Notes under the pieces: generated by a model
What the model was told of the DNA's origin: nothing
What the model saw: only the letters and a program-made list of their open reading frames with translations
The model's database searches: none
NCBI GenBank assembly: GCA_051294905.1
Contig: CM119372.1
Coordinates: 28,646,001 to 28,710,000, forward strand
Direction: 5' to 3'
Length of the DNA: 64,000 bases
From: Botryllus schlosseri
Taxonomy: Eukaryota
Translations under genes and position numbers: made by a program
Part shown: one piece after another, positions 1-64,000 of the stretch
Position numbering within the stretch: position 1 is the stretch's first letter
How the letters are laid out: each line of letters opens with the position of its first letter

Positions 1-785
1 CTGGAAGCGTTCAAACTTCTATTTCTTTAGTTAAATGCAATAATGCAAGTTGTGGTCGCGTTTTCGTTGTTCATTTCGTTTGTTTTTACTTATAAATAAC
101 ACTATTGTAATTGCCCCGCATGGGTGGTACAATTGCCCCTGGGTACGGGGCGATTGTAATATTTGAGCGGCGATTTTCGCGACCCAAAATTTCCATGATT
201 GAGTGTTGATTGAGTTCCATTTTAGTTTTTATATAGACTATCGAGTTGTTGGCTTCTTTATATAAAACTTTGGAAATGAAATTTCCATGAGAACAACACG
301 TCATGTTGGAAAATCCAAAAAGTGTTACAATTGTCCCCGGTCTCCCCAATATCTTAGTGGCATTATGGTGTATTCCTTATCAAAATTCGGAGCATCAGCA
401 AAATGCTGTCAGTACACATAGAAGACACATATGTGTACTTGTGTCACAGGAAGTATCTTGATGTGTTCTACAATAGTAATAACCAAGAACCTATACTGTT
501 ACGAAATCATTAAGCTGGTACAGAACAGATAGGCCTACGTTACGACTCGGTGTCCCAGTGTGCAGCGGAACGCAGCTACCGCTATCGTGAGCGCGACATG
601 ATCGGGGAATTACCTGTTTTAGTCGTGTCGCAAAGCCAGTGTGCAGCAGCCTTATAAGAAAAATCTCTTACGTGAGGCGCACGTGATTGCAAATTCTCGT
701 TTCTTCACGGAGCGCAATATCTACATTTGCGGACGGCACTTGTACCTCGGTTTCAGACTTCAGCGATAGCAGTATTTGCCTCTGA

Positions 786-966
786 CAATGTTCCCTCTAA
801 TTTCTCAGAAATCTGCGTGCCTGCGCGGTCCCTTGGACAACAGTGCGCAACGACTAAAAAAAAAGTCATCACTTCGGATTTTTTGTGCGCAGCCTAGATT
901 TTCTGTGCGCGGAGACCGTTTCAGCACTGCGCATTTGCGCACGTGCGCAGCTCAGACGGAACGTTG
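786..966. mobile_element. Short MITE, CAATGTTCCCTCTAA family
   Basis: Starts CAATGTTCCCTCTAA, ends CAGACGGAACGTTG; homologous to 53247-53419 and ~48735-48898. Confidence 0.7.
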
Positions 967-1712
967 GTCTCATACCCTGTGGTTCGAACCGGATGTACGC
1001 ATCCCGAATTCACATCTGCGATTGGCAATACGGGGAAATTGATGGTATTGGATTTCGTTTTAGTGCTTTGTGTGACTAAGTAAGTTAATTAAGAATGGGA
1101 TGCATATATCTGCTCAATTTGAATCTATAGTACTGTACCCAGTTAATAATTTTACCATGAAGAAATTCCGAACCAAGCAACTCATATTAATAAACGTTAA
1201 TGTTAGGTTGTGGACCACAACACTTGAGAGTGTCATCCTTTATGATACGATGAAGAAAATATTTTGACGATTTAATTTTGTAGCTCTCAAATACAAGTAT
1301 ATTTAGTTATTCCTTTCGTGCACAAAGCTTCAAAGCATATTTTATGTACAAGGGGTTCTCACTCTTAAAAGTGATAAACAGTGTTTCCTTCGATATCGAC
1401 ACGCTGTGCGCTGCAGGATATAATACCTATAGCTCAAAACATTTTGTTGAAAATAACCCTAGCAAGCGTGACGGTGGTGTTTTGACGGAAAATTGGCGAT
1501 CTAAAAGTACGCGCAGTCCATTTTATATGAATTAAGTAACCTGCTACATTTAAGAAAACATATGTAGCAAACGTCGCCGCGTAGCGCGACCAAAAATTTC
1601 GAGATTTGTCATGTTTTGTGGAATGTTAATTTGCTCTGATTACTCATTAGGAATTTGATTTCAAGTTGAGAAATTAACAAAATGATTGAATATCATCGGT
1701 AAAGACATAGTT

Positions 1713-2730
1713 CAGCGGTTCTCAACCGGGGGTCCGCGGACCCCTGGGGGTCCGCGAAGCATTTTCAGGGGGTCCGCGAAGCCCTAAAATATTTGATAAC
1801 CTAATTTGTATTTTTTTAATTCTGAAAATCGCGAAGAAGTTTCGATTCATTACTAGTAAAACTCCAGAGCTCAAATCAACAGAATGGTTGTCTGAGATGA
1901 AATATCCTACTGTACAGATCATTTTAACTGCTAAATTGCCCACTGATAAAAACATTTTGATGTTTAGAGATTTTTGTTGGGGATTGTGGGAAAGAAAAGT
2001 TGGATGAGTAAGGTCAATAAAGGCGACTTCGAAATGTTTACAACAATCCATTTTCTCCTGTTTGTTTGTTTGTTTTGAGGTATTCATTCATGGTGTTTGT
2101 CGACTATTATGGTCATTTACACCAGGCCGATATTCTTCATTTTTGTTCCGTAACAGCCGACTTATAGCACGGCCCACGTCTAGGCTTCTGAAAGACACCG
2201 CCTGCGCGGATTAGGGGTCGAGGAGGAGCCTAGGTAAACCTCCAACACTGTGATAGATAACGATTTTCCAATAATAATAATTTCAAGATAAGCTGCTATA
2301 GATAAAAAAAAATTGTTTGTTCATTTTGGTGCCATATTTGTTGCGATCATACCCAAATGTGTCGTCGGACGCGTTCCGCGTTATTATTTCATTCGCCACC
2401 ATCTATATTTGAGGAAATTAATTTTCGGCACTCGTTCATGTCAAATCGAAAGCGCGGATTTTCAAGACACTTATTTCAAGAAATACAGTTGCAGAATTCG
2501 CTTTGAAATAAGAGAAGTCAACCCAATTTCTATATGAATAGTACGGTCTTATTTTCAAGAAAAGACTTTTTGTTGATGTTTATCACTAAGGCTATTAGTT
2601 ATCATTTGCACGCGACAGATGACGATTGCACGACAATTGAGCTAAATTTGAACTAAAACTTCGTGGGGGTCCGCGGGGTCCGTGACGGTCCGAAAGGGGT
2701 CCGCGAAGACAAAAAGGTTGAGAACCACTG
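1713..2730. mobile_element. hAT-type MITE (CAGTGGTTCTCAAC family) containing a truncated SINE
   Basis: TIRs CAGCGGTTCTCAACC / GGTTGAGAACCACTG; perfect 8-bp TSD ACATAGTT; GGTCCGCG subterminal repeats. Confidence 0.9.
2059..2248 (-). mobile_element. 5'-truncated SINE
   Basis: (TTTG)n tail and body homologous to the SINE at 56647-56932; tRNA-like head missing. Confidence 0.8.
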
Positions 2731-3592
2731 ACATAGTTGGTATTGATTCTATAGGTGTGAAAATAGCGGTGCGGACTGTGTGAATAATCCGATGCGGCTG
2801 AATGTTGGCGTAATATTCAGGTTACGTTCGATTCAACAGATCGCGTTAAAAGGATTTCTCAAAGGATTAGAGTGGTACCGAATTGAAACATTCAGATACG
2901 AATCAACTTGAGCGGTGTAGTGAGTTTCATTTCAAGTCGACAAATTAACACATTGATTGAATATTCTCATGATTCTTATCACGCAACTAAAGTCAACCAC
3001 TGTTCTGAAGTGTCAAAACATATAGCGACCACCAGAAAGTGTCAAGTTGTTGGTTTTCGAATTATCGTCTGCGACGGTTCTGCGACAAACTAATTACCGA
3101 AATATTACCTTGTGAGCGATCGGCATGCCTGTAACACAGGGGCGGGCAACTTCTACGGTCGGCGGGCCTGATTGGGGAAAATGAAGTACTTGGCGAGCCA
3201 GAATACAAAATCGATACAATAATCGCGTAATTATCCACCTATACCAGGGGCGGGCAACTTCTCCAGTCGGCGGGCCGGATATAGGAAAATTGAGTACTTG
3301 GCGGGCCGGATCGCTGAATCGATACATTATTCGCCCATTTATCCAAATATACAAGGAATAAATCGTATATAATGAATGTATTTTAACGACAGCCATGTAA
3401 CTTCAAAGCGATTTCTCGCCAATAATGACGAAGACAATGTGGATTTGAGAACAGCATTGTCATACAGGCACCACCATGTCTGCTTATCTCTGACCAATCA
3501 ACACACGGTGCAATCCTTAATTAAGATTTCAAGGCGTTCGATAAGCCCAGTACCCCAAATTTACCGAGACATCAATTCATTAGGGTTTAGTA

Positions 3593-4456
3593 CAGTGGTT
3601 CTCAACCTTTTTGTCTTTGCGGACTCCTTTTGGACCGCCACGGACCCCCGCAAGTTTTCGTTCAAAATTAGATCAATTATCGCGCAACCGTTATCTGTCT
3701 CCTGTCTTGTGTCTAGTGATAAACATCCACACAATGACTTTTCTTGAAAATAACGTCATACTATATGTAGAAATTGGGTAGACTTTTATTTTCAGCTGTA
3801 TTTATTGTCTTGAAAATCCGCGTTTTCGATTAAATATGAGCAAGCGCCGAAAATCCATTTTCGCAAATATATATTGGTGGCGAATATAATATTAACGCGT
3901 AACGCTTCCGACGACAGCTTTTGGTGTGAGTTTTTGCTGTACATATCACGTCCAGTCTGGTAATTTCTATCTTGCATCTCATATTGAAGTTATTTAGTGG
4001 TTATATCTCAAGACACAATGGATTTCGTGATGAGGTTCCAATTCCTTCATTGGGACAGATTGGGAAAAAATTTCAGGAGTTTCTATTTCAAACGACTGTT
4101 TACTAATATGCTGAGACTGGCAACTCCACTAATTTGCTGAGACTGATAACTCCAAATCCAAAATGCCATCTCCAACATTTCATTTTTCCACAAACCCCAC
4201 CAAAACATCTCTAAACAGCAATATGTTTGCGTCGGCAGGCTATTGGTAATTTGACAATAAAATGAGTAATCACTGCCGGATATTTGATCTCGGACGAACA
4301 TTTTAATGATGTGGGTCCTAAAGTTTGAGCAATTTTGAAACTAAACTGTCTCATGCTTTTCCTATTTAAAAATAAGAATCAGGTTTGCAATCACTTTACA
4401 AATTTAGAGGTTTCGCGGACCCCGGAGGTCCGCGAACCCCCGGTTGAGAACCACTG
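3593..4456. mobile_element. hAT-type MITE (same family as 1713-2730, opposite orientation)
   Basis: CAGTGGTTCTCAACC / GGTTGAGAACCACTG; TSD GTTTAGTA / GTCTAGTA (1 mismatch); sits within an older CAGGGGCGGGCAAC-type MITE (~3245-4572). Confidence 0.85.
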
Positions 4457-5054
4457 GTCTAGTATGTGACGAGATAGCGTGGTTGTTCAACTGTGTGGCC
4501 TATTTTATCCCGCCCACGGCCTTTACGGAATTTGACAGTGGCCCGCGACCCGTTTTGAGTTGGCAACCCCTGGTATAAGCGGTGTGTTACAAAAGCCAGG
4601 AAGTGTTCCATGAGTAGTTAGAGAAATGTGCGGAAGGTGCCCATTCGCGATTTATAAAGAACAAACAAACATTATCAAGATAATAAACAGTGTAAGAATT
4701 AGCTCATTCTCAGTTTTGCAGCAATACTCGAGGGGAATTCCCTTCTGACTGTGCGGCAATAGGGGGGACTGAGAGAAAACGAACAAAGAATCTGGATTGA
4801 CCTTTGTACTGGAGTCATTCTACTTGTACTTTTCCACTCCTTACCTCGCTTGATCTCTGGACACGAGACTTGTGTATTGAGTATTTATTATATTTTCCCT
4901 CGAATAACAATGGATCGGCTTTTAATTTCAATGGTATGCACGCCGACGATACGCTCGGCTGGGCAAAGCGACGTCCACAGCCTGTGTCATACTGGACTCG
5001 TAACAACCTCGCTCGACCTCTGGTCAAGGACATGAAATTACAGCTGACTCCGGT

Positions 5055-5400
5055 CATACGCGACGGGGCTTGGTAATAGTTGCCTGACGACATATCGTCC
5101 TGACCTATCGTTTTGTGGTCCAATTTCGTGACGTGTCTTGGGAATAATTCCCCGTCAAACCCCCTGGCTGACTTGTCGTCCCGTGGTTGACTCGATTTCA
5201 TGTACGGTGGGGCATGGGAATAATTGCCGGTGCTGACTTCGGTCGTGTACGACGGGGCTTGACCATAGTTGCCGGCCCTGACCTGTCATTCCGTGGTCCA
5301 ATTTCGTGGCTCGGGAACAATAGAGCGTCAAGCTGGTTGACTTGTCGTTCCGCGATTGATTCAATTTCGTGTACGGTGGGTCATAATTACCGGTCGTGAC
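5055..5400 (+). repeat. Subterminal degenerate tandem repeat (~60-65 bp units) of the Polinton-like termini
   Basis: Recurring (A)ATTTCGTG, GGGGCTTGG.AATA.TTGCC and GACTTGTCGT motifs; shorter version in the inner element at ~9425-9600; mirrored at both right ends. Confidence 0.7.
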
Positions 5401-6077
5401 GTCAGTATAGTTTCTTCTGATCCATGAGATCCTGGTGCGTGTTTTAGGTGTCCATACGTTCGGCTATGTAAAGTGACGCTTGTGGTCTGTGTCTTGTGTA
5501 CTGTTGTACTTGAACCCTTTTTTACTTTGTTATCGACCCAGACAGTAACGAGAAACGATCTGTTACGATTATAAATATGTATACCATTTCGAGTCATATC
5601 GAGAATGAGAATGAATGTCGTAGTAGAAATGTGTATTAGGCGACCCGACATAGATTAACTTAAATAAATTAGCATTATAAATACAATAAGTAATTGAGCA
5701 AATAGCTGATTCTCAATTTTGCTCGCATCAACATGTTAACCCCTGGTATTACGTACCTAGTAATCGGCGCAAGCAACAAATGTGGCTGTTCCATACCTAT
5801 ACCTCGTTCTAGCGTATTCATAAGGACAGACAGTCCCGAGTAAAACAATGTATTTATGATGGGTTCTTTTTACTGCTTCACGGTTGGTCAAGCGTAATCA
5901 TCCCGGTGTCTGCAAATGATATTCAATTTACCACGGGATATTAATTTTGTATGCTGTACATGATATACAACTTGAATCGAACTGTTGGCGAACTAATGCT
6001 TTGCCCGTCTGTAACATACACATATCGATCACGAGCTCACCACGCACTTGCAGTTCGAGGGCGACTCATTTCGCTGC

Positions 6078-6730
6078 AGACAATCAGTTGTGTTCGCGTG
6101 TATCGTAACATATCCTCAACACTTGTTATGGCAACACCTCCACGCATATTTACAATATCATACTAAGGAACTATTGCTTCGGCAGCCACGCCCTATCGCT
6201 CGAAGTCGACAAATTTCGCTACAGACAGTCAGTTGTGTTCACGTATGTGTCGTAAATATATCCTCAACACATGCTATGCCAATACCTCCAAGCATATTTG
6301 CATCATACTTAGGGTTCTGGTTTAAATCAGGCTGATTTAAATCATCACGTGTCGACAATCGATCGAAGCCCGTCAACTGGTATTTTGAAAGCTCCCGGTA
6401 TGGTGTATTATTGTGTATGGATTGTTGCGGTATTAGAATTGTGGTTACGGCTCGTTGGCGGTGCGAGGATCAGGTTTATAGTATACTATAACTACTTAGC
6501 TCGGATATTATACGACGCGCTGCTATCGGTGCTTTGTCCAAGACCTAATTCACGATAATCAATCTCGCTGTCGAAAATGACATGCGGCCGCGTAGACTGC
6601 ATAGCGCCATTTTGTTTTGTGATCCATCCTGCTGTGCCGAGGATCGAAACATATCCTCAACACATGTTATGCCAACACCTCCAAGCATATTTGCAGCATC
6701 ATACTACGGATATATTGACTCGGCAGAGTG
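6078..6730 (+). repeat. ~144-bp degenerate tandem repeat within the arms
   Basis: Unit ACAATCAGTTGTGTTCGCGTGT..CGTAACATATCCTCAACAC..GTTATGCCAACACCTCC..GCATATTT at ~6080, ~6224, ~6648 (partial); also ~10237, ~10381, ~12440, ~12565 and all mirror positions. Confidence 0.8.
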
Positions 6731-7950
6731 TTACCGTCAGAGAATTGCTGTGTCACGCCTTCGGGCCTTGTATTTTCCGCTCGGTAACTGCGAGTATGAT
6801 GTTATTTCAATTGTCCGCGAAACGAATCGGGGTAGCTCGCTTCATCGGGGCGGACTGACCTTATCTGGCTGAAACGCGCTCGGTGGTGCAATAATGGGAA
6901 TGAATTGTGACAGATCATACCTGATACGATCTATAGCCTGAGGTGAGGTGTAAAGTAGAGGGGGAGATTTCGAAATCGGAATACACTGCGACTATAGGGT
7001 TGCTAAATCAAAGTCCAAAAAATCCGGCTGGCTCGTAAAGTCCTGTTATTTCCATATGTTGTGAGGGTAAAATATAGCATAAATCCGACTCTCAGGGCCA
7101 TTTGGCCGCATCCAGACTGGCTTCGCTGAAAACTGATGAAATCTGCCCCGGGTCCGGAGATGTTTCGTGACCTCCTCCGTCCAGACAAGATTGTTCTGCT
7201 GTAATATAGGTGTCGTTGTATAATAATTTACGTACAAGGAGACTTGGTATCGACCAGACATGGGGTAATCGTGATTAGTAATCGTAATCGATTACGACGA
7301 TTACAGCATTTCCAAGTAATCGTAATCGCAATCGATTACATTCGACAAAATCCCGAAGTAAGCGTAATCGTAATCGACTACTTCCCATATTTAATCGATT
7401 TCTCTGTGAAAGAACGATTACTTTTTTATTTTTGCAAGTTATATGACATAAAGGTCATAAACTGTACATTCGTGAACAAGGAAGAGATATTATACCAGGC
7501 TCGTGACAGCACAAACGTCTGATTTTCAAACGCCACAGCTCATTATTACGTCAGAAGCAGCCTATTAGCTTTGCGCATCATTGCGTAAGAAGTATCCACG
7601 CTAAATAGATATTCGATGTACATACGTCGCACATTATAGTGTCATTGTATGAACAACTGTCGTGCTATATATCAGGTTATCAACACGTTCCACACGCCAC
7701 CACCTCGCAGCAGGATAATTTATCTCCGCCCTGCCTAGTTTAAAATATAGTAACTTATGGTTGATGTTCGGTTATGCTTATGCTCAGTTAGACGCAATTT
7801 GACGGTAGCTGCTTGGCGAGCAGTAGGCCTATCTAGTACGTACGTCGTACGTACATCAAGATTTGAAATTTTGTACTCGTCAAATAAAACATTGCGATTT
7901 CCACAACGAAGCAGTCAAGATCAACAGCTGGTGATATATATATATATATA

Positions 7951-7982
7951 CAGGGATATCTAGAAACTTCTAGATATCCCTG
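7951..7982. repeat. 32-bp perfect hairpin in a TA microsatellite
   Basis: CAGGGATATCTAGAA-AC-TTCTAGATATCCCTG flanked by TA on both sides. Confidence 0.85.
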
Positions 7983-8324
7983 TACATATATATAAATACC
8001 GCGCCGTTTCTCGTAACGGCAGCTTGAGGTACAATATCTGTATTAAGTTGAAGGCAGAATTGTGTGTTCGCTTCGTCTTATTCTCGTATGACTCTCCTTG
8101 AAACGGGCGCCAATCTTTACTCAACATTGGGACCTGCCGCCATAGTCATGGGCCTAAATATCATGTTAGCATGGGCTGTAGCTGGAATTAGGACTAAAAC
8201 AGCAGTTCGTCCCCCATATGGTGGTAATCGGAGGTTGAAGACTGAATTACGTCAATAATTACATTGTATTACTATTGATTTTTAATCCTCTATCAGCTCC
8301 CGATGGTCAGATTCACCTGTAAGA

Positions 8325-8600
8325 GTTAGTTTGTTTGAGGTAATCTTGGTGTTTGTCCACTACAACGGTCAGTTACACCAGGCCGATTTTCTTCATTTTT
8401 GATTCCGTATCTGCCGACTTGTAGCACGGCCCACTTCTAGGCTTATTGTAAGACACCGCTTACGCGGATGAGTCGGCGAGGAGGAGCCTAGATAAACCTC
8501 CAACACTTAGAAAGGATTTCTGAAGTCGACCTCGGTCGGACTCGAGCCGGCATACAATGGCGTTGCAGCCGTGGATTATACCACTGCGCTATCTCGCCAC
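8325..8600 (-). mobile_element. tRNA-derived SINE, near full length
   Basis: Reverse complement shows GTGGCGAGATAGCGCAGTGG (A box) and GGCTCGAGTCC (B box), shared body and AAAC-type tail. Confidence 0.85.
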
Positions 8601-9128
8601 AGAATTAGGCTATCTACATGTAGAGCTGGGACACGTAATTCATAACCTCTGTTATCTTGTTATAATTACTTTAGTTTATGTTGTTAATTCGTGACCTCCG
8701 ATTTGTTATATAATCAAACGATATTGTAGTGGCTCAAGCGTAGCAGACTAGAAAATAAACTGTCGTGAGACGCACAGACAAATTGTCATGTCTTTATATC
8801 TGACTGCATGTCTAGCAACTCAAGTTGTTAATTAACAGGGTCAGTGGCCACATTAACTACAAAAGGACTTGAAAACATTTTCATCATGGGGAAAAAGCAT
8901 TCATTCCGTCAATGCGGCCGTTGAACTTGACAATCAAGTCAAATGATTCAATGGTTTGATGGTCAGATAGCTTTGTAAAACGTGTTGCAACACCACCTGC
9001 ACTTAATTAAGTCTAATGATGAGCAGACTTAAATTTGAGTGACGATCCAAACGCATTTGAGTGTGAGCATACTTTTTGACGTGAGTTGAGTAACGAAATC
9101 GTTGCTGAGTAGAGAATCGCTACTCGAC

Positions 9129-12100
9129 AGTAGTATATAGTTTGGGCGATCGACGCCCATTCGCGATTTATAATAAACAAACAAAGATTATCAATATAAT
9201 AATTAATTAAAGAATTACCTCATTCTCAGTTTTGCAGCAATACTCAAGGGGAATTCCCTTCTGACTGTGCGGCAATTAAAAAAGGGGGATTGACGCTAGA
9301 GAGAAAACGAACAAAGAATCTCGATTGACCTTTGGAACTTTGGTTAGACATGAGACTTGAGTACTTCTACTTGTACTTTTCCACTCGCCTCCAGATTTAC
9401 CTCGCTTGACCTCTGGACACGAGACCTGGGCTTGGTAATAGTTGCCTCCCGACAAATCGCCCTGGCCTATCGTTTTGTGGTCCAATTTCGTGACGGGGCT
9501 TTGGGAATAATTGCCTATCAAACCACCCTGGTTGACTTGTCGTTTCGCGATTGACTCGATTTCGTGGGGGCATAGGAATAATTGCCGGTCGTGACGTCAA
9601 TAAAGTTTTCTCCTGGTCGGTGAGATCCTGGTGCGTGTTTTAGGTGTCTATACGTTCGGCTGTGCATAGTGACGCATGTAGTCTGTTCCATACTGTCGTA
9701 CTTGCTCTTGCTTTGTTGTCGACTTAAATAGTAAGGAGAATTGATCTGTTCTGGATATAAATATGTGTGTCATTTTGAGTCATATCGAGAACCAGAATGT
9801 CGTGTATTAGAAATAGGTATTAGGCGCCCCCGACATAGATTAACTTGAATAAAGTACCATTTAGAATATAATAAGTAATTAAAGAAATAGCTCATTCTCA
9901 ATTTGACTCGCATCAACGTGTTAATTTCCGATATTGTAGTAATTGGTGCAAGCAAAAACTGCTGTTCCACACCTTTACCGCTTTCTAGCGTATTAGAACA
10001 GACAGTCCCAACCAAACAATGTGATGGGTTCTTTTACTGCTTCACGTCTGGTCAAGCGTAATCATGCCGGTGTCTGTAAATGATGTGTAATTTCCCGCGG
10101 TATATTATTTTTGTATGCTGTACATGATGTACAACTTCAATCGATCAGTTGTCGAACTAATACTTTACCGGTATGTACGATCGATCACGAGCTCACCACG
10201 CACTTGTCGTTCGAGGGCGACTCATTTCGCTATAGGCAATCAGTTGTGTTCGCGTGTACCGTAATATATCCTCAACACTTGTTATGCCAACACCTCCAAG
10301 CATATTTACAATATCATGCTAAGGAACTATTGCTTCGGCAGCCACGCACTGTCGTTCGAATTCGACTAATTTCGCTGTAGACAATCAGTTGTGCTCGTGT
10401 GTGTCGTAACATATCCTCATCAACACATGTTATGCCAACACCGCCGAGCATATTTGCAGCATCATACTACGGATATATTGAACCGGCGAAGTATTACCGT
10501 CAGAGAATTGCTGCGCCACACCTTCGAGCCTCGCTTTCCCGCTCGGTAACTGCGAGTACGATGTCAGATTCAATTGTCCAGTGACGAATCGGGGTAGCTC
10601 GCTTCTTCGGGGTGGACAGACCTTATTTGGCTGAAACGCGCTCGGTGGTGCAATAATGGGAATGAATTGTGACAGATCATACCTGATACGATCTATAGCC
10701 TGATGTGAGGCGTAAAGTAGAGTGGGAGATTTCGAAATCGGAATCCACTGCGACTATAGGATTGCAAAATCAAAGTCCAAAAAATCCGACTGGCCCGTAA
10801 AGTCCTGGTATTTCCATGTATTAGGCTGGTAAAATGTAACATAAATCCAACTCTCAAAGACACTTGGCCGCATCCAGTCCGGGTTTAACCAAAACTGATG
10901 AAATCTGCGCCGGGTCCGGAAACGAATCGTGACCACCCCCGTCCAGACAAAATAGTTCTGCTGTAAGGGGAGTGTCGTTGTACATTAATTTGCGTACAGC
11001 GAGACTTTGTATCGACTCATTGACGGACTTCTGTTTGTATCGCGTTTGGCTTAGAATCCCAATTCTATATAGTGCGGCCCGCGAATGGATTCAAATGTTG
11101 AATGCGGCCCGCGAGCTCAAAACTTTGCCCACCCCTGATGTATATTGTACCACTTGAATCGATCTGTTGGCGAACTAATGCTTTGCCCGTCTGTAACATA
11201 CACATATCGATCACGAGCTCACCACGCACTTGCCGTTCGAGAGCGACTGATTTCGCTATAGACAATCAGTTCAGTGTTGCCAATTTAGCGATTTTCGCGC
11301 TAGATCTAGCGATTTTTGAAAAGGTATTTAGCGATTATTTAGCGCTTTTTACCGAAAATAACTAATAAAGATCGGTTCTGGCCGACGACTATGGCGACTC
11401 ATCTGCCACCAGAGTGCGGACTCCAATGATATGTAATGAAATTAATGATGGATTACTAACGTACGGATAGATACGCAACTCCTGGCGGTTACGCATGGGC
11501 AAACAGTGTCTCTTCTTGCTGTGTAATCTAAAAGTAGCATAATTGACAGTGCTACATCTGGCGACCTGAGCGCTGCAATTTAATATGATTGGCCTTGATC
11601 GAAAGCTAGTGTCGCAGTGATTTCGAAGATACAAAATGAAATCTCGTCAGGACAATGGAACCATGCACCCCGAAACAGCCCTCGGAGTCTGAAAACCAGC
11701 ATTGCTTCAATAATGGCACCGCCGCAACACAATGGACATAACAATGACCAATTTCGTCCAGCGATTGTTCTGATCAATGTCGATTTTCAGACTCTTGGGG
11801 CTACTTTGAAGTCGTTGCATTGTCTTTACAAGAATTTAATTCGTATTGTCGGAATCAGTGTGACACTGGCGTTTAGGACCAGATTCATTAAATTTCTTAC
11901 TCCGGGTTGGTCCTCTACTTTTAGTGGCTGGCAAACCCGGTTCAAGTCGTGTTGTATCGGGTCAAGTCGCATGTTGCGTACAAGTGTGTCAAGTCGCATG
12001 TCGTGTTCAAGTACTCCAACTCAGTTTCGAGAAGTCAAGCGCATTTCCACGGTACATCGCATCACTATTCACGGACGCATGGAGCAAGGCACGCTTATAG

Positions 12101-15100
12101 AGTGAGCGGTTATGCCTGCAAACCTGGTCAGTGGTCACGTATAGCGATCATTGCGCAAAGCGATCCGCTCTACCGAAACGCACTGCACGTTTTGTTCCGC
12201 TTAGAGATGAATATTACGTATTATGAACTAGAAATATGATAAGTGACTTTGGCCCCCAGGCGAGTAAAATACAGCTGAGAAGAGTGTATTGATATTATGG
12301 TTCAATTTAACACGTTTAGCAATTAATGTAGATCTAGCGCTATTTTGTAGCGCTTTTTTCTCAATATTTAGCAACATCTAGCGATTTTTGACACCAGTTT
12401 TAGCGATTTTCTTCCATCCGGAGTTGGCAACACTGAATCAGTTGTGTTCGCGTGTACCGTAACGTATCCTCAACACTTGTTATGCCAACACCAATATCAT
12501 ACTAAGGATATATTGCTTCGGCAGCCACGCACTGTCGTTCGAATTCGACTAATTTCGCTGCTGACAATCAGTTGTGCTCACGCGTGCCGTAAAATATCCT
12601 CAACAAATGTTATGTCATATTTGCAGCATCATACTATGGACGTATTGACTCGGCGGAGTGTTACCGTGAGAGAAATGCTGTTTGAGCCCCTCGTCCTAGC
12701 CTTGGATTTACCGTTTCGAAAAATTCCACCAGAAGAAGCTGTGATCGAGTGTCACAATCAATGTCAGCCACGCTCCATCAACCTGTTGTTTTGACAAAAC
12801 CAGTACGTATACGCCGGAGATGAGCATTGATTAGGATTTAGAAAAAACGTATTTGTGAAATTTTTCTGGATTAGGTTGAATTGAGTTTTGAGATTGATTT
12901 ACCATATCGTACGGGCAACTACTACCGAGACCCGTCGTGACGAAATCGGATTAATCAGTCATGGAACGACAAGTTAGGGCTAACCGCTGATATTCCTAGT
13001 TTATTCTTGAAAGCTCTATAGATTACTGGTTAGCTGTATGTTGTGGGCGATTGACAACAGTTAGTTGTCGCTGTTATACAATTTACACTTTGTGTTATAC
13101 ATTCCTTGTTACCACCGCGAACTAGGAGGTCAATCACGACGACGGGCAACTACTCCCAATTGGCGGAATACTGTTTGATTCATCTGTATAATCAGGTTTA
13201 GCACCACAAGAAGAATATAAGTAGTTTATGATTGAATGAAATCTATCAATCAAACAACGATAATAACTATATAGATCTCGTTCGTATTACTATGAGAGCT
13301 AATCGATCACGTCCACACAATATTATTACGTAGCATTCATTTGGTGGGGATGTTGTTGTTAGTATTGTAACATGGTGATCGGCTACTATGACCTTTACAC
13401 CAGTTCTAAAAGGGTAAGGAATTGGTTAGTGTTACAGCTGTCTGACGGTGGGGTATTCGACAAAATTGATATGTTTTACTACGGAAGCTATGATCACACG
13501 GACGGGCTCTCATCACTTATCGTACGAATGCTTGTAATCTCGATGTAGTGTGATGCACACGAATCAGCTGTGATCAGTCGAGTGTGACACGATCGAAGTC
13601 ACTATTTACTGTTTGAAATAACTCGTATATTCCGTTCAAGAAATGTCCCTCATTTGTCCAAATATCCTCCTTTTTGTCAAATTGTCTTCCTTTTTTCATC
13701 TTAAAATATCTAAAAAGACTACGAATGGCACTAAATGATGACCTAGTTTACGAGAGATGGGTATTTCGGGAGTCAAGTCAGGGGACAAAATGAGCTTTTT
13801 TAGTCAACACCATGAAATTTGATGTATAAACATACAAATCATTCGTCCGCTATAGTAACTTTTTGCAGCTCGTGGAAAGTGTCCTCCTTTCGGGGCTTAT
13901 GGTAACCCTATATTTTACCAGCTTTTAGTCTCGGACTTGAACATCGAAGTTTGCACATAATTTCACATTACATTCCCTATGACAAGCATAGGCTATTACG
14001 GTTATGGGACCTGTGCTCTCAAACATGTATTGATGAATAGCGAAAGCGACCACAAGCTTTCATTACATGAAAAAAAACGAGCTCACTAGCCCGTCCATGT
14101 TGGCATGTACACACCAATGGCCATGTCCATGATCTGAAGTTTGCACATAATTTCACATTGCATTCCCATGACTTAGCACAGACTATTACGTGGGTATGGA
14201 GGCTGTGCTTTTCAAACATGTATCGAGGAATACCGAAAGCGACTCAAGCTACCATTACACGAAAAATCGAGCACACTCGTTCCTCCCTCTCGGGGTATAC
14301 CCACCTTCGTTTCGTACAGACAAATGTTTCCATGTTGCAGCGACAATAGCGGGGAGGGTGGTAGATCATTATCACAATCAGTACCTTGGGATGAGTGTGA
14401 AATCGACATCGTCCGTTAAGCGACTGAAGCTAGTCGCCACTACAATCACTCTCTGCGTAGTGCGTAAACGCGACGTACAAAGCGCTGCTGGGTATACGAA
14501 ACTACGGATTCTAGCCAAAGCGAGGTTATCGAGATAGCTGTAGCGATTCACAGCACATGCTAAATCTCCTTGAAATGGGAGTACAAAATGTATCGCTTTG
14601 AAATACTCAAGTAGAAGTAGTTGTTAAAGAGTAATTCGCACCGTAAAATTGCAACTGTTTTGGAGTGCTAATGTCACACAATTGCTATATTGATCACTCG
14701 CTTATGTGTAGAAAGCAGAAATTGACCCCTGGGTTGTACGATCTCGTGGCCTTGACAAACGTTCTATAGTTCAAAAGTCACTGTCATGTTGGGCTTTGAT
14801 TGCTGTTGTACTCTTGTTAGCGTCGATATTCATTGGTACGTGTTTTCATGGTCTAAAATGTTGGTTATTATAGAGTGTTTTCGTAAAAGGTTGGGAGCCA
14901 CTGATTTAGGCCTTGATGGGTTCAACCAAATACACGTGTAACACATCCTATTCCTGGGCCGTAACCGATCCTTTACCACACCTTCTATACGATAAACGTC
15001 CTTTTTATCCAGAGGTAAGCCGACGACATACGGGAAATGCAGGCGCTGACGTGCTATTTTGTTATTCTCTCCGCGTAACATGAAAGAAGGTATTGAGGTA

Positions 15101-15344
15101 CCCTCCCAAGGTCACTGCGAGCGTAAGTTAAGTCAATCTCTGTGTATGTAGTGTTAATGTCGCACCGTCGCAATAATGATCACTTATGTGTAGAAAGCAG
15201 AAATTTACGACTCGATTACTTGTACGAGCTTGTAGCTTTGGTAAGCTTGCTGAAGCGGAAAGCCACTCAAGTTGGACATTAAATTGATTGGTGTTCGTTC
15301 TCTTGTTAATAGTCGTTGGTACGTGCTTTCGTGCTTTAAAATTT
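9129..15344 (+). repeat. Inner element left inverted arm (~6.2 kb)
   Basis: Near-perfect reverse complement of 17020-23241; only two substitutions (near 14472 and 14584) and a 6-bp indel near 15308 noticed by eye. Confidence 0.95.
11272..12435. mobile_element. Non-autonomous hAT-type element inside inner left arm
   Basis: TIR CAGTGTTGCCAA / TTGGCAACACTG, 8-bp TSD AATCAGTT (11264-11271, 12436-12443), subterminal TTTAGCGA repeats. Confidence 0.9.
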
Positions 15345-17019
15345 TCAACGAATTTTAAAGATAAATAAAGAAACAGCTGATTCACACTTTTGCAAGCAAT
15401 ACTTCCGGGTATCCCGCTGTGCGGTAATGAAAAGAGGAGATTTAGGTCATAGCGAAATAGAATAAACTTCAAAAAATGGGGTTGATAAATTTTGTAAAGT
15501 ACCATAAGACATACTCAACATCAACTAATGAATTAGATATGATGTCTTGATGTCATGTGACTATAAAATCGGTTACACATTGTAACACATCGGTATCAGA
15601 CAATAACTTACACAAGCTTAAATGTGTGTTAATTTGCTTTGTAATGTGAGTTAGTGGGCATGGGGATGATTATTTCATCAATTGAATCGATTGCGATTAC
15701 GATTACTGCTGAATCATCCGACTATAATTACGGTTACAGAAAAATCCCACAAGTAGTCGAAACGTAATCACCAAGGTGCTAATTTGTTATCTCTCCTCCG
15801 TCATATGTCACCGGGTATAGGCATTGATACAATGCAGTATTGAATGCGATCCTAATAAGAATTGATACTATGCAGTGTTGACCGTGATACGTGAGGACCC
15901 CTGCTGTATGCTAATATGTCTTTTTACAAAAGTTATCACTCGTAACCCCCCACAGTGTGCGAGTTATCAACAAATCGCAGACACACTACTTCGCATAGGG
16001 GAGAATAATAACCCTCCACTCTGCTTAGTTTCAAATGGCAAAGCAATTATTGACGTTTCTTGTGTGTTAAACACATTTGGAACGCTGCTCCTTGGCCAGT
16101 AGTACGAACAGCGGACATCTATTTGAAGTTTTACACTCATCAAATAATAGATGACAAATTTCCACATCAAAGCAATAAAATCATCGGGTACCAAAATAAA
16201 TCATAACCGAGCCTGGTGGTAACGACAGCTCGCGGACTTGTATGAATTATCCAACTAATTGGTTGACGGTCAGCCATCTGCGGTTTTATGTAGTTATAGT
16301 TGCGGAGTTAAAAAAGTCAGTTGCTCGAGTTCTAGTTGCGCATTCTAGAACTGATTTCGCTGTGAAACTCGAACTGTAGAATAAAACATGTGTCGCGGTT
16401 TGACGTAAATCATGATACCGATGTTCTGTTATGTGATGTGCTTGCGGCCGTTGTTAGCTCACAGTCAGCGATACTAACAGTGGCTTAGGAAGGGTTTCAA
16501 CCACTTCAAATTCAAAGACCTATCCTTTCAAAATACCGATTCTATGTCTAATACTTCTTAGCTCATTTCCAAATCATCATTAATTCGTATTATCGGAAAT
16601 CATAGTCAGTTGTACAGCCTAGTTTATATTGCTACTTCATTTATGTACCCTCTTCATTACTACACACTAGGTGGCGGAAACGAGTAAAAATATTTATTTA
16701 AACGTATAGCACGCAGTGGGGGTACTTGTCGATCGCGTTGAACACTGTATTGTCGGGTACCACAGCCCAATGTCTACCTACCCTGTCATGTGACGTCGAA
16801 ATAATAACGAAATGGCACGTTAGTACTGCGTCTTCACAGATCATCGTGCTACGTATGAGTAAAAGCTACGTTTACGATATAGAAGGTGTGGTAAAAGATC
16901 GGTTTCGGCCCGGGGTAGGATGTGTTACACTGTTACACGCGTATTTTGTTGAACACATCAAGGTCTAAATAAGTTGTTCCTGCCTATTTATGACCATCCT
17001 TCGATGATAACAATAACAT

Positions 17020-20000
17020 AAATTTTAAAGCACGAAAGCACGTACCAACGACTATCAACGCTAACAAGAGAACGAACACCAATCAATTTAATGTCCAACT
17101 TGAGTGGCTTTCCGCTTCAGCAAGCTTACCAAAGCTACAAGCTCGTACAAGTAATCGAGTCGTAAATTTCTGCTTTCTACACATAAGTGATCATTATTGC
17201 GACGGTGCGACATTAACACTACATACACAGAGATTGACTTAACTTACGCTCGCAGTGACCTTGGGAGGGTACCTCAATACCTTCTTTCATGTTACGCGGA
17301 GAGAATAACAAAATAGCACGTCAGCGCCTGCATTTCCCGTATGTCGTCGGCTTACCTCTGGATAAAAAGGACGTTTATCGTATAGAAGGTGTGGTAAAGG
17401 ATCGGTTACGGCCCAGGAATAGGATGTGTTACACGTGTATTTGGTTGAACCCATCAAGGCCTAAATCAGTGGCTCCCAACCTTTTACGAAAACACTCTAT
17501 AATAACCAACATTTTAGACCATGAAAACACGTACCAATGAATATCGACGCTAACAAGAGTACAACAGCAATCAAAGCCCAACATGACAGTGACTTTTGAA
17601 CTATAGAACGTTTGTCAAGGCCACGAGATCGTACAACCCAGGGGTCAATTTCTGCTTTCTACACATAAGCGAGTGATCAATATAGCAATTGTGTGACATT
17701 AGCACTCCAAAACAGTTGCAATTTTACGGTGCGAATTACTCTTTAACAACTACTTCTACTTGAGTATTTCAAAGCGATACATTTTTTACTCCCATTTCAA
17801 GGAGATTTAGCATGTGCTGTGAATCGCTACAGCTATCTCGATAACCTCGCTTTGGCTAGAATCCGTAGTTTCGTATACCCAGCAGCGCTTTGTACGTTGC
17901 GTTTACGCACTACGCAGAGAGTGATTGTAGTGGCGACTAGCTTCAGTCGCTTAACGGACGATGTCGATTTCACACTCATCCCAAGGTACTGATTGTGATA
18001 ATGATCTACCACCCTCCCCGCTATTGTCGCTGCAACATGGAAACATTTGTCTGTACGAAACGAAGGTGGGTATACCCCGAGAGGGAGGAACGAGTGTGCT
18101 CGATTTTTCGTGTAATGGTAGCTTGAGTCGCTTTCGGTATTCCTCGATACATGTTTGAAAAGCACAGCCTCCATACCCACGTAATAGTCTGTGCTAAGTC
18201 ATGGGAATGCAATGTGAAATTATGTGCAAACTTCAGATCATGGACATGGCCATTGGTGTGTACATGCCAACATGGACGGGCTAGTGAGCTCGTTTTTTTT
18301 CATGTAATGAAAGCTTGTGGTCGCTTTCGCTATTCATCAATACATGTTTGAGAGCACAGGTCCCATAACCGTAATAGCCTATGCTTGTCATAGGGAATGT
18401 AATGTGAAATTATGTGCAAACTTCGATGTTCAAGTCCGAGACTAAAAGCTGGTAAAATATAGGGTTACCATAAGCCCCGAAAGGAGGACACTTTCCACGA
18501 GCTGCAAAAAGTTACTATAGCGGACGAATGATTTGTATGTTTATACATCAAATTTCATGGTGTTGACTAAAAAAGCTCATTTTGTCCCCTGACTTGACTC
18601 CCGAAATACCCATCTCTCGTAAACTAGGTCATCATTTAGTGCCATTCGTAGTCTTTTTAGATATTTTAAGATGAAAAAAGGAAGACAATTTGACAAAAAG
18701 GAGGATATTTGGACAAATGAGGGACATTTCTTGAACGGAATATACGAGTTATTTCAAACAGTAAATAGTGACTTCGATCGTGTCACACTCGACTGATCAC
18801 AGCTGATTCGTGTGCATCACACTACATCGAGATTACAAGCATTCGTACGATAAGTGATGAGAGCCCGTCCGTGTGATCATAGCTTCCGTAGTAAAACATA
18901 TCAATTTTGTCGAATACCCCACCGTCAGACAGCTGTAACACTAACCAATTCCTTACCCTTTTAGAACTGGTGTAAAGGTCATAGTAGCCGATCACCATGT
19001 TACAATACTAACAACAACATCCCCACCAAATGAATGCTACGTAATAATATTGTGTGGACGTGATCGATTAGCTCTCATAGTAATACGAACGAGATCTATA
19101 TAGTTATTATCGTTGTTTGATTGATAGATTTCATTCAATCATAAACTACTTATATTCTTCTTGTGGTGCTAAACCTGATTATACAGATGAATCAAACAGT
19201 ATTCCGCCAATTGGGAGTAGTTGCCCGTCGTCGTGATTGACCTCCTAGTTCGCGGTGGTAACAAGGAATGTATAACACAAAGTGTAAATTGTATAACAGC
19301 GACAACTAACTGTTGTCAATCGCCCACAACATACAGCTAACCAGTAATCTATAGAGCTTTCAAGAATAAACTAGGAATATCAGCGGTTAGCCCTAACTTG
19401 TCGTTCCATGACTGATTAATCCGATTTCGTCACGACGGGTCTCGGTAGTAGTTGCCCGTACGATATGGTAAATCAATCTCAAAACTCAATTCAACCTAAT
19501 CCAGAAAAATTTCACAAATACGTTTTTTCTAAATCCTAATCAATGCTCATCTCCGGCGTATACGTACTGGTTTTGTCAAAACAACAGGTTGATGGAGCGT
19601 GGCTGACATTGATTGTGACACTCGATCACAGCTTCTTCTGGTGGAATTTTTCGAAACGGTAAATCCAAGGCTAGGACGAGGGGCTCAAACAGCATTTCTC
19701 TCACGGTAACACTCCGCCGAGTCAATACGTCCATAGTATGATGCTGCAAATATGACATAACATTTGTTGAGGATATTTTACGGCACGCGTGAGCACAACT
19801 GATTGTCAGCAGCGAAATTAGTCGAATTCGAACGACAGTGCGTGGCTGCCGAAGCAATATATCCTTAGTATGATATTGGTGTTGGCATAACAAGTGTTGA
19901 GGATACGTTACGGTACACGCGAACACAACTGATTCAGTGTTGCCAACTCCGGATGGAAGAAAATCGCTAAAACTGGTGTCAAAAATCGCTAGATGTTGCT

Positions 20001-23000
20001 AAATATTGAGAAAAAAGCGCTACAAAATAGCGCTAGATCTACATTAATTGCTAAACGTGTTAAATTGAACCATAATATCAATACACTCTTCTCAGCTGTA
20101 TTTTACTCGCCTGGGGGCCAAAGTCACTTATCATATTTCTAGTTCATAATACGTAATATTCATCTCTAAGCGGAACAAAACGTGCAGTGCGTTTCGGTAG
20201 AGCGGATCGCTTTGCGCAATGATCGCTATACGTGACCACTGACCAGGTTTGCAGGCATAACCGCTCACTCTATAAGCGTGCCTTGCTCCATGCGTCCGTG
20301 AATAGTGATGCGATGTACCGTGGAAATGCGCTTGACTTCTCGAAACTGAGTTGGAGTACTTGAACACGACATGCGACTTGACACACTTGTACGCAACATG
20401 CGACTTGACCCGATACAACACGACTTGAACCGGGTTTGCCAGCCACTAAAAGTAGAGGACCAACCCGGAGTAAGAAATTTAATGAATCTGGTCCTAAACG
20501 CCAGTGTCACACTGATTCCGACAATACGAATTAAATTCTTGTAAAGACAATGCAACGACTTCAAAGTAGCCCCAAGAGTCTGAAAATCGACATTGATCAG
20601 AACAATCGCTGGACGAAATTGGTCATTGTTATGTCCATTGTGTTGCGGCGGTGCCATTATTGAAGCAATGCTGGTTTTCAGACTCCGAGGGCTGTTTCGG
20701 GGTGCATGGTTCCATTGTCCTGACGAGATTTCATTTTGTATCTTCGAAATCACTGCGACACTAGCTTTCGATCAAGGCCAATCATATTAAATTGCAGCGC
20801 TCAGGTCGCCAGATGTAGCACTGTCAATTATGCTACTTTTAGATTACACAGCAAGAAGAGACACTGTTTGCCCATGCGTAACCGCCAGGAGTTGCGTATC
20901 TATCCGTACGTTAGTAATCCATCATTAATTTCATTACATATCATTGGAGTCCGCACTCTGGTGGCAGATGAGTCGCCATAGTCGTCGGCCAGAACCGATC
21001 TTTATTAGTTATTTTCGGTAAAAAGCGCTAAATAATCGCTAAATACCTTTTCAAAAATCGCTAGATCTAGCGCGAAAATCGCTAAATTGGCAACACTGAA
21101 CTGATTGTCTATAGCGAAATCAGTCGCTCTCGAACGGCAAGTGCGTGGTGAGCTCGTGATCGATATGTGTATGTTACAGACGGGCAAAGCATTAGTTCGC
21201 CAACAGATCGATTCAAGTGGTACAATATACATCAGGGGTGGGCAAAGTTTTGAGCTCGCGGGCCGCATTCAACATTTGAATCCATTCGCGGGCCGCACTA
21301 TATAGAATTGGGATTCTAAGCCAAACGCGATACAAACAGAAGTCCGTCAATGAGTCGATACAAAGTCTCGCTGTACGCAAATTAATGTACAACGACACTC
21401 CCCTTACAGCAGAACTATTTTGTCTGGACGGGGGTGGTCACGATTCGTTTCCGGACCCGGCGCAGATTTCATCAGTTTTGGTTAAACCCGGACTGGATGC
21501 GGCCAAGTGTCTTTGAGAGTTGGATTTATGTTACATTTTACCAGCCTAATACATGGAAATACCAGGACTTTACGGGCCAGTCGGATTTTTTGGACTTTGA
21601 TTTTGCAATCCTATAGTCGCAGTGGATTCCGATTTCGAAATCTCCCACTCTACTTTACGCCTCACATCAGGCTATAGATCGTATCAGGTATGATCTGTCA
21701 CAATTCATTCCCATTATTGCACCACCGAGCGCGTTTCAGCCAAATAAGGTCTGTCCACCCCGAAGAAGCGAGCTACCCCGATTCGTCACTGGACAATTGA
21801 ATCTGACATCGTACTCGCAGTTACCGAGCGGGAAAGCGAGGCTCGAAGGTGTGGCGCAGCAATTCTCTGACGGTAATACTTCGCCGGTTCAATATATCCG
21901 TAGTATGATGCTGCAAATATGCTCGGCGGTGTTGGCATAACATGTGTTGATGAGGATATGTTACGACACACACGAGCACAACTGATTGTCTACAGCGAAA
22001 TTAGTCGAATTCGAACGACAGTGCGTGGCTGCCGAAGCAATAGTTCCTTAGCATGATATTGTAAATATGCTTGGAGGTGTTGGCATAACAAGTGTTGAGG
22101 ATATATTACGGTACACGCGAACACAACTGATTGCCTATAGCGAAATGAGTCGCCCTCGAACGACAAGTGCGTGGTGAGCTCGTGATCGATCGTACATACC
22201 GGTAAAGTATTAGTTCGACAACTGATCGATTGAAGTTGTACATCATGTACAGCATACAAAAATAATATACCGCGGGAAATTACACATCATTTACAGACAC
22301 CGGCATGATTACGCTTGACCAGACGTGAAGCAGTAAAAGAACCCATCACATTGTTTGGTTGGGACTGTCTGTTCTAATACGCTAGAAAGCGGTAAAGGTG
22401 TGGAACAGCAGTTTTTGCTTGCACCAATTACTACAATATCGGAAATTAACACGTTGATGCGAGTCAAATTGAGAATGAGCTATTTCTTTAATTACTTATT
22501 ATATTCTAAATGGTACTTTATTCAAGTTAATCTATGTCGGGGGCGCCTAATACCTATTTCTAATACACGACATTCTGGTTCTCGATATGACTCAAAATGA
22601 CACACATATTTATATCCAGAACAGATCAATTCTCCTTACTATTTAAGTCGACAACAAAGCAAGAGCAAGTACGACAGTATGGAACAGACTACATGCGTCA
22701 CTATGCACAGCCGAACGTATAGACACCTAAAACACGCACCAGGATCTCACCGACCAGGAGAAAACTTTATTGACGTCACGACCGGCAATTATTCCTATGC
22801 CCCCACGAAATCGAGTCAATCGCGAAACGACAAGTCAACCAGGGTGGTTTGATAGGCAATTATTCCCAAAGCCCCGTCACGAAATTGGACCACAAAACGA
22901 TAGGCCAGGGCGATTTGTCGGGAGGCAACTATTACCAAGCCCAGGTCTCGTGTCCAGAGGTCAAGCGAGGTAAATCTGGAGGCGAGTGGAAAAGTACAAG

Positions 23001-23241
23001 TAGAAGTACTCAAGTCTCATGTCTAACCAAAGTTCCAAAGGTCAATCGAGATTCTTTGTTCGTTTTCTCTCTAGCGTCAATCCCCCTTTTTTAATTGCCG
23101 CACAGTCAGAAGGGAATTCCCCTTGAGTATTGCTGCAAAACTGAGAATGAGGTAATTCTTTAATTAATTATTATATTGATAATCTTTGTTTGTTTATTAT
23201 AAATCGCGAATGGGCGTCGATCGCCCAAACTATATACTACT
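17020..23241 (-). repeat. Inner element right inverted arm (~6.2 kb)
   Basis: Mirror of 9129-15344 (e.g. 14830..15081- vs 17289..17540+ give identical translations). Confidence 0.95.
19935..21098. mobile_element. Mirror copy of the 11272-12435 hAT-type element in inner right arm
   Basis: Same element at the same site with TSD AACTGATT; ORF translations identical to the left copy. Confidence 0.9.
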
Positions 23242-23934
23242 CTCGACAGCAAAGGAATTGGTCTCCACCCTTAATTATTAACTCCAGATTCCAAGCCAAG
23301 CAAGTGTAATTTTTGAAAATCAATTTTTTTTGTTTGTTCTAAATTGATTTTATAATGTTTTTGTTGGGTTTTCCAACGTCAATGGGAGCCGCAAGTAGGC
23401 TAGCTCGTAGCTGCTTGTGGCTCTCAGAGCCGCGGTTGGGAATCACTGATCTAGAGAGGATTTTCAAACTAATTAGATCTCTCAAAAATACTCTATAACT
23501 TATGTTGGTTTACGAAATACTTTTTGAGCCCCCTTCGAGCTCGCTCCCCACCATATTGGGAAATTTGGGGTGCGGTAATTAGGCCCCTGGCAAGAATGCA
23601 AATCATTGAGTGCGATAAATTGACCCCTAAAAAATAGGCAATGGGTACATTATGACGTAACAAGCAAATGACGCATCTCTTTTACAGGGAGTTTGTTATC
23701 TCATTAGGCCTCTTCAGCGCAATCCATATATTGTCTTCCAACATAGCTTCGAAGATGCAAAATAAATGTAATCGTGAGTAATCGTGATTACTTTTCCAAT
23801 GTAATCGTAATCGTAATCGACTACTTCCTGATGTTGCTGTAATCGTAATCGTAATCGTAATCGCGTCATTCATAAGTAATCGTAATCGCAATCGATTACA
23901 ATCATAAACTAATCACCCCATGTCTGGTATCGAC

Positions 23935-26900
23935 CCTTTGGCGGAATTCTGTTTGGTTCGTCTGTACAGGTGTTATTAGTGCGACCAGATTTGGCACCTC
24001 GAGGAGGATATTGGTAAAAACCGTATCACACAACGAGGACAATAACTTTACCGGTCAACAATGTACGTAAATCAGCTGTGTTCAATCGAGCGTGACACAA
24101 TCGATGTCAGCCATCAATCTGCGGCTTGATAAAACCCGCGTTTTCGGGTTGACAGCAACACAATGCGATCCATTCGATATCACTATCGACCCTCCTATTT
24201 TAATATAGGGTTACCATGAGGCCTCCTTTAGGGGAGCATATGTCCTCCATTTCCCAGATATGTCACCCAATTCACCCAAATGTACTCTCTTTCTGTCAGT
24301 TTGTCCTCCTTGTTAGCTCAACATCTCCAAAAAAGCACCACGAGTAACGCAAAATGTGGGCCTAGATTACAAAAGTCGGGTACGTGGCCAAATCGGAAAA
24401 ATGACGCTATGATGGTATTGTGCAGGCTATTACGTGGATACGGGGGCCTGTGTAAACATGTGAATAGTAAAAGCGCTCCAAACTACCGTGAAAAAAGATC
24501 GAGCGCATTAGACCATGTCGGGGCCACCTTAGTACAGTCAAATGATCCCATGTCGTATCGAGAATAGCCGGGGCGGTGGTGGTACATCATTCTCACAAGA
24601 TGTACTTTGGAATGCGTGTGAAATCGTCTTCGTCCGCTACTCGACTAAAGCAGAATATAGCTTTGAAGTACTCAAGTAGCTTTAAAGGAAATGTCGTGAA
24701 ATCGCTTTCTATCCTAATGATAAAGAGTAGGCCCCCCATAAATCTATCGAGCCAAAATGTAGTTTCAAAGCAATCCAGTAATTTGTAAATCTTACGGGTT
24801 GAACGGTGTGTTCATTGACTAGAGAGAAGGAGACACGACGGTGCCTGTATAACAAGGCTGTTCTCAAACCGACATTGTCTTCGTTATTATCGGCGAGATA
24901 TGGCTTTGCAGTGACATTGCGGTCGGTAAAATACATTGATTAAATACGATTTATCCCTCGTATATGGGGATCAATGGGCGAATAATGTATCGATTCAGCA
25001 ATTCGGCATGCCAAGTACTTAATTTTCTCCGGCCCGCCGACCGAAGGAGTTGCCCGCCCCCCTTGTATAACACATATGTAGATGATACAATAGCGACAGC
25101 TAGCGGTTGTCAATCATCCATAAAAATACTAACCAGTAATACAGCCCTCAAGGAAAACAACAATCCGGGGAGATACGTCAAGTGTATTTCAGATACATCG
25201 TCTGTAGACCTCCAATTGCGGAGAACACTGGAGCAGCTGAAGCACTGTGTTCTGTCTAGGTCACCGAGATAAAGCTTGTTTTGCCAACTCGCCGACCGTC
25301 CGTGGTATGGGATAGCTGGGTCATTTCTCAAAGGTTCAGTACTCTCCGTATTTTGAGGTTATTGCACAATCTATCTCTAATATGCTGTAATATAGACAGG
25401 TCCAGACTTGTCTATTCACTTCCGTAGACTGACCTTTATAACACATTTTACACAATTAAATACACATGTTCAGTTTATTTGAAGTAATAACGGGCAAGCA
25501 CATTAACTAATCGTCCAGAACAAGGTGTAGAGCTTCTTTCAGATCTTGGCATACTTTCTTGATATCAGAATCTTTTTTTTGATTTGCGATGTAAAAGCAA
25601 TACCAGCTTCGCATACATGAGCATATGATTGCGTATAAACCGATATTGAAGTCTTCTGAGAGCATCTTCATTATTCTCCAGTCTACACAATATTATTTTC
25701 CTCTTAGTACGTTATGTCTCTCAATCCAACAGAACAGTTGAATTGCTATTCGAAGGTATCTGATACAGACAACTGTAAACTAATTCTTTAAGTTTGTTCA
25801 TCGTAGCGTAACGACCATTTTTACGAATCCATAACTGTATCATTTGATATCGTTGCTCAGTTAAGGTATAGCAATCCATGTATTGGCATTCGGCAATTTC
25901 ATTGTCAGATAGCTCAAGTTTTTCACGTGCAAACCTATACCAGTTCATCGGGTCAATCCGATCCATTATGACGTATATATCACTAGCAGTAATCTTGGAC
26001 ATATTCGATCTATAGTGTACAGCGAATAATCATGTAATAAATATTACACGTTATATATTGCCTTGCACTCGGTTCAACTACAATAACAAATAAGGCGATC
26101 AACTTACGCAATAATGACGTAATCATATCTCAGCGTTACTGAAACCAAGCAAAGCCGCTCTCGTAATAACTAGAGTAATCAACTATACGCAATCATAATG
26201 ACGTAATCATTACTGCACATGCTTGAACTGCAATACGCAATCATAATGAAGAATATATACGTATATATCAATTTCTGCAACTTTTTAATTTTGCTCGCAC
26301 TGTACACGATTTCATGTAGATAAATGTTTTGATTATTAGGCACCCTTCCTTCACAAAAAATACGCATCATTTATGAGAGTAGGAATCTAAGCGTTGGCCA
26401 TTACCACGCCAAGAGGTAAGAAGACATATGAAGTTTGGGCCATCATGGGCCTCATAGAAGAGTGCCAAAAAGATCGTCAGCGAGAAAACATGGGTCGAAA
26501 AGGATTGCCCTTATGTTGACCGTAAACTTCGATATAAATGTATTTGTATGGGTGTCTAAAGTGCTGGCACCGAATAATTATGTCGTGGTAATCTGGACCC
26601 CACAGGGCAACTGACATCCCACCCCGAATTATTATTTAACAGTGAAGAAATACCAATTTTGAATCGTGCGCTTCTTTTAGTTTAGTAGTCTGTGTATAGG
26701 CGAGTTCAATATCTTTTGATTACATACCGCACATGGGAAGTCGGACTGAGAGGATACAAAATTTATAGCAATATACACGCAATTATCAATATTATTGACC
26801 TAATCAATCATTAATTATACAGTCATTTCACCAGGTCCACGTGGTCGCATCTGAATGGAGACCGGATAGGTCAAAAGTGCTACATTCGGTCAAAGTGGCG

Positions 26901-27592
26901 AACATACCGCCTGGTTATCAAGTGTTTTTATGTATGATCGACCCCCACTGTCTAGCGAGACGAGCAGGATTTTGGTGTCTGATTATTAATGTCGTAAGAG
27001 TGTGGTAAATCCATTTACAAACTACTTTACACATTTCAAAATCCCAACACCCGAAAAGTAAGTAGCTAAAACGGTTGAAGCGGAGGTAGTCTGAAACACA
27101 ACGACTCATATAGCACAGATGGACAAATCCTAATCGAGTACATCGGATAGAGTTGCATCCTTGAAATCGTTATTTCCTCAACAAATCGATACAAGAATGG
27201 ATCTGCATGGGAATAAACATGAATATGTTCTGATGACACTCGTTATGGAAAGCTAAATTCGCCTGCCCCACATCCCCAACAGAACATATTGACAATTAAT
27301 ATCAGCCATATACTACAGAAATACCCATTTACTCGAATGGTACCATGTCTGAAATACTGTAGTGTAGGCGAATCAGCGTCTACTGATCCTGACAGTCACC
27401 GTTTAAACAGGTTTTTGCCGGGTCAACTGTGATCGGACACGGTTCATCCGCTACTTGCAGACTTATACGCGCGGGGGGTTGAAAAAAAAATGGCTCGGAT
27501 GCTATGTCAGCTCAGGGCGACAATTCGAAGTTTTAAACGATACGGTTGGTACGTAAAGCCTCGTTATTCCCGCGTATTGTGAGGGTAAAACC
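23935..27592 (+). repeat. Outer element left inverted arm, part 2
   Basis: Reverse complement of 29718-33374 (ORF 24964..25272+ mirrors 32038..32346-; 26918..27109- mirrors 30201..30392+). Match ends at GAGGGTAAAACC / GGTTTTACCCTC. Confidence 0.95.
25721..26002 (-). CDS. Death-domain-only protein (93 aa)
   Basis: ATG-initiated ORF with the death-domain pattern W..FAR..L.LSDNEI...L.EQ.YQM...W..KNG..AT...L...; TATA box ~50 bp upstream. Confidence 0.8.
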   Translation of the reverse strand: MSKITASDIYVIMDRIDPMNWYRFAREKLELSDNEIAECQYMDCYTLTEQRYQMIQLWIRKNGRYATMNKLKELVYSCLYQIPSNSNSTVLLD

Positions 27593-28234
27593 GATGCTAA
27601 AATAAGTCGTCGGAAGGGTATACCGAAAGCCTCTTTGCACTGCGGGTGAACTTATCGCATAGCATTTCACAGCTCTGCGGCGTAATTTAACTGTCTAGCG
27701 CTGTGGACGGTCCATTTTGTCTGCTAATTGGGGGCCATAAACGACCGAGTGAAACAAATAGTTTGGGGTATATGCGGATATGATTAGGAAACAACACGCT
27801 GAATGACTTGGGAATCTCAACTCGACAAAGGATCGTCGCGACGGGGGACCTGCAAAAACGTCCCAGACACCCTGAATCCCGCTAATGTAGGCGCTGACAG
27901 AGCATAATTTTCCCTGCTACGGGTGTAATCTAGATAAAGCATGATTTTTTCCTATATGTCTGTAATCTATATAAAGCATAGTGCTCCCTAGATACCAGGC
28001 GTGGGGGATCACGAATCACCAAGTGTTTTTATACATTGAGAAATGATCGAGCTATTTTTATACCCGAGGTAGTCATTCAGAGACATGCAGGCTTATTCGT
28101 ATAGACTCTCTATAGTGTAGCATCTATCTGATTCGGGGATAAGTAAATGCTTTGTCCACGCTCAAACTGAGGATGCTTTGAATTTGTATCTTACTCATGT
28201 TATTATTCACCCTCCAGGAAATATTTATAGTACG

Positions 28235-28741
28235 ATGGAGTCTAATAAATGCCGTATTTGTGCGCGGGAATTCACAAGAAAATGCAACCTCAAAAGTCAT
28301 TTACTATGGCACACTGGTGTTAAAGAACATGAATGCTTGATATGCGGACGATGGTTTCTTGCCAAACAGAACCTACATGCCCATTTGGCTGTACACTCGG
28401 GGGTGAAACCGTACGATTGTGAAGTATGTGGTCGTTTTTTTGCCCGAAAATACACCATGGAAGTTCATTTGGCCACACATACTGGCGTAGAAAGATTCGA
28501 GTGTGGGGTGTGTGGTAAGCTTCTGTCGGGGAAGAATGGGCTGAAAAAACACCTAGAAACACACTTTGGAATTGGAAAATACTCGTGTCAGGTGTGTGGG
28601 AGACTGTTTCCTCACCAATGCGGGTTAGAAACTCACCTCCAGGCTCCCGTGGGACTGAGAAAATATCCATGCGGTGTTTGCGGTAAAGCTTTTGGTTCGC
28701 AAGCAAATCTTCACAGACACGAGACTACTCCCTTTGTGTGA
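28235..28741 (+). CDS. Tandem C2H2 (Kruppel-type) zinc-finger protein, 168 aa from first ATG
   Basis: Six CxxC units with TGVKEHE/SGVKPYD/TGVERFE linkers; fingers 1-4 have both His, fingers 5-6 lack the last His. A pyrimidine-rich CCCTCCAG at ~28210-28217 suggests an upstream intron, so the true start could lie in another exon. Confidence 0.9.
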   Translation: MESNKCRICAREFTRKCNLKSHLLWHTGVKEHECLICGRWFLAKQNLHAHLAVHSGVKPYDCEVCGRFFARKYTMEVHLATHTGVERFECGVCGKLLSGKNGLKKHLETHFGIGKYSCQVCGRLFPHQCGLETHLQAPVGLRKYPCGVCGKAFGSQANLHRHETTPFV

Positions 28742-28769
28742 GCCGATCGTATTTCAATATGAGTGTACC

Positions 28770-28812
28770 AATAAATATTTTTTTCGCGTCTGTATAATTC
28801 TGTGTTGTTTGT
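28770..28812 (+). terminator. Polyadenylation signal of the zinc-finger gene
   Basis: AATAAA at 28770-28775, ~30 bp after the stop, followed by T- and GT-rich downstream sequence (TGTGTTGTTTGT). Confidence 0.6.
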
Positions 28813-31060
28813 CCGAGGCTTCTATGTTGGTGTTTTAATCATTTAGTGGGGGCAGAGATAAAAGAGTCGATATTACAATAGACACGACTCGTCCTAGTCG
28901 AGTATTAGAAACCACCATGAAAGCAGGTCAACTTTATGTGACAGTTTTGATAACACCAATACTACAAAATACCATTTATCGTCTGACGGTGAAAGATGGG
29001 GATTTGCGAATAGGGGCTGGTTGCAATACCACACGAGTAAATACACAGAGAGAGTCTTTATTTTAAACAAACCAAAATACGTAACAAACGGCAGTGATGG
29101 TGGTACAGAAAATATACTTTGCACAGTATTCGGTACTAGATGGGAATGATCGACAAGACCGTGAAGGTCATCTAGTCTGATCACACAGTGTAAAGAGGCT
29201 TTCGGTATACCCTTCCGAAACGTATAGTTACGGGGCATGGACGGGCGCCCGGGAGACATACCTTATTAGTAATTTTACCGTACGACTTATTTTAGCATCG
29301 GGTGATTTTAATACCCTTTCGAAGATGTCGTGTTTTATTTGACGAAGTCAGAGGTTTGTTTCACACGGTGTGATTACGAGTGATAAATTGTAAACATAAT
29401 AGCACACAGCAGCTGACGGGTCGCGGTGCGGGACAATAAAGACGGTTACCGTGCGAGACGTACAAGCCACCATAACTACACAGAGGTCGTCAGCAATGCC
29501 GCTACTTTTTTCCGGGTACTCGATTCTGTCTACTCGCACTGCACCAAGTTATCAATGTGGCTAGCCTTCTTTAGGAAGCCACTTACTTTTACTAGTTTAT
29601 AAAAGTTTAGCGACCCCCTCCGTATCATGCGACGATAGCTGGAGCTGTTAGGCTTGACTAGAGTTGACCACGATTCGGGCACGCATTTTCATCGGCTCGA
29701 TGTGGAACTGTCTTAAAGGTTTTACCCTCACAATACGCGGGAATAACGAGGCTTTACGTACCAACCGTATCGTTTAAAACTTCGAATTGTCGCCCTGAGC
29801 TGACATAGCATCCGAGCCATTTTTTTTTCAACCCCCCGCGCGTATAAGTCTGCAAGTAGCGGATGAACCGTGTCCGATCACAGTTGACCCGGCAAAAACC
29901 TGTTTAAACGGTGACTGTCAGGATCAGTAGACGCTGATTCGCCTACACTACAGTATTTCAGACATGGTACCATTCGAGTAAATGGGTATTTCTGTAGTAT
30001 ATGGCTGATATTAATTGTCAATATGTTCTGTTGGGGATGTGGGGCAGGCGAATTTAGCTTTCCATAACGAGTGTCATCAGAACATATTCATGTTTATTCC
30101 CATGCAGATCCATTCTTGTATCGATTTGTTGAGGAAATAACGATTTCAAGGATGCAACTCTATCCGATGTACTCGATTAGGATTTGTCCATCTGTGCTAT
30201 ATGAGTCGTTGTGTTTCAGACTACCTCCGCTTCAACCGTTTTAGCTACTTACTTTTCGGGTGTTGGGATTTTGAAATGTGTAAAGTAGTTTGTAAATGGA
30301 TTTACCACACTCTTACGACATTAATAATCAGACACCAAAATCCTGCTCGTCTCGCTAGACAGTGGGGGTCGATCATACATAAAAACACTTGATAACCAGG
30401 CGGTATGTTCGCCACTTTGACCGAATGTAGCACTTTTGACCTATCCGGTCTCCATTCAGATGCGACCACGTGGACCTGGTGAAATGACTGTATAATTAAT
30501 GATTGATTAGGTCAATAATATTGATAATTGCGTGTATATTGCTATAAATTTTGTATCCTCTCAGTCCGACTTCCCATGTGCGGTATGTAATCAAAAGATA
30601 TTGAACTCGCCTATACACAGACTACTAAACTAAAAGAAGCGCACGATTCAAAATTGGTATTTCTTCACTGTTAAATAATAATTCGGGGTGGGATGTCAGT
30701 TGCCCTGTGGGGTCCAGATTACCACGACATAATTATTCGGTGCCAGCACTTTAGACACCCATACAAATACATTTATATCGAAGTTTACGGTCAACATAAG
30801 GGCAATCCTTTTCGACCCATGTTTTCTCGCTGACGATCTTTTTGGCACTCTTCTATGAGGCCCATGATGGCCCAAACTTCATATGTCTTCTTACCTCTTG
30901 GCGTGGTAATGGCCAACGCTTAGATTCCTACTCTCATAAATGATGCGTATTTTTTGTGAAGGAAGGGTGCCTAATAATCAAAACATTTATCTACATGAAA
31001 TCGTGTACAGTGCGAGCAAAATTAAAAAGTTGCAGAAATTGATATATACGTATATATTCT

Positions 31061-31260
31061 TCATTATGATTGCGTATTGCAGTTCAAGCATGTGCAGTAA
31101 TGATTACGTCATTATGATTGCGTATAGTTGATTACTCTAGTTATTACGAGAGCGGCTTTGCTTGGTTTCAGTAACGCTGAGATATGATTACGTCATTATT
31201 GCGTAAGTTGATCGCCTTATTTGTTATTGTAGTTGAACCGAGTGCAAGGCAATATATAAC
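31061..31260 (+). promoter_or_regulatory. Putative promoter of the death-domain gene (mirror at ~26050-26249 on minus strand)
   Basis: TGATTACGTCATTAT twice (31101-31115, 31185-31199), ATTGCGTA three times, TATATAA at 31253-31259, ATG at 31308. Confidence 0.5.
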
Positions 31261-31307
31261 GTGTAATATTTATTACATGATTATTCGCTGTACACTATAG
31301 ATCGAAT

Positions 31308-31589
31308 ATGTCCAAGATTACTGCTAGTGATATATACGTCATAATGGATCGGATTGACCCGATGAACTAGTATAGGTTTGCACGTGAAAAACTTGAGCTA
31401 TCTGACAATGAAATTGCCGAATGCCAATACATGGATTGCTATACCTTAACTGAGCAACGATATCAAATGATACAGTTATGGATTCGTAAAAATGGTCGTT
31501 ACGCTACGATGAACAAACTTAAAGAATTAGTTTACAGTTGTCTGTATCAGATACCTTCGAATAGCAATTCAACTGTTCTGTTGGATTGA
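31308..31589 (+). pseudogene. Mirror copy of death-domain gene with nonsense mutation W21*
   Basis: ATG at 31308; codon 21 (31368-31370) is TAG where the left-arm copy has TGG; otherwise matches. Confidence 0.85.
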
Positions 31590-34500
31590 GAGACATAACG
31601 TACTAAGAGGAAAATAATATTGTGTAGACTGGAGAATAATGAAGATGCTCTCAGAAGACTTCAATATCGGTTTATACGCAATCATATGCTCATGTATGCG
31701 AAGCTGGTATTGCTTTTACATCGCAAATCAAAAAAAAGATTCTGATATCAAGAAAGTATGCCAAGATCTGAAAGAAGCTCTACACCTTGTTCTGGACGAT
31801 TAGTTAATGTGCTTGCCCGTTATTACTTCAAATAAACTGAACATGTGTATTTAATTGTGTAAAATGTGTTATAAAGGTCAGTCTACGGAAGTGAATAGAC
31901 AAGTCTGGACCTGTCTATATTACAGCATATTAGAGATAGATTGTGCAATAACCTCAAAATACGGAGAGTACTGAACCTTTGAGAAATGACCCAGCTATCC
32001 CATACCACGGACGGTCGGCGAGTTGGCAAAACAAGCTTTATCTCGGTGACCTAGACAGAACACAGTGCTTCAGCTGCTCCAGTGTTCTCCGCAATTGGTG
32101 GTCTACAGACGATGTATCTGAAATACACTTGACGTATCTCCCCGGATTGTTGTTTTCCTTGAGGGCTGTATTACTGGTTAGTATTTTTATGGATGATTGA
32201 CAACCGCTAGCTGTCGCTATTGTATCATCTACATATGTGTTATACAAGGGGGGCGGGCAACTCCTTCGGTCGGCGGGCCGGAGAAAATTAAGTACTTGGC
32301 ATGCCGAATTGCTGAATCGATACATTATTCGCCCATTGATCCCCATATACGAGGGATAAATCGTATTTAATCAATGTATTTTACCGACCGCAATGTCACT
32401 GCAAAGCCATATCTCGCCGATAATAACGAAGACAATGTCGGTTTGAGAACAGCCTTGTTATACAGGCACCGTCGTGTCTCCTTCTCTCTAGTCAATGAAC
32501 ACACCGTTCAACCCGTAAGATTTACAAATTACTGGATTGCTTTGAAACTACATTTTGGCTCGATAGATTTATGGGGGGCCTACTCTTTATCATTAGGATA
32601 GAAAGCGATTTCACGACATTTCTTTTAAAGCTACTTGAGTACTTCAAAGCTATATTCTGCTTTAGTCGAGTAGCGGACGAAGACGATTTCACACGCATTC
32701 CAAAGTACATCTTGTGAGAATGATGTACCACCACCGCCCCGGCTATTCTCGATACGACATGGGATCATTTGACTGTACTAAGGTGGCCCCGACATGGTCT
32801 AATGCGCTCGATCTTTTTTCACGGTAGTTTGGAGCGCTTTTACTATTCACATGTTTACACAGGCCCCGTATCCACGTAATAGCCTGCACAATACCATCAT
32901 AGCGTCATTTTTCCGATTTGGCCACGTACCCGACTTTTGTAATCTAGGCCCACATTTTGCGTTACTCGTGGTGCTTTTTTGGAGATGTTGAGCTAACAAG
33001 GAGGACAAACTGACAGAAAGAGAGTACATTTGGGTGAATTGGGTGACATATCTGGGAAATGGAGGACATATGCTCCCCTAAAGGAGGCCTCATGGTAACC
33101 CTATATTAAAATAGGAGGGTCGATAGTGATATCGAATGGATCGCATTGTGTTGCTGTCAACCCGAAAACGCGGGTTTTATCAAGCCGCAGATTGATGGCT
33201 GACATCGATTGTGTCACGCTCGATTGAACACAGCTGATTTACGTACATTGTTGACCGGTAAAGTTATTGTCCTCGTTGTGTGATACGGTTTTTACCAATA
33301 TCCTCCTCGAGGTGCCAAATCTGGTCGCACTAATAACACCTGTACAGACGAACCAAACAGAATTCCGCCAAAGGGTCGATACCAAGTCTCCTTGTACGTA
33401 AATTATTATACAACGACACCTATATTACAGCAGAACAATCTTGTCTGGACGGAGGAGGTCACGAAACATCTTCGGACCCGGGGCAGATTTCATCAGTTTT
33501 CAGCGAAGCCAGTCTGGATGCGGCCAAATGGCCCTGAGAGTCGGATTTATGCTATATTTTACCCTCACAACATATGGAAATAACAGGACTTTACGAGCCA
33601 GCCGGATTTTTTGGACTTTGATTTAGCAACCCTATAGTCGCAGTGGATTCCGATTTCGAAATCTCCCCCTCTACTTTACACCTCACCTCAGGCTATAGAT
33701 CGTATCAGGTATGATCTGTCACAATTCATTCCCATTATTGCACCACCGAGCGCGTTTCAGCCAAATAAGGTCAGTCCACCCCGATGAAGCGAGCTACCCC
33801 GATTCGTTTCGCGGACAATTGAAATAACATCGTACTCGCAGTTACCGAGCGGAAAATACAAGGCCCGAAGGCGTGACACAGCAATTCTCTGACGGTAACA
33901 CTCTGCCGAGTCAATATATCCGTAGTATGATGCTGCAAATATGCTTGGAGGTGTTGGCATAACATGTGTTGAGGATATGTTTCGATCCTCGGCACAGCAG
34001 GATGGATCACAAAACAAAATGGCGCTATGCAGTCTACGCGGCCGCATGTCATTTTCGACAGCGAGATTGATTATCGTGAATTAGGTCTTGGACAAAGCAC
34101 CGATAGCAGCGCGTCGTATAATATCCGAGCTAAGTAGTTATAGTATACTATAAACCTGATCCTCGCACCGCCAACGAGCCGTAACCACAATTCTAATACC
34201 GCAACAATCCATACACAATAATACACCATACCGGGAGCTTTCAAAATACCAGTTGACGGGCTTCGATCGATTGTCGACACGTGATGATTTAAATCAGCCT
34301 GATTTAAACCAGAACCCTAAGTATGATGCAAATATGCTTGGAGGTATTGGCATAGCATGTGTTGAGGATATATTTACGACACATACGTGAACACAACTGA
34401 CTGTCTGTAGCGAAATTTGTCGACTTCGAGCGATAGGGCGTGGCTGCCGAAGCAATAGTTCCTTAGTATGATATTGTAAATATGCGTGGAGGTGTTGCCA

Positions 34501-36029
34501 TAACAAGTGTTGAGGATATGTTACGATACACGCGAACACAACTGATTGTCTGCAGCGAAATGAGTCGCCCTCGAACGGCAAGTGCGTGGTGAGCTCGTGA
34601 TCGATATGTGTATGTTACAGACGGGCAAAGCATTAGTTCGCCAACAGTTCGATTCAAGTTGTATATCATGTACAGCATACAAAATTAATATCCCGTGGTA
34701 AATTGAATATCATTTGCAGACACCGGGATGATTACGCTTGACCAACCGTGAAGCAGTAAAAAGAACCCATCATAAATACATTGTTTTACTCGGGACTGTC
34801 TGTCCTTATGAATACGCTAGAACGAGGTATAGGTATTGAACAGCCACATTTGTTGCTTGCACCGATTACTAGGTACGTAATACCAGGGGTTAACATGTTG
34901 ATGCGAGCAAAATTGAGAATCAGCTATTTGCTCAATTACTTATTGTATTTATAATGCTAATTTATTTAAGTTAATCTATGTCGGGTCGCCTAATACACAT
35001 TTCTACTACGACATTCATTCTCATTCTCGATATGACTCGAAATGGTATACATATTTATAATCGTAACAGATCGTTTCTCGTTACTGTCTGGGTCGATAAC
35101 AAAGTAAAAAAGGGTTCAAGTACAACAGTACACAAGACACAGACCACAAGCGTCACTTTACATAGCCGAACGTATGGACACCTAAAACACGCACCAGGAT
35201 CTCATGGATCAGAAGAAACTATACTGACGTCACGACCGGTAATTATGACCCACCGTACACGAAATTGAATCAACCGCGGAACGACAAGTCAACCAGCTTG
35301 ACGCTCTATTGTTCCCGAGCCACGAAATTGGACCACGGAATGACAGGTCAGGGCAGGCAACTATGGTCAAGCCCCGTCGTACACGACCGAAGTCAGCACC
35401 GGCAATTATTCCCATGCCCCACCGTACATGAAATCGAGTCAACCACGGGACGACAAGTCAGCCAGGGGGTTTGACGGGGAATTATTCCCAAGACACGTCA
35501 CGAAATTGGACCACAAAACGATAGGTCAGGACGATATGTCGTCAGGCAACTATTACCAAGCCCCGTCGCGTATGACCGGAGTCAGCTGTAATTTCATGTC
35601 CTTGGCCAGAGGTCGAGCGAGGTTGTTACGAGTCCAGTATGACACAGGCTGTGGACGTCGCTTTGCCCAGCCGAGCGTATCGTCGGCGTGCATACCATTG
35701 AAATTAAAAGCCGATCCATTGTTATTCGAGGGAAAATATAATAAATACTCAATACACAAGTCTCGTGTCCAGAGATCAAGCGAGGTAAGGAGTGGAAAAG
35801 TACAAGTAGAATGACTCCAGTACAAAGGTCAATCCAGATTCTTTGTTCGTTTTCTCTCAGTCCCCCCTATTGCCGCACAGTCAGAAGGGAATTCCCCTCG
35901 AGTATTGCTGCAAAACTGAGAATGAGCTAATTCTTACACTGTTTATTATCTTGATAATGTTTGTTTGTTCTTTATAAATCGCGAATGGGCACCTTCCGCA
36001 CATTTCTCTAACTACTTCCATGCTACAAG

Positions 36030-36112
36030 TCGACGTTACGGAATCCAAAATAAGAAATATCGGCCTGGTGTAAATGACCATTATAGTTGACAAACACCAT
36101 GATTACCACAAA
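36030..36112 (+). mobile_element. SINE 3' fragment
   Basis: GAAATATCGGCCTGGTGTAAATGACC...ACAAACACCATG matches the SINE body. Confidence 0.65.
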
Positions 36113-37227
36113 TGTCATTAGGGTTGAGTACATCGTAAATGCCGATAATGCAAGTCTTCACGCTTCGACGAACTGACGCGTAAGCTCCACCTTCGCTCGC
36201 CGCGCATACATGTGCATAGTAACACACATGCAGTCACTAAAATTTGACGTAGTAAGCAAGTAGTGGGGAATCTCAGAAGACTGGGGCCGCGGGCCATTAT
36301 CATGTAAGACGGAAAACTGTCCGCGGGCCGGACAAAATCCCTTCGCGGGCCGGATCCGGCCCGCGGGCCGTATGTTGCCCGCCCCTGCTGTAACACCATG
36401 TCACGAAAAATGGTTATGTCTGGGACATTATCTTGTCAGCGATCGCGGGATTTGTATAATCTATTTCACGCCTTTTTGAAGTGCAAGTTTGCGAACGCGG
36501 TTATTGTTGGTATTGGAATCGCCGTCTACGCCGGCTCTGTGACCAATTAATTACCAAAATATTACCATGCGAGTGATTCCTAGATTTAGCTAACTATTTC
36601 ACACCTTTTTTGTTGAAAGTACGACATACCGCCGCAGCCTATACCTGAAAGTACGAATCATCGCCGCAGCCATAAGAATAACGATATATTGAAGTCGCAC
36701 TCACCGTAAACGTTAGGATTACCTCGAATCGGTCATATCTAATAATTTGAGATATACACATTGAGTAAGGATCAATCACGTGACTATTTACTTCATAATC
36801 AACATCACATCATGACCGCAACCTATACCCACAACATTAGTTCACTACGACACAAGAATCCGTGGGCACATCATCACCACAGCCTATACCTGAAAGGGTA
36901 CCATCATCACCGCGCCCATAAGAACACATGGCACATCACCACCACAAGGGGGGTCTAAAAGGGTACCATCATCACCCCGAGTTTTCAGGCACATCACCAC
37001 CCCGCCCATAAGAGCCCCTGCCACCTCCAGAGCGATCTACTATACTACTTGCAATAGTCAGCTAACATATGTAAGCTCCAATCTACACTGGTATCTTACC
37101 CTCATCATCTTCAGATATATTGGGGGATGCTTACTCCTTGCCCATCGCTGACCAGGCCAAGGTTTTCCGGGAAATATTTAGATATGGTAGCTTTTTCTAA
37201 TGTCTGCTGTCCGACATAAACATATGG

Positions 37228-38794
37228 CAGGGGTTCTCAACCCGCGGCCCGCAGACGTATATTTTGTGGCCCGCGACATCTTTCATTATAAACGCAATTA
37301 CTAATGTTCATTATAAACGCAATTACTAATGACACGGTATTGTTACAAATTAATTTAGATACTTAGCTCTTTTATCGCACCGTCTCTGTTTCGTTTGATT
37401 ACTCATTCTTGAAGACAGTGGTTCTCAAACTGGGGGCACGCGCCCTCTTTGGTGCGTGAAGCATCTGAAGGGGGCGCGAAGGTGCGGTCAACTGAAAAAA
37501 TTTCGCGCTGCGCGCAATTTATCCCTAATTCACTGTTATTTCTCTGTGTATAGTCCGAATTTCATATTTGAGAATTCTCTGATCAACGGCTATAACCTTC
37601 CATGCCATCAAACTAGCCGTTTGTATTGCTAGCATTCTGGTTGCATTTTGTTATATGACGATAAGGGGGCACGAAATTTTTCCCTATCAAAAAGAGGGGG
37701 GGCGTGACTAAAAAATGTTTGAGAACCACTGCTTCAATGTGCTCTCGTTTCTTGATATATGCTCGACTTCAGATTGTTATTGTTTTGAATCATTATTCGG
37801 CTGGACTTTGGTTCAAGAGAATCCCGCTTCTTAGTAGGCCTTTTAAAGAGTGTTTGACTCACTGCGAACGGTTGTTGAGATTGCCGACGACGTTACAGAC
37901 GCATCGTTTAAAATTGCTTCGAACATCGCTAAACCCAAGAAATCTGATATAGAAGGTGTGATTTCAATAAAATCGTAACATACTTTGCGAATATTTGCTG
38001 TTTCCGGAACTTAGCAGCAAGGACAACATCACCAGACAAATTTCGAAGATGCAATCGTCTGATTCAATCCTGACCAGACGAGTAACATCAATATCAGTCA
38101 ATCTTTTATCGCCTGTTCTGAAACACGTTGCCGCGTAGACTACTTTTACGCAGCCTTGGATGAATCCACCGACATTGTATAACTAATTATCTGGTTGAAT
38201 TTCATCAGAGTGGACATATATGCAGAGAAATACTGGCTGGGCAAACGTGGGGAGGGGACCAGCGAAAAATATCAACTTAACAAAGCTGACTTCTGTAACT
38301 ATTGGTACAGTGCCCTAGGCATGAATGGAAAGGAGAAATGTTGATTGTTTTGCTCAGAAATGCCCCAAACACCAGATTTCTTCTCATATCACTCAGAGCT
38401 CAATGTGATAATGGTCTCTGTAACGCAAAAGTTATAGTAATTTTATACTTGCTCGCCCACGCATTGGAACAGAGAGTTCGGCTCTCTGGTGGAAGGATTT
38501 GAAGTTGCATATACCGACTTGACAACGAATGTAATGCACGCTCCATGAAGGGATTTACATGCACCGCTAGAAGATACATTCTCACAAGCAGCAGCTGCAA
38601 ACTCACGAACGCTGTTCATTATTACTTTACAATGCATAGAAATGTACTAAATGCCGGTATACGACTGGTAAATCGGCTACAATAGCCTAAATTTCATAGT
38701 AGCCCATGAATGCAAGGTAACATAGTTCTGCGGCCCGCAGCGTCTTTTGCTGTTGAAATGCGGCCCGTTATACAAGGAAAGTTGAGAACCCCTG
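37228..38794 (+). mobile_element. Decayed hAT (Charlie/Buster-like) transposon with nested MITE (37416-37731)
   Basis: TIRs CAGGGGTTCTCAAC / GTTGAGAACCCCTG, perfect TSD ACATATGG; transposase relic ALDESTDI encoded at 38153-38176. Confidence 0.8.
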
Positions 38795-39132
38795 ACATAT
38801 GGTATAGTGGCATATGTAAATCGGGGTTAGGCCTACATGTCCATTCCTATTGTCTGACCACTAAGAAAACACAATATTACAAAGCTGACACATATGATCC
38901 AATCCCAATCGTGCTTGTGATATTGCAACAAGTTTCTGTGCCTTTCTCAATGTTTTTGTATTATGTACGAAGACTAAGTGTGCAATTGTGTCTGCACCTA
39001 AGAAGTTGTCATTTTGAAGAATGTCACACTTCAGGATCCTTTTTGAGCTACCAATAGACACTTGCGATTCACTTGAGTTGTAAATCGGAATTCATATCTC
39101 CTCCGCAACCCATGGTAACAGTATCATGCCAA

Positions 39133-42100
39133 CACTCTTAGAAATATTCGTAGATTTACCCAAATTATACCGGTAAATTTGTCCCGTCAGTTATATTAAC
39201 GGTAAATGCCCGTTAAATTAATATACGGGCACGTCAAAAGTAAATTTACTTGTTTTTAGAGGGTAAAAAAATTACAGATTGAATTCGTAGAAGCAATATA
39301 CGGGATAACCAGTATTTCAGATTTACTTTTGGATTTGTAAAAGCAATTTACTGGATAATAAGTATTCCGGATTTACTTTTGCATTCGTAAAAGCGATTTA
39401 CTGGATAATCATTATTTGCAACATTGCTATTGAACTCACAATTCGATCATTTTACACGCTTACGGTCTTATGGACATATATATATATGATTTTCGTAATT
39501 ACATCATGTTTCAATCATCAACCAAATTACGACATCGATGGCTGTGCTGATTGCTAATCGGTGAATGGTATCCGAACATTTGGGCATTGCGGATACCATC
39601 GTTTATATCGCTTTATAAATAGTATCCTTTGAGACATCAAGGTCTAGCAATAGTAGCATGGCAAGCGAATTTGGTATGTTTTGTAGTTTTACTGCAGGTA
39701 TGATATTTTGTGTAATTATCTGTTGGACCAGTTCTGCCACCATTGTAGACTCCTTAACGCATGTATGATGCAAACTATATATCGAAACACTGGAGCTGGT
39801 GTTTAGCCGCCATGCTCCTTTGCCATAGAGACGAGAGTAGTAGACGTCCTTTACCTTTTTCCTGCGAATGGCCTTGTGAATTGTTTGATCATGAATTCGT
39901 AGCTGCTCGAGCGAACAATACATTGTGACGTCGTACATATTCCAGACATAGTGGCGTCAGACGTCAGACATATCTGAGCCTGAGCACGTGCGGTTGAATG
40001 TTCCGAGACAGATATTATATCGACGCGATGTTTTCGTATTGGATAATAACAAGATGCGTTGCTGTAAGCATGGAAAACTGAATGAATTCAGTTTTCCATG
40101 CTGTAAGATATTGAGGGTTTCGAAGCCACAGCTTAACTCTAGCTTTAGAATATTGCAGGTGTTGATAGCAGATATTGTAGGTATAGCAGTATCCGAGCTC
40201 AAATCTGGCAAGTTATTCTCAGTCCTGGTTCTGAAGACGTATGTATTTTCGTTACAGTTTAATGGTGAACAGAAGCTATGGCTTATAAGAATGTATTACA
40301 TTTTCTGACATTGAACTACACGAAAATGGAAGCGTTATGGCATTATGAATCATGACGTCGAATGCTTATGTGATAGAAAGGGATCATTTCGCCTCTCGCT
40401 TCTAGCACGATGCCGTGCGAAATACATTGGACGTGCGATGCAAAGGAGTGTTGCCAGATAAGTTTGCAATCACGCTGGAAAAGATGATTCAGGTACGAAG
40501 TCCTAGGCCAAACTCAACTTGCGTCGCTGGCCAGATTCAAACTTTCAAACCGCTCGCGGGCCGGATCAGTCAAATCATTCCAAAATGTTACGGTACATCA
40601 AAACGCCCGACCTTTCTTTTCGCTTGAATAGTTTATTATCAATCCTGTATACATTTTGGTATATTACATAACATTCACGATCATATCATATGGATATATT
40701 CTAGCAGCACCTTTACTCGCAAACAACGGAAGTTTGGCAAAAATTCAAAGATTGATCGTTTGAATTCAATCGCTTAACCCTAGAACGCATGCACAAAAAA
40801 ACTTACGCTAATGCATAACAGGGGTCATTTTGACCCGTGTTGCTATTACGTGCAATTGTATTACAATGACATTGAAAATTTTTCTTTTTGTTCTTTCCCT
40901 AGATCTTTCAGTGGCGTAATGATGACATGTCTAGAGTTTCAGCTGTATTTTAATGTGAAAACCGACGAAAAACAGTGTAAAGAAGTCGATGATGAAATGA
41001 AATAAAAGTCCAGAACAGTTCATACTGCAAAGAATACTTTGATTCATTCAGTGCATTTGTTGCCTATGATCATGGTCACGCTCTATTCTGAGCACATCGG
41101 TCTGCAACATCTGGAGCAACATTTCGTAACTTTCTTATCCCTTGCGTCTGGACATAAGGAGTGGCTATACCTACATGTAGCGTATTTGGATCTTGATGTT
41201 TTATGATTGCAAGTCAAGCTCCCAGCAGAGAATCACTAAATATTCACAAACAGCAAGTAGCATATTTCGAGCAAGCTTTTGTAACAAAGCAAGTAAAAGT
41301 GTTTGAGATTGTCAAGGTGCATGCGCAATTGCGCATTTGGTGTTGATTTGTTTTTAAGCTGTGACAACGCCATGCATACAGTGGCCCGCAGGTGAAATGC
41401 AATTAATTTCATACAAAGAAGGAAGTGAAAATTGTAATCCATCAAAAAGGTTCAGTGCAGAACCTATGAAAAAGGTTCACAGTGCAGAACTTATCAAGGT
41501 TCGTTTGTGGACGTGAACCTCTAAATTTCGGGGGTTCAAACACAGAATGCGAACGTGAACCTCACCAAAAATCACACCATCCCTAGTAAGGAACACCACT
41601 TCCTATTCTGCAACGTGTTTGTTGATTGTGGGGATGGACTTCGAAAAGCTATGTCATATCTCATCTAGCCTCTCCTGTGGCTCTGTGGTGTTGCATTGTC
41701 TATCTTGTCATCATGTGGAGCAAAATGAGGCAGTTAGCAAGATATCGATCAAACCTCATTGCTTTGAACCTTGTCCACTCATATAATCAAGTCATACTTG
41801 TCTGAATATGGTAAATGCATTTAGAGCTGCGATGTTGAGCAGATTGTAAAAGAGAACTACAGGCCATCGACAAGATTTTCGTTTGCAAGTATATGTTTGA
41901 ACCATTTGGTCAATCAAGTCAACACAAATCTTTGTCTGTTTATAAAATCTGATGATCTCAGGCCTCTTTTTCGGGTCCATTTCTATTTCAATTTGCTGCG
42001 GGTCAAAATGACCCCTGTTATGCATTCTCGGGGTACTCAATGAAATATGCATTTTTCTTGTCAAAGGTAAAATTTTTCAGAACAAATTTTTTCTCATCAT

Positions 42101-43534
42101 GTATAAGTATAAAAGACTAACAAAGTCCAGAAATTTCAGGATTCAATTCGCAATATGTGTTTAGCGGTTACAATGAATAACACCGTCTGGGTCATTTTGA
42201 CCCCTGTTATGCATTCTAGGGTTAAACACTGACTCTAACCACGGAATATGCTGACATATTTGTATGCTCCCTTTGTTTTAATCGTAAACTGCCGTTAACT
42301 CATCGTATGCGCTTTGAGGAACACAAGTGATTTAATTGTAAACCAGACGTTAGAATTTGGCTCATTATTAATCGTCATTCGGGTTTCTCTGTCTGTCTGG
42401 GGCCTTTGAGTAGAAGTGATACAGCAGTGCGACCAAATATATTTGAATTGTATTTTTTATAACTATTATATTCTCCATGCGTCCTGCATATAACAGTTTT
42501 TTTTTCACTTCACGAATAACTACTTTTTGGCTCATTTCTTCATAAAAATATGAACTCAGTGTGCACTTCTTGGAGTTTTTGGAATTGGATGTCAGTATCA
42601 CCAACTTGTTCCTGATGACGACTAGAGTAAAACCATAACACCACTGTCGGATAATTATAGTACGGTCTAAGATCTTGACATTTGTGGCCTTGCGGGAAGC
42701 ATTTCTTACAATAATATCTCAACATTTGATAGAAAATGTGCTGGGTAATACAGGGGTTTTTCAAACTACTCAGAATTGCTTCGCAGGTCGCATGCGGCCT
42801 GCTGGCCTTATGTTCGACATCGCTATCCTAGGCCATCATTATTTGAGAAATTGACAAGAATATGAAAAGTCGCAGTATGTCATACTATAGCGTCTCAAAG
42901 TTTCCAAATTGTAACGGTGTTGATGACAGCATAATCTTTGTTAAGATTATAGAAGAACCTACAAAAGAGCATGGCCCAAAGTACAGTCCTTCAACTGCTG
43001 CTGAAGTTTTGATGAAGCCCTCTTCATTCAGGCAGTTGCTGACCGATGATCTCCACAAGAAAGACTGGATTTCCGTCATTATCCACACTTACTTTTTTTT
43101 TACGTGTTCCCGCACCAAATAAACCTGATTCAAATTTACTGGTCTCAGGAACGTAAAACTGCTGCAAGGGACCAGACGAGTATATTGATATTACAGCAGA
43201 TTTCTGTTACCTTAGGTTACGGAAATGTTCCGTAAAATTTCCTACGGTCAGCATATGTAAAATCATATTACGGGGAGAGTTATTTCGAATTTACTGGTCC
43301 CATCAGCGTAAAATTGCTGCACTGGACTAGACCAGTAACTTGGTATTACAGCCGTTTTCCGTTACATCAAGTAACGGGAGTATTCCGTAAAAATTTTAAC
43401 AGTCAGTATTTGTAAAAATAAATTACGGTCAATAATATTTACGGGAAAATATTTTTCAAATTTACTGGTCTCAGAGTCGTAAAACTGCTGCCAGGACCAG
43501 ACCAGTAATTTGGCATAGAATATTTTTAACAGTG
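39133..43534. mobile_element. Decayed CACT-ended (CMC/EnSpm-like) DNA transposon
   Basis: TIR CACTCTTAGAAATATTC / GAATATTTTTAACAGTG, AA on both flanks (possible 2-bp TSD), long subterminal TTTACTGG/TTACGG/CGTAAAA repeats at 39140-39420 and 43130-43510. Confidence 0.6.
40778..42221 (-). mobile_element. Internally deleted piggyBac element
   Basis: TTAA|CCCTAGAA...TTCTAGGG|TTAA; repeated ATGCATAACAGGGGTCA motif; minus-strand transposase relics KKRPEIIRFYKQTKICVDLIDQMVQTYTCKRKSCRWPVVLFYNLLNIAALNAF (~41795-41975) and Cys-rich CPDARDKKVTKCCSRCCRPMCSE (~41087-41155). Confidence 0.9.
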
Positions 43535-43991
43535 AATGCCAGTATCATGGCAATGCACAAATTTACCGAAGGTAGCCCTACGATCGTTTCTCATGATTGA
43601 AAGTGAGATATCTTCGCTCTCTTGCCAAGTAATCTTTCCTCAATTCGCAAAGATGCTAAAAGTTCCGAATATTTCTCTTTCAAGTCCCAATACCTATGTC
43701 AGATCATTTACCTTATGTTGACTACTCTACGTTCTGAATCATCTTCGATTTCAAAATCTTCATCATTAGGCCTGCCATCTCTAAGATCTTCATCTTGATC
43801 CAAATTATCGAGCTTGTAGGAGTTTCAAGTTACCCTGGATAATCTGAATAGGGCATTGGAACTATAGTTGATAGTAAATGCAATGTTTATTTTTCCAGCC
43901 AGATCCTGCAGTTTGCATTAAATAAGTGTCTGAAATATACTCGGATGATTGCATCCTGTAACCAAAAATGGGTGAAAGCATCGGCCTATAT

Positions 43992-46623
43992 CAGTGGTTC
44001 TCGACTGGTGGTCGAAGCACTTTCGGGGGTCTGCGATGCCTCTAAATCATCAGAATAGTTGATAACCTGAATATGTATTTTTTAAACCAGGAAAATCGCG
44101 AGGTACTTCCGCTTCATTGCTATAGTAAATCTCCAGCACTAACATCAACAGAATGGCCATCTGAGTTGAAATATCCTACTGTTCAGACACATTTTAATTC
44201 CTCTTACCAATAGCCTAATAATATATCTATTGTGCAATTTCGCGATATTTTGTTGGGGATTGTGGAAAAAATAAAAAGTTGGATTAGTATGGTCAATCAC
44301 GGTGACTTCGAAATGTTTACATTCGCCGACTTTTATTTTTGCATGGGGTGGCGGCATGCACGTAGCCAGGGAGGTGTCGAAACCCCCTCCTTTTGAAACG
44401 CAAAACCCCGTCCTTTTGAAATTACCATTCTGATGCTAATATTAAGTTACAATTCAATATGTCGTATTATCAGTGTTACGCGCGGCCCCCATCAATTAGC
44501 GAGATTCGTCTGTGCTCGCGACGCAATCTCCCGCTGAGATCATTGCGAAATTAGGTTATTGATTGTCGAGCGCTCGGCATTCATCGCTGGACTAAGCAGT
44601 AACATAGTGCAACAATTCTGGAACACGAAAGACAAACAAGAAGTATGAATACAAACGCGTGCTGCCAATCAGTATTTATCCCTTGCCAACAGCACAATGG
44701 GTTTTTACTTAGTATTGAGTAGCTCGCATTGCGACAATTGGTTGCTGATTGAAACATCGATTTTGACTGCATTGCTGCATTTCCCGATTTACGTTCGCAA
44801 ATCATAATTGGATTAATATTATGGGCACTTGAATAAAATATTTTCAACGCGGCTTGCGGCCCTGATCGATGCCAATATCGCACTTTAATTTGTAGACGGT
44901 GAAAGTATATTTGATCGCCAAATCGCGATAGGTGTTTCTCAGAGCGCGCGATGAAATTTTAAGTTTCTAGCAATGATGTCGAAAATTTACATCTTATAAC
45001 GATCGTTAGTTTGCGGAAATCAGTATCAGTACGCTGTGCGAAATAAATAGTAGTGAACAATTTTATCGGACTGTACAATCGGCCGGCAAGGTTGCGCTGA
45101 TACCGAAATTGCAGACATGCCGCAAATCCGTAATGAGTACAATTGCAGGGTGCGCGAGTCATACCTAAATACCCAGATTCGGTGATGGTAACGAGCACAA
45201 TTTGTTTCGACGCGGGCATAAGTTTTAATCAAAAAGATACACAAACTCAAACAATATTACACTCAGAGATTGTTACTGTTTGGCGAAAGCGTTTCTGCGG
45301 ACGGTAGCAGGCCTGGGTGCGGGCGCGCTAAATCAAATCACCGACGATAGTTTACATGAGATATCGACGACCTATTTCGCATACAAATGATTCTCGCTAA
45401 TTTGCAGTACGCAGCATAGATAATACGAATTGTGAATTGACATTTCAAAAGGACGGGATTTTTAGTTTTAAATGAGAAGCTCACTGGCTATGGCTACGCA
45501 CGTAGTGCTTTCATACCGACAATGCCCTAGTTAATATCAGCCCGGGCCCTACGGCCTACGTAGGTCCCGATCAGCCAGTCGAATTTGATAGTGAAATGGT
45601 GTGATTTTAATTATCAAGGTGTTATTGCAGCAAGAGCAATATGGGCGCATGCCGCAACCTTATTAATGGTAATGCTAATCCCGATGGTTTGAGATTCGAT
45701 CCGCGTTATGGTTGCGCCCGATAGAGTCCGTCCAGCAATGAAGTTTGTTGGAACATAGAAGTTAGGTTCCCGCTCAAAGTAATGGAATAAATTCAGAATT
45801 TGCGCCACAGAGAATCTCTTGCTGCATCAATATTTGACAACGTAATTTAACGCCATGTACTGCACGAAGCGCAGTATTAATAAAAAATCAAACACTGACA
45901 ATTGATATCGAGGGAATAGGAATGTATAAATCAGACAAGAATTAGTTGCCTACAGATGATAGCAATCGAGAAAGCGCTCATCTAATTAATAATTACTCAA
46001 CTTGCGTACAGCACAATGAGATTCCGAGTCTGACATCGCGACAATTGTTTGCTCATTATAACGGCGTTTGAGCTGCATTGCTGCATTTCCCGATAAAAGT
46101 TAGCAAAGCCTTGTTAGAGTAATGAATATGCGCACTTTGCGCAGGAATGACTTTCTCTTCGCAGGCATGCACCGCACAAACATACTTTCCTATTTCGCGA
46201 TCGCGCTCCAATTAAAAAGACTATCACGAAACTAACTCAAGAATTATTTTGTAAACCAATATGCGCATAAATACAACTTAATTTAGAGAAGTAGAACATG
46301 AATTCGTTTGTCTGGTCAAGAGAGGAGATGGTGTTTCTCAGCGCAAGCGTGTCGAAATCGACGCCGTCAACGAGGTCGCTTCGATTGTATGATTAGTGAT
46401 TACTAATCACGGATTACACTTTATTGGGGCGTTTTAAGCAAGTATTCAATTATTCACGCGCGTTTATATCGGTTAATGGTAAATAGTTGGCATTAACGCG
46501 TTAACACGGACTCGCTAATTGACAGCGCAGACGGCGGGCGTTTAAGCATTTTGCATAGGGTGGCCGCGGCGTCCGTGACGGCCCAAAAGGGGTCCGCGAA
46601 GACATAAAGGTTGAGAACCACTG
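43992..46623. mobile_element. Composite/decayed CAGTGGTTCTC-family MITE with internal insertions
   Basis: 43992-44320 is homologous to 1713-2045 and 46560-46623 to that family's 3' end; no matching TSD. Confidence 0.5.
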
Positions 46624-46638
46624 ATCTAAACTCTAAAC

Positions 46639-47746
46639 CAGTGGTTTTTAACCTTTTTTCCTCCAGCGCTCCTTTTCAAATATTGTTAAAGTCAGGCGCA
46701 CCTCATATATTTTAAGGACTGTATACAGTAAAAAACAATGGGTAAGAGGTCTAAGTCCGGTCGGTATTTTCGGGTTGGGACATTTAGGAGTATTTCGAGC
46801 TTGAATCGCGCGCGAGGACCCTCGATCAATTACCGATACAATAATTGTATATGCTATACTCGGGATCGTATCAAGGCTGTTACAACAACCATCCGGTAGC
46901 CTACGGTCTCATCTACCATCTGGTTCGATTCCGATGTATACACCCTGAAATCACATCTGCCATTGGCAACTCGGGAAAGTTAAAAGGTTTCATTTTATTG
47001 CTTTGTGTGACCCAAGTAAATCCAGTGTGAATGTGGTAGAGATCTTTGCTTGCTCATATTGTATTTGGTACTGCATCCATAGTTATTGACTTGGATAAAG
47101 CAATCCATATTATATATATAACATTCATGTGAGGTTGTGGGTCACGACACTAAACGGTATCATTATTTATGATACGATGAAGAAATATTCTGAAGCTTTA
47201 ATTTTGTAGCTTTCAAATGAAAATAAATTTAGGTAATCATTTTGTCCATAAAGCTCCAAGGCATCTTTAGTGTACAAAGCGCTCTCACTCTTCAAAGTGT
47301 TACAGTGCCTCTTTCTTCGATTCCGACACGCTCTGCGATGCGGGATATAGGCTACTACCTAGTTAAAAACATTTTGTGGAAAATGGCCCAAGCTAGCGTG
47401 ACGGGAGTATTTAAACGGCCAATAGGTGATCTAAAAGTACGCGCAATAATTTCATACGAACTATAATTTTGAACCATATATTCACGGAATCATGTTGCAA
47501 ACATCGTCGGCAAATATTCCGCGTGTAGTGCGGCGAAGAATTCGGGATTCGACAGATTTTGTTGAATTTTAATTAGCAATGAGAGCTCGGGAATATATAG
47601 AACTGTTGATTAACTGTATAATCATAAGTCCCTACTGCACCCTGTACCGGGACGCCATTTTTATTCAGCGCCCCCCATACCGCCCACCTGAGCGTCTCCA
47701 CCTCTTCAAAATCCAAATCGCCCATTGGGGGGCGCTGACGACACTG
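46639..47746. mobile_element. hAT-type non-autonomous element
   Basis: CAGTGGTTTTTAACC...GACACTG with TSD CTCTAAAC / CTCTAAAT; internal ~46990-47580 is homologous to ~1055-1640. Confidence 0.6.
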
Positions 47747-49173
47747 CTCTAAATCATCATCGTCTTCTGCCTACCTGCACCAGATTCATCAAATTCAATT
47801 TGGTTCGCGGGCCAGATTTAAACTTTTGATCGCTCGCCGTCCGGACCAGTCAAATTGTGCCAAAATAATAGTTCCGAATCCATAACTGTATTTTTCAGTG
47901 GAATGCTTTATTTTCAAGTCGGTACATGATATATATTATTGGGGATCAGTGGGTCTCTATTCGACCAACACCTTAATTTGCAATAAATGGAACCGGAAAA
48001 ATACAATTATTGGGCGATTGAATACAGTTTTAAACCAGTAAAACAGTCGTGGTAACAGGTGGGTCACGACTGCATAAGTTAGCGTATTTTTATGCTCCAT
48101 TTGTGTTACACGTGCTGCGGCGTTGACTTTGCGTATCCGTTGTTAGTCATACAAGAGATTTAACTGTCTATACGGACTCTTCGAATTATTATCAAATCAC
48201 CATTCGGGTTTCCACGGATACGATTTTTAGTCCCAGAATAAAAAGGGTTTTAAACGTCTATACTGAACTGACTGCTCGGTTCGTATATTGTCTTGAATGT
48301 GGACACACTCCAGTATAATACGAGATTATTCTACTGAAAAAATCAATTGTCAGTATAATTTCTTTCGGCCATTTGCATATTGTAGGATTATTTTCAACAT
48401 TAAAAACTCGCGTCATCCATAGGATTGAAAATTTTGTAAACTGAAAAATTCGAGTGGTATTAATAAATGCAGGTTACCACGAAAGCTTAACATTGAACTC
48501 GTCCCATGTGAGCTTGAGCATATACTGCTATTGTTGACGTTAACAATTTATAAAATAGTGGTGCATGTCATGTTCAGCATAGCAACATTGCAGATACGAA
48601 TGTCGCAATGCCAATTAAAGGGGCATTGTGTTCTAAATATGATGTGGTCTCAAACTGAAGATGTGAAAAAGATTTAATCAGCAGTCATTTTCCTCAGAAA
48701 CTCGCCGTATTCGAAAGGCGTCATTTTAATCTTGCTATCTCTGTGGTAATGACACGGTCTCTGCGCACAGAAAATCGAAGTTGCGCACGAAAACATCCGA
48801 AGTGATTACCTTTTTTAGTCCTTGCGCACTGTTGTCCAAGGGTCTGCGCAGTGAGTTGGTGAGTGTGCGCAGACTGTTCAAAAATTAGAGGAAATATTGC
48901 TCTGTGGTATCGAGGTCACCCGTCATGCTTCTCAACCATTTGCGAAATTTCTCGCATGCGTTTCTTCGTTTTTGCACTTACTCGGCGCGATCAAGGCAGA
49001 GAAGGCATTTTATATAGTTTCCTGCCGATATTATGAAGGCACTATGTCTTACGCACCGCGGCGGTTTAGTTATGGTAAGTAGCCGCATAGTAGGCTCTCA
49101 GCGGCCCGCAAACTTGGCATGGCGGGACATTGCAAGGGCACCGCGAGGATACGTGAAAGTTGCTGAATATTTC

Positions 49174-50420
49174 CAGAAGTTGTCAGTAACGAAGTACTTC
49201 TACTTTTTCGAAGTACTCAAGTAGTTTCCCTTTACTTTTTGTACTTACTGAAGTAGATATAATTTTTCGCTAATACTACGTCGTCATATTCTGTGATTTA
49301 CTTACTTACTTTTCGCTATTTACAGTTTGGGAAGAAGAAGTCTTTAGTGTGAGAGAGAAAGACTGAGACGGTGATATTTAGAGTCTGTTTTCTCTGAGTA
49401 CCAACAATAATTTAATTATCAAAAATTTTTCGGAAAGTTCAGAATCTTCGTCGTGCTTCCCGCGAAATAGATATGGATTGACAAGTAAGTTTTCACGGAA
49501 GTATCTGCCAATATAATTTGGGTAGATGGTTGCGTGGTTCCTTTCATTCCGTTTTTCCGCCCCTATGACATGTTTCATCACAGTCAATATCGCTCAGAAA
49601 AAAATGTTTGGACCTATCGTCTCCAACTATCTTATCATAATCTAGCATTCTAGCCGCACAGGGTGTTTTCGAATATGGAAAAAGTGGTACTTTTACCTTT
49701 TAAGCGTTCGACCGTTTAGCGTCAACCACCGGTGAAACTGTTTGGATAAAATACATGAAATATATTCCCTCTTTTTCAAAATCATAGTTGTGCTTCTCTG
49801 GATAGACGGTACATAGAGATCTTATAAATATTCTGAGTTCTTTTGTCCGGAGCACTTGCACATGGAAGTTCATAGCTAAGAGCATAGTTGCAGTTTTTCT
49901 CCATAAGTAAAATAAATGCAAATGGCTTATTTACGATCTACCATATTTTGTTTAGCATACAATAATCGCGCAAATCGTTAGTACGATGTCTGATACAACT
50001 CCGTAACGCCCTTCGCTTCAACTACGGCCCATATATTACGGTGGATGGCACCATTCCATGACCTTCTCTGAAATGGGACCAAGGGTATAAATAATATTTA
50101 GGACCACTGTTCCAACGCAATACTATTATTTGCAACCCATGATGCGGTCTAATTCTTATGTGTGGAAACTTTGTAACTCTTGGTATGTAGCAGCTCGAAT
50201 ACAGGTCTCTGCACTGTCCACAGGGTCCAGATTGCAGCTTTTGACAGCCCATGAGAGAGAGAGAGAAATTGTATTTATAACGGCTTCCCACAACTACTTA
50301 CGTACTTACTTACTTGGGTAGATTCTAGCGTCGGTACTTCTACTTGTACTTGAGTAAATTTTAGCGTCACTACTTCTACGTCTACTTGAGTAGCTTTCTT
50401 GACTACTTTGATCACCTCTG
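49174..50420. mobile_element. hAT-like element with TACTT/GAGTA subterminal repeats
   Basis: CAGAAGTTGTCA / TGATCACCTCTG ends, degenerate 8-bp flanks (AATATTTC / CATATTCC); related end at ~63620-63691. Confidence 0.5.
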
Positions 50421-51015
50421 CATATTCCACGGCTCTCCTCTCTGACGTATTATGCGAAGTAATAGAAACAACAAAAATGTCACAATAGAAGGTTTACTAG
50501 GACCATATGTGACGATTAAACCAATAACAGGAAAAATCATGAGCACATTGTCGCACTTTGCACTTCGCAGAATTTGATGTTAACAACTGTATTGATGGGC
50601 ATCCATTTTTGGAAGTACTAAATTAAGAAATCTTTCTGCAAAGAAAAATAGCTCATTGATTTATAAAATTACTTGTTTATTAATACACTTTATGGGTTTT
50701 TGATGTCTGCTTCCAAATCATATTCCATGATCGGTGCAAAAGCAATCAAAGTTGCTGTAACCGTCAGACTCCAGAGGCATAATGATTCCGTAATTTCCGG
50801 TTGGTAGGTCATGCGCACAATAGTGTGAGGTAAAATGAGGGCTATTATGCTGCTCTAATTAGAACTTGGCTGCTGTATATAATTCTGCATGCTTGTATTG
50901 CAATATACCGGTCAAATCTGCAAGTCTCTCGATTCAGTTGACCCGGTTTTGAGCTTTGGACGAGGAAGACAGCTTGAAATTGAAAACGAAATGCGAGGAT
51001 GCCTGTCAACGATGT

Positions 51016-51259
51016 TTGTTTGTTTTGTGGTACTCATGGTGTTTATCGACTACTATGGTCATTTACACCAGGCCGAGATTATTCATTATTTTCCGTAACT
51101 GCCGACTTATAGCACGGCCCACCTCTAGGCTTTTGTAAGACACCGCTTATACGCGGATGAAGTGGCGAGGAGGAGCCTAGGTAAACCTCCAACACTTAGA
51201 ACCCGCACCCATTGGTGTTGCAGCCGCGGATTATACCACTGCGCTATCTCGCCACTAAT
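51016..51259 (-). mobile_element. tRNA-derived SINE with deletion across the B box
   Basis: 12-bp TSD TGTCAACGATGT (51004-51015, 51260-51271); A box present; ~30 bp from within the B box onward missing relative to other copies. Confidence 0.9.
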
Positions 51260-53246
51260 TGTCAACGATGTAATCTCGTTTCAGTCGTACATGACCGATT
51301 GTTATAGTATCAGCACCCATCGCAACAACACGTGAAAATAGATTTGTTTAGAGCAGGGGTTCTTAACTAGGGTTCTATGGACGCCTTGAGGGTACAAAGC
51401 ACCAAAGCATGGGGTACGAGATGCAGTGTGAAATTATACGATATTTAAGGTTCAAAATTATTTATTAAATCCACAAAAAGTAAAATATTTTGATGCGAAT
51501 TTATTCAACTCAAAATGTGTCAAGAGGTTTGTTGCTTTCAATTCGGATACCATCCCTCCGACAGACTAAGAGTTAAATATTTAACATTAGTTACAGAATA
51601 CAGTTTTAGCCTTCATCCCCACACCACTACCAGCCACTGTAGCGATAAATCTGATGTCGCTCGGTGACAGAGGAATGACGAATAGTTCGCGGCAAACTAG
51701 CACATAGTGATTTTGAAGCTCGGCGGTTTTTCAGAAAAGTGTCAATACTTTTTTAAAAAGTTCCCTGTCAATTTACGTGGCACCATAGTGTCATGTGACA
51801 ATTTTTGCATAGCAGAACAGTCAATCTGATACATTCATCATCACATCAAGTAACTCCCATATTTAGATAACTGTCGCAATGTAAGTGTGCTCTCTAGCGT
51901 TATTTTCTATTTTCTATTTTTTCTTTAATTGAATGATCATCACCGCTTGACTTCCTTTCTTTCAACATAAACTTTCCATTTCAATATTTCCAAAAGTAAA
52001 CTTTTGTACGTAAAGCGTCCCTCATATATCTTACTAAGCCCTGAAAAAAGTTCGTCGTGTTCTTCGGGCCAGAATATCGTTCCTACTTGATTACAACAAG
52101 CATGGCGTATTCAGACGGAAGTAAAGTGGGGGGGGGGGGTACTTGGATTTACTAACGATTTACGACGTCACAGAAACTTCGGACTGCGGGTAAACTTTTC
52201 TATGATTTGTTTGAAAATAAACTCTGCACACTTCCGCATTGTCAATGTAATTGACCAGGGGTGGTCAACCGTTTTGGTATTCACGGCCGCATTCCGATTA
52301 CTTACGGCCGCATTCCAGGACATAGCCGTGATGAACTAATTGGACGCGAAATACCCATGTTAAACTGTCTTTGTTTATTTCCGGTTAACTCCGGACTAAT
52401 CTACTTTTTCTTCCCGGTTTATTATACGCGCGGAAATCGCGACTAGTCATGTTTTGAATAGTCAGTGGGATTCGTTATCGCCGCGCATCAGCAATACTAG
52501 TTGTTGCACATATTACTTTCAAATACTGATCCTTTTTAAGCCTATATGTAATCAGATTCACCGGTAGAGTTGATGAAGGCAGTGTTTTCAAAAATCTAAG
52601 GCAAGGTATAAATCATGATGCATCTTCTTCGGTTCGGCCAATTGTTATTAGTCACTTTGTTGGATGTTGCTATTTCTTGACCTCCCATCAGGATTGTCGG
52701 TATAGTGGTAAGCTATTGGAATCGCCAAAACGTACCAGAGACAAATTTCTTTCGTGAGAAGCACAGGATTTCAAATTGGTACTTGTATATGGGGTGCATC
52801 ATTTTCCTCTGCTGATCGCATCTGTACTGTGTGGCTCAGAATGTGAAGGACGCTACTATATTAAAATCGATAAATGAAGTGTAGCATTAAATAAAATTTC
52901 AAGTTTCGTTACATCTCAAAAATTCGCGAGTCAAGTCGTAAATTCAATTTGCCTGTCAACGGCAGCCAATACAAACCTACTAATTGAATTACGTGTCACG
53001 GCCGCACAAATTTCCTTCTGCGACCGCAGGTTGCCAGTAATTGACCATCGCATCGAAGAGGTCAGGCACGATGGCCTTTAACGAATACAGAGGCATATGC
53101 ATGGATGCCAAACGCATTTTCACGCAGATCGTGTAGCACGCGTGATGATAGACAGACCTCGATAGTTCAATTCTCAAGTTCGTCGCCGGTAACATAACGT
53201 TGCGCCACAAGCATATATTTTAACGGCAGTGCCGACACCCTACAAC

Positions 53247-53419
53247 CAATGTTCCCTCTAATTTTTCACGAGTCTACGTACACTCACCAACTCACTGCGC
53301 GGTCCCTTGGACAACAGTGCGTAACGAGTAAAATGAATAGGTCATCACTTCGGCTTTTTTGTTCACGCCACACATTTTTCTGTGCGCGCGAGCACGCGTG
53401 CAGCTTAGAGGGAACATTG
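53247..53419. mobile_element. 173-bp hAT-type MITE
   Basis: TIR CAATGTTCCCTCTAA / TTAGAGGGAACATTG; perfect 8-bp TSD CCTACAAC. Confidence 0.9.
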
Positions 53420-53896
53420 CCTACAACCTAACAATTACAATGTAGATGGCTATGTTTGTAATTCGAATCTGTAAACGTGAAAAACTTAATTCAGTCTTCA
53501 AAGCATGCGATATGTCACAGTCATTTCGATGACGTGCAACCGCTGCAACCATATAGCATCATCACCGAGCTTCTATAGCTGCAATACTGACTACTAGACA
53601 GGCATCGTTACAAGTCGAACTCGAAGTGTATTCCTTCAGCTGCCCACATGTATGTCTGCTACCAAAACAATAACAGGAAACCATCGCCGGGCTCAATCAA
53701 GCATATCATAACACCACAAAAGCGAATTAAATGGGGATATTGATTGCATGCATGGCAGCAATTTTGATTTCTCAATGTACAAACTTCAAATCGAGCCCGA
53801 TTTAGATTATTGATCGTTTGAATTATTTAGCATAATTTTGAAATTTCGCAGAAATCTCTAGCGGCACCATTGCGAGACGTGAATGACACACTAGTG

Positions 53897-56205
53897 CAGT
53901 GGTTCTCAACCGAGGGTCCGCGAAGCATTTCAAGGGGGTCCACGAAGCCTCTAAATTTGCAAAATGGCTTATAACCTAATCTTTTTTTATATATATTAGC
54001 GGAATCACGAGGCAGTTTGTGTATCATTAAGCTAAACTTCGTGACTCACATCAACAGAAAGGCCGTCTGAGACGAAATGTTTTACTGTGAAAACTCATTT
54101 TAATTGCCAATAGCCTACTGATACAAACGTATTGATGTTTAGAGATATTTTTTTGGAAATAATGGAATTTTAAGAAGTAAGGTCGATCAGGTTGACAGGT
54201 GATTTCGAAATGTTTTTACAAATCCATTTTCACCTGTAATATACATAAACGCAATTCTAGAATAACTTCATGAGAAGCTGCTAGATCAGTAGTTCCCAAC
54301 CTTTTTCATCTCGTGCCTCCCTTGGCCGAAATTTAAGCCAAAATTCCCCCCTTAGGACAAATCTGCCCGATGATTAAAAAAGGTACCGAGTGTTTGTTTC
54401 TAGCAGTGCTGTAATAACACTTTGTAGACCTACAAAAACAATGGTCTTGGTCCCAATCAAACAAATTCTGAAAGGCTTGACTCAACAGACCCCCACACTT
54501 CTATTTGTGTTTTCGGCTTACCATGCACCAATCGCTAATATAACTGTTGTGAAAAATCACTATGCATAAATTTACTGGTCTCGCGATTTTTTCTCAAGTT
54601 TGCGTATGCATTTGGCCAATAATATTGGTACTTTCATATATAGGAGGGTTGACCAGACTACAGTCTGACTCGAGTCACCATTTTCTGATGACTCGACTTG
54701 ACTCAAGTCATTTTCTCAAAATATGGAAGCGACTCGACTCGACTCGACTCGAGACAATCTGGGTATTGACTCGACTTGGACTCGAGTCATTGTGCATGAC
54801 TCGATCCAAGCCATATGATTCCAGACTATAAGACGGTCAAGACCGACATTTCATTGTAATTTCGAAGAACAGTAAAGTGACCACCCTATTGGAATTTCGT
54901 CCATTGATCCTGGTATTTGACAATGCGACAAGAAACTGCTCAAAGTGAGGAAAATTAGTATATCATAAATCCAAATCATTCAATATCACCAAACAATGTT
55001 GACTGGAGTGTGACTTGGACTCGGACTCGAGACATAATACCATGACTCGGACTCGACCCTCTGCTCGGTGACTTGGACTTGGACTTGACTCAATGATGAA
55101 TTGAAAATGACTCGACTTGACTCGAGTCAAAACTATGAAAGCCTCGTGATTTGGTTACAGCCTTGATATATAACATACAAGTGATCAAGATTCTGGAGCT
55201 CATTGAAATTTAGGACACCCATTACGCTTCGGCAACATTGCACCAAGTTTAACATGTCTTTTTTCGATCGGGTAACTGTTCACTGAAAATAAAGCAAGGC
55301 TAGCGATCTCTTTGACTTGAATCGATGACGTTGGAATATTTTGTCACTGTCTGAAAATGTTGACTTGAAATTTCAGATAAATACTTTCACTAGAAGCCTT
55401 GTGATAGATACAGCACGAAATTTGCTCGCTTAGGATATATTTGATTGAGAAGCCGTCGCTGGCCTACAAGATTATCTTGCGAACTGCAGCACATCTGAAC
55501 TAATTTTTAAAAAATGGGGGGGGGGGAATTTGTATGTGAAAAAGAGATTTCAAATAGCATTTGAACATACTTTCAGCAAACAAAACAAACCATAAGGAGC
55601 ATACTTTCAGATATAACTGGTTGACTACATGGCAGTTCCGACATGAACAATTTAGGAAATCCAATTCTAAAGTGAAATTCCTCCCTAAAAATTGCAAAAT
55701 TCCCCCCAAGGCGGGAATTCCTCCCCGGTTGGGAACCACTGTGCTAGATAGATACGACTAGGCTTGACGTTATATGTTATTTTTAAAATGTGTTTCTCTA
55801 TTTTGGTGGCATTGCCATATATGTTGCGATCATACTTAGTGGTGTTATTGGAAGCACTTCCCGTTATTATTACATTCGCCACCACCTATATTTGTGGAAA
55901 TGAATTTTCGGCACTCGTTCATATCATATCGAAGGCGCGGAATTTCAAGAAACAACCACATATTAAAGAAATGTAGCTGCAGAATTCGCTTTGAAATAAT
56001 TTAAGTCTACTCAATTTCTACATAAATAGCATGATGTTAATATCAAGCTAAGTCATTTTGTTGCTGTTTATAGCTAGCCTATACAGTTATATTTGTACAA
56101 GAAAGATGACGGTTGCAGGTTATAGGGCTCAATTTGAACAAAGGGCGTGGTGGTCCGCGAGGGCCCAAAGGGGGTCTGCGGAGACAAAAAGGTAGAGAAC
56201 CACTG
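53897..56205. mobile_element. hAT-type MITE (1713-2730 family) with nested insertions
   Basis: CAGTGGTTCTCAACC / GGTAGAGAACCACTG; TSD CACTAGTG / CAGTAGTG; body homologous to 1713-2730. Confidence 0.85.
54287..55741. mobile_element. hAT-type element nested in 53897-56205
   Basis: CAGTAGTTCCCAACC / GGTTGGGAACCACTG; perfect TSD TGCTAGAT; contains a further GACTC-repeat element at ~54644-55165. Confidence 0.85.
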
Positions 56206-56646
56206 CAGTAGTGTGCCGCGGCACACCGGTTGAGAACCACTGGGCTAACACAACGACGGTGTGGTAGGCGGATAAAAATAAATAGCTAAGTCTTGGGTTC
56301 GTGAATTGCGTAATTTCGACTATATTCGCTGCGATAAAACTGTTTTTGTGAACCGTGCGTATAAGCCAGGGGTCGGGAACCTATCGGCGACCCCTTTATG
56401 ACGATGCATTTTTCAAATCCACATTGTCTTCCTGATCATCGGCGAGAAATGGACTCTCTTGGAAATTACATTCCTGAACACAAATTCAGCTTACAAATAT
56501 AGTCATACATAAAATCCCGATTGTTAGGTAGCTTGCTCGCAACGGCGTTAAAATGTAGGGTTGTAGCGCAACGTTATGTTAACGCCGAATAATTTGGGAA
56601 TTGTGTGTATAGTTAACCAAATGATGTCGCTTAACAATGGTATCCG

Positions 56647-56932
56647 GAAAGTGGCGAGATAGCGCAGTGGTATAATCCGCGGCTGCAACACCAATGGGTG
56701 CGGGTTCGAGTCCGACCGATGTCGACTTCCGAATTCCGATACCTAAGTGTTACGGGTTTACCTATGCTCCTCCTCGCCACCTCATCTGCGTCAGCGGTGT
56801 CTTACTAAAGCCTAGAGGCGGGCCTAGCCGTGCTATAAGTCGGCAGTTACGGAAAATGAGAAGAATATCGGCCTGGTGTAAATGAATATAGTAGTCAACA
56901 AACACCATAAATACCCCCAAAACAAACAAACA
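56647..56932 (+). mobile_element. Full-length tRNA-derived SINE
   Basis: Head GTGGCGAGATAGCGCAGTGG (A box)...GGTTCGAGTCC (B box), (AAAC)n tail, 11-bp TSD AATGGTATCCG (56636-56646, 56933-56943). Confidence 0.9.
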
Positions 56933-58013
56933 AATGGTATCCGACGCTGAAGATTTTTCCCGGCCTGGAGCAACTGATTGAACAGCGCGTCACTGTCAGT
57001 AGAACAATTGAGATACGCTACCCTCGCGCGTGCTCAACGGATTCATTGGAAAGTCGCGTTATTGAAGAGTAAGCAGTTATATCGCACGTTTAGCGTCGTC
57101 TATGATTGTTGGTTTTGCTTTAAAGTGCACATCTTTATTCCTTTAAGTTTCAAAAAATATCACATGCTCTTAATGGAACAAAATGTACCATTCAAAAGGT
57201 TCCCGAACGATGCAGCGAGTTTAAAGTGGTTTAAAGTTTAAAGTGGTGGTGCCGTTTTCCATTTTGTCGGATGCTCAAATGTATCGTAACCGACTTGATT
57301 AGTGCGGGCGTTATAACATCACACCAGTGTTTACGCAGAAAATATGGCGCACGTGACGAATCCCATGTAGTCAACATTGATTTTGTGCCTCAATGACGTC
57401 ACGCATATTCGATTGTTACGTAACAATTGACAACGATGTATGGCTTTTTGTGAACTACAATTGAAAATTTTTGGCCAATATGGTCATTTTGTCGAAAAGT
57501 GTTCCCTGGTATAAACGATATATGGCGATGAAATGACCCATATGAATATATGGAATGGTTTTGGGACGAGATCCCACAAAAGCTATGTTGAAAACCCTAC
57601 GGAGGCCCAAGACTAGCGTTTGGGGGCGAGCTGGAAAAGTTTTGTCTTGATCTTGGATACCACAAGATTTCATGAAGGTTAACAAACATTGGTTGAGAGC
57701 AATATTTCTTCTCGTGCAAGTGCCATGGTGTTTCATAATTTCCTAGTATGCCACAAGTTGAAAATGGAAACCTCTGCACTGTGTAATCAAAGTGAATTAA
57801 TCGAGCGCGTAATACTGTTATAGCGCTTGGTTATGAGATCAATTTAATTGTTAATTCCACACGACTATTAATCATAGGTGTATGGGAGTAGTATGCGACG
57901 GATGCGGGCGCATCCCCTATCCAAATATCTGAGATTGTCACGAATTGACTTTTTTAGTTTCCTTACTATATTACAAAATCAGTGACAGAAACTTGTTTAA
58001 CAATATACAAGGA

Positions 58014-58058
58014 GCATATATTTAACGTAACGGGCATATATTTAACGTAACGGGCATA
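58014..58058 (+). repeat. 20-bp tandem duplication
   Basis: GCATATATTTAACGTAACGG x2 followed by GCATAT. Confidence 0.85.
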
Positions 58059-59303
58059 TTTCTGTCAAAACTACATTCATTGCAGTATTGAGTTATCAGA
58101 TCAATGACGTTTGATTCTTACGGAGTTAACGGCACCATGACAAGCGCACGAACAGAGAATCGAAGTCTTAATTTGAATTCCAGTTTTAGCATAATATTAT
58201 TATGATCAAATGTCCATTATGTCATCGATCGGTATCTTCTTCCAGATTAGCCTGGGACATGCATGGTTTGCATTTCTGTTCCTGGGAAATGTTTTCCCCT
58301 CAACTATATCCTGGTTTCTGTATATTATGACTACATTACTGTCCAGTGTCCCCTGTGTCATCAATCGGCATTGGGCAATCTTCCTCCAGATTAGCCTGGA
58401 ACACCCATGGCTGGCTTTTCCGCTCTGGCGCTCTTTAGAAACATTTTCCATATATGTAGATAGTAGATCCTGGTTTCAGCATATTATGACCGTTTCGCTG
58501 AACGCTATGTCGTAATGTCATCCAAGTTGGATGGTTGACTTTCCGCTCTTAGAAATATTTTCATCTTGTTTCGATCCCAGATTTCGTTATCTGAATCAAA
58601 TACGCCATCTTCTCGATGCGGCAAAGTCCATATTTTCGGCTTCTTCCACGTTTCAGAGTTGCTATCCAACATAAAAGATCATTTGCCCAATTTTCCGCCT
58701 CTTCTTTTTCTATAGCATAAAATACTCATTTGAACTGTTATGAAATTCTAATGATTTATACTGTGCTTGAAATTGAAACCTAATACCTTACTCATTCGGA
58801 ATCAAACCACTCAGAATTTGCCCAGCTTGTTATCATGCTGAACGTATGTCAGTAGATTACGTTAATTATCCAACATTTTCTTGCAAAGCAATAACTTGAA
58901 AAATCCAAAGTAATTCAAATCATTGACTAAATAAATAACTTATCAACTTTTATATGCCATCGCCAAGAACGACACGACAAGCTACTAGGATTACCTAGTA
59001 TATCCCTAGCTACTAGCTAGAGTGCTAGACGCTAACGCAGCTAGACCAAGCCCCGAACTACTGCCATCTCCGGCTAAGCAAATTTGCGTTGTCACCATGT
59101 TACAGTTGCATTGTGGGGGATAGGCTGGACGACTTAGTACAGGCGCTTATGGAAAAACGTACAGTTTTAAAATATATTTGATTCGTATTGGGTTTGTAGT
59201 ATTTTATTCGAATGGAGCTTTGAATGAATAATCATCGTAATATTCAGGATTTGTTTCAGCCCAATATCTCGTGTTTATATCTGTGTTATCTGTGTATTTC
59301 GAC

Positions 59304-62300
59304 ATGTCGAAGACATCTCGTTTTGGTGGTAGCGTTTGTTGCGCCTATGGGTGCAGTAAAAGGCAGAAAAAGATATCCACGGAGTCATATATGAGAAGTA
59401 ATAGCGATGGTAGTAGCGATGAAGAGTCTTTGGTAAAGCGTCGGCATCCAAGAACATTTCACCGGTGAGTGAATGGCAGAATATGCAGGGAAGCAAGACT
59501 ATCTTTGAAGAATCAGTTTCTATTTTCAATATTTCCTGACCATCACAGTTAATCAATGTCCAGATAAGCCACAGCATTAATGATTAGGCCATGTTAAAGT
59601 GTCATTATACCAGAACATTTTGTCACAAGTATATGGATGTTGGTATGATCAGAGCATATCAGACTATATCAGCAGTCTCAGCACCATGTCAGTTCATCAG
59701 TATACCTGTAATAGCATGACCAGCCAGGTCACTGTTTGTATTCTGTATGGGCAGTTCAGCCAATAACTTGCTTAGTACTCAATCCTTGCTTAAAATTGTC
59801 GTGAAGGTTGGAGTTAGGACTAGAAGGAAAGGTATAATTGAGGGCCACACGGTTTTGTCCAGCATAGTTGAGTAATAATTCTATATTTCCGGTGCCAGAT
59901 GCTCACACTAAAGTTCAAATTGCTAATTCCGTGGCCGAGTTCATTATAGCTTTGTACGTGCGAGACGTTCGATTTGTCTCGTAAGATGTTTTTTTTAGGT
60001 TTACCTTTGGCTTTAGATTTAAAAGGTTACCTAATAGTTTATCCTTCTGGGGTAGAAAGTAACAGATATATCTAAATCAAACAAGATAATTTCACATATG
60101 TTCCTGCTACTTTTATCATCGTTCATAACAGAGAATGGTCAATTTGGTGTGCTTCGTATCATAGAATTACTTGTGAACTGATACAATGTTCTCTACAACG
60201 CAGCTTTCCTACCAATGATTCCCTGAAAGAAAGATGGATAGAATGTATTAGAAGAAAAGACTGGGAGCCAGCAAGATCGTCGGTCATCTGCTCTGATCAT
60301 TTTTCAGAAAGTGATATTTACCGTGTTGGCGGGAGAATTCGTTTAAGGACGAATGCGGTGCCGACAAGATTTCTGAATTTTCCAAAATATATGAGGCCAA
60401 AGGTACGGTAGACACTAGACAGTGACTATATATTTATGAAGTTTGAGTTCCAATTACTATACCTTTATTTTAGCCCTAGTTAACATAAAATTCACAAATT
60501 TCAGGCTTCAAACAACCGACGAGTGAGACCTTCTGCAGTTCCAGATAAGAAACGGCAATATGAAGCACAAACCGCTGAACCTGAAGTAGTTCTTCACGAC
60601 CACAGCTACTGTGCGCACACGTCTCCTCGAAAAGTCGTTCAACAGCAACGCCGTAGGGTCGCAGAAATTAAAAAGAGGCTGGTTGCAGCCAGAATGAAAA
60701 CATACCGTCTGCAAAAAAAAGTGAAATCTCTGGATGAGGTCATTGCATCTCTTAAGAAGAACAATTTGATAAGCGATTCGTGTGTGGAGGTAATGTCACA
60801 AAAATTCAGTGGTCTACCAAGTGAGCTCTTGCAACGTATGAAGCTACAAGCTGGTGGAAGAGGAGTCAAATACTCTAAGGAACTGCAATCATTTGCAATG
60901 ACGCTTCAGTATTATTCCACCAAGGCATACAATTTTGTGCGTCAGAATTTTCAACTTGCTCTTCCCCATCCAAGTGTGATAAGACGCTGGTATGGAAAAC
61001 TTCCCGCTGAGCCTGGCTTTACTAGTATTGCCTTTTCTGCCATCAGAGGAAAAGTAGAGGCATCAGCAAATCCTGTAATATGCTCCATAATGATGGATGA
61101 AATGTCGATCCGCAAACAGGTTTTTTGGGATGGAAAACGATACCGAGGATATGTAGACATGGGTACTGACTGTGAGGATGATGATTCTTTGCCTCTTGCT
61201 AAAGATGCATTAGTTTTTATGGCTGTTTGTATCAATTCATCCTGGAAGATCCCGCTTGGATACTTTTTCATTAATGGTTTAACAGGATCGGAACGAGCAA
61301 ATTTGGTCAGAATTTGCATAAGCAAGCTTAATGAAGTGGGTGCAACTGTTGCTTCATTGACATGTGACGGACCTTCATGTCACTTCGCAATGCTTTCTGC
61401 ATTAGGGGCAAATATATCCTCCAGGAACATTGTGTCTAGTTTTACTAATCCATATTTACCCGATCATCAAATCCAAGTAATTCTAGATCCTTGTCACATG
61501 CTCAAACTAATCAGAAACTGCCTAGCAGAATGGGGTACTTTGCAAGATGGTAGTGGGCACCAAATTTCTTGGAATTTCATCATTTTACTGCAAAAACTCC
61601 AGGCATCAGAAGGCCTGAGACTTGGCAATAAGCTGAAGAAGTGTCATGTGGAATGGCAGCAGCAAAAGATGAAAGTGAATTTGGCTGCTCAAGCAATCAG
61701 CAGCAGTGTTGCTGATGCAATCGAATATTGTGATAAAAACCTCAAAATGAGATGCTTTCGGGGTAGTGCTGCTACCGTCAAGTTTTTGCGCAGTTTTGAT
61801 CGCCTTTTCGACATACTCAATTCGAGAAACCCGTTTGCAAAAGGGTATAAATCTCCTTTAAAGGAATCAAACCAGCACTTGTGGCGTCCATTCATGTATG
61901 AAATGATGGATTATATTGCCAAATTACAGGACCCCTCGGGAAAGCCCATTGTTGAATCTCGCAGGAAAACAGGATTCCTTGGATTTCTGGTTTGCATAAA
62001 GAGCACGCAGAGCCTTTTTGATCGCCTAGTGGCTACAAAAATAGTGAGGTACTTGCTGATGTACAAGTTCAGTCAAGATCATCTTGAGCTATTTTTTTGT
62101 GCTGTCCGTAAAGCAGGAGGCTTCAACAATAATCCTACTTGTCTGCAATTTACTGCTGCGTATAAAAGGTTATTGATGAAGTTGGGAATCCGTGCATCAT
62201 CAGGAAATTGCGAAGAAAGAGACGCAACCGCCATGTTGGACCTCTTGGATGATTTCAGGATTCAAGAAAGTGGACTCTCTCTTTCTTCTGCGACCTTGAT

Positions 62301-62883
62301 CAGAAGATACGACTTGGAAGCGAAACGACCTATGCAAGATGAGCATGACTACTCCGATGTTCCTAAAATAACAACTTTGTCTGAGTACAAAAATCAAGCT
62401 ATATCATACATTGCTGGCTATGTTGCCAAGTCAGTGGCTGAGCGATGTCTTTGCCCAACGTGTAAAGGGTCGCTCATGGTGGCTTCGGCAACCAGTGGCA
62501 GTTTCCTGCAATTCAAGAACAGGGGTGGCCTAACTAAACCATCTACTGGTGTTATTGCAATATGTGAGGAGGCTGAAAAATGCTTCCAGCGAATGATTCA
62601 TGTTACTTCTGGAAAGTTACCTCATTGCAAGGGCTTGATCAACGCCTTTGCCACTGCTATTCTGTCGAACATGTCTTGTAAATCACCAGCTTTCCCAGAA
62701 CTTGAAGACCATATTTATGACACCTCAGTTGGTGACGATCATATAATCACTCTGACAAAAGACATCGCCAAGACCTATTGCAAGATTAAATTCAAACATC
62801 TAGGAGTAGAATACAATCAAAGGACATCAGACAAGAACGTCCGCAGAGTGTTAACAAAGCTGATTCTCTTCAAAAATCAGTAA
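59304..62883 (+). CDS. P-element/THAP9-like DNA transposase; exons 59304-59464, 60204-60402, 60505-62883; 912 aa
   Basis: GT-AG joins restore one frame. THAP domain CCAYGC...FHRFP...W...ICSDHF...AVPT is split over exons 1-2. Exon 3 has P-transposase motifs MMDEMSIRK, LTCDG, DPCHMLKLIRN, KMKVNLAAQ, SQDHLELFF and NRGGL. No stops or frameshifts. Confidence 0.93.
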
Positions 62884-62982
62884 CTGCCACAGTTGTTCAG
62901 TCAACTTTCAGGTTGCTTGTTTTCAATTTGCTGATGATCTTCGCCAGCTCGAGGGCAACGACACGCTCAAAGTTCCCGCTTC

Positions 62983-63275
62983 ATTAAAGATTCAGGAAAT
63001 GTGTCGTTGTTTACCCAGACTGGCACCCCCGTGAAAGGGGGGGGTCACATTGTCAGTGAACCGCTGTGCTAGAGGATCTTCTGAACCTGACGCTATGATA
63101 TTCAAACCAGAGTCAACGGTTCAGTGGGATCGAATGACGTTCCCGGATATGAAAAGGTTTCAGCGTTGGCCGACTGCCTGCTAACTCACAGAGATTGTAC
63201 TTACTGTTTGAGTGAAGCGGTGGCAGCTCATATCATAACATTGTGGAACGACTTTCTCCCATACGACAAGCAATT
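62983..63275 (+). pseudogene. Relic of an uncharacterised transposon-associated protein gene
   Basis: IKDSGNVSLFTQTGTPVKGG, +1 frameshift in a G8 run, then VTLSVNRCARGSS; later VPGYEKVSALADCLL...IITLWNDFLPYDK. Resembles, from memory, conserved blocks of a family of uncharacterised animal TE-borne proteins; not verified by search. Confidence 0.45.
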
Positions 63276-64000
63276 GAGCAATCACATTCAGGACCGATGT
63301 ATAGGAAAGGAAATCCAGGCGGCCGATTCAAATCGACCAAGTCCCCTGGCGTGGTTGCTACACAGTAGTGCATCGACACTGAGGGAGTAAGGACATGGCG
63401 CACACGCGAAGAAAAAGGAACGATCCTTTCATCCGCATACGGCTTTGTAAGTTATTGTGGTTCAGTAACCCTCAGCGGTTTTATTTGATATTTTTGTAAT
63501 TAAAAGAGTCGCAATTTGGACATGCTACACAATCAATGGTCGGATCGACGTACCGCAACTTGGATGTGAGGATTCCTGAAGCCGGTGAGTTCGCTCCATG
63601 GCCATCGTATTTATTGATTCTACTCAAGCAGAGGTAGTTTAAAAACTTGAAGAAGTATCGCAAGAGAAGTACTTCTTAACTGACCACCTCTGGTCATTGC
63701 TAGGGCTTATAGTTGTGTCTCCAGAGTCGTAATGTCATGATAATATAAATTATGTGGAAAGCTCAAATCTTTATGTTTGAAAAAATTCCAAGAGTTGGTT
63801 CTATCTAGGCTATAGAACGTATTTAGGTGTTTTTTCGATCATGCGTATTTTATAGGCTTCCATTAAAATATATTCTCTACTAGCACAGATTGGGCATTAA
63901 TGTTATTTCATTAAGCTGGTTCTGTTACGGCGATTGACACCTTTGCCATATGTTCAATAATGAGGCTCAAGGTGATTCAATTGTTGAATTACCTTCACCC

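What the first reader, a model, noticed from the sequence alone, without database searches (positions are those of the whole stretch)
4613..36016. Family of giant foldback Polinton-like elements with ~6.2-6.3 kb inverted arms, no replication genes and host-type cargo
Seen: two related elements, each with AGTAGT...ACTACT termini, its own perfect 6-bp TSD (TCCATG; CTCGAC), arms making up ~86-88% of the element, and a ~2-kb unique centre. Established: Polintons/Mavericks have AG-initiated short terminal repeats, 6-bp TSDs from a retroviral-like integrase, TIRs usually hundreds of bp to ~1 kb, and encode pPolB, integrase and capsid genes. Inference: these are non-autonomous satellite or defective-type elements mobilised in trans by a Polinton, which have replaced the viral core with palindromic arms and cargo genes. 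Two independent insertions with different centres suggest an active family rather than a single accident.
Basis: partly seen in the sequence, partly recalled or inferred. Interest (0 to 1): 0.95.

Follow-up and report, generated by a model that had tools for sequence, protein, structure and literature searches.

The report
Giant foldback satellites of Polinton elements
Two 14-kb hairpin-shaped mobile elements, one nested inside the other, are gene-poor hitch-hikers that carry the ends of a virus-like Polinton/Maverick transposon living in the same animal genome, and they show how such a virus can spawn an abundant family of palindromic dependants.

Summary
Element A (4613-36016, TSD TCCATG) and element B (9129-23241, TSD CTCGAC) both have AGTAGT...ACTACT ends and 6.2-6.3 kb inverted arms. 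B's arms differ at 2 of 6,180 positions and A's are about 99.8% identical. Loops are 1.75 and 2.1 kb. B does not sit directly in A. It sits in a third, unrelated 2.55-kb transposon (C, 10-bp TSD) that interrupts A's left arm.

The same genome holds gene-bearing 15-16.6 kb Polintons (pPolB, rve integrase, capsid-like ORF). They have the same (AGT)2 ends, 6-bp TSDs and 0.3-0.6 kb TIRs. Neither A nor B matches any internal ORF of the gene-bearing reference copy. Both arms keep the TIR plus part of the helper's left subterminal DNA. B's terminal 305 bp are 99.3% identical to one end of a gene-bearing copy.

The foldbacks form a large family, with relatives up to 99% identical and an exact empty site for B. 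Arms co-evolve, and arm/loop borders shift between relatives. A-type loops carry a C2H2 zinc-finger ORF under purifying selection.

Trans-mobilisation is well supported. Snap-back replication and packaging are inferred. The scan noted this family earlier at other places in this genome.

The parts
4607..4612 (.). Left 6-bp target-site duplication of A (TCCATG)
   Evidence: Read directly. The same hexamer follows the element at 36017-36022.
4613..36016 (.). Foldback element A. It spans 31,404 bp as it stands and 14,724 bp without the nested insert. Ends are AGTAGT...ACTACT.
   Evidence: A duplicate locus without the nested insert measures 14,725 bp.
4613..7255 (+). A left arm, outer part. It holds the TIR and left-subterminal DNA shared with gene-bearing Polintons, plus 145-nt subrepeats.
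   Evidence: It pairs with 33374-36016. It is homologous to positions 494-837, 1134-1216 and 1370-1672 of the reference gene-bearing copy.
7256..9128 (.). Left part of nested element C, an unrelated 2,551-bp TIR transposon. Its 10-bp TSD GGTATCGACC lies at 7246-7255 and 23926-23935.
   Evidence: Junctions are. A copy elsewhere in the genome is 100% identical. None of its 11 ORF fragments hit Pfam.
9123..9128 (.). Left 6-bp TSD of B (CTCGAC), part of element C
   Evidence: Two other copies of C carry a single CTCGAC, which is the exact empty site.
9129..23241 (.). Foldback element B, 14,113 bp, with no recognisable gene
   Evidence: None of 45 ORF fragments hit Pfam. No internal ORF of the reference gene-bearing copy matched by tblastn.
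9129..15308 (+). B left arm (6,180 nt). The terminal 305 nt are 99.3% identical to one end of a gene-bearing Polinton copy.
15309..17061 (.). B loop (1,753 nt), with no Pfam hit and no zinc-finger ORF
17062..23241 (-). B right arm, the mirror of the left arm with 2 substitutions
23242..23247 (.). Right 6-bp TSD of B (CTCGAC)
23248..23925 (.). Right part of nested element C
23936..27592 (+). A left arm, inner part. It holds mirror copies of the BIR fragment (about 25113-25358, minus strand) and the Death fragment (about 25724-25939, minus strand).
   Evidence: It pairs with 29718-33373. Mirror coordinates were computed from that pairing. The domains were identified on the right arm.
27593..29717 (.). 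A loop (2,125 nt). It has an internal 33-nt inverted repeat between loop positions 18-50 and 1594-1626, and a very abundant repeat of about 140 nt at roughly 29047-29186.
28235..28741 (+). C2H2 zinc-finger ORF of 168 aa. The frame is open from 28121. In this copy two finger histidines are replaced by proline.
   Evidence: Pfam zf-C2H2 E=2e-22. Copies sit in the loops of other foldbacks. dN/dS is 0.17-0.55.
29718..36016 (-). A right arm (6,299 nt), uninterrupted
31371..31586 (+). Death-domain fragment in the A arm
   Evidence: Pfam PF00531, E=3.4e-7, profile positions 20-71 of 86. The segment is shared at 97% with at least 8 other places, several of them in inverted pairs.
31952..32197 (+). BIR-domain fragment in the A arm
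   Evidence: Pfam PF00653, E=3.8e-6, profile positions 30-63 of 70
36017..36022 (.). Right 6-bp TSD of A (TCCATG)

Best explanation
A and B belong to an abundant family of non-autonomous, foldback-shaped derivatives of a Polinton/Maverick lineage that lives in the same animal genome. Each keeps, on both arms, the cis-acting end of the helper: the (AGT)2 terminus, the 0.3-0.6 kb TIR and part of the helper's left subterminal DNA. Each has lost every helper gene detectable here.

Shown:
- shared ends and 6-bp TSDs;
- absence of helper genes;
- gene-bearing partners in the same genome;
- near-identical ends between B and a gene-bearing copy;
- recent copies and an exact empty site;
- lock-step evolution of the two arms;
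- moving arm/loop borders;
- a loop zinc-finger ORF under purifying selection.

Inferred:
- The helper's rve integrase inserts the foldbacks, which makes the 6-bp TSD.
- The helper's protein-primed polymerase copies them from two identical ends.
- The palindrome is made, and re-made, by snap-back (copy-back) template switching during that replication. This would explain why changes, including a swapped 305-bp terminus, appear on both arms.
- Their size, about 86% of the helper's, and the retained left end suggest packaging into helper capsids, by analogy with the left-end packaging signal of adenovirus (recalled).

My odds: non-autonomous Polinton derivative moved in trans, about 0.85; snap-back replication as the source of symmetry, about 0.45; packaging, about 0.3.
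For: 1. Ends and TSDs.
- A and B.
- Of 12 other end pairs examined, 11 had readable ends. Nine had perfect 6-bp TSDs and two matched at 5 of 6. One of the nine is a duplicate of A's locus.
- (AGT)2//(ACT)2 ends with 6-bp TSDs are the published Maverick signature (PMC8097293, passages read).

2. Helper.
- Three sequenced copies of 16.4-16.6 kb carry a 1,336-1,381 aa ORF.
- Full-length homologues of that ORF (E down to 1e-238) carry PF03175 in 14 of the best 18.
- I re-scanned five of those homologues. PF03175 was found in the two that the listing credited with it, E=2e-11 and 2e-12.
- The Atlas gave 0.97 to DNA_pol_B_2 clusters.
- The rve integrase scores E=4e-8, above its cut-off.
- A 504-aa ORF resembles double-jelly-roll capsid clusters. 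This is a lead only.
- In the genome search, 9 of 15 full-length pPolB matches at 94-100% identity have no in-frame stop.

3. No helper genes in A or B.
- 45 ORFs of the reference gene-bearing copy were run by tblastn. Only 5 end-region ORFs matched A/B, and no internal ORF did.
- In the control, all 45 matched another gene-bearing copy.

4. Both arms derive from the left end. Foldbacks match the reference copy only within positions 492-1822, and on both arms.

5. End exchange.
- B's terminal 305 nt, on both arms, are 99.3% identical to the right end of a gene-bearing copy. That copy's own two ends are only 76% alike.
- B's closest sequenced foldback relative is 62.9-100% identical beyond nt 300 in 100-nt windows. 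28 of those 30 windows are at 93% or more, and 24 are at 97-100%.
- The same relative is 69-92% identical in the first 300 nt.

6. Activity.
- A 634-nt probe from B's arm finds inverted pairs at 99, 99, 98 and 97% identity and lower.
- It finds at least 14 inverted pairs among 40 scored of 336 candidates.
- B has an exact empty site.

7. Lock-step arms.
- In those 14 pairs, both arms gave the same score in 9 and nearly the same in 5. Scores between elements ranged from 839 to 1,144.
- Sequenced foldbacks have arms 99.7-99.97% alike, but are 70-91% alike to one another.

8. Re-made palindromes.
- One copy is a 14,861-bp palindrome with a centre of about 38 nt.
- In a 97-98% relative of A, 534 nt of A's loop stand in both orientations. 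The joint lies at a 33-nt inverted repeat.

9. Size. Foldback-type spans have a median of 14.1 kb (12.9-16.0, n=15, not all verified by sequence). Gene-bearing spans have a median of 16.4 kb (15.0-16.6, n=9).
Against: - No functional data exist. Mobilisation, replication and packaging are all inferred.
- The gene-bearing copy whose end matches B has 2 in-frame stops in its polymerase. It need not be the helper, and the direction of the end exchange is unknown.
- Most of each arm, about 5 of 6.2 kb, matches no ORF of the reference helper copy and has no Pfam hit. A simple copy-back of a helper genome therefore does not explain the arm content.
- In the one case where an insertion can be followed after integration (A and its duplicate locus), 21 substitutions are private to one arm. 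Only 1 substitution and 1 indel are shared by both arms of one copy.
- That result shows little in-place homogenisation. It also shows that arms do drift apart once integrated. Young age alone could therefore explain high arm identity in any single copy.
- No listed run is on record as RNA. The one lay of reads gave no contig bridging A's junction and next to no RNA reads on the zinc-finger ORF. Neither result counts for or against the reading.
- The size comparison includes spans taken from coordinates only.
Confidence: 0.8

Rival explanations
1. The elements are non-autonomous Polinton derivatives, but the arm identity comes from ordinary in-place gene conversion between the inverted arms of old chromosomal insertions, as in sex-chromosome palindromes or plastid inverted repeats. 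No replicative snap-back step is involved.
For: - Long inverted repeats are known substrates for intrachromosomal conversion (established knowledge).
- One substitution and one indel in A are shared by both arms of one duplicate and absent from the other, which fits conversion.
- One foldback has a 5-of-6 TSD while its arms are 100% identical over 1.8 kb.
Against: - 21 substitutions are private to one arm, against 2 symmetrised changes since the A duplication.
- Conversion needs homology. It cannot extend a palindrome into unique loop DNA or create a 38-nt-loop full palindrome.
- TSDs are perfect in 9 of 11 readable pairs. This argues that insertions are much younger than the 9-30% divergence between elements.
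Confidence: 0.3
2. The foldbacks are kept by the host because read-through transcripts fold into long double-stranded RNA covering Polinton ends. That RNA would feed small-RNA silencing of the autonomous elements, in the manner of maize Mu killer (recalled).
For: - Both arms contain the helper's TIR and left subterminal DNA in inverted orientation. Any transcript across an element would form a hairpin matching the helper.
- An earlier scan note proposed this idea for a different foldback in this genome (e1-7786373).
Against: - No small-RNA or stranded RNA evidence was obtainable.
- Many diverged, recently inserted copies with intact TSDs look like selfish spread, not a conserved host locus.
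Confidence: 0.07
3. The elements belong to another foldback-type DNA transposon superfamily, and the likeness to Polinton ends is coincidental or due to a captured fragment.
For: - A foldback shape with subterminal 145-nt repeats recalls Drosophila FB/Galileo-type elements (PMC3573991, abstract seen).
- An earlier scan note left this possibility open (e1-7786796).
Against: - Homology of 300-650 bp to both ends of pPolB- and integrase-bearing elements starts at the very first base.
- One case reaches 99.3% identity.
- The TSD length is the same 6 bp.
- No transposase of any kind was found in A, B or C: 0 of 102 ORF fragments, apart from the Death and BIR hits.
Confidence: 0.02
4. The palindromes are assembly artefacts, produced by foldback chimeric long reads.
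For: - Near-perfect palindromes are a known artefact class in long-read data (recalled).
- No contig bridging A's junction was listed in independent runs.
Against: - Dozens of loci on many contigs each have their own flanks and 6-bp TSD.
- The nested order A > C > B has exact TSDs and an exact empty site.
- The arms carry a few real differences.
- An independent study's run covers all 30 bins of the laid stretch at 97% likeness or more.
Confidence: 0.02

Closest known systems
Polinton/Maverick elements (Kapitonov and Jurka 2006, recalled; Barreat and Katzourakis 2021, PMC8097293, passages read)
   Same: - (AGT)2//(ACT)2 termini and 6-bp TSDs.
- The terminal 0.3-0.6 kb is homologous to the TIRs of pPolB- and integrase-bearing elements in the same genome.
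- Overall length, 14-15 kb, lies in the published 12.7-24.6 kb range.
   Different: - No pPolB, integrase, ATPase or capsid gene.
- Inverted repeats of 6.2-7.4 kb, against the published 46-1,447 bp (mean 402).
- About 86-100% of the element is palindrome.
- Most arm DNA is unrelated to the helper.
Butterfly Polintons with about 2-kb gene-bearing TIRs (Pannagram preprint, 10.1101/2025.02.07.637071, passages read)
   Same: Polintons whose inverted ends have grown far beyond the usual few hundred bp, so that the content is present twice.
   Different: Those elements remain autonomous, and their TIRs duplicate hexon and adenain genes. Here the whole viral core is gone and the arms are three times longer.
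Snap-back and copy-back defective viral genomes (review PMC13506859, passages read; adenovirus incomplete-particle genomes with left-end inverted duplications, recalled and not read)
   Same: - Palindromic molecules that keep one genome end on both sides.
- Loss of coding capacity and dependence on a helper's polymerase.
- One family member is a near-complete palindrome with a 38-nt centre.
   Different: - Those are transient products of infection, mostly in RNA viruses.
- Here the forms are heritable, integrated with TSDs and diversified into many lineages.
- Their arms are mostly non-viral DNA, and some carry their own zinc-finger gene.
Foldback transposons (Drosophila FB, Galileo; PMC3573991, abstract seen; TSD lengths recalled)
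   Same: - Very long inverted arms with internal subrepeats and a variable loop.
- Structural dynamism between copies.
- Non-coding copies moved in trans.
   Different: - Different mobilising enzyme: Galileo is P-superfamily.
- Different TSD length: 7-9 bp (recalled) against 6 bp here.
- The arms here are mostly unique sequence, not tandem arrays. The tandem-repeat finder found only one 145-nt x 1.9 array.
Tlr1 elements and transpovirons, sometimes called non-autonomous Polintons (PMC5499653, passages read)
   Same: Polinton-related linear elements with inverted ends that lack the full Polinton gene set.
   Different: Those elements encode their own helicase and other genes and are treated as a separate virus-like family. 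They are not palindromes.

Membership tests
Polinton/Maverick (autonomous) | [quoted passage not shown] | tested here: not met
   No tblastn match of the helper polymerase ORF to 4613-36016 at E<=1e-3, while the control copy matched. No Pfam hit in 102 ORF fragments.
Polinton/Maverick (autonomous) | Retrovirus-like rve integrase gene | tested here: not met
   No tblastn match of the helper's 365-aa rve ORF. No rve hit in Pfam scans.
Polinton/Maverick (autonomous) | Capsid, ATPase and protease morphogenesis genes | tested here: not met
   None of the internal ORFs of the reference gene-bearing copy matched A or B.
Polinton/Maverick (ends; applies also to non-autonomous derivatives) | 6-bp target-site duplication | tested here: met
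   A: TCCATG. B: CTCGAC. B has an exact empty site. Of 11 other readable end pairs, 9 have a perfect 6-bp TSD and 2 match at 5 of 6.
Polinton/Maverick (ends; applies also to non-autonomous derivatives) | 5'-AG...CT-3' termini, here the (AGT)2//(ACT)2 motif | tested here: met
   AGTAGT...ACTACT in A and B. The motif is as published for vertebrate Mavericks (PMC8097293).
Non-autonomous derivative of a resident autonomous element | Terminal sequence homologous to that of a gene-bearing element in the same genome | tested here: met
   A is 88% identical over 348 nt and B is 80-81% identical over 275-278 nt to the reference copy's ends. B is 99.3% identical over 305 nt to another gene-bearing copy.
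Non-autonomous derivative of a resident autonomous element | Mobilised in trans by the autonomous element's proteins | not testable with these tools
   Only indirect evidence: the same TSD length, shared ends, recent copies.
Foldback (FB/Galileo-type) transposons | Arms built largely of tandem subrepeats, with a TSD of 7-9 bp (recalled) | tested here: not met
   The tandem-repeat finder found one 145-nt x 1.9 array and three short ones in 33 kb. The TSD is 6 bp.
Snap-back/copy-back defective viral genome | Both sides derive from one and the same end of the parental genome | tested here: met
   Both arms match only positions 492-1822, the left end, of the reference helper copy beyond the TIR.
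Snap-back/copy-back defective viral genome | Replicates as a free molecule with, and at the cost of, a helper virus | not testable with these tools
   No data on extrachromosomal forms. The read lay showed only short contigs of a repeat family.

The most novel reading that the evidence does not exclude
These foldbacks are true satellites of an endogenous Polinton virus, comparable to heritable defective-interfering genomes.
- They would be copied from two identical origins by the helper's protein-primed polymerase.
- They would be re-symmetrised at each round by snap-back template switching.
- They would be measured and packaged into helper capsids through a left-end packaging signal present twice.
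- They would be re-integrated by the helper integrase.
- One sublineage has acquired and kept its own sequence-specific zinc-finger protein, which acts on the element or on its helper.

If so, this would be the first satellite system described for Polintons in an animal, and a DNA-virus counterpart of snap-back genomes fixed as a transposon family.
Probability: 0.3. Interest if true: 0.85.

Novelty: new variant of a known kind. Interest (0 to 1): 0.62.

Why it matters
Polintons/Mavericks sit at the border between transposons and viruses, and their life cycle has not been observed directly. A large family of dependants keeps only the ends, the left subterminal DNA and a near-helper length, and its two halves evolve in lock-step. 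That family is a natural experiment showing which cis-elements the replication, integration and possibly packaging machinery needs.

The moving arm/loop borders and the terminus present on both arms point to template switching during protein-primed replication. The same data give a sequence-level handle on how giant palindromes arise and stay symmetric in an animal genome.

The conserved loop zinc-finger ORF would be the first gene assigned to such a dependant.

In my searches of the held literature I found no description of foldback or palindromic non-autonomous Polintons. Repbase reports and most subscription journals were not searchable.

Tried and rejected
- **Whole-genome file.** It was not available.
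- **Large fetches.** The census therefore rests partly on coordinates from search tables, each of which scored only 35-40 of 313-364 candidates.
- **Pfam on the helper polymerase.** The ORF gave no PF03175 hit even at E<=10, and no solved structure matched by sequence. Its identity rests on full-length homologues that carry PF03175 and on the Atlas.
- **Origin of the zinc-finger ORF.**
  - It is not specifically related to the C2H2 fingers found at the N-termini of related polymerases: 27-38% identity.
  - It is at most 48% identical to other zinc-finger loci of the genome.
  - It is at most 45% identical to any public protein of 92-294 aa.
  - Its source stays open.
- **B and the zinc-finger ORF.** B has no trace of it (tblastn at E<=10).
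- **Sequencing runs.** No RNA holder was listed.
- **Read lay on 27500-36100.**
  - It gave only short contigs of a high-copy family.
  - No listed piece bridged the junction at 36016.
  - Mean depth on the zinc-finger ORF was 0-0.31 in about 3% of one single-cell RNA run.
  - The only RNA pile-ups lay on a 140-nt repeat and near 31518-31804, and came from other copies.
  - No conclusion on expression or on the junction was drawn.
- **Four-arm test.** It cannot by itself separate young age from slow conversion. One of its gap singletons (column 2642) is an artefact of where I cut out the nested insert.
- **Papers not held.** Kapitonov and Jurka 2006 and Daniell and Mullenbach 1978. What I say of them is recalled.
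- **Other.** PMC11161782 has none of the searched terms. A sequence look-up in earlier scan notes found nothing.

Full report
**What is in the window**

A scan for inverted repeats found four long arm pairs:
- 9124-15308 with 17062-23246;
- 4613-7255 with 33374-36016;
- 23925-24445 with 32864-33384;
- 24443-27592 with 29718-32867.

Reading the ends gives two elements:
- Element A, 4613-36016: TCCATG|AGTAGTTAGAG...CTCTAACTACT|TCCATG.
- Element B, 9129-23241: CTCGAC|AGTAGTATATAG...CTATATACTACT|CTCGAC.

B is 14,113 bp. Its arms are 6,180 nt and differ by 2 substitutions, around a 1,753-nt loop.

A's right arm (29718-36016) is whole. Its left arm is split at 7255/23926. Without the insert, A is 14,724 bp with a 2,125-nt loop. 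Its arms differ by 14 substitutions and 1 indel in about 6,300 nt.

The insert in A's left arm is not B alone. It is a third, unrelated element, C:
- 2,551 bp;
- ends AGACATGGGG...CCCCATGTCT;
- 10-bp TSD GGTATCGACC;
- rich in TAATCG.

B lies inside C. The nesting order is therefore A, then C, then B.

A copy of C on another contig is 100% identical over all 2,551 bp. That copy, and a 98% copy, carry a single CTCGAC exactly where B sits here. This is a textbook empty site for B.

**The locus is duplicated**

About 95 kb upstream on the same contig lies a second copy of A with the same flanks and the same TCCATG. It is 99.8% identical but lacks C and B. The duplication reaches at least to window position 47,000. 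The other copy is about 13.7 kb longer somewhere between 36,100 and 45,000. I could not decide whether this is a tandem duplication or an uncollapsed second haplotype. Either way it gives two descendants of one insertion of A.

**The autonomous partner exists**

The terminal 300 bp of A and of B each find 40 scored matches out of 313 and 333 first-look candidates. Most fall in plus/minus pairs 13-22 kb apart.

I fetched seven of these loci.

Three are 16.4-16.6 kb, with TIRs of 342-567 bp and a full set of long ORFs:
- *Polymerase.*
  - The 1,336-1,381 aa ORF has full-length homologues (E down to 1e-238). Of the best 18, 14 carry PF03175, the protein-primed B-family polymerase.
  - I re-scanned five homologues. 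PF03175 was found in the two that the listing credited with it, at E=2e-11 and 2e-12.
  - The Atlas placed the ORF with DNA_pol_B_2 clusters at 0.97.
  - Pfam itself did not hit this ORF.
- *Integrase.* A 365-aa ORF is an rve integrase (E=4e-8, above the cut-off). A 219-aa ORF is weakly NTPase-like.
- *Capsid.* A 504-aa ORF resembles double-jelly-roll capsid clusters. This is a lead only.

Genome-wide, 15 full-length matches to the polymerase lie at 94-100% identity, and 9 of them have no in-frame stop. Further Polinton families lie at 62-65% and 38-39% identity (35 of 364 candidates scored).

Of 12 end pairs examined, one had truncated ends. Of the other 11, 9 have perfect 6-bp TSDs and 2 match at 5 of 6. 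The (AGT)2//(ACT)2 ends with 6-bp TSDs, TIRs of 46-1,447 bp and a mean length of 16.9 kb are the published Maverick features (PMC8097293).

**A and B have lost the viral core**

I ran 45 ORFs of the reference gene-bearing copy against 4613-36016 by tblastn. Only 5 ORF-like stretches from the end regions matched, and no internal ORF did. In the control, all 45 matched another gene-bearing copy.

By blastn, foldbacks share with that copy only the TIR and pieces of its left subterminal DNA, within positions 492-1822. The match is present on both arms. Both arms therefore descend from the helper's left end.

Of 102 ORF fragments of at least 55 aa from B, A's loop and right arm, and C, only two hit Pfam. 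They are a partial Death domain (31371-31586) and a partial BIR domain (31952-32197) in A's arm. B has none (0 of 45).

**A real, large, recently active family**

The other four fetched loci are foldbacks:
- the duplicate of A;
- a 13.7-kb copy with 5.9-kb arms;
- a 20.7-kb copy with insertions;
- a 14,861-bp copy that is a near-perfect palindrome, with 7 arm mismatches in about 7,400 nt and a centre of about 38 nt.

Along their arms the foldbacks are homologous to one another at 70-91%. They therefore descend from foldback ancestors and were not formed in place.

A 634-nt probe specific to B's arm finds inverted pairs at 99, 99, 98 and 97% identity and lower. It gives at least 14 pairs among 40 scored of 336 candidates.

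A's inner arm and loop, Death segment included, recur in other foldbacks at 96-99%. They are family modules, not private cargo.

Foldback-type spans have a median of 14.1 kb (n=15, several taken from coordinates only). Gene-bearing spans have a median of 16.4 kb (n=9).

**Ends are exchanged with gene-bearing copies**

B's terminal 305 nt, on both arms, are 99.3% identical to the right end of a gene-bearing copy. That copy's own left and right ends are only 76% alike.

B's closest sequenced foldback relative is 62.9-100% identical beyond nt 300 in 100-nt windows. Of those 30 windows, 28 are at 93% or more and 24 are at 97-100%. In the first 300 nt the same relative is only 69-92% identical.

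A terminus has thus moved between a foldback and a gene-bearing element, and in B it stands on both arms. The direction is unknown. The gene-bearing copy has 2 stops in its polymerase.

**The arms evolve in lock-step, and palindromes are re-made**

In the 14 inverted pairs, both arms gave the same score in 9 and nearly the same in 5. Scores between elements ranged from 839 to 1,144.

After integration, however, the arms drift. I compared four arms: A left, A right, duplicate left and duplicate right.
- 5 substitutions and 1 indel separate left arms from right arms, so they predate the duplication.
- 21 substitutions are private to one arm.
- Only 1 substitution and 1 indel are shared by both arms of one copy.

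In-place conversion is therefore weak on this time scale.

The arm/loop border also moves. In a 97-98% relative of A, 534 nt of A's loop stand in both orientations, and the joint lies at a 33-nt inverted repeat within the loop. Parts of B's loop lie within the arms of the full palindrome.

Conversion cannot extend a palindrome into unique DNA. A strand switch at a short inverted repeat can.

Together with the two-sided terminus swap, this makes me favour snap-back template switching during replication as the source of symmetry, at odds of about 0.45. Slow in-place conversion is the main rival, at about 0.3.

**A gene in the loop**

A's loop holds a 168-aa ORF of C2H2 fingers (28235-28741; Pfam E=2e-22). 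Full-length copies occur at eight places, A and its duplicate included. All stand between inverted arm segments. Six have no stop.

The five distinct sequences were compared in all 10 pairs. Nine pairs give dN/dS of 0.17-0.33. The closest pair, with 12 differences, gives 0.55. In the five pairs tested, synonymous change exceeds non-synonymous change with p between 3e-7 and 9e-5. The pairs are not independent.

A's own copy has proline in place of two finger histidines.

The ORF is at most 48% identical to other zinc-finger loci of the genome. It is 27-38% identical to the N-terminal fingers of related polymerases. It is at most 45% identical to public proteins of 92-294 aa. B lacks it.

I infer a DNA-binding protein that serves the element lineage. 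Its target is unknown.

**Runs**

Several studies' runs hold 34-63% of the sampled words of A's loop region, and none is on record as RNA. The single lay showed an independent study's run covering all 30 bins at 97% likeness or more. It gave no contig bridging 36016 and almost no RNA reads on the zinc-finger ORF. I draw no conclusion on expression.

**Comparison and novelty**

By their ends and TSDs these are Polinton/Maverick derivatives. By gene content they fail every coding criterion, so they are non-autonomous.

They work like foldback transposons in shape and like snap-back defective viral genomes in origin (PMC13506859).

Butterfly Polintons with 2-kb gene-bearing TIRs (preprint) are the nearest published enlargement of Polinton ends.

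Four literature searches found no foldback or palindromic non-autonomous Polinton. Repbase and most subscription journals were not covered.

Earlier notes of this scan (e1-7786796, e1-7786340) saw the same family at other places in this genome. They left the link to Polintons open.

What is added here:
- the gene-bearing partner;
- the left-end origin of both arms;
- the terminus exchange;
- the empty site for B;
- the moving loop border;
- the selected zinc-finger ORF.

**Verdict**

This is a new variant of a known kind. Interest 0.62.

Noticed in passing
window 7256-9128 and 23248-23925: Element C is a 2,551-bp TIR transposon rich in TAATCG, with a 10-bp TSD (GGTATCGACC). Its ORF fragments have no Pfam hit. 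A copy on another contig is 100% identical, and a 400-nt probe found 1,585 first-look candidates at 94-100%. It is a very young, very abundant family of unknown superfamily. A 9-11 bp TSD would fit Mutator-like elements (recalled).
   Followed up: partly
window 1-47000 versus the same contig about 95-111 kb upstream (L031+L032): The whole locus is present twice at 99.8% identity. The other copy lacks C and B (16,680 bp) but is about 13.7 kb longer somewhere between window 36,100 and 45,000, which is the size of a foldback. Tandem duplication or uncollapsed haplotype was not resolved.
   Followed up: partly
G000:C3:30408965-30445884 (coordinates, not fetched): Three direct copies of the B-arm segment stand at a 12,914-bp period, followed by one inverted copy. 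This is a concatemer-like array of foldback halves.
   Followed up: no
window about 29047-29186 (A loop): A repeat of about 140 nt has many 91-94% copies across the genome and very high contig depth. It is the only part of the laid stretch with clear RNA reads, and most of those run on into unrelated sequence. It is probably a transcribed SINE- or MITE-like repeat inserted in the loop.
   Followed up: no
L037:3688-7695 and proteins P0003, P0012, P0014, P0015: Relatives of the helper's polymerase often carry C2H2 zinc fingers at the N-terminus, where the terminal-protein part is expected. The helper copy here keeps one degenerate finger at residues 345-365.
   Followed up: partly
G000, many contigs: At least three Polinton polymerase lineages coexist: 92-100%, 62-65% and 38-39% identity to the reference. 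Most of the 38-39% group have open frames of about 1,300 aa.
   Followed up: no
window 45000-46568: An unrelated repeat of about 1.57 kb has at least 38 copies at 82-91% identity.
   Followed up: no
L039-L041 (the 20.7-kb foldback): A 630-aa open frame runs through an expanded subterminal repeat array and is probably not a gene. ORFs of 416 and 306 aa lie in inserted DNA. They were not examined.
   Followed up: no

Follow-up and report, generated by a model that had tools for sequence, protein, structure and literature searches.

Two nested palindromic elements in the genome of Botryllus schlosseri have arms that are far more alike within an element than between elements, and the inner one carries the same transposon insertion at the same site in both arms. 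We propose that the arms were repeatedly recopied from one another, most likely during replication by a helper Maverick/Polinton for transposition, and that this probably explains both the shared insertion and the point differences from relatives that the two arms have in common. The window analysed here is a stretch of 64,000 nucleotides (assembly GCA_051294905.1, contig CM119372.1, positions 28,646,001 to 28,710,000), and all coordinates below are those of the window.

The inner palindromic element is 14.1 kb long (9129..23241), has the ends AGTAGT...ACTACT and is flanked by a 6-bp target duplication, CTCGAC, at 9123-9128 and 23242-23247. Its left arm (9129..15344, + strand) and the mirror-image right arm (17020..23241, - strand), each about 6.2 kb, account for approximately 88% of the element. 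Between them lies a spacer, the loop, of 1,675 bp (15345..17019), into which the internal repeat of the right arm extends; it also contains a decayed sub-terminal piece and fragments of the host hAT-like family. The arms show three differences in 6,216 positions (0.05%), which are mismatches at 14472 and 14584 and a 6-bp gap at 15309, and all three fall within 873 bp adjoining the loop (P 0.003, post hoc).

Each inner arm carries a 1,164-bp element, located at 11272..12435 (+) in the left arm and at 19935..21098 (-) in the right arm. The left-arm copy is bounded by the target duplication AATCAGTT (11264-11271 and 12436-12443), and the element has a perfect 12-bp terminal repeat, CAGTGTTGCCAA. 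An 8-bp duplication and short CAG-type terminal repeats are hallmarks of the hAT superfamily; this element has an 8-bp duplication and short terminal repeats, and on these features we take it to be a non-autonomous hAT-like element. Its frames contained no transposase Pfam family and no transposase frame. The initial annotation had reported this insertion at the identical site in both inner arms, and the observation proved correct letter for letter, target duplication included: positions 11264-12443, comprising the element and both copies of AATCAGTT, are the exact reverse complement of 19927-21106, and the two copies are 100% identical. The target 8-mer occurs at four sites in the inner left arm (10238, 10383, 11264/12436 and 12566), only one of which is occupied, and the right arm has the insertion at the matching site. 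In the outer element the corresponding position (34540) lacks it, and an empty-site joint was not found among the 15 of 92 joints listed. By a rough measure, the family is abundant as free copies, with a depth in sequencing run X15 of about 21-23 thousand, compared to about 0.5-0.8 thousand on the spacer. The letters at 11522 and 11876 are common to both window copies and absent from the contigs of runs X15 and X16.

Two MITE fragments, also said to be mirrored, are both exact in their mirror copies. The MITE-like end fragment at 11068..11136 (+), for which no target duplication was seen, is repeated at 21234-21302. The older fragment, at 24700..25065, is part of the outer element and not of the inner one; it shows 0/366 mismatches with its mirror at 32245-32610, as against 41 of 269 (15% diverged) with a free copy at 3247-3520.

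The outer palindromic relative (4613..36016) has the same ends, AGTAGT...ACTACT, and a 6-bp duplication, TCCATG. Its left arm (4613-7254 and 23927-27592) is split by an insertion of 16.7 kb at 7255..23926, and a spacer (27593-29717) separates it from the right arm (29718-36016). The insertion is a 2,553-bp hAT-like element that hosts the inner element, with the ends CAGACATGGGG and the 8-bp duplication GTATCGAC. As had been stated before, it is confined to one arm, the outer left, and the outer right arm has the empty site; its flanks at 7255 vary in run X2. The outer arms differ at 15 of 6,311 positions (0.24%). Beyond the large insertion, a stretch of 2,643 bp holds 11 of the 15 (P 0.014, post hoc), and none falls within 25942-27592, near the loop. 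In each element the remaining differences are thus concentrated in one section of the arm, a pattern that suggests partial copy tracts and makes whole-arm regeneration at every move doubtful. At the left edge of the outer spacer, two short pieces match two distinct right-side segments in inverted orientation at 97-100%, and they resemble the traces that template jumps would leave.

Divergence between arms tracks the nesting order (inner 3/6,216 versus outer 15/6,311, P 0.004), which is consistent with arms that are reset on insertion and drift thereafter. The outer differences arose on both arms, five on the left and three on the right among the eight that could be polarised with an alignment score of at least 60. 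Left arms of different copies being closer to each other than to their own right arms had been proposed as a disproof of arm-to-arm copying, and when this was looked at, the opposite was found. In the full-length comparison, which comprised two copies, inner and outer, the arms of one copy differed by 0-0.8%, compared to 12-15% between the copies in shared blocks, indicating a much greater likeness within a copy than between copies, as in Galileo and other foldback-type elements.

Other sequencing runs, excluding those with small word shares, provided further comparisons, with 40 of 92 variants listed and with contigs that are unphased and from which rare variants have been dropped. Runs X2, X15 and X16 have a different letter from the window at 26 listed arm sites, and at 25 of these the two window arms agree with each other; the window letter is likely derived at 7 of the 9 sites polarised with an outgroup. 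In X15, the pieces depart from the window at 10 positions out of 1,724 in the spacer and 21 out of 1,794 in the arms. In X15 and X16 the depth of arm pieces was roughly three times that of spacer pieces, a ratio not to be read as a copy number. Only 14 reads came from the raw Hi-C run X21, all of them partial and confined to a single short part of the host insertion, and they were uninformative; the window's locus in another individual was not among the matches listed. The shared insertion, together with the point differences from relatives that recur in both arms, strongly supports the view that one arm was copied from the other.

The initial annotation had gone further, holding that the arms are regenerated from one another during mobilisation, so that anything captured in an arm is doubled. 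Its copying component is borne out by the arm comparison, and mobilisation is the likely time of copying. The doubling holds for the 1,164-bp element but not for the 16.7-kb insertion or the 15 outer differences; since copying from the empty arm would remove a capture, the statement that anything captured is doubled was too strong.

Both elements were also examined for coding content. A death-domain reading frame with 93 open codons lies in the outer left arm (25721..26002, -; PF00531, E 5e-08, from a scan of the right-arm copy), and in its mirror copy (31308-31589) the frame is interrupted by a stop at codon 21. A BIR (IAP) domain remnant is located at 31952..32197 (+; PF00653, E 3.8e-06; mirror at 25113-25358), and its upstream stops are identical in both outer arms. 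The outer spacer contains a single-copy C2H2 zinc-finger frame of 168 aa (28235..28741, +), for which the search returned only generic C2H2 relatives (best ten at 35-40% identity) that give no indication of origin. Pfam analysis of 76 frames revealed no core Maverick family (polymerase B, integrase, ATPase, protease or capsid); these were stop-to-stop frames of at least 62 aa from one arm plus the spacer of each element, the host insertion and one flanking frame, a set beyond whose reach heavily broken remnants lie, and a read-through scan of broken frames covered seven short stretches. Matches to TPR_17, RRM_Nup35 and Condensin2nSMC were below the cut-off and were treated as chance. The element end motif had no matches in the viral contigs or the metagenome contigs of two collections. 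With no polymerase B, integrase or capsid family found, we do not file the element as an autonomous Maverick/Polinton; it is most likely a mobile element without recognisable core genes that is moved by a helper Maverick/Polinton.

The affinity to Mavericks/Polintons is seen in the ends: both elements carry the reported end motif 5'-(AGT)2 ... (ACT)2-3' (PMC8097293) and the 6-bp target site duplication (CTCGAC and TCCATG), and the 14.1 kb of the inner element is within the size range reported (PMC8097293, PMC4196379, 10.1101/2023.08.22.554363). The BIR remnant has a counterpart in the IAP-type cargo reported from adintoviruses (PMC8502044). However, the arms of 6.2-6.3 kb are well outside the terminal repeat length of Mavericks/Polintons (about 50-1,500 bp, or 100-1,500 bp in another reported range), with 46-1,447 bp reported in vertebrate Mavericks (PMC8097293) against about 6.2 kb here, and the polymerase, integrase, ATPase, protease and capsid families of Mavericks/Polintons were not found in the frames scanned. 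Butterfly polintons are described with gene-bearing terminal repeats of about 2 kb, in which, like here, the genes inside are doubled, and polintons lacking polB but bearing transposon cargo are mobile without it, to which we liken the present elements; they retain core genes and a large unique middle, whereas most of the inner element is arm, and the accessible part of that report does not describe cargo mirrored in both repeats (10.1101/2025.02.07.637071).

In adenovirus and phage PRD1, the repeats at the two ends of the linear genome are brought into agreement, which a panhandle model explains (PMC11886824). That case is experimental and concerns free viral genomes with short repeats, whereas the arms here are multi-kb, a 1.2-kb insertion was transferred and the intermediate is putative, so a panhandle route for arm copying is offered by analogy. 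The foldback-like Galileo of Drosophila is reported to have terminal repeats that share more than 99% identity inside one copy and diverge by about 7% from copy to copy, which is similar to our data, but it is a cut-and-paste element of the P superfamily with a 7-bp duplication (6 bp in both elements here), repeats of about 600 bp and no Maverick end motif (PMC2775673). Sex-chromosome palindromes are likewise reported to flank a unique spacer with arms of more than 99% identity, but they are fixed structures and not mobile elements with target duplications (PMC8600007, PMC7023750). Titles and abstract openings in the literature mentioned neither a giant palindromic Polinton derivative nor insertions mirrored in both arms, a weak result as most subscription papers and Repbase are outside this coverage.

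The strongest alternative, which we nevertheless regard as rather unlikely, is repair by the host within the chromosome, for which protein-primed replication would not be required; the arms would be equalised by gene conversion between them, as in sex-chromosome palindromes, or a gap left by excision would be filled by fold-back repair. Conversion is reported to keep human Y palindrome arms about 99.97% identical (PMC8600007), and Galileo is reported to be highly alike within a copy without a polymerase (PMC2775673). The uneven spread of the outer differences, which are sparse near the loop, would fit repair in place, and in-place conversion of the inner part of the arm would also leave the excess beyond the large insertion. 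However, the outer element retains its 15 differences and a 16.7-kb one-armed insertion that was not copied in place, and divergence follows the nesting order. Moreover, the transfer here took in a 1.2-kb insertion and whole internal duplications, whereas insertions are reported to stay one-armed in willow chromosomal palindromes under gene conversion, with 13 LTR insertions absent from the opposite arm (PMC7023750).

It is improbable that a single copy-back of one end formed each palindrome after the insertions, with no copying since. One copying event alone would suffice for the mirrored insertion, and the left arm breaks off inside an internal repeat that runs on into the spacer on the right, as one fold-back junction would produce. 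Yet the window differs by 0.6-1.2% from a relative whose spacer, and apparently also whose right junction (X16 record 13), is the same, compared to 0.05% between the window arms; without copying, this predicts about 36 arm differences, judged from unphased contigs, against the three seen, and copying therefore likely recurred after the palindrome formed. We give even less weight to an assembly that wrote one arm twice, which would make the identity and the doubled insertion partly artefactual. The three inner differences do adjoin the unique spacer, where read placement is easiest, and the reads compared come from runs none of which is identified as the window's own individual; on the other hand, both elements have exact 6-bp duplications, the outer differences and one-armed insertion were retained, the right-arm form of the 6-bp gap at 15309 is also present in runs X2 and X16, and the greater depth of arm pieces in X15 and X16 speaks against it. 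Two independent hAT-like insertions, one per arm, are extremely improbable even for an abundant family whose target 8-mer recurs in the arm, as the same one of four targets was used in mirror orientation with no difference in 1,164 bp, and the letters that both copies share are absent from the X15 and X16 contigs.

Under repeated recopying with the aid of a helper Maverick/Polinton, the helper enzymes would cut out the element and replicate it from its ends, and a single strand would fold into a stem of about 6 kb with a loop of 1.7-2.1 kb. This resembles the racket-like single-strand intermediate of the standing Maverick/Polinton model (PMC4196379); a 2025 paper states that panhandles have no direct evidence behind them even in adenovirus and PRD1 (PMC11886824). 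Plain panhandle replication copies both arms unchanged, and thus an extra template-switch step must be assumed: a trimmed 3' end would be re-extended along the 5' arm, or the new strand would snap back on itself, and one arm would be rewritten from the other over a long and variable tract. The product would insert with a 6-bp duplication, after which the arms would drift apart. A capture in one arm would be doubled if that arm served as template, lost if it was the target, and one-sided until the next move. As Galileo, a cut-and-paste element, is also alike within a copy, protein priming is not needed for the pattern. A bolder possibility, which we hold only tentatively, is that these elements are satellite replicons of animal Mavericks, in essence one arm and a loop, with the second arm rebuilt by snap-back at nearly every transposition.

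A folded single strand has been part of a model of Polinton replication ever since the elements were described. The datable insertions in the long arms preserve a record of the template strand, of the extent of copying and of whether it took place on the move or in situ, and the model can thus be tested across copies. Paired cargo genes would also be accounted for by recopying, which would determine when the divergence between arms is usable as an insertion clock, and the present locus adds evidence for renewed copying after palindrome formation. If the satellite-replicon reading is true, hundreds of fossils of the Polinton racket intermediate would lie in the genome, and the element would by its own design both double and erase the genes that it captures, the IAP and death-domain frames among them.

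When the window was compared with itself, two palindromic elements were found, one nested in the other. The inner element (9129-23241) carries AGTAGT...ACTACT at its ends, with the 6-bp duplication CTCGAC on either side; its left (9129-15344) and right (17020-23241) arms enclose a spacer of 1,675 bp. It sits in a hAT-like host of 2,553 bp, which together with the inner element occupies 7255-23926 and has an 8-bp duplication. This insertion splits the left arm of the outer element, a palindromic relative (4613-36016) with the same AGTAGT...ACTACT ends, a 6-bp duplication, TCCATG, and a spacer of 2,125 bp. In the inner spacer, 15362-15466 matches sub-terminal arm sequence at 70% and is a decayed copy of it, and 15659-15737 and 16121-16183 are fragments of the hAT-like family that hosts the inner element. 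The arm piece 11148-11278 showed 93% identity to the outer element versus 81% to its own in-arm repeat (10116-10250), a pattern that hints at module exchange among family members. In other sequencing runs, contig depth over 9417-15344 dropped several-fold on approaching the loop from the arm's outer end; the arm ends thus seem to be shared by many more relatives than the inner part of the arm is.

The initial annotation placed a 1,164-bp hAT-like element at the identical site in both inner arms, and the two copies (11272-12435 and 19935-21098) were indeed exact mirror images, including both copies of the 8-bp duplication. The 8-mer target occurs at four sites in the inner left arm, the occupied one being the same on both sides, and the homologous site in the outer element is empty. 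The MITE-like fragments are likewise mirrored as described, exactly so in both cases (11068-11136 with 21234-21302 in the inner element; 24700-25065 with 32245-32610 in the outer), and the large insertion at 7255-23926 is present in a single arm only. The larger MITE-like fragment, in the outer element, differed at 0 of 366 letters between arms versus 41 of 269 from a free copy. The 1,164-bp element belongs to an abundant free family, since its interior was about 30-40 times deeper than the spacer in the public run X15, although depth does not equal copy number. At positions 11522 and 11876, both window copies agree and all covering contigs of X15 and of a second public run, X16, have another letter; such letters would not be expected from two independent insertions, which argues for one insertion that was copied. 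Within the element, an inverted repeat at 11602-11873 has decayed to 65% and may be an older element nested inside it.

Two shared blocks were compared: between the inner arms there were 0 differences in 1,004 and 0 in 613 letters, and between the outer arms 4 in 1,032 and 5 in 611, whereas any inner arm diverged from any outer arm by 12-15%. In this full comparison of one copy pair, left arms were thus closer to their own right arms than to each other across copies, in agreement with the earlier proposal that arms are regenerated from one another.

As a mirrored insertion needs one copying event only, four public runs, one of them uninformative, were aligned to the left arm and spacer; their contigs are unphased, rare variants are dropped and copies are possibly mixed. 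We examined 40 of 92 variant rows, 26 of those 40 lying in the arm. Among the rows listed, the window letter was the same in both arms at 25 of the 26 arm variant sites, the exception being 14472, where the other runs match the right arm. At nine sites where the outer element, or else an internal repeat, served as outgroup, the window letter was likely derived at seven and the letter of the other runs at two. Between X15 and the window there were 10 differences in 1,724 letters of spacer and 21 in 1,794 letters of arm. One X16 record spans 14878-15344 in minus-strand orientation and has a 6-letter gap, interpreted here as the right-arm form. The remaining 109 letters of this record are presumed to come from the spacer's right end, since a variant at 16971 has equal depth. 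If this record is read correctly, a relative with the same junction would predate these differences. Without later copying, about 36 differing sites would be expected between the window arms versus the 3 observed, so copying likely recurred after the palindrome had formed.

Copying could accompany moving or take place in situ. The inner arms differed at 3 sites in 6,216 bp versus 15 in 6,311 bp for the outer arms (P = 0.004), and given the nesting, the inner element cannot have arrived here earlier than the outer. The polarised outer differences with good alignment (n = 8) fell in both the left (5) and right (3) arms. The 16.7-kb insertion has no copy in the opposite arm, and for willow palindromes, which are under conversion, 13 LTR insertions are described as absent from the opposite arm (PMC7023750). 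The lower inner divergence, the two-armed outer differences, the uncopied insertion and the willow case favour copying on moving. Two clusters of arm differences, both with post hoc P values, count against it. Of the 15 outer differences, 11 are found past the large insertion (P = 0.014), which suits in-place conversion near the loop; the three inner differences are all confined to the 873 bp adjoining the loop (P = 0.003), which suits a copying tract ending before the loop. In either case, the last copying tract was probably shorter than the whole arm, and divergence between arms can serve as no more than an approximate clock. Repeated arm copying has good support, and on balance we consider it moderately likely that this copying is linked to mobilisation.

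In the standing Polinton model, a racket-like single strand is copied by the element's polymerase (PMC4196379); for adenovirus and PRD1, panhandles have been invoked for homology restoration, direct evidence reportedly being missing (PMC11886824). Plain panhandle replication would leave the arms unequalised, and a template switch would have to be added. The outer spacer has two short inverted pieces at its left edge: 27593-27610, a 100% copy of 29282-29299, and 27610-27642, a 97% copy of 29186-29218. Measured against the right side (29186-29299), their joints (27593-27642) involve jumps of about 415 and 63 bp. The pieces resemble the traces that jumps during synthesis would leave. Host repair is a plausible alternative source of within-copy arm identity, because Galileo, a cut-and-paste element, shows a similar pattern, its terminal repeats being reported as >99% identical within copies and diverging by about 7% between them (PMC2775673).

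Each outer arm carries a small death-domain frame (25721-26002, minus strand; 31308-31589, plus strand) followed by one BIR remnant; the stops upstream of this remnant are identical in the two arms. In the left arm, the death-domain frame has 93 open codons, while the right-arm copy already stops at codon 21, a change that is among the 15 outer differences. As IAP homologues are reported from adintoviruses (PMC8502044), these frames may be inherited viral accessories, not host captures. The outer spacer holds a single C2H2 zinc-finger frame (28235-28741, plus strand) of 168 aa, uninterrupted and followed by an AATAAA signal, whose ten best relatives were generic zinc-finger proteins with 35-40% identity. 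Doubling is therefore evident among the arm contents, but the statement that anything captured is doubled is too strong: the large insertion stays one-armed, and doubling requires capture in the template arm plus recopying of the element. Elsewhere in the window, 60484-62883 (plus strand) is a 799-aa open frame for a P-element-type transposase (PF12017, PF21787-PF21789).

The end motif and the 6-bp duplication of Mavericks/Polintons are both matched by the window elements; vertebrate Maverick terminal repeats are given as 46-1,447 bp (PMC8097293). Among 76 frames, there was no Pfam match to core Maverick families, and no helper Maverick was identified in an end-motif scan of viral and metagenome contig collections. 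Among the titles and abstract openings searched, from a collection with few subscription journals, none dealt with giant palindromic Polinton derivatives or mirrored insertions. The nearest published case is that of butterfly polintons, in which 2-kb repeats are described as doubling two core genes (10.1101/2025.02.07.637071). The mirrored structure is a real feature.

Follow-up and report, generated by a model that had tools for sequence, protein, structure and literature searches.

Two nested palindromic elements with Polinton ends in Botryllus schlosseri and a possible packaging constraint on their length

Two inverted-repeat elements with Polinton ends and without Polinton core genes lie nested in a 64,000-nt stretch of the Botryllus schlosseri genome (GCA_051294905.1, contig CM119372.1, positions 28,646,001-28,710,000, forward strand), here called the window. 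We propose that a helper Polinton copied and integrated them, and that their length was held near that of the helper genome because they spread via its capsid, a reading to which we assign a probability of about 45%. The elements are real; a packaging constraint on their length is plausible but unproven.

Structure and lengths of the two elements

By coordinates, the inner element sits inside a hAT-type insertion in one arm of the outer element (Table 1), and both elements have near-identical arms of 6.2-6.3 kb. The insertion, which we take to belong to the hAT superfamily from its ends and the length of its target site duplication (TSD), is 2,553 bp long without the inner element. With the inner element and the 8-bp TSD it amounts to 16,680 bp, and its removal shortens the outer element from 31,404 to 14,724 bp. 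The first-pass annotation had given the lengths as 14,113 bp (inner) and 14,724 bp (outer, after removing 16,680 bp), and this arithmetic is exact by coordinates and TSDs. As a net length, the outer value needs qualification, since the outer spacer holds a 1,609-bp cassette that is probably a nested insertion and, if so, is subtracted to leave 13,115 bp. The outer net length may thus lie anywhere between 13.1 and 14.7 kb, depending on the status of the cassette. A TSD was sought around the cassette and none was found; an apparent 8-bp TSD was rejected because it is itself palindromic and lies within the 33-bp inverted repeat. The zinc-finger ORF within the cassette has 292 generic matches, and among the 120 matches listed identity was 27-45% and none carried a signal of origin.

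Between the inner arms there are two substitutions and a single 6-bp indel, none of them more than 873 bp away from the spacer. Arm divergence is 0.048% in the inner and 0.238% in the outer element, which indicates that the inner element inserted more recently. Two copies with TSDs of their own show that the sequence moved as a unit and more than once, as expected of a non-autonomous Polinton derivative.

Arms and spacers were also found in contigs of three of the four sequencing runs examined; in the fourth, the raw-read run X21, only 4 of 30 bins were covered. Runs with small word shares were left out of this comparison. In these three runs contig depth, which is not equivalent to copy number, dropped stepwise from terminus to spacer (terminal to inner-spacer ratio 17-31), and therefore the family exceeds two copies and is internally varied. 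Depth in the bin at 218-697 bp from the terminus was 0.70-0.79 of that in the two bins that follow, so no excess of short end-only derivatives is seen at that scale. The contigs used for depth are short, and none spans a whole element; the 15 joints listed out of 167 yielded no size spectrum.

Table 1. Features of the nested elements, in window coordinates
Feature	Position	Strand	Details
Outer palindromic element	4613..36016		Polinton-type ends AGTAGT...ACTACT; TSD TCCATG; 31,404 bp, 14,724 bp without hAT insertion
Outer left arm, distal part	4613..7254	+	11 substitutions vs right arm in 2,643 columns
hAT-type non-autonomous element	7255..23926		16,672 bp; CAG...CTG ends; 8-bp TSD GTATCGAC; single arm only
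Inner palindromic element	9129..23241		Polinton-type ends AGTAGT...ACTACT; TSD CTCGAC; 14,113 bp
Inner left arm	9129..15344	+	6,216 bp
hAT-type MITE, inner left arm	11272..12435		1,164 bp; 8-bp TSD
Inner spacer	15345..17019		1,675 bp
Spacer segment homologous to outer spacer	15881..16014	+	pairs with 29300-29427 (-)
Inner right arm	17020..23241	-	6,222 bp
hAT-type MITE, inner right arm	19935..21098		identical mirror copy
Outer left arm, proximal part	23927..27592	+	3 substitutions, 1 gap vs right arm in 3,668 columns
Death-domain ORF, outer left arm	25721..26002	-	93 aa, open; PF00531, E 5.8e-11
Outer spacer	27593..29717		2,125 bp
Cassette in outer spacer	27610..29218		1,609 bp between 33-bp inverted repeats (one mismatch)
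C2H2 zinc-finger ORF	28235..28741	+	168 aa, open, intronless; TATA-like site 27970, AATAAA 28770
Spacer segment common with inner element	29300..29427	-	pairs with 15881-16014 (+)
Outer right arm	29718..36016	-	6,299 bp
Death-domain ORF, right-arm copy	31308..31589	+	in-frame stop at codon 21
Frame with partial BIR (IAP) domain	31952..32197	+	PF00653, E 3.8e-6, profile positions 30-63 only; left-arm mirror exists
Dispersed repeat	32250..32518		~270 bp; mirrored at 24792-25060; 83% like 3247-3520 outside element

Gene content and comparison with known systems

No Pfam match to a polymerase, integrase, capsid, ATPase or protease was obtained among 104 fragments of the inner and 99 of the outer element; the outer scan took in one ORF of the terminal 2.66 kb and otherwise the remainder of the element, and short decayed pieces could escape it. 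The longest stop-to-stop frame across both elements is 206 aa, and Rfam gave no match in the region 4500-36100. The inner element has no recognisable gene among its scanned fragments. Its 121-aa frame (14172-14534) was taken as non-coding or decayed, as none of seven candidates passed and Atlas matches reached at most 0.80. The outer element departs from the earlier description as gene-less: it carries an open 93-aa death-domain ORF, whose sole database match is one unnamed record at 99% identity, an open 168-aa zinc-finger ORF and a BIR remnant. Part of its length may therefore be functional. Terminal-motif scans of viral and metagenome contigs returned no loci, and these collections yielded neither a helper sequence nor a capsid gene or packaging signal.

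The open-access literature that we searched held no description of near-fully palindromic non-autonomous Polintons or of a size constraint on them. The first-pass annotation compared the elements with copy-back defective viral genomes. Copy-back and snap-back genomes do carry one end as an inverted copy and depend on a helper, and to this extent the analogy holds. They are usually far shorter than the helper and are not known to be integrated or to have a stuffer role, unlike the integrated elements of ~13-15 kb described here. A better fit is the undersized helper-dependent adenovirus genome that regains helper length by doubling into an inverted dimer.

According to a review (PMC4189039), adenovirus genomes outside a size window of 75-105% rearrange, and a 15-kb helper-dependent vector was packaged as direct and inverted dimers. 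As in such gutless vectors, the ends are kept here; in the vectors, genes are supplied in trans and inverted dimers or stuffer reach the 75-105% window. Those vectors are engineered and non-integrating and their packaging was measured (PMC4189039), whereas the present elements are natural, integrated and only putatively packaged.

Autonomous relatives bracket the observed size. Vertebrate Mavericks, as described in PMC8097293, are 12,723-24,620 bp long with terminal inverted repeats (TIRs) of 46-1,447 bp and an AGT-repeat end motif; intact ones average 16,862 ± 1,678 bp, which its authors read as a constrained, capsid-linked size, and at the time of that paper Maverick particles had yet to be seen. 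The elements share the AGT-repeat ends, the 6-bp TSD and a length inside that range (PMC8097293). They differ from autonomous Polintons/Mavericks in having no polymerase, integrase, ATPase, protease or capsid ORF, and in TIRs of 6.2-6.3 kb as against ~50-1,500 bp. Butterfly polintons lacking polB (bioRxiv 10.1101/2025.02.07.637071) are likewise non-autonomous and amplified after uptake of a host transposon, and polintons with ~2-kb TIRs resemble the elements in that enlarged TIRs duplicate genes. Unlike the elements here, both kinds retain most core genes and neither forms a near-complete palindrome (bioRxiv 10.1101/2025.02.07.637071).

Turnover of content and explanations for the shared length

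The two elements reach similar lengths with largely different content. Only 2,738 of 7,891 bp of inner arm plus spacer and 2,475 of 8,424 bp of the outer equivalent align by blastn, so that about two-thirds of each has no counterpart. The earlier claim that the spacers and much of the inner parts of the arms differ is borne out by this figure except that the spacers share ~130 bp of homologous sequence, with a score of 70 against 35 ± 4 (maximum 46) in 100 shuffles. The elements also have a common terminus of 1.9-2.7 kb at 78-87% identity, with collinear islands out to 5.4/3.4 kb. The distal homologous block measures 10,820 bp in the inner and 6,772 bp in the outer element (+4,048 in the inner), and the central block 3,293 and 7,952 bp (-4,659). 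Distal gain and central loss thus nearly cancel in the inner element (net -611 bp), and block differences of 4-4.7 kb far exceed the net length difference of 0.6-1.0 kb.

Each inner arm gained 2.0 kb, of which about 1.7 kb consists of a mirrored host MITE (1,172 bp) and duplicates of the element's own subterminal sequence (539 bp); we conclude that this part is non-coding filler, copied to both arms and kept. A putative 842-bp TIR element at 12749-13590 was rejected as a local duplication because its two ends match one outer-arm site. Mirrored inserts were found twice, both of them small (1,172 and ~270 bp), and the large insert (16,680 bp) occurs in a single arm only. The inner arm/spacer border falls inside a ~490-bp repeat, which indicates that arm borders move.

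We suggest that an inverted duplication arose from one end-region of ~6-7 kb. The displaced strand could then fold into a long panhandle in which a gain or loss in one arm would be copied to the other or removed, so that total length would move in steps of twice the indel. Packaging and re-integration would be limited to full duplexes of ~75-105% of helper length, and for this reason the doubling itself would be the main stuffer. Mirrored host transposons and local duplications would be retained when they offset lost cargo, and single-arm insertions such as that of 16.7 kb would arrive after integration and so fall outside the size limit. The earlier proposal that arm expansion acts as stuffer to reach encapsidation length gains from the offsetting gains and losses, the mirrored junk and the adenovirus precedent; it is weakened by the sample of two and by the open cargo genes that make up part of the outer arm. 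Integration within the same nucleus requires no capsid, a point against the capsid reading.

The length match is not significantly above chance for two related copies. For two log-uniform lengths, the probability that they agree this closely is 0.05 (range 5.3-30 kb), 0.09 (8-20 kb) or 0.20 (12-18 kb), rising to 0.08-0.33 if the outer element is taken as 13.1 kb, and the probability that two such blocks leave so small a net change is 0.08-0.13; all of these are post hoc values for n=2, and the two copies are relatives rather than independent draws. With chance values spanning 0.05-0.33, and with the common terminus, collinear islands and shared spacer segment, an inherited length is the strongest competitor, albeit an unlikely one. 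Both elements would descend from a palindromic ancestor of ~13-14 kb, indels would have cancelled by chance, and long complete palindromes would have caught the reader's attention. The unmatched two-thirds of each element and the large block differences behind a small net change speak against it. Non-autonomous derivatives of other DNA transposons, moreover, mostly become shorter, and these two did not.

It is rather improbable that length was bounded with no capsid involved, from below by cis-elements and cargo (anti-apoptotic or immune-decoy genes and a spacer element) and from above by host selection against long palindromes or limits of the helper polymerase or integrase. The death-domain and zinc-finger ORFs, the BIR remnant and the conserved terminal block and spacer segment agree with such bounds. 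Against them, the younger inner element carries no recognisable gene in the 104 fragments scanned, and since the common sequence makes up less than half of this element, all of it would fit into a 7-8-kb form. Least probable is a template switch at the mid-molecule meeting point of forks from the two ends, restoring parent length regardless of content: it would match the distal gain, the central loss and the moving arm borders, but repeated mid-point switching should erase the homologous segment kept in both spacers, and a switch in the middle of the helper should leave core-gene remnants, none of which was found in the arm fragments scanned.

Implications for Polinton spread

If packaging did hold these lengths, the elements may be natural gutless Polintons, that is, gene-poor inverted dimers kept at capsid size by selection, whose lengths would form a genomic record of virion spread and whose host-like death-domain, IAP and zinc-finger cargo would be carried between cells or animals. 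We hold this wider reading somewhat more tentatively than the packaging constraint. Virion formation by animal Polintons/Mavericks has long been an open question. A narrow size in intact elements can mirror gene content, and in gene-poor satellites it cannot. Should hundreds of such palindromes hold helper length despite turnover of content, they would provide an unusually clean and purely computational test of encapsidation and, if the reading is true, a natural counterpart to the size rule of adenovirus vectors.

Architecture and lengths of the two palindromic elements

Self-comparison of the window revealed two giant inverted repeats, each a palindromic element with Polinton-type ends, and both elements are real (see table). 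The inner element has a 1,675-bp spacer between arms of 6,216 and 6,222 bp, which differ by 2 substitutions and one 6-bp indel. The left arm of the outer element is split by a 16,672-bp insertion that contains the inner element and that we take, from its ends and TSD length, to be of the hAT type; its empty site is visible in the outer right arm. Nesting is three levels deep (Polinton-type, hAT-type, Polinton-type), all three TSDs are perfect, and arm divergence (0.24% in the outer element, then 0.05% in the inner) is consistent with this order. Subtracting 16,680 bp leaves a net outer length of 14,724 bp, and the first-pass annotation had the inner, insertion, and net outer lengths exactly right.

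All three inner-arm differences lie at most 873 bp from the spacer (P = 0.003 if uniform, post hoc), and 11 of the 15 outer-arm differences fall in the distal 2.6 kb (p = 0.017, also post hoc). This unevenness may reflect arm repair from the ends inward, or later conversion.

Features of the two elements and of the surrounding window
Feature	Coordinates	Length	Description
Inner element	9129-23241	14,113 bp	AGTAGT start, ACTACT end; CTCGAC flanking both sides
Outer element	4613-36016	31,404 bp	End motif as in inner (AGTAGT...ACTACT); TSD TCCATG
hAT-type insertion	7255-23926	16,672 bp	CAG...CTG ends; 8-bp TSD
Common spacer segment	15881-16014 (inner) and 29300-29427 (outer)		No obvious common ORF
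Inner-arm differences	14472-15344 vs 17020-17900
hAT-type repeat remnant	15659-15737		Small, in inner spacer; 80% like end of the hAT-type insertion
Island conserved between arms	14179-14623 and 32499-32886		~70% conserved; broken frame on either strand
Zinc-finger cassette	27610-29218	1,609 bp	33-bp inverted repeats at borders
Second small ORF	31618-31803 (+)		Directly 3' of death-domain gene, then AATAAA; no Pfam hit
P-element transposase frame	60484-62883 (+)	799 aa	Open; PF21787, PF21788, PF12017, PF21789

Content of arms and spacers

The contents of the elements differ, as had been proposed: in a blastn comparison, aligned sequence makes up 2,738 of the 7,891 bp in the inner arm and spacer, and 2,475 of the 8,424 bp in the outer arm and spacer. 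Counted from the terminus, inner 1-1909 aligns with outer 1-2663 at 78-87%, and further collinear islands join inner 4434-4473 to outer 2778-2817, ~4500-4650 to 2964-3090, and 5051-5410 to 3131-3386. Distal to the last anchor, both arms together hold 10,820 bp in the inner element versus 6,772 in the outer (+4,048); central to it the figures are 3,293 and 7,952 bp (-4,659), a net difference of -611 bp. The likeness in length therefore does not stem from likeness in content.

The distal gain of the inner element is largely identifiable. It comprises a hAT-type MITE of 1,164 bp, which has an 8-bp TSD of its own, is identical between the arms, and sits in a stretch of duplicated subterminal sequence of ~540 bp, and other local duplications with periods of ~190 and ~490 bp. 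The computed length without the mirrored MITE is 11,769 bp. Since a host transposon lands once and the MITE is mirrored, we infer that the arms were copied from each other, either prior to the spread of the element or in the course of it. In the outer element, a dispersed repeat of roughly 270 bp is present in both arms.

The claim that the spacers differ holds for most of their length but not for ~130 bp of homologous sequence (score 70 versus 35 ± 4 in 100 shuffles, maximum 46), a candidate cis-element for packaging, resolution, or promoter function. The island conserved between the arms is possibly a decayed accessory gene.

No Polinton core gene was found in either element, the longest frame being 206 aa. 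In the inner element, none of 104 fragments passed the Pfam cut-off; these were all 94 of at least 32 aa in 11040-17019, plus 10 picked out of the terminal 1.9 kb. The description "gene-less" fails for the outer, in which three cargo domains, and only these, passed among 99 fragments from 27593-33360. Its spacer has an open zinc-finger ORF of 168 aa, both of its arms hold a partial BIR domain, and its left arm has an open death-domain ORF of 93 aa, whose right-arm copy is stopped at codon 21. The zinc-finger gene, compact and intronless, sits within a cassette around which no TSD was found and whose contig depth is 0.32-0.54 of the adjoining spacer in three runs. The cassette may be mobile and unclassified, or may be cargo of a subfamily; if it arrived after integration, the outer length was 13,115 bp. 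Elsewhere in the window, the frame with P-element transposase domains is perhaps part of a young P-type element.

Relatives and occurrence in public sequence data

Both elements behave like non-autonomous Polintons in their ends and TSDs. They differ from autonomous Polintons in lacking core genes and in having TIRs four times as long as the largest published. The nearest relatives in the literature are polB-less butterfly polintons that carry TEs (bioRxiv 10.1101/2025.02.07.637071). The portions consulted of 10.1101/2024.01.15.575659, PMC10748475, PMC6431247, PMC8502044, and PMC7279171 contain no palindromic non-autonomous Polinton, and none was found in searches of the open-access literature.

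The inner element is partly present in 20 of the 24 public runs listed, 7 of which hold at least half its words; the terminal motifs had no match in the viral or metagenome contigs searched. When region 15345-29717 was compared with four runs in 30 bins, three contig sets covered 30/30 bins and one raw-read run 4/30. Depth drops stepwise from terminus to spacers, with terminal/inner spacer ratios of 31, 17, and 20 and terminal/outer spacer remainder ratios of 22, 10, and 5 in the three contig sets, where summed depth is not a copy number and no contig spans an element. The outer-type arm keeps terminal depth to ~3.6 kb (0.86-1.40). The bin that spans 218-697 bp from the terminus has 0.70-0.79 of the depth of the next two, the final 217 bp being confounded with the hAT element. 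The profile fits many subfamilies with common ends and unlike interiors, and gives no sign, across these bins, of many short end-only derivatives.

Length match and a possible capsid packaging constraint

Under log-uniform nulls, the probability of the length match is 0.048 (5.3-30 kb), 0.090 (8-20 kb), 0.198 (12-18 kb), and 0.018 (0.2-20 kb), or 0.083, 0.154, 0.329, and 0.032 with a 13.1-kb outer element, and a two-block model gives 0.08-0.13; the ranges are our choices, and the two copies are related rather than independent. A match beyond chance is not established from these two. That inheritance plus chance produced the likeness is a secondary, rather unlikely reading. Lengths set by the needs of cargo and cis-elements, together with limits from the host, seem improbable, and mid-point template switching more improbable still.

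We consider it plausible (probability about 0.45) that element length is held by a capsid packaging constraint, as first suggested, and close experimental precedent exists. Polinton end motifs are thought to act in protein-primed replication, and intact vertebrate Mavericks measure 16,862 ± 1,678 bp, a size that the authors of PMC8097293 tie to capsid stability. Adenovirus genomes below 75% or above 105% of wild type undergo rearrangement, and a 15-kb helper-dependent vector was encapsidated in dimeric form, both direct and inverted (PMC4189039). Undersized HSV-1 vectors gain length on passage (PMC12111873).

A 6-7 kb end-region doubled in inverted form would be a natural version of the adenovirus vector inverted dimer. 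Panhandle repair would mirror every indel between the arms, so that element length would shift by twice the indel size, and a capsid window would admit only variants with roughly offsetting gains and losses. If length is matched to that of the helper, a presumed autonomous Polinton, the packaged form is predicted to be the full duplex rather than a folded 7-kb hairpin.

Follow-up and report, generated by a model that had tools for sequence, protein, structure and literature searches.

The stretch of DNA analysed here (the window) comprises 64,000 nucleotides of the Botryllus schlosseri genome (assembly GCA_051294905.1, contig CM119372.1, positions 28,646,001 to 28,710,000 of the forward strand), and carries a short gene that encodes a death domain (DD) inside a large palindromic element. 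The following features, given in window coordinates, are referred to throughout:

25721-26002, minus strand: DD-only open reading frame (ORF), ATG to TGA, 93 aa plus stop, read without need for an intron
26003-26260, minus strand: promoter region of the DD cassette, with TATATAA at 26051-26057 and, at 26114-26123 and 26198-26207, motifs of the ATTACGTCAT type
25474-25720, minus strand: 3' untranslated region of the DD gene, running to AATAAA at 25474-25479
25438-26235, minus strand: DD cassette of about 800 nt (promoter, ORF and 3' region)
25113-25358, minus strand: half BIR (IAP) domain covering profile positions 30-63 of 70, a fragment in an 82-aa frame downstream of the DD gene
31308-31589, plus strand: mirror copy of the DD ORF, a pseudogene in which one G>A change turns W21 into TAG
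28121-28738, plus strand: C2H2 zinc-finger open frame, 206 aa from stop to stop, within the carrier's unique loop
4613-36016, unstranded: carrier element, a palindromic non-autonomous Maverick/Polinton derivative
4613-7255 plus 23925-27592, 27593-29717 and 29718-36016, unstranded: left arm, loop and right arm of the carrier, respectively
7256-23924, unstranded: nested insertion of 16.7 kb, in the left arm only, flanked by the 11-nt duplication TGGTATCGACC
9129-23241, unstranded: element B, likewise palindromic and with Maverick ends; arms of 6.2 kb, loop of 1.75 kb, TSD CTCGAC

The original prediction described an intronless 93-aa ORF that is essentially one death domain, and ORF 25721-26002 is a death domain both by identity and by fold. 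The translated product matches the Pfam Death profile (PF00531) over residues 8-75 with an E-value of 5.8e-11 and 42.8 bits, well above the curated cut-off of 22.6 bits, and a sequence search of the PDB returned the death domains of TNFR1, RIPK1, ankyrin and FADD as top matches. The structure prediction points the same way, since the AlphaFold2 model (mean pLDDT 85.7, pTM 0.75) has a DD fold: residues 1-80 form the death domain and residues 83-93 a disordered tail, and DSSP assigns five helices over residues 6-79, where six are canonical, with the long helix 47-65 possibly standing for two. When this model was compared with the PDB by Foldseek, the best rows were all DDs at TM 0.6-0.7 (0.71 for the RAIDD DD, 0.68 for the TNFR1 DD), the lowest E-value being 1.9e-3 and none reaching E <= 0.001. 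The protein consists of the recruitment domain alone; the position of the stop differs between subfamilies, and the core is retained.

The carrier ends in 5'-AGTAGT and is bordered by a 6-bp TSD, TCCATG, at 4607-4612 and 36017-36022. Its terminal 340 nt are 87% identical to those of the C8m Maverick, which has polymerase, integrase and capsid homologues. The ORF does lie inside an inverted arm, as had been noticed: 24443-27592 pairs with 29718-32867 at a printed identity of 100%, and blastn of the arms 23925-27592 and 29718-33384 counts 3 mismatches plus 1 gap over 3668 nt. The arms also contain some internal repeats of 115 nt. The view of the DD gene as cargo of a mobile element is likewise upheld, and the class of the carrier, left unnamed at the time, can now be given as a palindromic Maverick derivative. 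The cargo had also been called duplicated, which holds insofar as a second copy occupies the other arm, but that copy is broken by its TAG, so that only the minus-strand gene is intact in the carrier. Among frames of 120 aa or more, positions 1-40000 contain only short ones, with no Pfam match to protein-primed PolB (pPolB) or rve integrase, and tblastn of the pPolB, integrase and MCP of the C10 Maverick against the window gave no match; since the core genes are absent from the carrier, it is a non-autonomous derivative and not a full member of the Maverick/Polinton class. The nested insertion is a 2.55-kb element with short inverted ends of its own that hosts element B, and element B is without a DD gene. 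The whole carrier locus recurs 111 kb upstream, in a near-identical copy that shares its flanks and could be a haplotig.

The upstream region of the gene contains the TATA motif that had been reported for it, with TATATAA about 50 nt before the DD ATG on the minus strand, and the promoter is conserved with that of the DD gene in the autonomous C10 Maverick. The cassette is 97-99% identical to the cassettes of other palindromic elements with different flanks, and a slightly wider arm segment of about 805 nt that includes it is 87% identical to positions 1336-2085 of the C10 Maverick, in inverted orientation. A weak transcript signal was found almost only on the cassette: in bulk RNA-seq run X24, nearly all of 27 reads fall within 25524-26138 and about none elsewhere on the 3.7-kb arm, all 27 matching the stretch only partly and having as their possible source any copy at least 95% alike. 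Four of these reads run on past 25749 into what we take to be the SMART template-switch oligo in reverse complement, in which case the RNA would be of the minus strand. A search for sequencing runs containing the cassette listed no RNA run. Runs X1 and X4, marked "RNA?", have reads over the whole arm and are probably DNA. We also considered the DD ORF as the first exon of a DD-BIR gene and rejected it, because the two are separated by AATAAA, the BIR piece amounts to half a domain within an 82-aa frame, and in autonomous elements the BIR neighbour is read from the opposite strand; splicing may nevertheless occur, as the RNA evidence here is 27 reads.

The gene is abundant in the same genome, where tblastn of the DD-only protein gave 146 matches, and at least 102 copies are spread over 17 or more contigs. 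About 30 inverted DD pairs occur in palindromes at different sites (some of the wider-spaced pairs were examined), and other copies are single and adjoin the open genes for protein-primed polymerase in autonomous Mavericks. An AGTAGT start and a perfect 6-bp TSD were present in all nine elements examined at their ends (seven DD palindromes, element B and the C22 Maverick), each of the seven DD palindromes having its own TSD. Identical 225-nt DD cores are common to many loci, which indicates recent bursts, and because many copies are young, intact frames prove little by themselves, be it the 78 stop-free matches among 87 at 83% identity or higher, or the 63 of 68 loci in which the ATG is retained and the 75-codon core is open. 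Rates of change say more: the DD-only gene is under purifying selection, with dN/dS of about 0.1-0.35 among copies and lineages. NG86 estimates against three other clades were 0.29, 0.08 and 0.35, and parsimony gave 46 nonsynonymous (N) to 34 synonymous (S) changes on internal branches, where the ratio of sites is 183:42 (p 8e-7), and 32 N to 24 S within the close DD family (p 3e-5), both p values being from a binomial null that ignores transition bias. On the terminal branches of the close family, replacement changes are likewise in deficit (19 N to 12 S). Neither a missing DD match, nor absent expression, nor dN/dS near 1, the outcomes held beforehand to count against the original prediction, was what we found.

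Relatives are few, a search of 1.84 billion representative sequences with the DD-only protein returning only 18 at E <= 1e-3. Among the best nine non-self matches, four (P0003, P0004, P0005 and P0010) combine an N-terminal DD with a caspase domain, three of them being named caspase-like in Styela clava, and the C8 DD-caspase of B. schlosseri itself has an N-terminal DD 59% identical to the DD-only protein. In the phylogenetic comparison with host DD proteins (78 columns), this C8 DD groups among the element DDs, the order among Maverick and host DDs not being fixed. By these sequence matches, the closest cellular relatives are the N-terminal DDs of DD-caspases. A separate homologue search gave one match, P0001 (83 aa, 99% identical), from ENA contigs; in IMG/VR viral contigs, 114 pattern matches included 0 relatives, and in JGI metagenomes seven loci had DD exons at 38-48% identity, with no adjoining Maverick genes.

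Autonomous Mavericks provide the context in which the gene is conserved. The C22 Maverick encodes an rve+chromo integrase, an A32-type ATPase and a 1288-aa frame, and carries a DD ORF in each 838-nt TIR, together with BIR and caspase-like ORFs. The 1288-aa frame was left unnamed by Pfam, PHROGs and PDB sequence searches; it is probably a polymerase, judging from an Atlas lead that places it with DNA_pol_B_2 clusters (score 0.97) and from the large frames of three element types, which are 35-67% identical to one another. The caspase-like ORF of C22 has GHG and QCYSG motifs and no BLASTP similarity to the host DD-caspase, and capture of a whole DD-caspase gene is therefore unsupported. In the C10 Maverick, of 17.9 kb, there is a DD ORF 294 nt inside the left TIR, and the ends have AGTAGT with a perfect 6-bp TSD; this element also matches BIR (E 2e-11), E2 (E 2e-48) and Bcl-2 (E 1e-19). 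A capsid candidate is present in the autonomous relatives, beside pPolB, rve integrase and packaging ATPase.

By table comparison, a DD match lies within 10 kb of pPolB in 11 of 12 loci of the 67%-identity class and in 10 of 12 loci of the C22 class, and in 0 of 12 loci of a third pPolB class (62%). The order terminus-DD-ORF195-BIR-ORF414-pPolB is common to the C10 and C22 types. Hence, the DD-only gene belongs to the conserved accessory genes of autonomous Mavericks, and its synteny is conserved as well. In the C8m Maverick, whose TSD has one mismatch and which is the single autonomous element examined with a terminus of the window type, DD, BIR, Bcl-2 and E2 are absent. The carrier joins C8m-like termini to a C10-like cassette, which by sequence similarity shows exchange of the cassette between Maverick lineages. 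Moreover, in the window element, C11p and C1p the cassette stands 1-4.4 kb away from the terminus, points the other way and is set in a foreign backbone, which argues for arrival by recombination and not by position.

On balance, we lean towards an accessory gene of Mavericks, encoding a DD alone, that was recombined into a palindromic derivative and whose product serves as a decoy. The cassette of about 800 nt has entered, by recombination, the 6.3-kb arms of a gene-poor derivative from a third, DD-less Maverick lineage, and this derivative is mobile only with the integrase and polymerase of a helper. We infer that the hairpin form arose by copy-back (snap-back) during protein-primed strand-displacement replication, an origin that would leave the DD gene present twice. 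Resembling the N-terminal DD of host DD-caspases, the protein may occupy the DD-DD assembly platform and so block caspase activation, in concert with the BIR, Bcl-2 and E2 genes that these elements also carry, which would keep the cell alive during replication of the element or its helper. A decoy function, originally proposed as one possibility, is suggested by the element context and by the DD-caspase relatives. Against it, overexpressed DDs can cause cell death as well. The mirror pseudogene and the DD-less element B indicate that the gene is not needed for the spread of the palindromes.

A wider interpretation, which we offer tentatively and think less probable, is that these are recently active viral Mavericks with a modular set for cell-death control (DD-only, BIR, Bcl-2, E2 and a small caspase-like protein). 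The DD-only gene would then be the first mimic of a DD-caspase prodomain to be encoded by a virus, and its self-contained cassette would be traded between distantly related Maverick lineages. Integrated copy-back defective genomes might amplify the cassette and act as satellites that give the anti-death function in trans, and the giant palindromes could be germline fossils of adenovirus-like strand-displacement replication.

In the palindromes, the window copy included, the DD gene might instead be a passive hitch-hiker whose frame is open from youth and not from use. A DD near the terminus of the parent Maverick would be included in copy-back products, and C11b is a collinear palindrome of just such a C10-type left end (terminus plus DD); the broken mirror copy, the DD-less element B and the identical 225-nt cores at many loci also fit. 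We nevertheless consider this unlikely, as the cassette is reversed on a foreign backbone in the window element, C11p and C1p, the palindromes C13p and C4p retain the ORF despite a different upstream region, and the replacement deficit extends to terminal branches.

The same selection, synteny and expression evidence would suit a functional Maverick gene with an opposite role, namely an activator or scaffold that nucleates DD assemblies, leading to late death and particle release or to redirection of the NF-kB type. Isolated DDs of TRADD, RIPK1 and FADD kill or block by context, which counts for this role, as does the caspase-like ORF with its GHG and QCYSG motifs in one lineage. Still, we hold it to be decidedly unlikely, given that the co-resident BIR and Bcl-2 belong to classically anti-death families and that the closest relatives are caspase prodomains, the pattern of known decoys.

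Only a small chance is left to a host gene family derived from DD-caspases, repeat-surrounded or domesticated, of which the elements merely amplify an immune domain. All nine copies examined in context (six separate palindromic loci, the upstream duplicate and two autonomous Mavericks) belong to elements that have Maverick termini and TSDs, host-type flanks were found at none of the copies examined, the gene has at least 102 copies over 17 or more contigs, and its position is conserved inside two Maverick lineages; these observations weigh against the 59% identity to the host DD-caspase DD and its grouping among the element DDs. Finally, an artefact, to which the near-identical arms and the near-identical locus 111 kb upstream might lend colour, is scarcely credible, because a chance ORF is excluded by the profile, the fold and a copy number above 100, and about 30 inverted pairs at different sites, with a separate 6-bp TSD in each of seven examined, speak against assembly fold-back errors.

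Returning to the DD-only gene as a Maverick accessory gene with a possible decoy product, its significance concerns whether Mavericks/Polintons are still host-manipulating viruses, a question on which accessory genes give the best clue. The present genome, of the chordate lineage, holds many open-polymerase Mavericks bearing a coherent set of cell-death regulators. For a DD-only relative of the DD-caspase prodomain, we found no viral counterpart described, and our literature search found no DD gene described in Maverick/Polinton elements and, by title and abstract of the papers listed, no giant palindromic Maverick derivatives. The DD-only protein and the DD-caspase form a testable pair, bearing on DD-caspase activation in invertebrate chordates and on its blocking by an endogenous virus. 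Furthermore, palindromes with Maverick ends and 6-bp duplications offer genomic evidence on replication and on the origin of satellites.

Decoys made of a death-fold domain alone include the viral FLIPs (DED-only; herpesviruses, molluscum contagiosum virus) and the poxviral pyrin-only proteins (POPs), and cellular CARD-only proteins (COPs) such as CARD16/17/18 derive from the caspase-1 prodomain. Like these, the window protein is a single death-fold domain nearest to a caspase recruitment domain, and like the vFLIP type its gene sits on a virus-like element with other cell-death regulators. It differs in being a DD proper and not a DED, CARD or PYD, and in its carriers, which are Mavericks and their defective derivatives with more than 100 germline copies. 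Host-gene captures by Pack-MULEs and Helitrons are fragmentary exon copies without expression signals of their own that drift neutrally. In contrast, the cassette has a whole domain, a promoter and a poly(A) signal, an omega of about 0.3 and a conserved position.

Foldback transposons, such as Drosophila FB and sea-urchin TU, have ends of short tandem subrepeats, with a 9-bp target duplication in Drosophila FB. The carrier resembles them in being almost wholly two inverted arms, and departs from FB in its unique Maverick-type ends and 6-bp TSD. Defective adenovirus genomes with long inverted repetitions are said to have been described by Daniell in 1976; the form of the carrier is that expected of copy-back genomes of a protein-primed replicon, and unlike the adenoviral ones the palindromes are integrated and heritable. 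Maverick/Polinton elements themselves were reportedly described by Kapitonov and Jurka in 2006 and by Pritham and colleagues in 2007. As in these, the TIRs of the carrier start with 5'-AG and the TSD is of 6 bp, but the core genes are lacking and the "TIRs", at 6.3 kb each, make up most of the element. The element class is also treated by Barreat and Katzourakis (2021; PMC8097293). Bcl-2 and IAP cargo of Polintons/adintoviruses is already in print, in the main text of Starrett et al., where a death domain is unmentioned. Compared with that text, the autonomous relatives found here likewise have BIR and Bcl-2 ORFs near their ends, and they differ in also having E2, a caspase-like ORF, the DD-only gene and a cassette that moves between lineages.

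The minus-strand frame at 25721-26002 runs from ATG to TGA over 93 codons and, as originally predicted, encodes essentially one death domain (DD). The profile check against Pfam Death (PF00531) returned a match above the cut-off (E 5.8e-11; 42.8 bits against 22.6) over residues 8-75, and the best PDB sequence matches were the death domains of TNFR1 (E 2.8e-6), RIPK1, ankyrins, and FADD. A fold predicted from an alignment of 39 relatives had a mean pLDDT of 85.7 and a pTM of 0.75, with modelled helices at residues 6-15, 18-28, 33-42, 47-65, and 68-79, and a tail (83-93) predicted to be disordered. When this model was compared with the PDB by Foldseek, the top rows were all death domains (e.g., TNFR1, TM 0.68; RAIDD, 0.71), with a best E of 1.9e-3 and no row at E <= 0.001. 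The proposed TATA-containing upstream region was also recovered, TATATAA being located on the coding strand at 26051-26057, ~50 nt 5' of the ATG, with two ATTACGTCAT-type motifs farther out; the ATG has an A at -3, and AATAAA is found at 25474-25479. Placement in an inverted arm held as well (24443-27592 pairs with 29718-32867), and a second copy is present at 31308-31589 on the plus strand. The duplicated cargo is not intact in both copies, since one changed base in the mirror copy converts W21 into a TAG stop. The DD-only finding in the window is thus confirmed, with one of its two copies broken.

The inverted arms extend beyond the length given earlier. The arm at 29718-36016 matched 23925-27592 with 3 mismatches and 1 gap over 3668 nt, and 4613-7255 with 11 mismatches over 2643 nt, the left arm being split by 16.7 kb (7256-23924) between copies of an 11-nt duplication. 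The carrier, a palindromic non-autonomous Maverick/Polinton derivative, and its contents are as follows:

4613-36016: carrier element, AGTAGT (5') at both ends, flanked by the 6-bp duplication TCCATG
7256-9128 and 23242-23924: 2.55-kb element hosting element B, left arm only, with its own short inverted ends (GACATGGGG...)
9129-23241: element B, a 14.1-kb palindrome with 6.2-kb arms, a 1.75-kb loop, AGTAGT ends, and TSD CTCGAC
25113-25358, minus strand: half BIR domain (E 8.8e-7, profile 30-63 of 70), co-directional with the DD gene and downstream of it
28121-28738, plus strand: C2H2 zinc-finger frame, 206 aa, several fingers (zf-H2C2_2, E 9e-24), in the unique loop between the carrier arms

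Element B lies within the carrier's left arm and lacks both a DD gene and any ORF that Pfam recognises. The 2.55-kb element is bordered by the 11-nt duplication (TGGTATCGACC), the length of which would suit a Mutator-like element. Among the frames of window 1-40000, Pfam recognised only the DD, the half BIR domain, and the zinc-finger frame, and none of at least 120 aa matched a transposase, polymerase, or integrase. At 39606-39956 (minus strand), weak matches to helix-turn-helix domains of the Tc3-transposase type (E 0.002) suggest a Tc1/mariner remnant. A near-identical, uninterrupted copy of the locus lies 111 kb upstream (G000:C2:28555788-28570512, L023+L024), 99.8% identical to the DD-bearing palindrome and sharing its flanks and TSD, with 6.3-kb arms, a 2.1-kb loop, both DD copies intact, and without the 16.7-kb nested insertion; either a segmental duplication or an uncollapsed haplotype would explain it.

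A tblastn search of the 495.5-Mb assembly with the 93-aa protein (E <= 1e-3; 150 of 160 candidates scored) yielded at least 146 matches. At least 87 of these were >=83% identical (78 of the 87 without a stop), while among the scored candidates 2 had 68-70% and 13 had 55-57% identity. In the upper class, 60 matches formed 30 inverted pairs 5-23 kb apart and 27 were single. All seven DD-bearing loci fetched, including the window element and its duplicate, were near-perfect palindromes (arms of 4.7-8 kb, 99.5-100% identity; one almost loopless), each with AGTAGT ends and a private 6-bp duplication. Only the DD cassette, ~800 nt with promoter, ORF, and 3' region, recurs at high identity throughout this set (97-99% over 617-804 nt when the window is compared with four others); its flanks differ or are rearranged, and it faces the terminus in part of the elements and the opposite way in the rest. 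Two near-loopless palindromes (L011+L012, ~C13:23079189; L025+L026, ~C11:14122048) have at their centres asymmetric 35-45-nt spacers of degenerate TTAGGG/CCCTAA-like repeats, with a GC-rich inverted motif on both sides. For the palindromic carrier, the simplest explanation is a copy-back product, which would arise during strand-displacement replication from a protein-primed end. Copy-back products are known for defective adenovirus genomes.

Autonomous relatives were reached through the 55-57% DD clade. The C22 Maverick has 838-nt TIRs with the same AGTAGTATATA start as the palindromes and a 6-bp duplication. It encodes an rve+chromo integrase, an ATPase of the poxvirus A32 type, and a 431-aa frame that matches a double jelly roll only faintly (E 0.03); its accessory ORFs include a DD in each TIR and a BIR (E 2e-10). 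Its open 1288-aa frame was left unnamed by Pfam, PHROGs, and PDB sequence searches; the protein Atlas groups it with DNA_pol_B_2 clusters (score 0.97, 227/256 features), which we treat as a lead. A caspase-family ORF of 171 aa (L020:5338-5850, minus strand; Peptidase_C14, E 9e-7; GHG and QCYSG motifs) overlaps the TIR inner edge by ~16 nt and has no BLASTP similarity to host DD-caspases. By tblastn (36 of 356 candidates scored), the 1288-aa frame had at least 37 mostly open matches in three identity classes, and among the matches listed a DD lay within 10 kb at 10 of 12 loci of the 93-100% class (C22 type), 11 of 12 of the 66-67% class, and 0 of 12 of the 62% class. In the first two, the DD is upstream on the same strand, and DDs adjoining the 66-67% class share 88-92% identity with the window protein. 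To that class belongs the 17.86-kb C10 Maverick (L087+L088, G000:C10:4908425-4926284; TSD GTCGAG, TIR ~245 nt), with an integrase, an open 1310-aa polymerase-like frame, and four cell-death or ubiquitin accessory ORFs: at the left end an inward-reading DD-only ORF, 294 nt inside the left TIR, and a BIR (E 2e-11); at the opposite end an E2 ubiquitin-conjugating enzyme (E 2e-48) and a Bcl-2 family ORF (E 1e-19). The half BIR of the window had no tblastn similarity at 1e-4 to the BIR ORFs of either Maverick. Both types have the order terminus-DD-ORF195-BIR-ORF414-pPolB, with identities of 67% for the large frames, 84% for the capsid candidates, and 56% for the DDs; most simply read, their common ancestor already had the DD gene.

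The terminal 340 nt of the window element share 87% identity with the ends of a third Maverick, the 16.4-kb C8m on C8 (342-nt TIRs; 6-bp duplication with one mismatch), whose polymerase-like frame is split into parts of 671 and 709 aa (35% identity with the C10 type), accompanied by an integrase (44%) and a capsid candidate (33%); tblastn found no DD, BIR, Bcl-2, or E2 in it. In the window arm, an 805-nt segment comprising promoter, ORF, and 3' region is 87% identical to C10 1336-2085 and inverted relative to it. The 260 nt 5' of the ATG, with TATA box and ATTACGT motifs, can be aligned among the window, three other palindromes (C11p, C1p, and C11b), and the C10 Maverick, whereas two more (C13p and C4p) keep the DD ORF behind unrelated upstream sequence. 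C8m-like termini, a C10-like cassette, and upstream regions shared in some elements and unrelated in others thus indicate that the cassette has moved between Maverick lineages, probably from the C10-type lineage to the C8m-type palindrome, judging from synteny and one C8m-type element. The C11b palindrome is a C10-type left end (terminus and DD) folded back on itself. The data connect the palindromes that have Maverick ends with cognate autonomous elements, and show the DD gene to be present in many of these palindromes.

Selection was assessed on 68 of 102 near-full-length DD loci, with one member of most pairs. The 75-codon core was open in 65 of the 68, and core plus ATG in 63; past residue ~76, subfamilies differ by indels, in agreement with the tail modelled as disordered. 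Nei-Gojobori dN/dS of the window core was 0.29 against the C10/C11b type, 0.08 against the 70% clade, and 0.35 against the C22 clade (dS 0.79, dN 0.28), and hence not near 1. On internal branches of a 41-haplotype tree, parsimony assigned 46 single changes as replacement and 34 as silent, the site ratio being 183:42 (binomial p 8e-7; 18 changes in multiply hit codons omitted), and on terminal branches 29:32 (33 omitted). The close family of 30 haplotypes, after L076, L062, and nine distant-clade haplotypes were dropped, gave 32:24 (p 3e-5), and 19:12 on terminal branches alone. The binomial null ignores transition bias, making these p-values optimistic; nevertheless, the direction is clear, replacement changes being fewer than the site ratio predicts. 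Regarding expression, no sequencing run is catalogued as an RNA source for the cassette, which is evidence in neither direction; ~6% of one bulk RNA-seq run (X24), mapped as raw reads on the 3668-nt arm, gave 27 reads, all only partly on the arm and attributable to any copy >=95% alike, with depth within 25524-26138, traces in two or three other bins, and zero across the remaining arm. Four reads run past 25749 into a sequence that we take to be the reverse complement of the SMART template-switch oligo; if so, an RNA 5' end lies on the minus (coding) strand. The RNA-seq check thus lends weak but specific support to transcription of the cassette family.

Among 1.84 billion representatives, HMMER found 18 matches to the DD-only protein at E <= 1e-3. 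One is a near-identical 83-aa protein, and among the best others (39-49% identity) P0003, P0004, P0005, and P0010 combine an N-terminal DD with a caspase domain after it; three of them are named caspase-like from Styela clava. In the same genome as the window, a cluster on contig C8 (L019, G000:C8:2.35-2.40 Mb) has at least five tandem intronless frames of 521-569 aa, and the two scanned have this same architecture with SHG and Q-x-C-C-G motifs. The 569-aa protein has a DD that shares 59% identity with the window protein and 60% with the C22 DD; in the proposed phylogeny against host proteins this DD groups with the Maverick DDs, on 78 columns that do not settle the branching order. Judging from these matches, DD-caspases are the closest cellular relatives of the element DD. 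A DD-only protein would sit on the assembly platform and prevent caspase activation. The original reading as mobile-element cargo and possible decoy is supported as far as computation reaches.

Bcl2 and IAP homologues are reported for adintovirus-type elements (PMC8502044). Our literature search found no paper joining Polintons or Mavericks with a death domain, and, among the records as listed, none on palindromic non-autonomous Polintons.

Death-fold-only decoys include vFLIPs, pyrin-only, and CARD-only proteins. The DD-only gene, a Maverick accessory gene and putative decoy, follows the same logic, with a recruitment domain of caspase type (here a DD) alone, in a virus-like element, beside BIR and Bcl-2 genes. 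Unlike those decoys, the Maverick protein is a death domain proper, cassette-like, and amplified by palindromic satellites.

Follow-up and report, generated by a model that had tools for sequence, protein, structure and literature searches.

Maverick/Polinton elements are recognised by a terminal motif, (AGT)2//(ACT)2 or (AG)3, and by a 6-bp target duplication (PMC8097293). Among the accessory genes of adintoviruses are IAP and Bcl2 homologues (Starrett et al. 2021, PMC8502044, section 3.2), and the host-derived cargo of nematode Mavericks includes wasp proteases and krma kinases (bioRxiv 10.1101/2022.07.12.499685). Mavirus (MV04), transpovirons and pacmanvirus possess small C2H2 or Zn-ribbon genes (PMC3671162, PMC11788076). 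These statements, like the comparisons with the same sources below, follow the excerpts of those reports on which we draw. In a literature search of incomplete coverage, especially of subscription papers, we found no report of palindromic non-autonomous Polintons, or of tandem C2H2 or death-domain-only cargo on them; the excerpts of PMC3597677, PMC6431247 and PMC10923776 held no direct precedent.

The window, the whole stretch of DNA analysed here, comprises 64,000 nucleotides of Botryllus schlosseri (GenBank assembly GCA_051294905.1, contig CM119372.1, positions 28,646,001 to 28,710,000 of the forward strand), and all coordinates below are positions within it. It contains a zinc-finger gene in the centre of a palindromic element, the parts of which, none with an assigned strand, are as follows.

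4613..36016: outer palindromic element with AGTAGT...ACTACT ends (AGTAGT at 4613, ACTACT ending at 36016)
4613..7255: outer part of the left arm, the mirror of 33374-36016 with 11 differences
7256..23925: 2.5-kb inverted-repeat element inserted in the left arm, containing the inner palindrome
9129..23241: related palindrome nested inside, with AGTAGT at its ends and CTCGAC as its 6-bp duplication
23936..27592: inner part of the left arm, mirroring the right arm from 29718 with 4 differences in 3668 nt compared
29718..36016: right arm, uninterrupted

Once the two nested insertions are removed, the outer element measures ~14.7 kb, about 86% of which consists of the arms. These 6.3-kb arms form terminal inverted repeats with 15 differences in 6311 nt, and the element is flanked by a 6-bp target duplication, TCCATG, at 4607-4612 and 36017-36022. 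The 2.5-kb inserted element has the ends AGACATGGGG and a 10-bp target duplication, GGTATCGACC. A 19-nt subterminal motif, GCCCATTCGCGATTTATAA, is common to all four ends of the outer and inner elements and is unique to these within the window. The terminal motif, the 6-bp duplication, the terminal inverted repeats and a size near 15 kb are features that the outer element shares with Maverick/Polinton elements, as excerpted from Barreat and Katzourakis (2021, PMC8097293). In contrast to those elements, no polymerase, integrase, ATPase, protease or capsid ORF was detected here, only cargo genes. Core genes (pPolB, RVE integrase, ATPase, protease and capsid) gave no Pfam match among the 137 ORFs scanned, which covered each arm once together with the two loops, outside the 2.5-kb insertion, and the longest stop-to-stop frame within 4613-36016 was 206 aa. 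Because Maverick-type ends and a Maverick-type duplication are present but the core genes were undetected, the outer element is, as judged from its sequence, a non-autonomous Maverick/Polinton derivative and no autonomous member of the group.

The IMG/VR and JGI viral and metagenome contigs contained no relative of the terminal motif, of the zinc-finger protein (P0004; exact peptide patterns in IMG/VR) or of a death-domain protein encoded in the arms (P0003), and Rfam gave no match in 4500-36100. We consider it very probable that a non-autonomous Maverick derivative carries the zinc-finger gene as cargo, and this is much surer than any function. Since the gene is borne by a young mobile element, it is copied whenever the element moves.

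The original prediction was silent on death-domain and BIR cargo in the arms, the presence of which alters the context of the zinc-finger gene. The features concerned are the following.

25721..26002, minus strand: death-domain-only gene of 93 aa (P0003) with AATAAA at 25479, of a family that is transcribed
31308..31589, plus strand: mirror death-domain copy, interrupted at codon 21 by an in-frame stop
25113..25358, minus strand: BIR (IAP) remnant with no start codon and with stops on both sides; its mirror is at 31952-32197, plus strand
26104..26241, minus strand: cluster of TGACGTAA / ATTGCGTA sites, which we take to be bZIP-like, upstream of the death-domain gene

Two of the 137 ORFs passed the Pfam cut-offs, namely Death at 25724-26029 (minus strand, E 7.5e-11) and BIR at 25113-25358 (minus strand, E 8.8e-7). 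P0003 had 18 matches among 1.84 billion representative sequences. After its own allele, P0063, the best of these by identity was P0185 (49%, aligned from residue 1); P0184, which comes from a sea cucumber and contains several death domains, had a slightly better E-value. P0185, P0186, P0187 and P0192, three of them from Styela clava, combine a death domain with a caspase, and these four match the window over residues 1-81 only. P0003 thus appears to be closest to the N-terminal domains of ascidian death-domain caspases, which it resembles, an affinity that also suggests an ascidian host. CARD-only proteins, pyrin-only proteins and viral FLIPs are prodomain-only decoys. P0003 is like them in being a death-fold domain (Pfam Death) minus the protease, without a catalytic domain. 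It differs in that its death domain appears related to those of ascidian death-domain caspases, and its decoy role is putative.

Adintoviruses are similar in that anti-apoptotic homologues are carried on Polinton-type elements. However, they are autonomous and non-palindromic, and section 3.2 of the report names neither a tandem C2H2 gene nor a death-domain-only gene (PMC8502044). The nematode Maverick cargo, in the excerpt considered, is likewise made up of host-type genes, some of them intron-bearing, near a terminal repeat (bioRxiv 10.1101/2022.07.12.499685); there the cargo consists of enzymes on elements with core genes, whereas here it is a DNA-binding array on a palindrome without core genes.

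The zinc-finger gene itself comprises the following features, all on the plus strand.

27903..27979, plus strand: ~38-nt tandem duplication with two motif copies, a candidate promoter
28195..28217, plus strand: candidate splice acceptor (cis or trans), in phase 1 to the ORF and 17 nt ahead of the ATG
28235..28741, plus strand: zinc-finger CDS of 168 aa (P0004), an intact ORF from the ATG at 28235 to the stop at 28741
28250-28312, 28334-28396, 28418-28480 and 28502-28564, plus strand: canonical fingers 1-4
28586-28648 and 28670-28732, plus strand: three-ligand fingers 5 and 6
28770..28812, plus strand: AATAAA at 28770 and a GT-rich downstream stretch

The original prediction had described a six-finger ORF with an intact frame. 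The frame of 168 codons is indeed intact and encodes six C2H2-type units at a 28-residue spacing throughout (Pfam zf-C2H2, E 2.3e-22), but only fingers 1-4 are canonical, with the pattern C-x2-C-x12-H-x3-H. In fingers 5 and 6, the fourth zinc ligand is replaced by Pro, with no adjacent His or Cys; Pro at this position was found in 1 of the 2247 fingers matched in 178 fetched zinc-finger proteins. P0004 is nearly all fingers, with 5 residues ahead of the first Cys and 2 after the last finger. Its linkers (TGVKE, SGVKP, TGVER, FGIGK and VGLRK) have 2, 2, 3, 4 and 4 mismatches to TGEKP from the N- to the C-terminus, a rise that compares with a mean of 1.3 in the fetched set of 178 proteins. The ligand losses in fingers 5 and 6 and the drift of the linkers are as expected of decay. 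A structural model built from a 40-sequence alignment, with zinc left out, contained six beta-beta-alpha units (pLDDT 80.6; 37 for a single-sequence fold); the predicted helices were 12 residues long in fingers 1-4 and 9 residues long in fingers 5 and 6.

Several of the predicted signals were found around this ORF. The motif TGTAATCTAnATAAAGCAT, said to be duplicated, occurs at 27924 and 27961, inside the larger tandem duplication, the two copies of which are identical in 32 of 41 columns; allowing 3 mismatches at most, the window holds 4 matches to it where 0.19 would be expected. The second copy includes a TATA-like box (27968), which suggests a putative transcription start near 28000. Copies of the motif with 3 mismatches in the arms of the inner element (11522 and 20830) are not clearly homologues, the alignment score being reached by 6 of 200 shuffles. 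At the 3' end, AATAAA at 28770 is followed by a GT-rich stretch, as had been claimed. The candidate acceptor is also present as a signal, a pyrimidine-rich CAG ending at 28217 with pyrimidines at 15 of the 20 preceding bases, and was the best of 4 candidates listed; its use was not seen, no joint at 28217 being among the joints listed (15 of 21). The unspliced leader contains five ATGs upstream of the CDS start. Trans-splicing occurs in ascidians, and this, or the removal of a short leader intron, would clear most of the five. A fusion of the zinc fingers to the death domain was discarded, since a stop codon and a separate poly(A) signal close the finger ORF and the death-domain copy located upstream is on the opposite strand.

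In its 28-residue C2H2 array within a single exon behind an acceptor, the gene is similar to the KRAB and FiNZ tandem genes, as excerpted from Wells et al. (2023, PMC10547256). In contrast to those genes, no effector exon was found, four fingers are canonical, and the gene is borne by a mobile element, not arrayed against it. The Mavirus, transpoviron and pacmanvirus genes are comparable as small zinc-binding genes on helper-dependent linear DNA with inverted ends; according to the same excerpts they belong to protist systems, and their likeness to P0004 is one of description, with no homology claimed.

The spacer that holds the gene, 27593-29717, sits between the near-identical arms. It had been called a single-copy loop, a description that two features, neither with an assigned strand, contradict.

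27591..27642: inverted copy of 29186-29301 minus about 63 nt, a remnant of a longer arm
29047..29186: high-copy dispersed repeat within the loop, with depth in the thousands in DNA-like runs

The inverted remnant indicates that mirror symmetry formerly extended to 29186, an older arm boundary. Part of the loop was present in 20 of the 24 sequencing runs listed (10 studies), with no RNA run on record among them, a blank that has no bearing on expression, and a form of the loop omitting 29171-29412 was present in X6 and X8.

Contigs and reads were compared from 4 of the 24 listed runs (X6, X7, X8 and X23) at a likeness of 90%, leaving out the small-share rows X17-X20. The finger exon was covered in X6, X7 and X8, which represent three studies and two species labels, at least two variants being present in each of X6 and X7, and is thus not a one-off. 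Exon contigs from X7, which has the second species label, had 4 differences in 300 nt and 10 differences in 156 nt. X8 gave a single contig over 28111-29099, with 31 differences and 1 gap. Among the variants listed (40 of 292 substitutions, 12 of 50 indels and 15 of 21 joints), the only CDS substitution was a synonymous change at 28615. Depth in X7, a rough guide that gives no copy number, was 26.5 for the inner arm, 13 for the loop and about 50 for the death-domain gene. These values fit palindromes plus extra arms with other centres, the 2:1 ratio of inner arm to loop being that expected of a palindrome.

Transcription was assessed from X23, raw single-cell RNA from another individual (22.2 million records, about 3% of the run), in which read counts were estimated from depth and the reads may derive from other copies. 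X8 was excluded from expression as DNA-like, given its flat depth near 15 and its unspliced contig. The death-domain gene had about 52 reads in X23, all on the sense strand and heaped before its AATAAA. About 4 reads, all sense, fell on the finger CDS, while the loop bins upstream of it were empty and several non-genic arm bins reached depths of up to 2.9. Expression of the finger gene is therefore doubtful, its depth being no higher than that of these non-genic bins. The RNA-seq check suggested by the original prediction gave weak support, with a few sense reads on the CDS and no splice seen.

Our tentative reading, the most plausible that we can offer though somewhat short of probable, is that the finger gene occupies the innermost place in a cargo cassette stripped of effectors, on a helper-dependent palindromic Maverick/Polinton derivative, and that, if functional, it is a passive competitor for DNA sites. 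One end module may have been copied in mirror orientation, with the fold-back point some 0.45 kb downstream from the finger gene; the latter would be central only as the first gene left uncopied. Read along the plus strand, the right half presents the zinc finger (28235), then the death domain (31308), the BIR (31952) and finally the terminus, all three being directed outward. Both this order, with its shared orientation, and the former arm boundary (29186) fit arms formed as a mirror-copied end module. We infer that the right half was the template; the asymmetry could instead be an insertion on the right. P0004 would read about 12 bp via fingers 1-4 and, because it lacks a domain that recruits co-factors, would act by occupying sites and excluding host factors, as a passive repressor or competitor. 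It would in this way parallel its neighbour, a caspase prodomain minus the protease. Its likeliest targets would be host or helper promoters rather than the arms, and its expression would be low or limited to some conditions. Consistent with this reading, the ORF is compact, encodes fingers only and is accompanied by promoter-like and polyadenylation signals; it has kept its frame, unlike the BIR and the right-hand death-domain copy, both of which are broken. The signs of decay, the five upstream ATGs and the near-background reads on the finger CDS count against it, as do the recent movement of the inner element (9129-23241), in which neither a zinc-finger nor a death-domain gene was detected, and a strand-switch joint in X6, from 27423 to 27787, which suggests copies whose centre is without the finger gene.

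Close behind this reading stands the possibility, a serious one, that the gene is a neutral passenger: a host zinc-finger exon would have been captured with its acceptor and 3' signals into a loop that tolerates any sequence, and would be decaying from its C-terminal end, of no use to the element. RNA near background, the two ligand losses with the linker gradient, the lack of the gene in related elements and a loop that contains a high-copy repeat and differs between data sets (29171-29412 being skipped in X6 and X8) all favour it. The intron phase of KRAB and FiNZ genes is presumably comparable. With its phase-1 acceptor just ahead of the fingers, the gene is also like the host two-exon KRAB/FiNZ layout in the excerpt cited (PMC10547256). 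On the other hand, a mere passenger accords poorly with an intact frame that starts at an ATG in good context and is served by a TATA-like box and a clean 3' end, and with the survival of the exon, some 94-99% identical, in three further data sets. At 28615, X6 has six contigs as against one long upstream contig (depth 26), which fits a more conserved CDS, and no close host parent was found among the 178 proteins, the best identity being 42% over at least 120 residues. Much less can be said for a model along the lines of the original prediction, in which the protein binds the arm repeats or termini of its own element and thereby shields it from host zinc-finger silencing or aids its replication, integration or packaging; we consider it distinctly unlikely. 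The contact residues of P0004 (positions -1, 2, 3 and 6) are RCNS, AQNA, RYTV, GNGK, HCGT and SANR, for which a recognition code would give roughly KNN-NYG-NAY-NAG for fingers 4 to 1. By this crude, low-powered measure, the predicted four-finger site was not enriched in the arms, with 6 occurrences in 27593-36016, a number reached by 52 of 60 shuffles and below the 8.2 expected, and neither was the three-finger site, with 14 against 14.8. The three-finger site was absent from the opening 300 nt of both elements and from the duplicated motif, which the four-finger site did not match either, and the movement of the inner element took place with no gene of this kind. In favour of self-binding are two three-finger matches in the leader of the gene (28100 and 28136, minus strand), the predicted binding of transposon DNA by tandem C2H2 proteins (PMC10547256, excerpt) and the small zinc-binding proteins of Mavirus and transpovirons (PMC3671162, excerpt).

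It is also conceivable, although we judge it highly improbable, that the gene has an effector after all, with the acceptor joining an upstream coding exon that encodes a short unrecognised effector peptide, as in fish FiNZ. The acceptor is in phase 1, the frame is open between it and the ATG, and a 28-residue effector such as that in the excerpt of PMC10547256 would be missed by the Pfam scan. That scan found no effector domain (KRAB, SCAN, BTB, ZAD, SET or FiNZ) in P0004 or in ORFs of at least 42 aa in 23925-29717, and so bears out the description of the gene as effector-less down to that size, a very short exon aside. Among the 7 donor-like sites scoring at least 5 of 7 in 23936-28180, only that at 24380, 3.8 kb away, gives an ATG-led phase-1 frame, which is 33 aa long and antisense to arm sequence, and no RNA joint was seen among the joints listed. 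Homologue searches with P0004 returned generic fingers only, at 27-45% identity, and an Atlas search returned generic C2H2 clusters; as weak evidence, the best 120 of 933 matches included no close longer relative.

Tandem zinc-finger genes are usually regarded as host weapons against mobile DNA. If the gene is merely a decaying passenger, the significance of this locus shrinks to one more type of cargo. A finger-only gene on an active virus-like element would instead mean that the element carries the DNA-binding half of the weapon, and would provide a concrete copying route. Together with its transcribed death-domain-only neighbour, the finger gene makes up a small testable cassette. More broadly, and at a level that we regard as speculative and unlikely, palindromic Maverick satellites may carry effector-stripped host modules (a finger array, a caspase prodomain and a piece of an IAP) as dominant-negative decoys of host silencing and cell death. 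Such modules would spread genome-wide, supply the counter-defence of a virus-like element and seed host gene families.

The region 7256-23925 is nested at three levels, with a palindrome lying within a 2.5-kb inverted-repeat element, which shows a 10-bp duplication and itself lies within a second palindrome. The outer and inner palindromic elements have a block of approximately 70% identity in common (24423-24679 and 14179-14614, respectively), located outside the terminal repeats; other copies of this block contain indels, and it possibly represents a small gene that has been disrupted, or else a cis element. The loops of the two elements share a 45-nt match of 80% identity (29374-29412 and 15901-15945). 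Contig depth in run X8, which behaves as DNA, was alike in arm and loop (7-17), in contrast to the 2:1 ratio in run X7. Either a non-palindromic arrangement or low coverage may account for this evenness.

Long ENA contigs encode a family of C2H2 proteins of approximately 228 aa (P0007-P0017 and kin), one of which carries a name from the bacterium Endozoicomonas euniceicola. The likeness of this family to P0004, the zinc-finger protein of the outer element's loop, was generic only. Elsewhere in the window, an intact 799-aa frame at 60484-62883 (+) encodes a P-element/THAP9-like transposase by Pfam.

The arm of the outer element carries a death-domain-only gene, with these neighboring features:

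25113-25358 (-), BIR/IAP remnant (broken), downstream
25721-26002 (-), death-domain-only gene; mirror copy at 31308-31589 (+)
26057 (-), TATA-like box, upstream
26104-26241, repeated TGACGTAA and ATTGCGTA sites, upstream

The gene is related to the domain found at the N terminus of ascidian death-domain caspases. Four caspases with an N-terminal death domain (P0185, P0186, P0187 and P0192) came from Styela clava and one Logan contig; passages of a literature account of Ciona caspases made no mention of them. Approximately 52 strand-specific reads lay on the death-domain-only gene, stacked ahead of its own poly(A) signal and matching the allelic variant P0063. We speculate that the sites at 26104-26241 could place it under stress-inducible bZIP control. 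Of the outer element's genes, the death-domain-only gene is probably the more promising.
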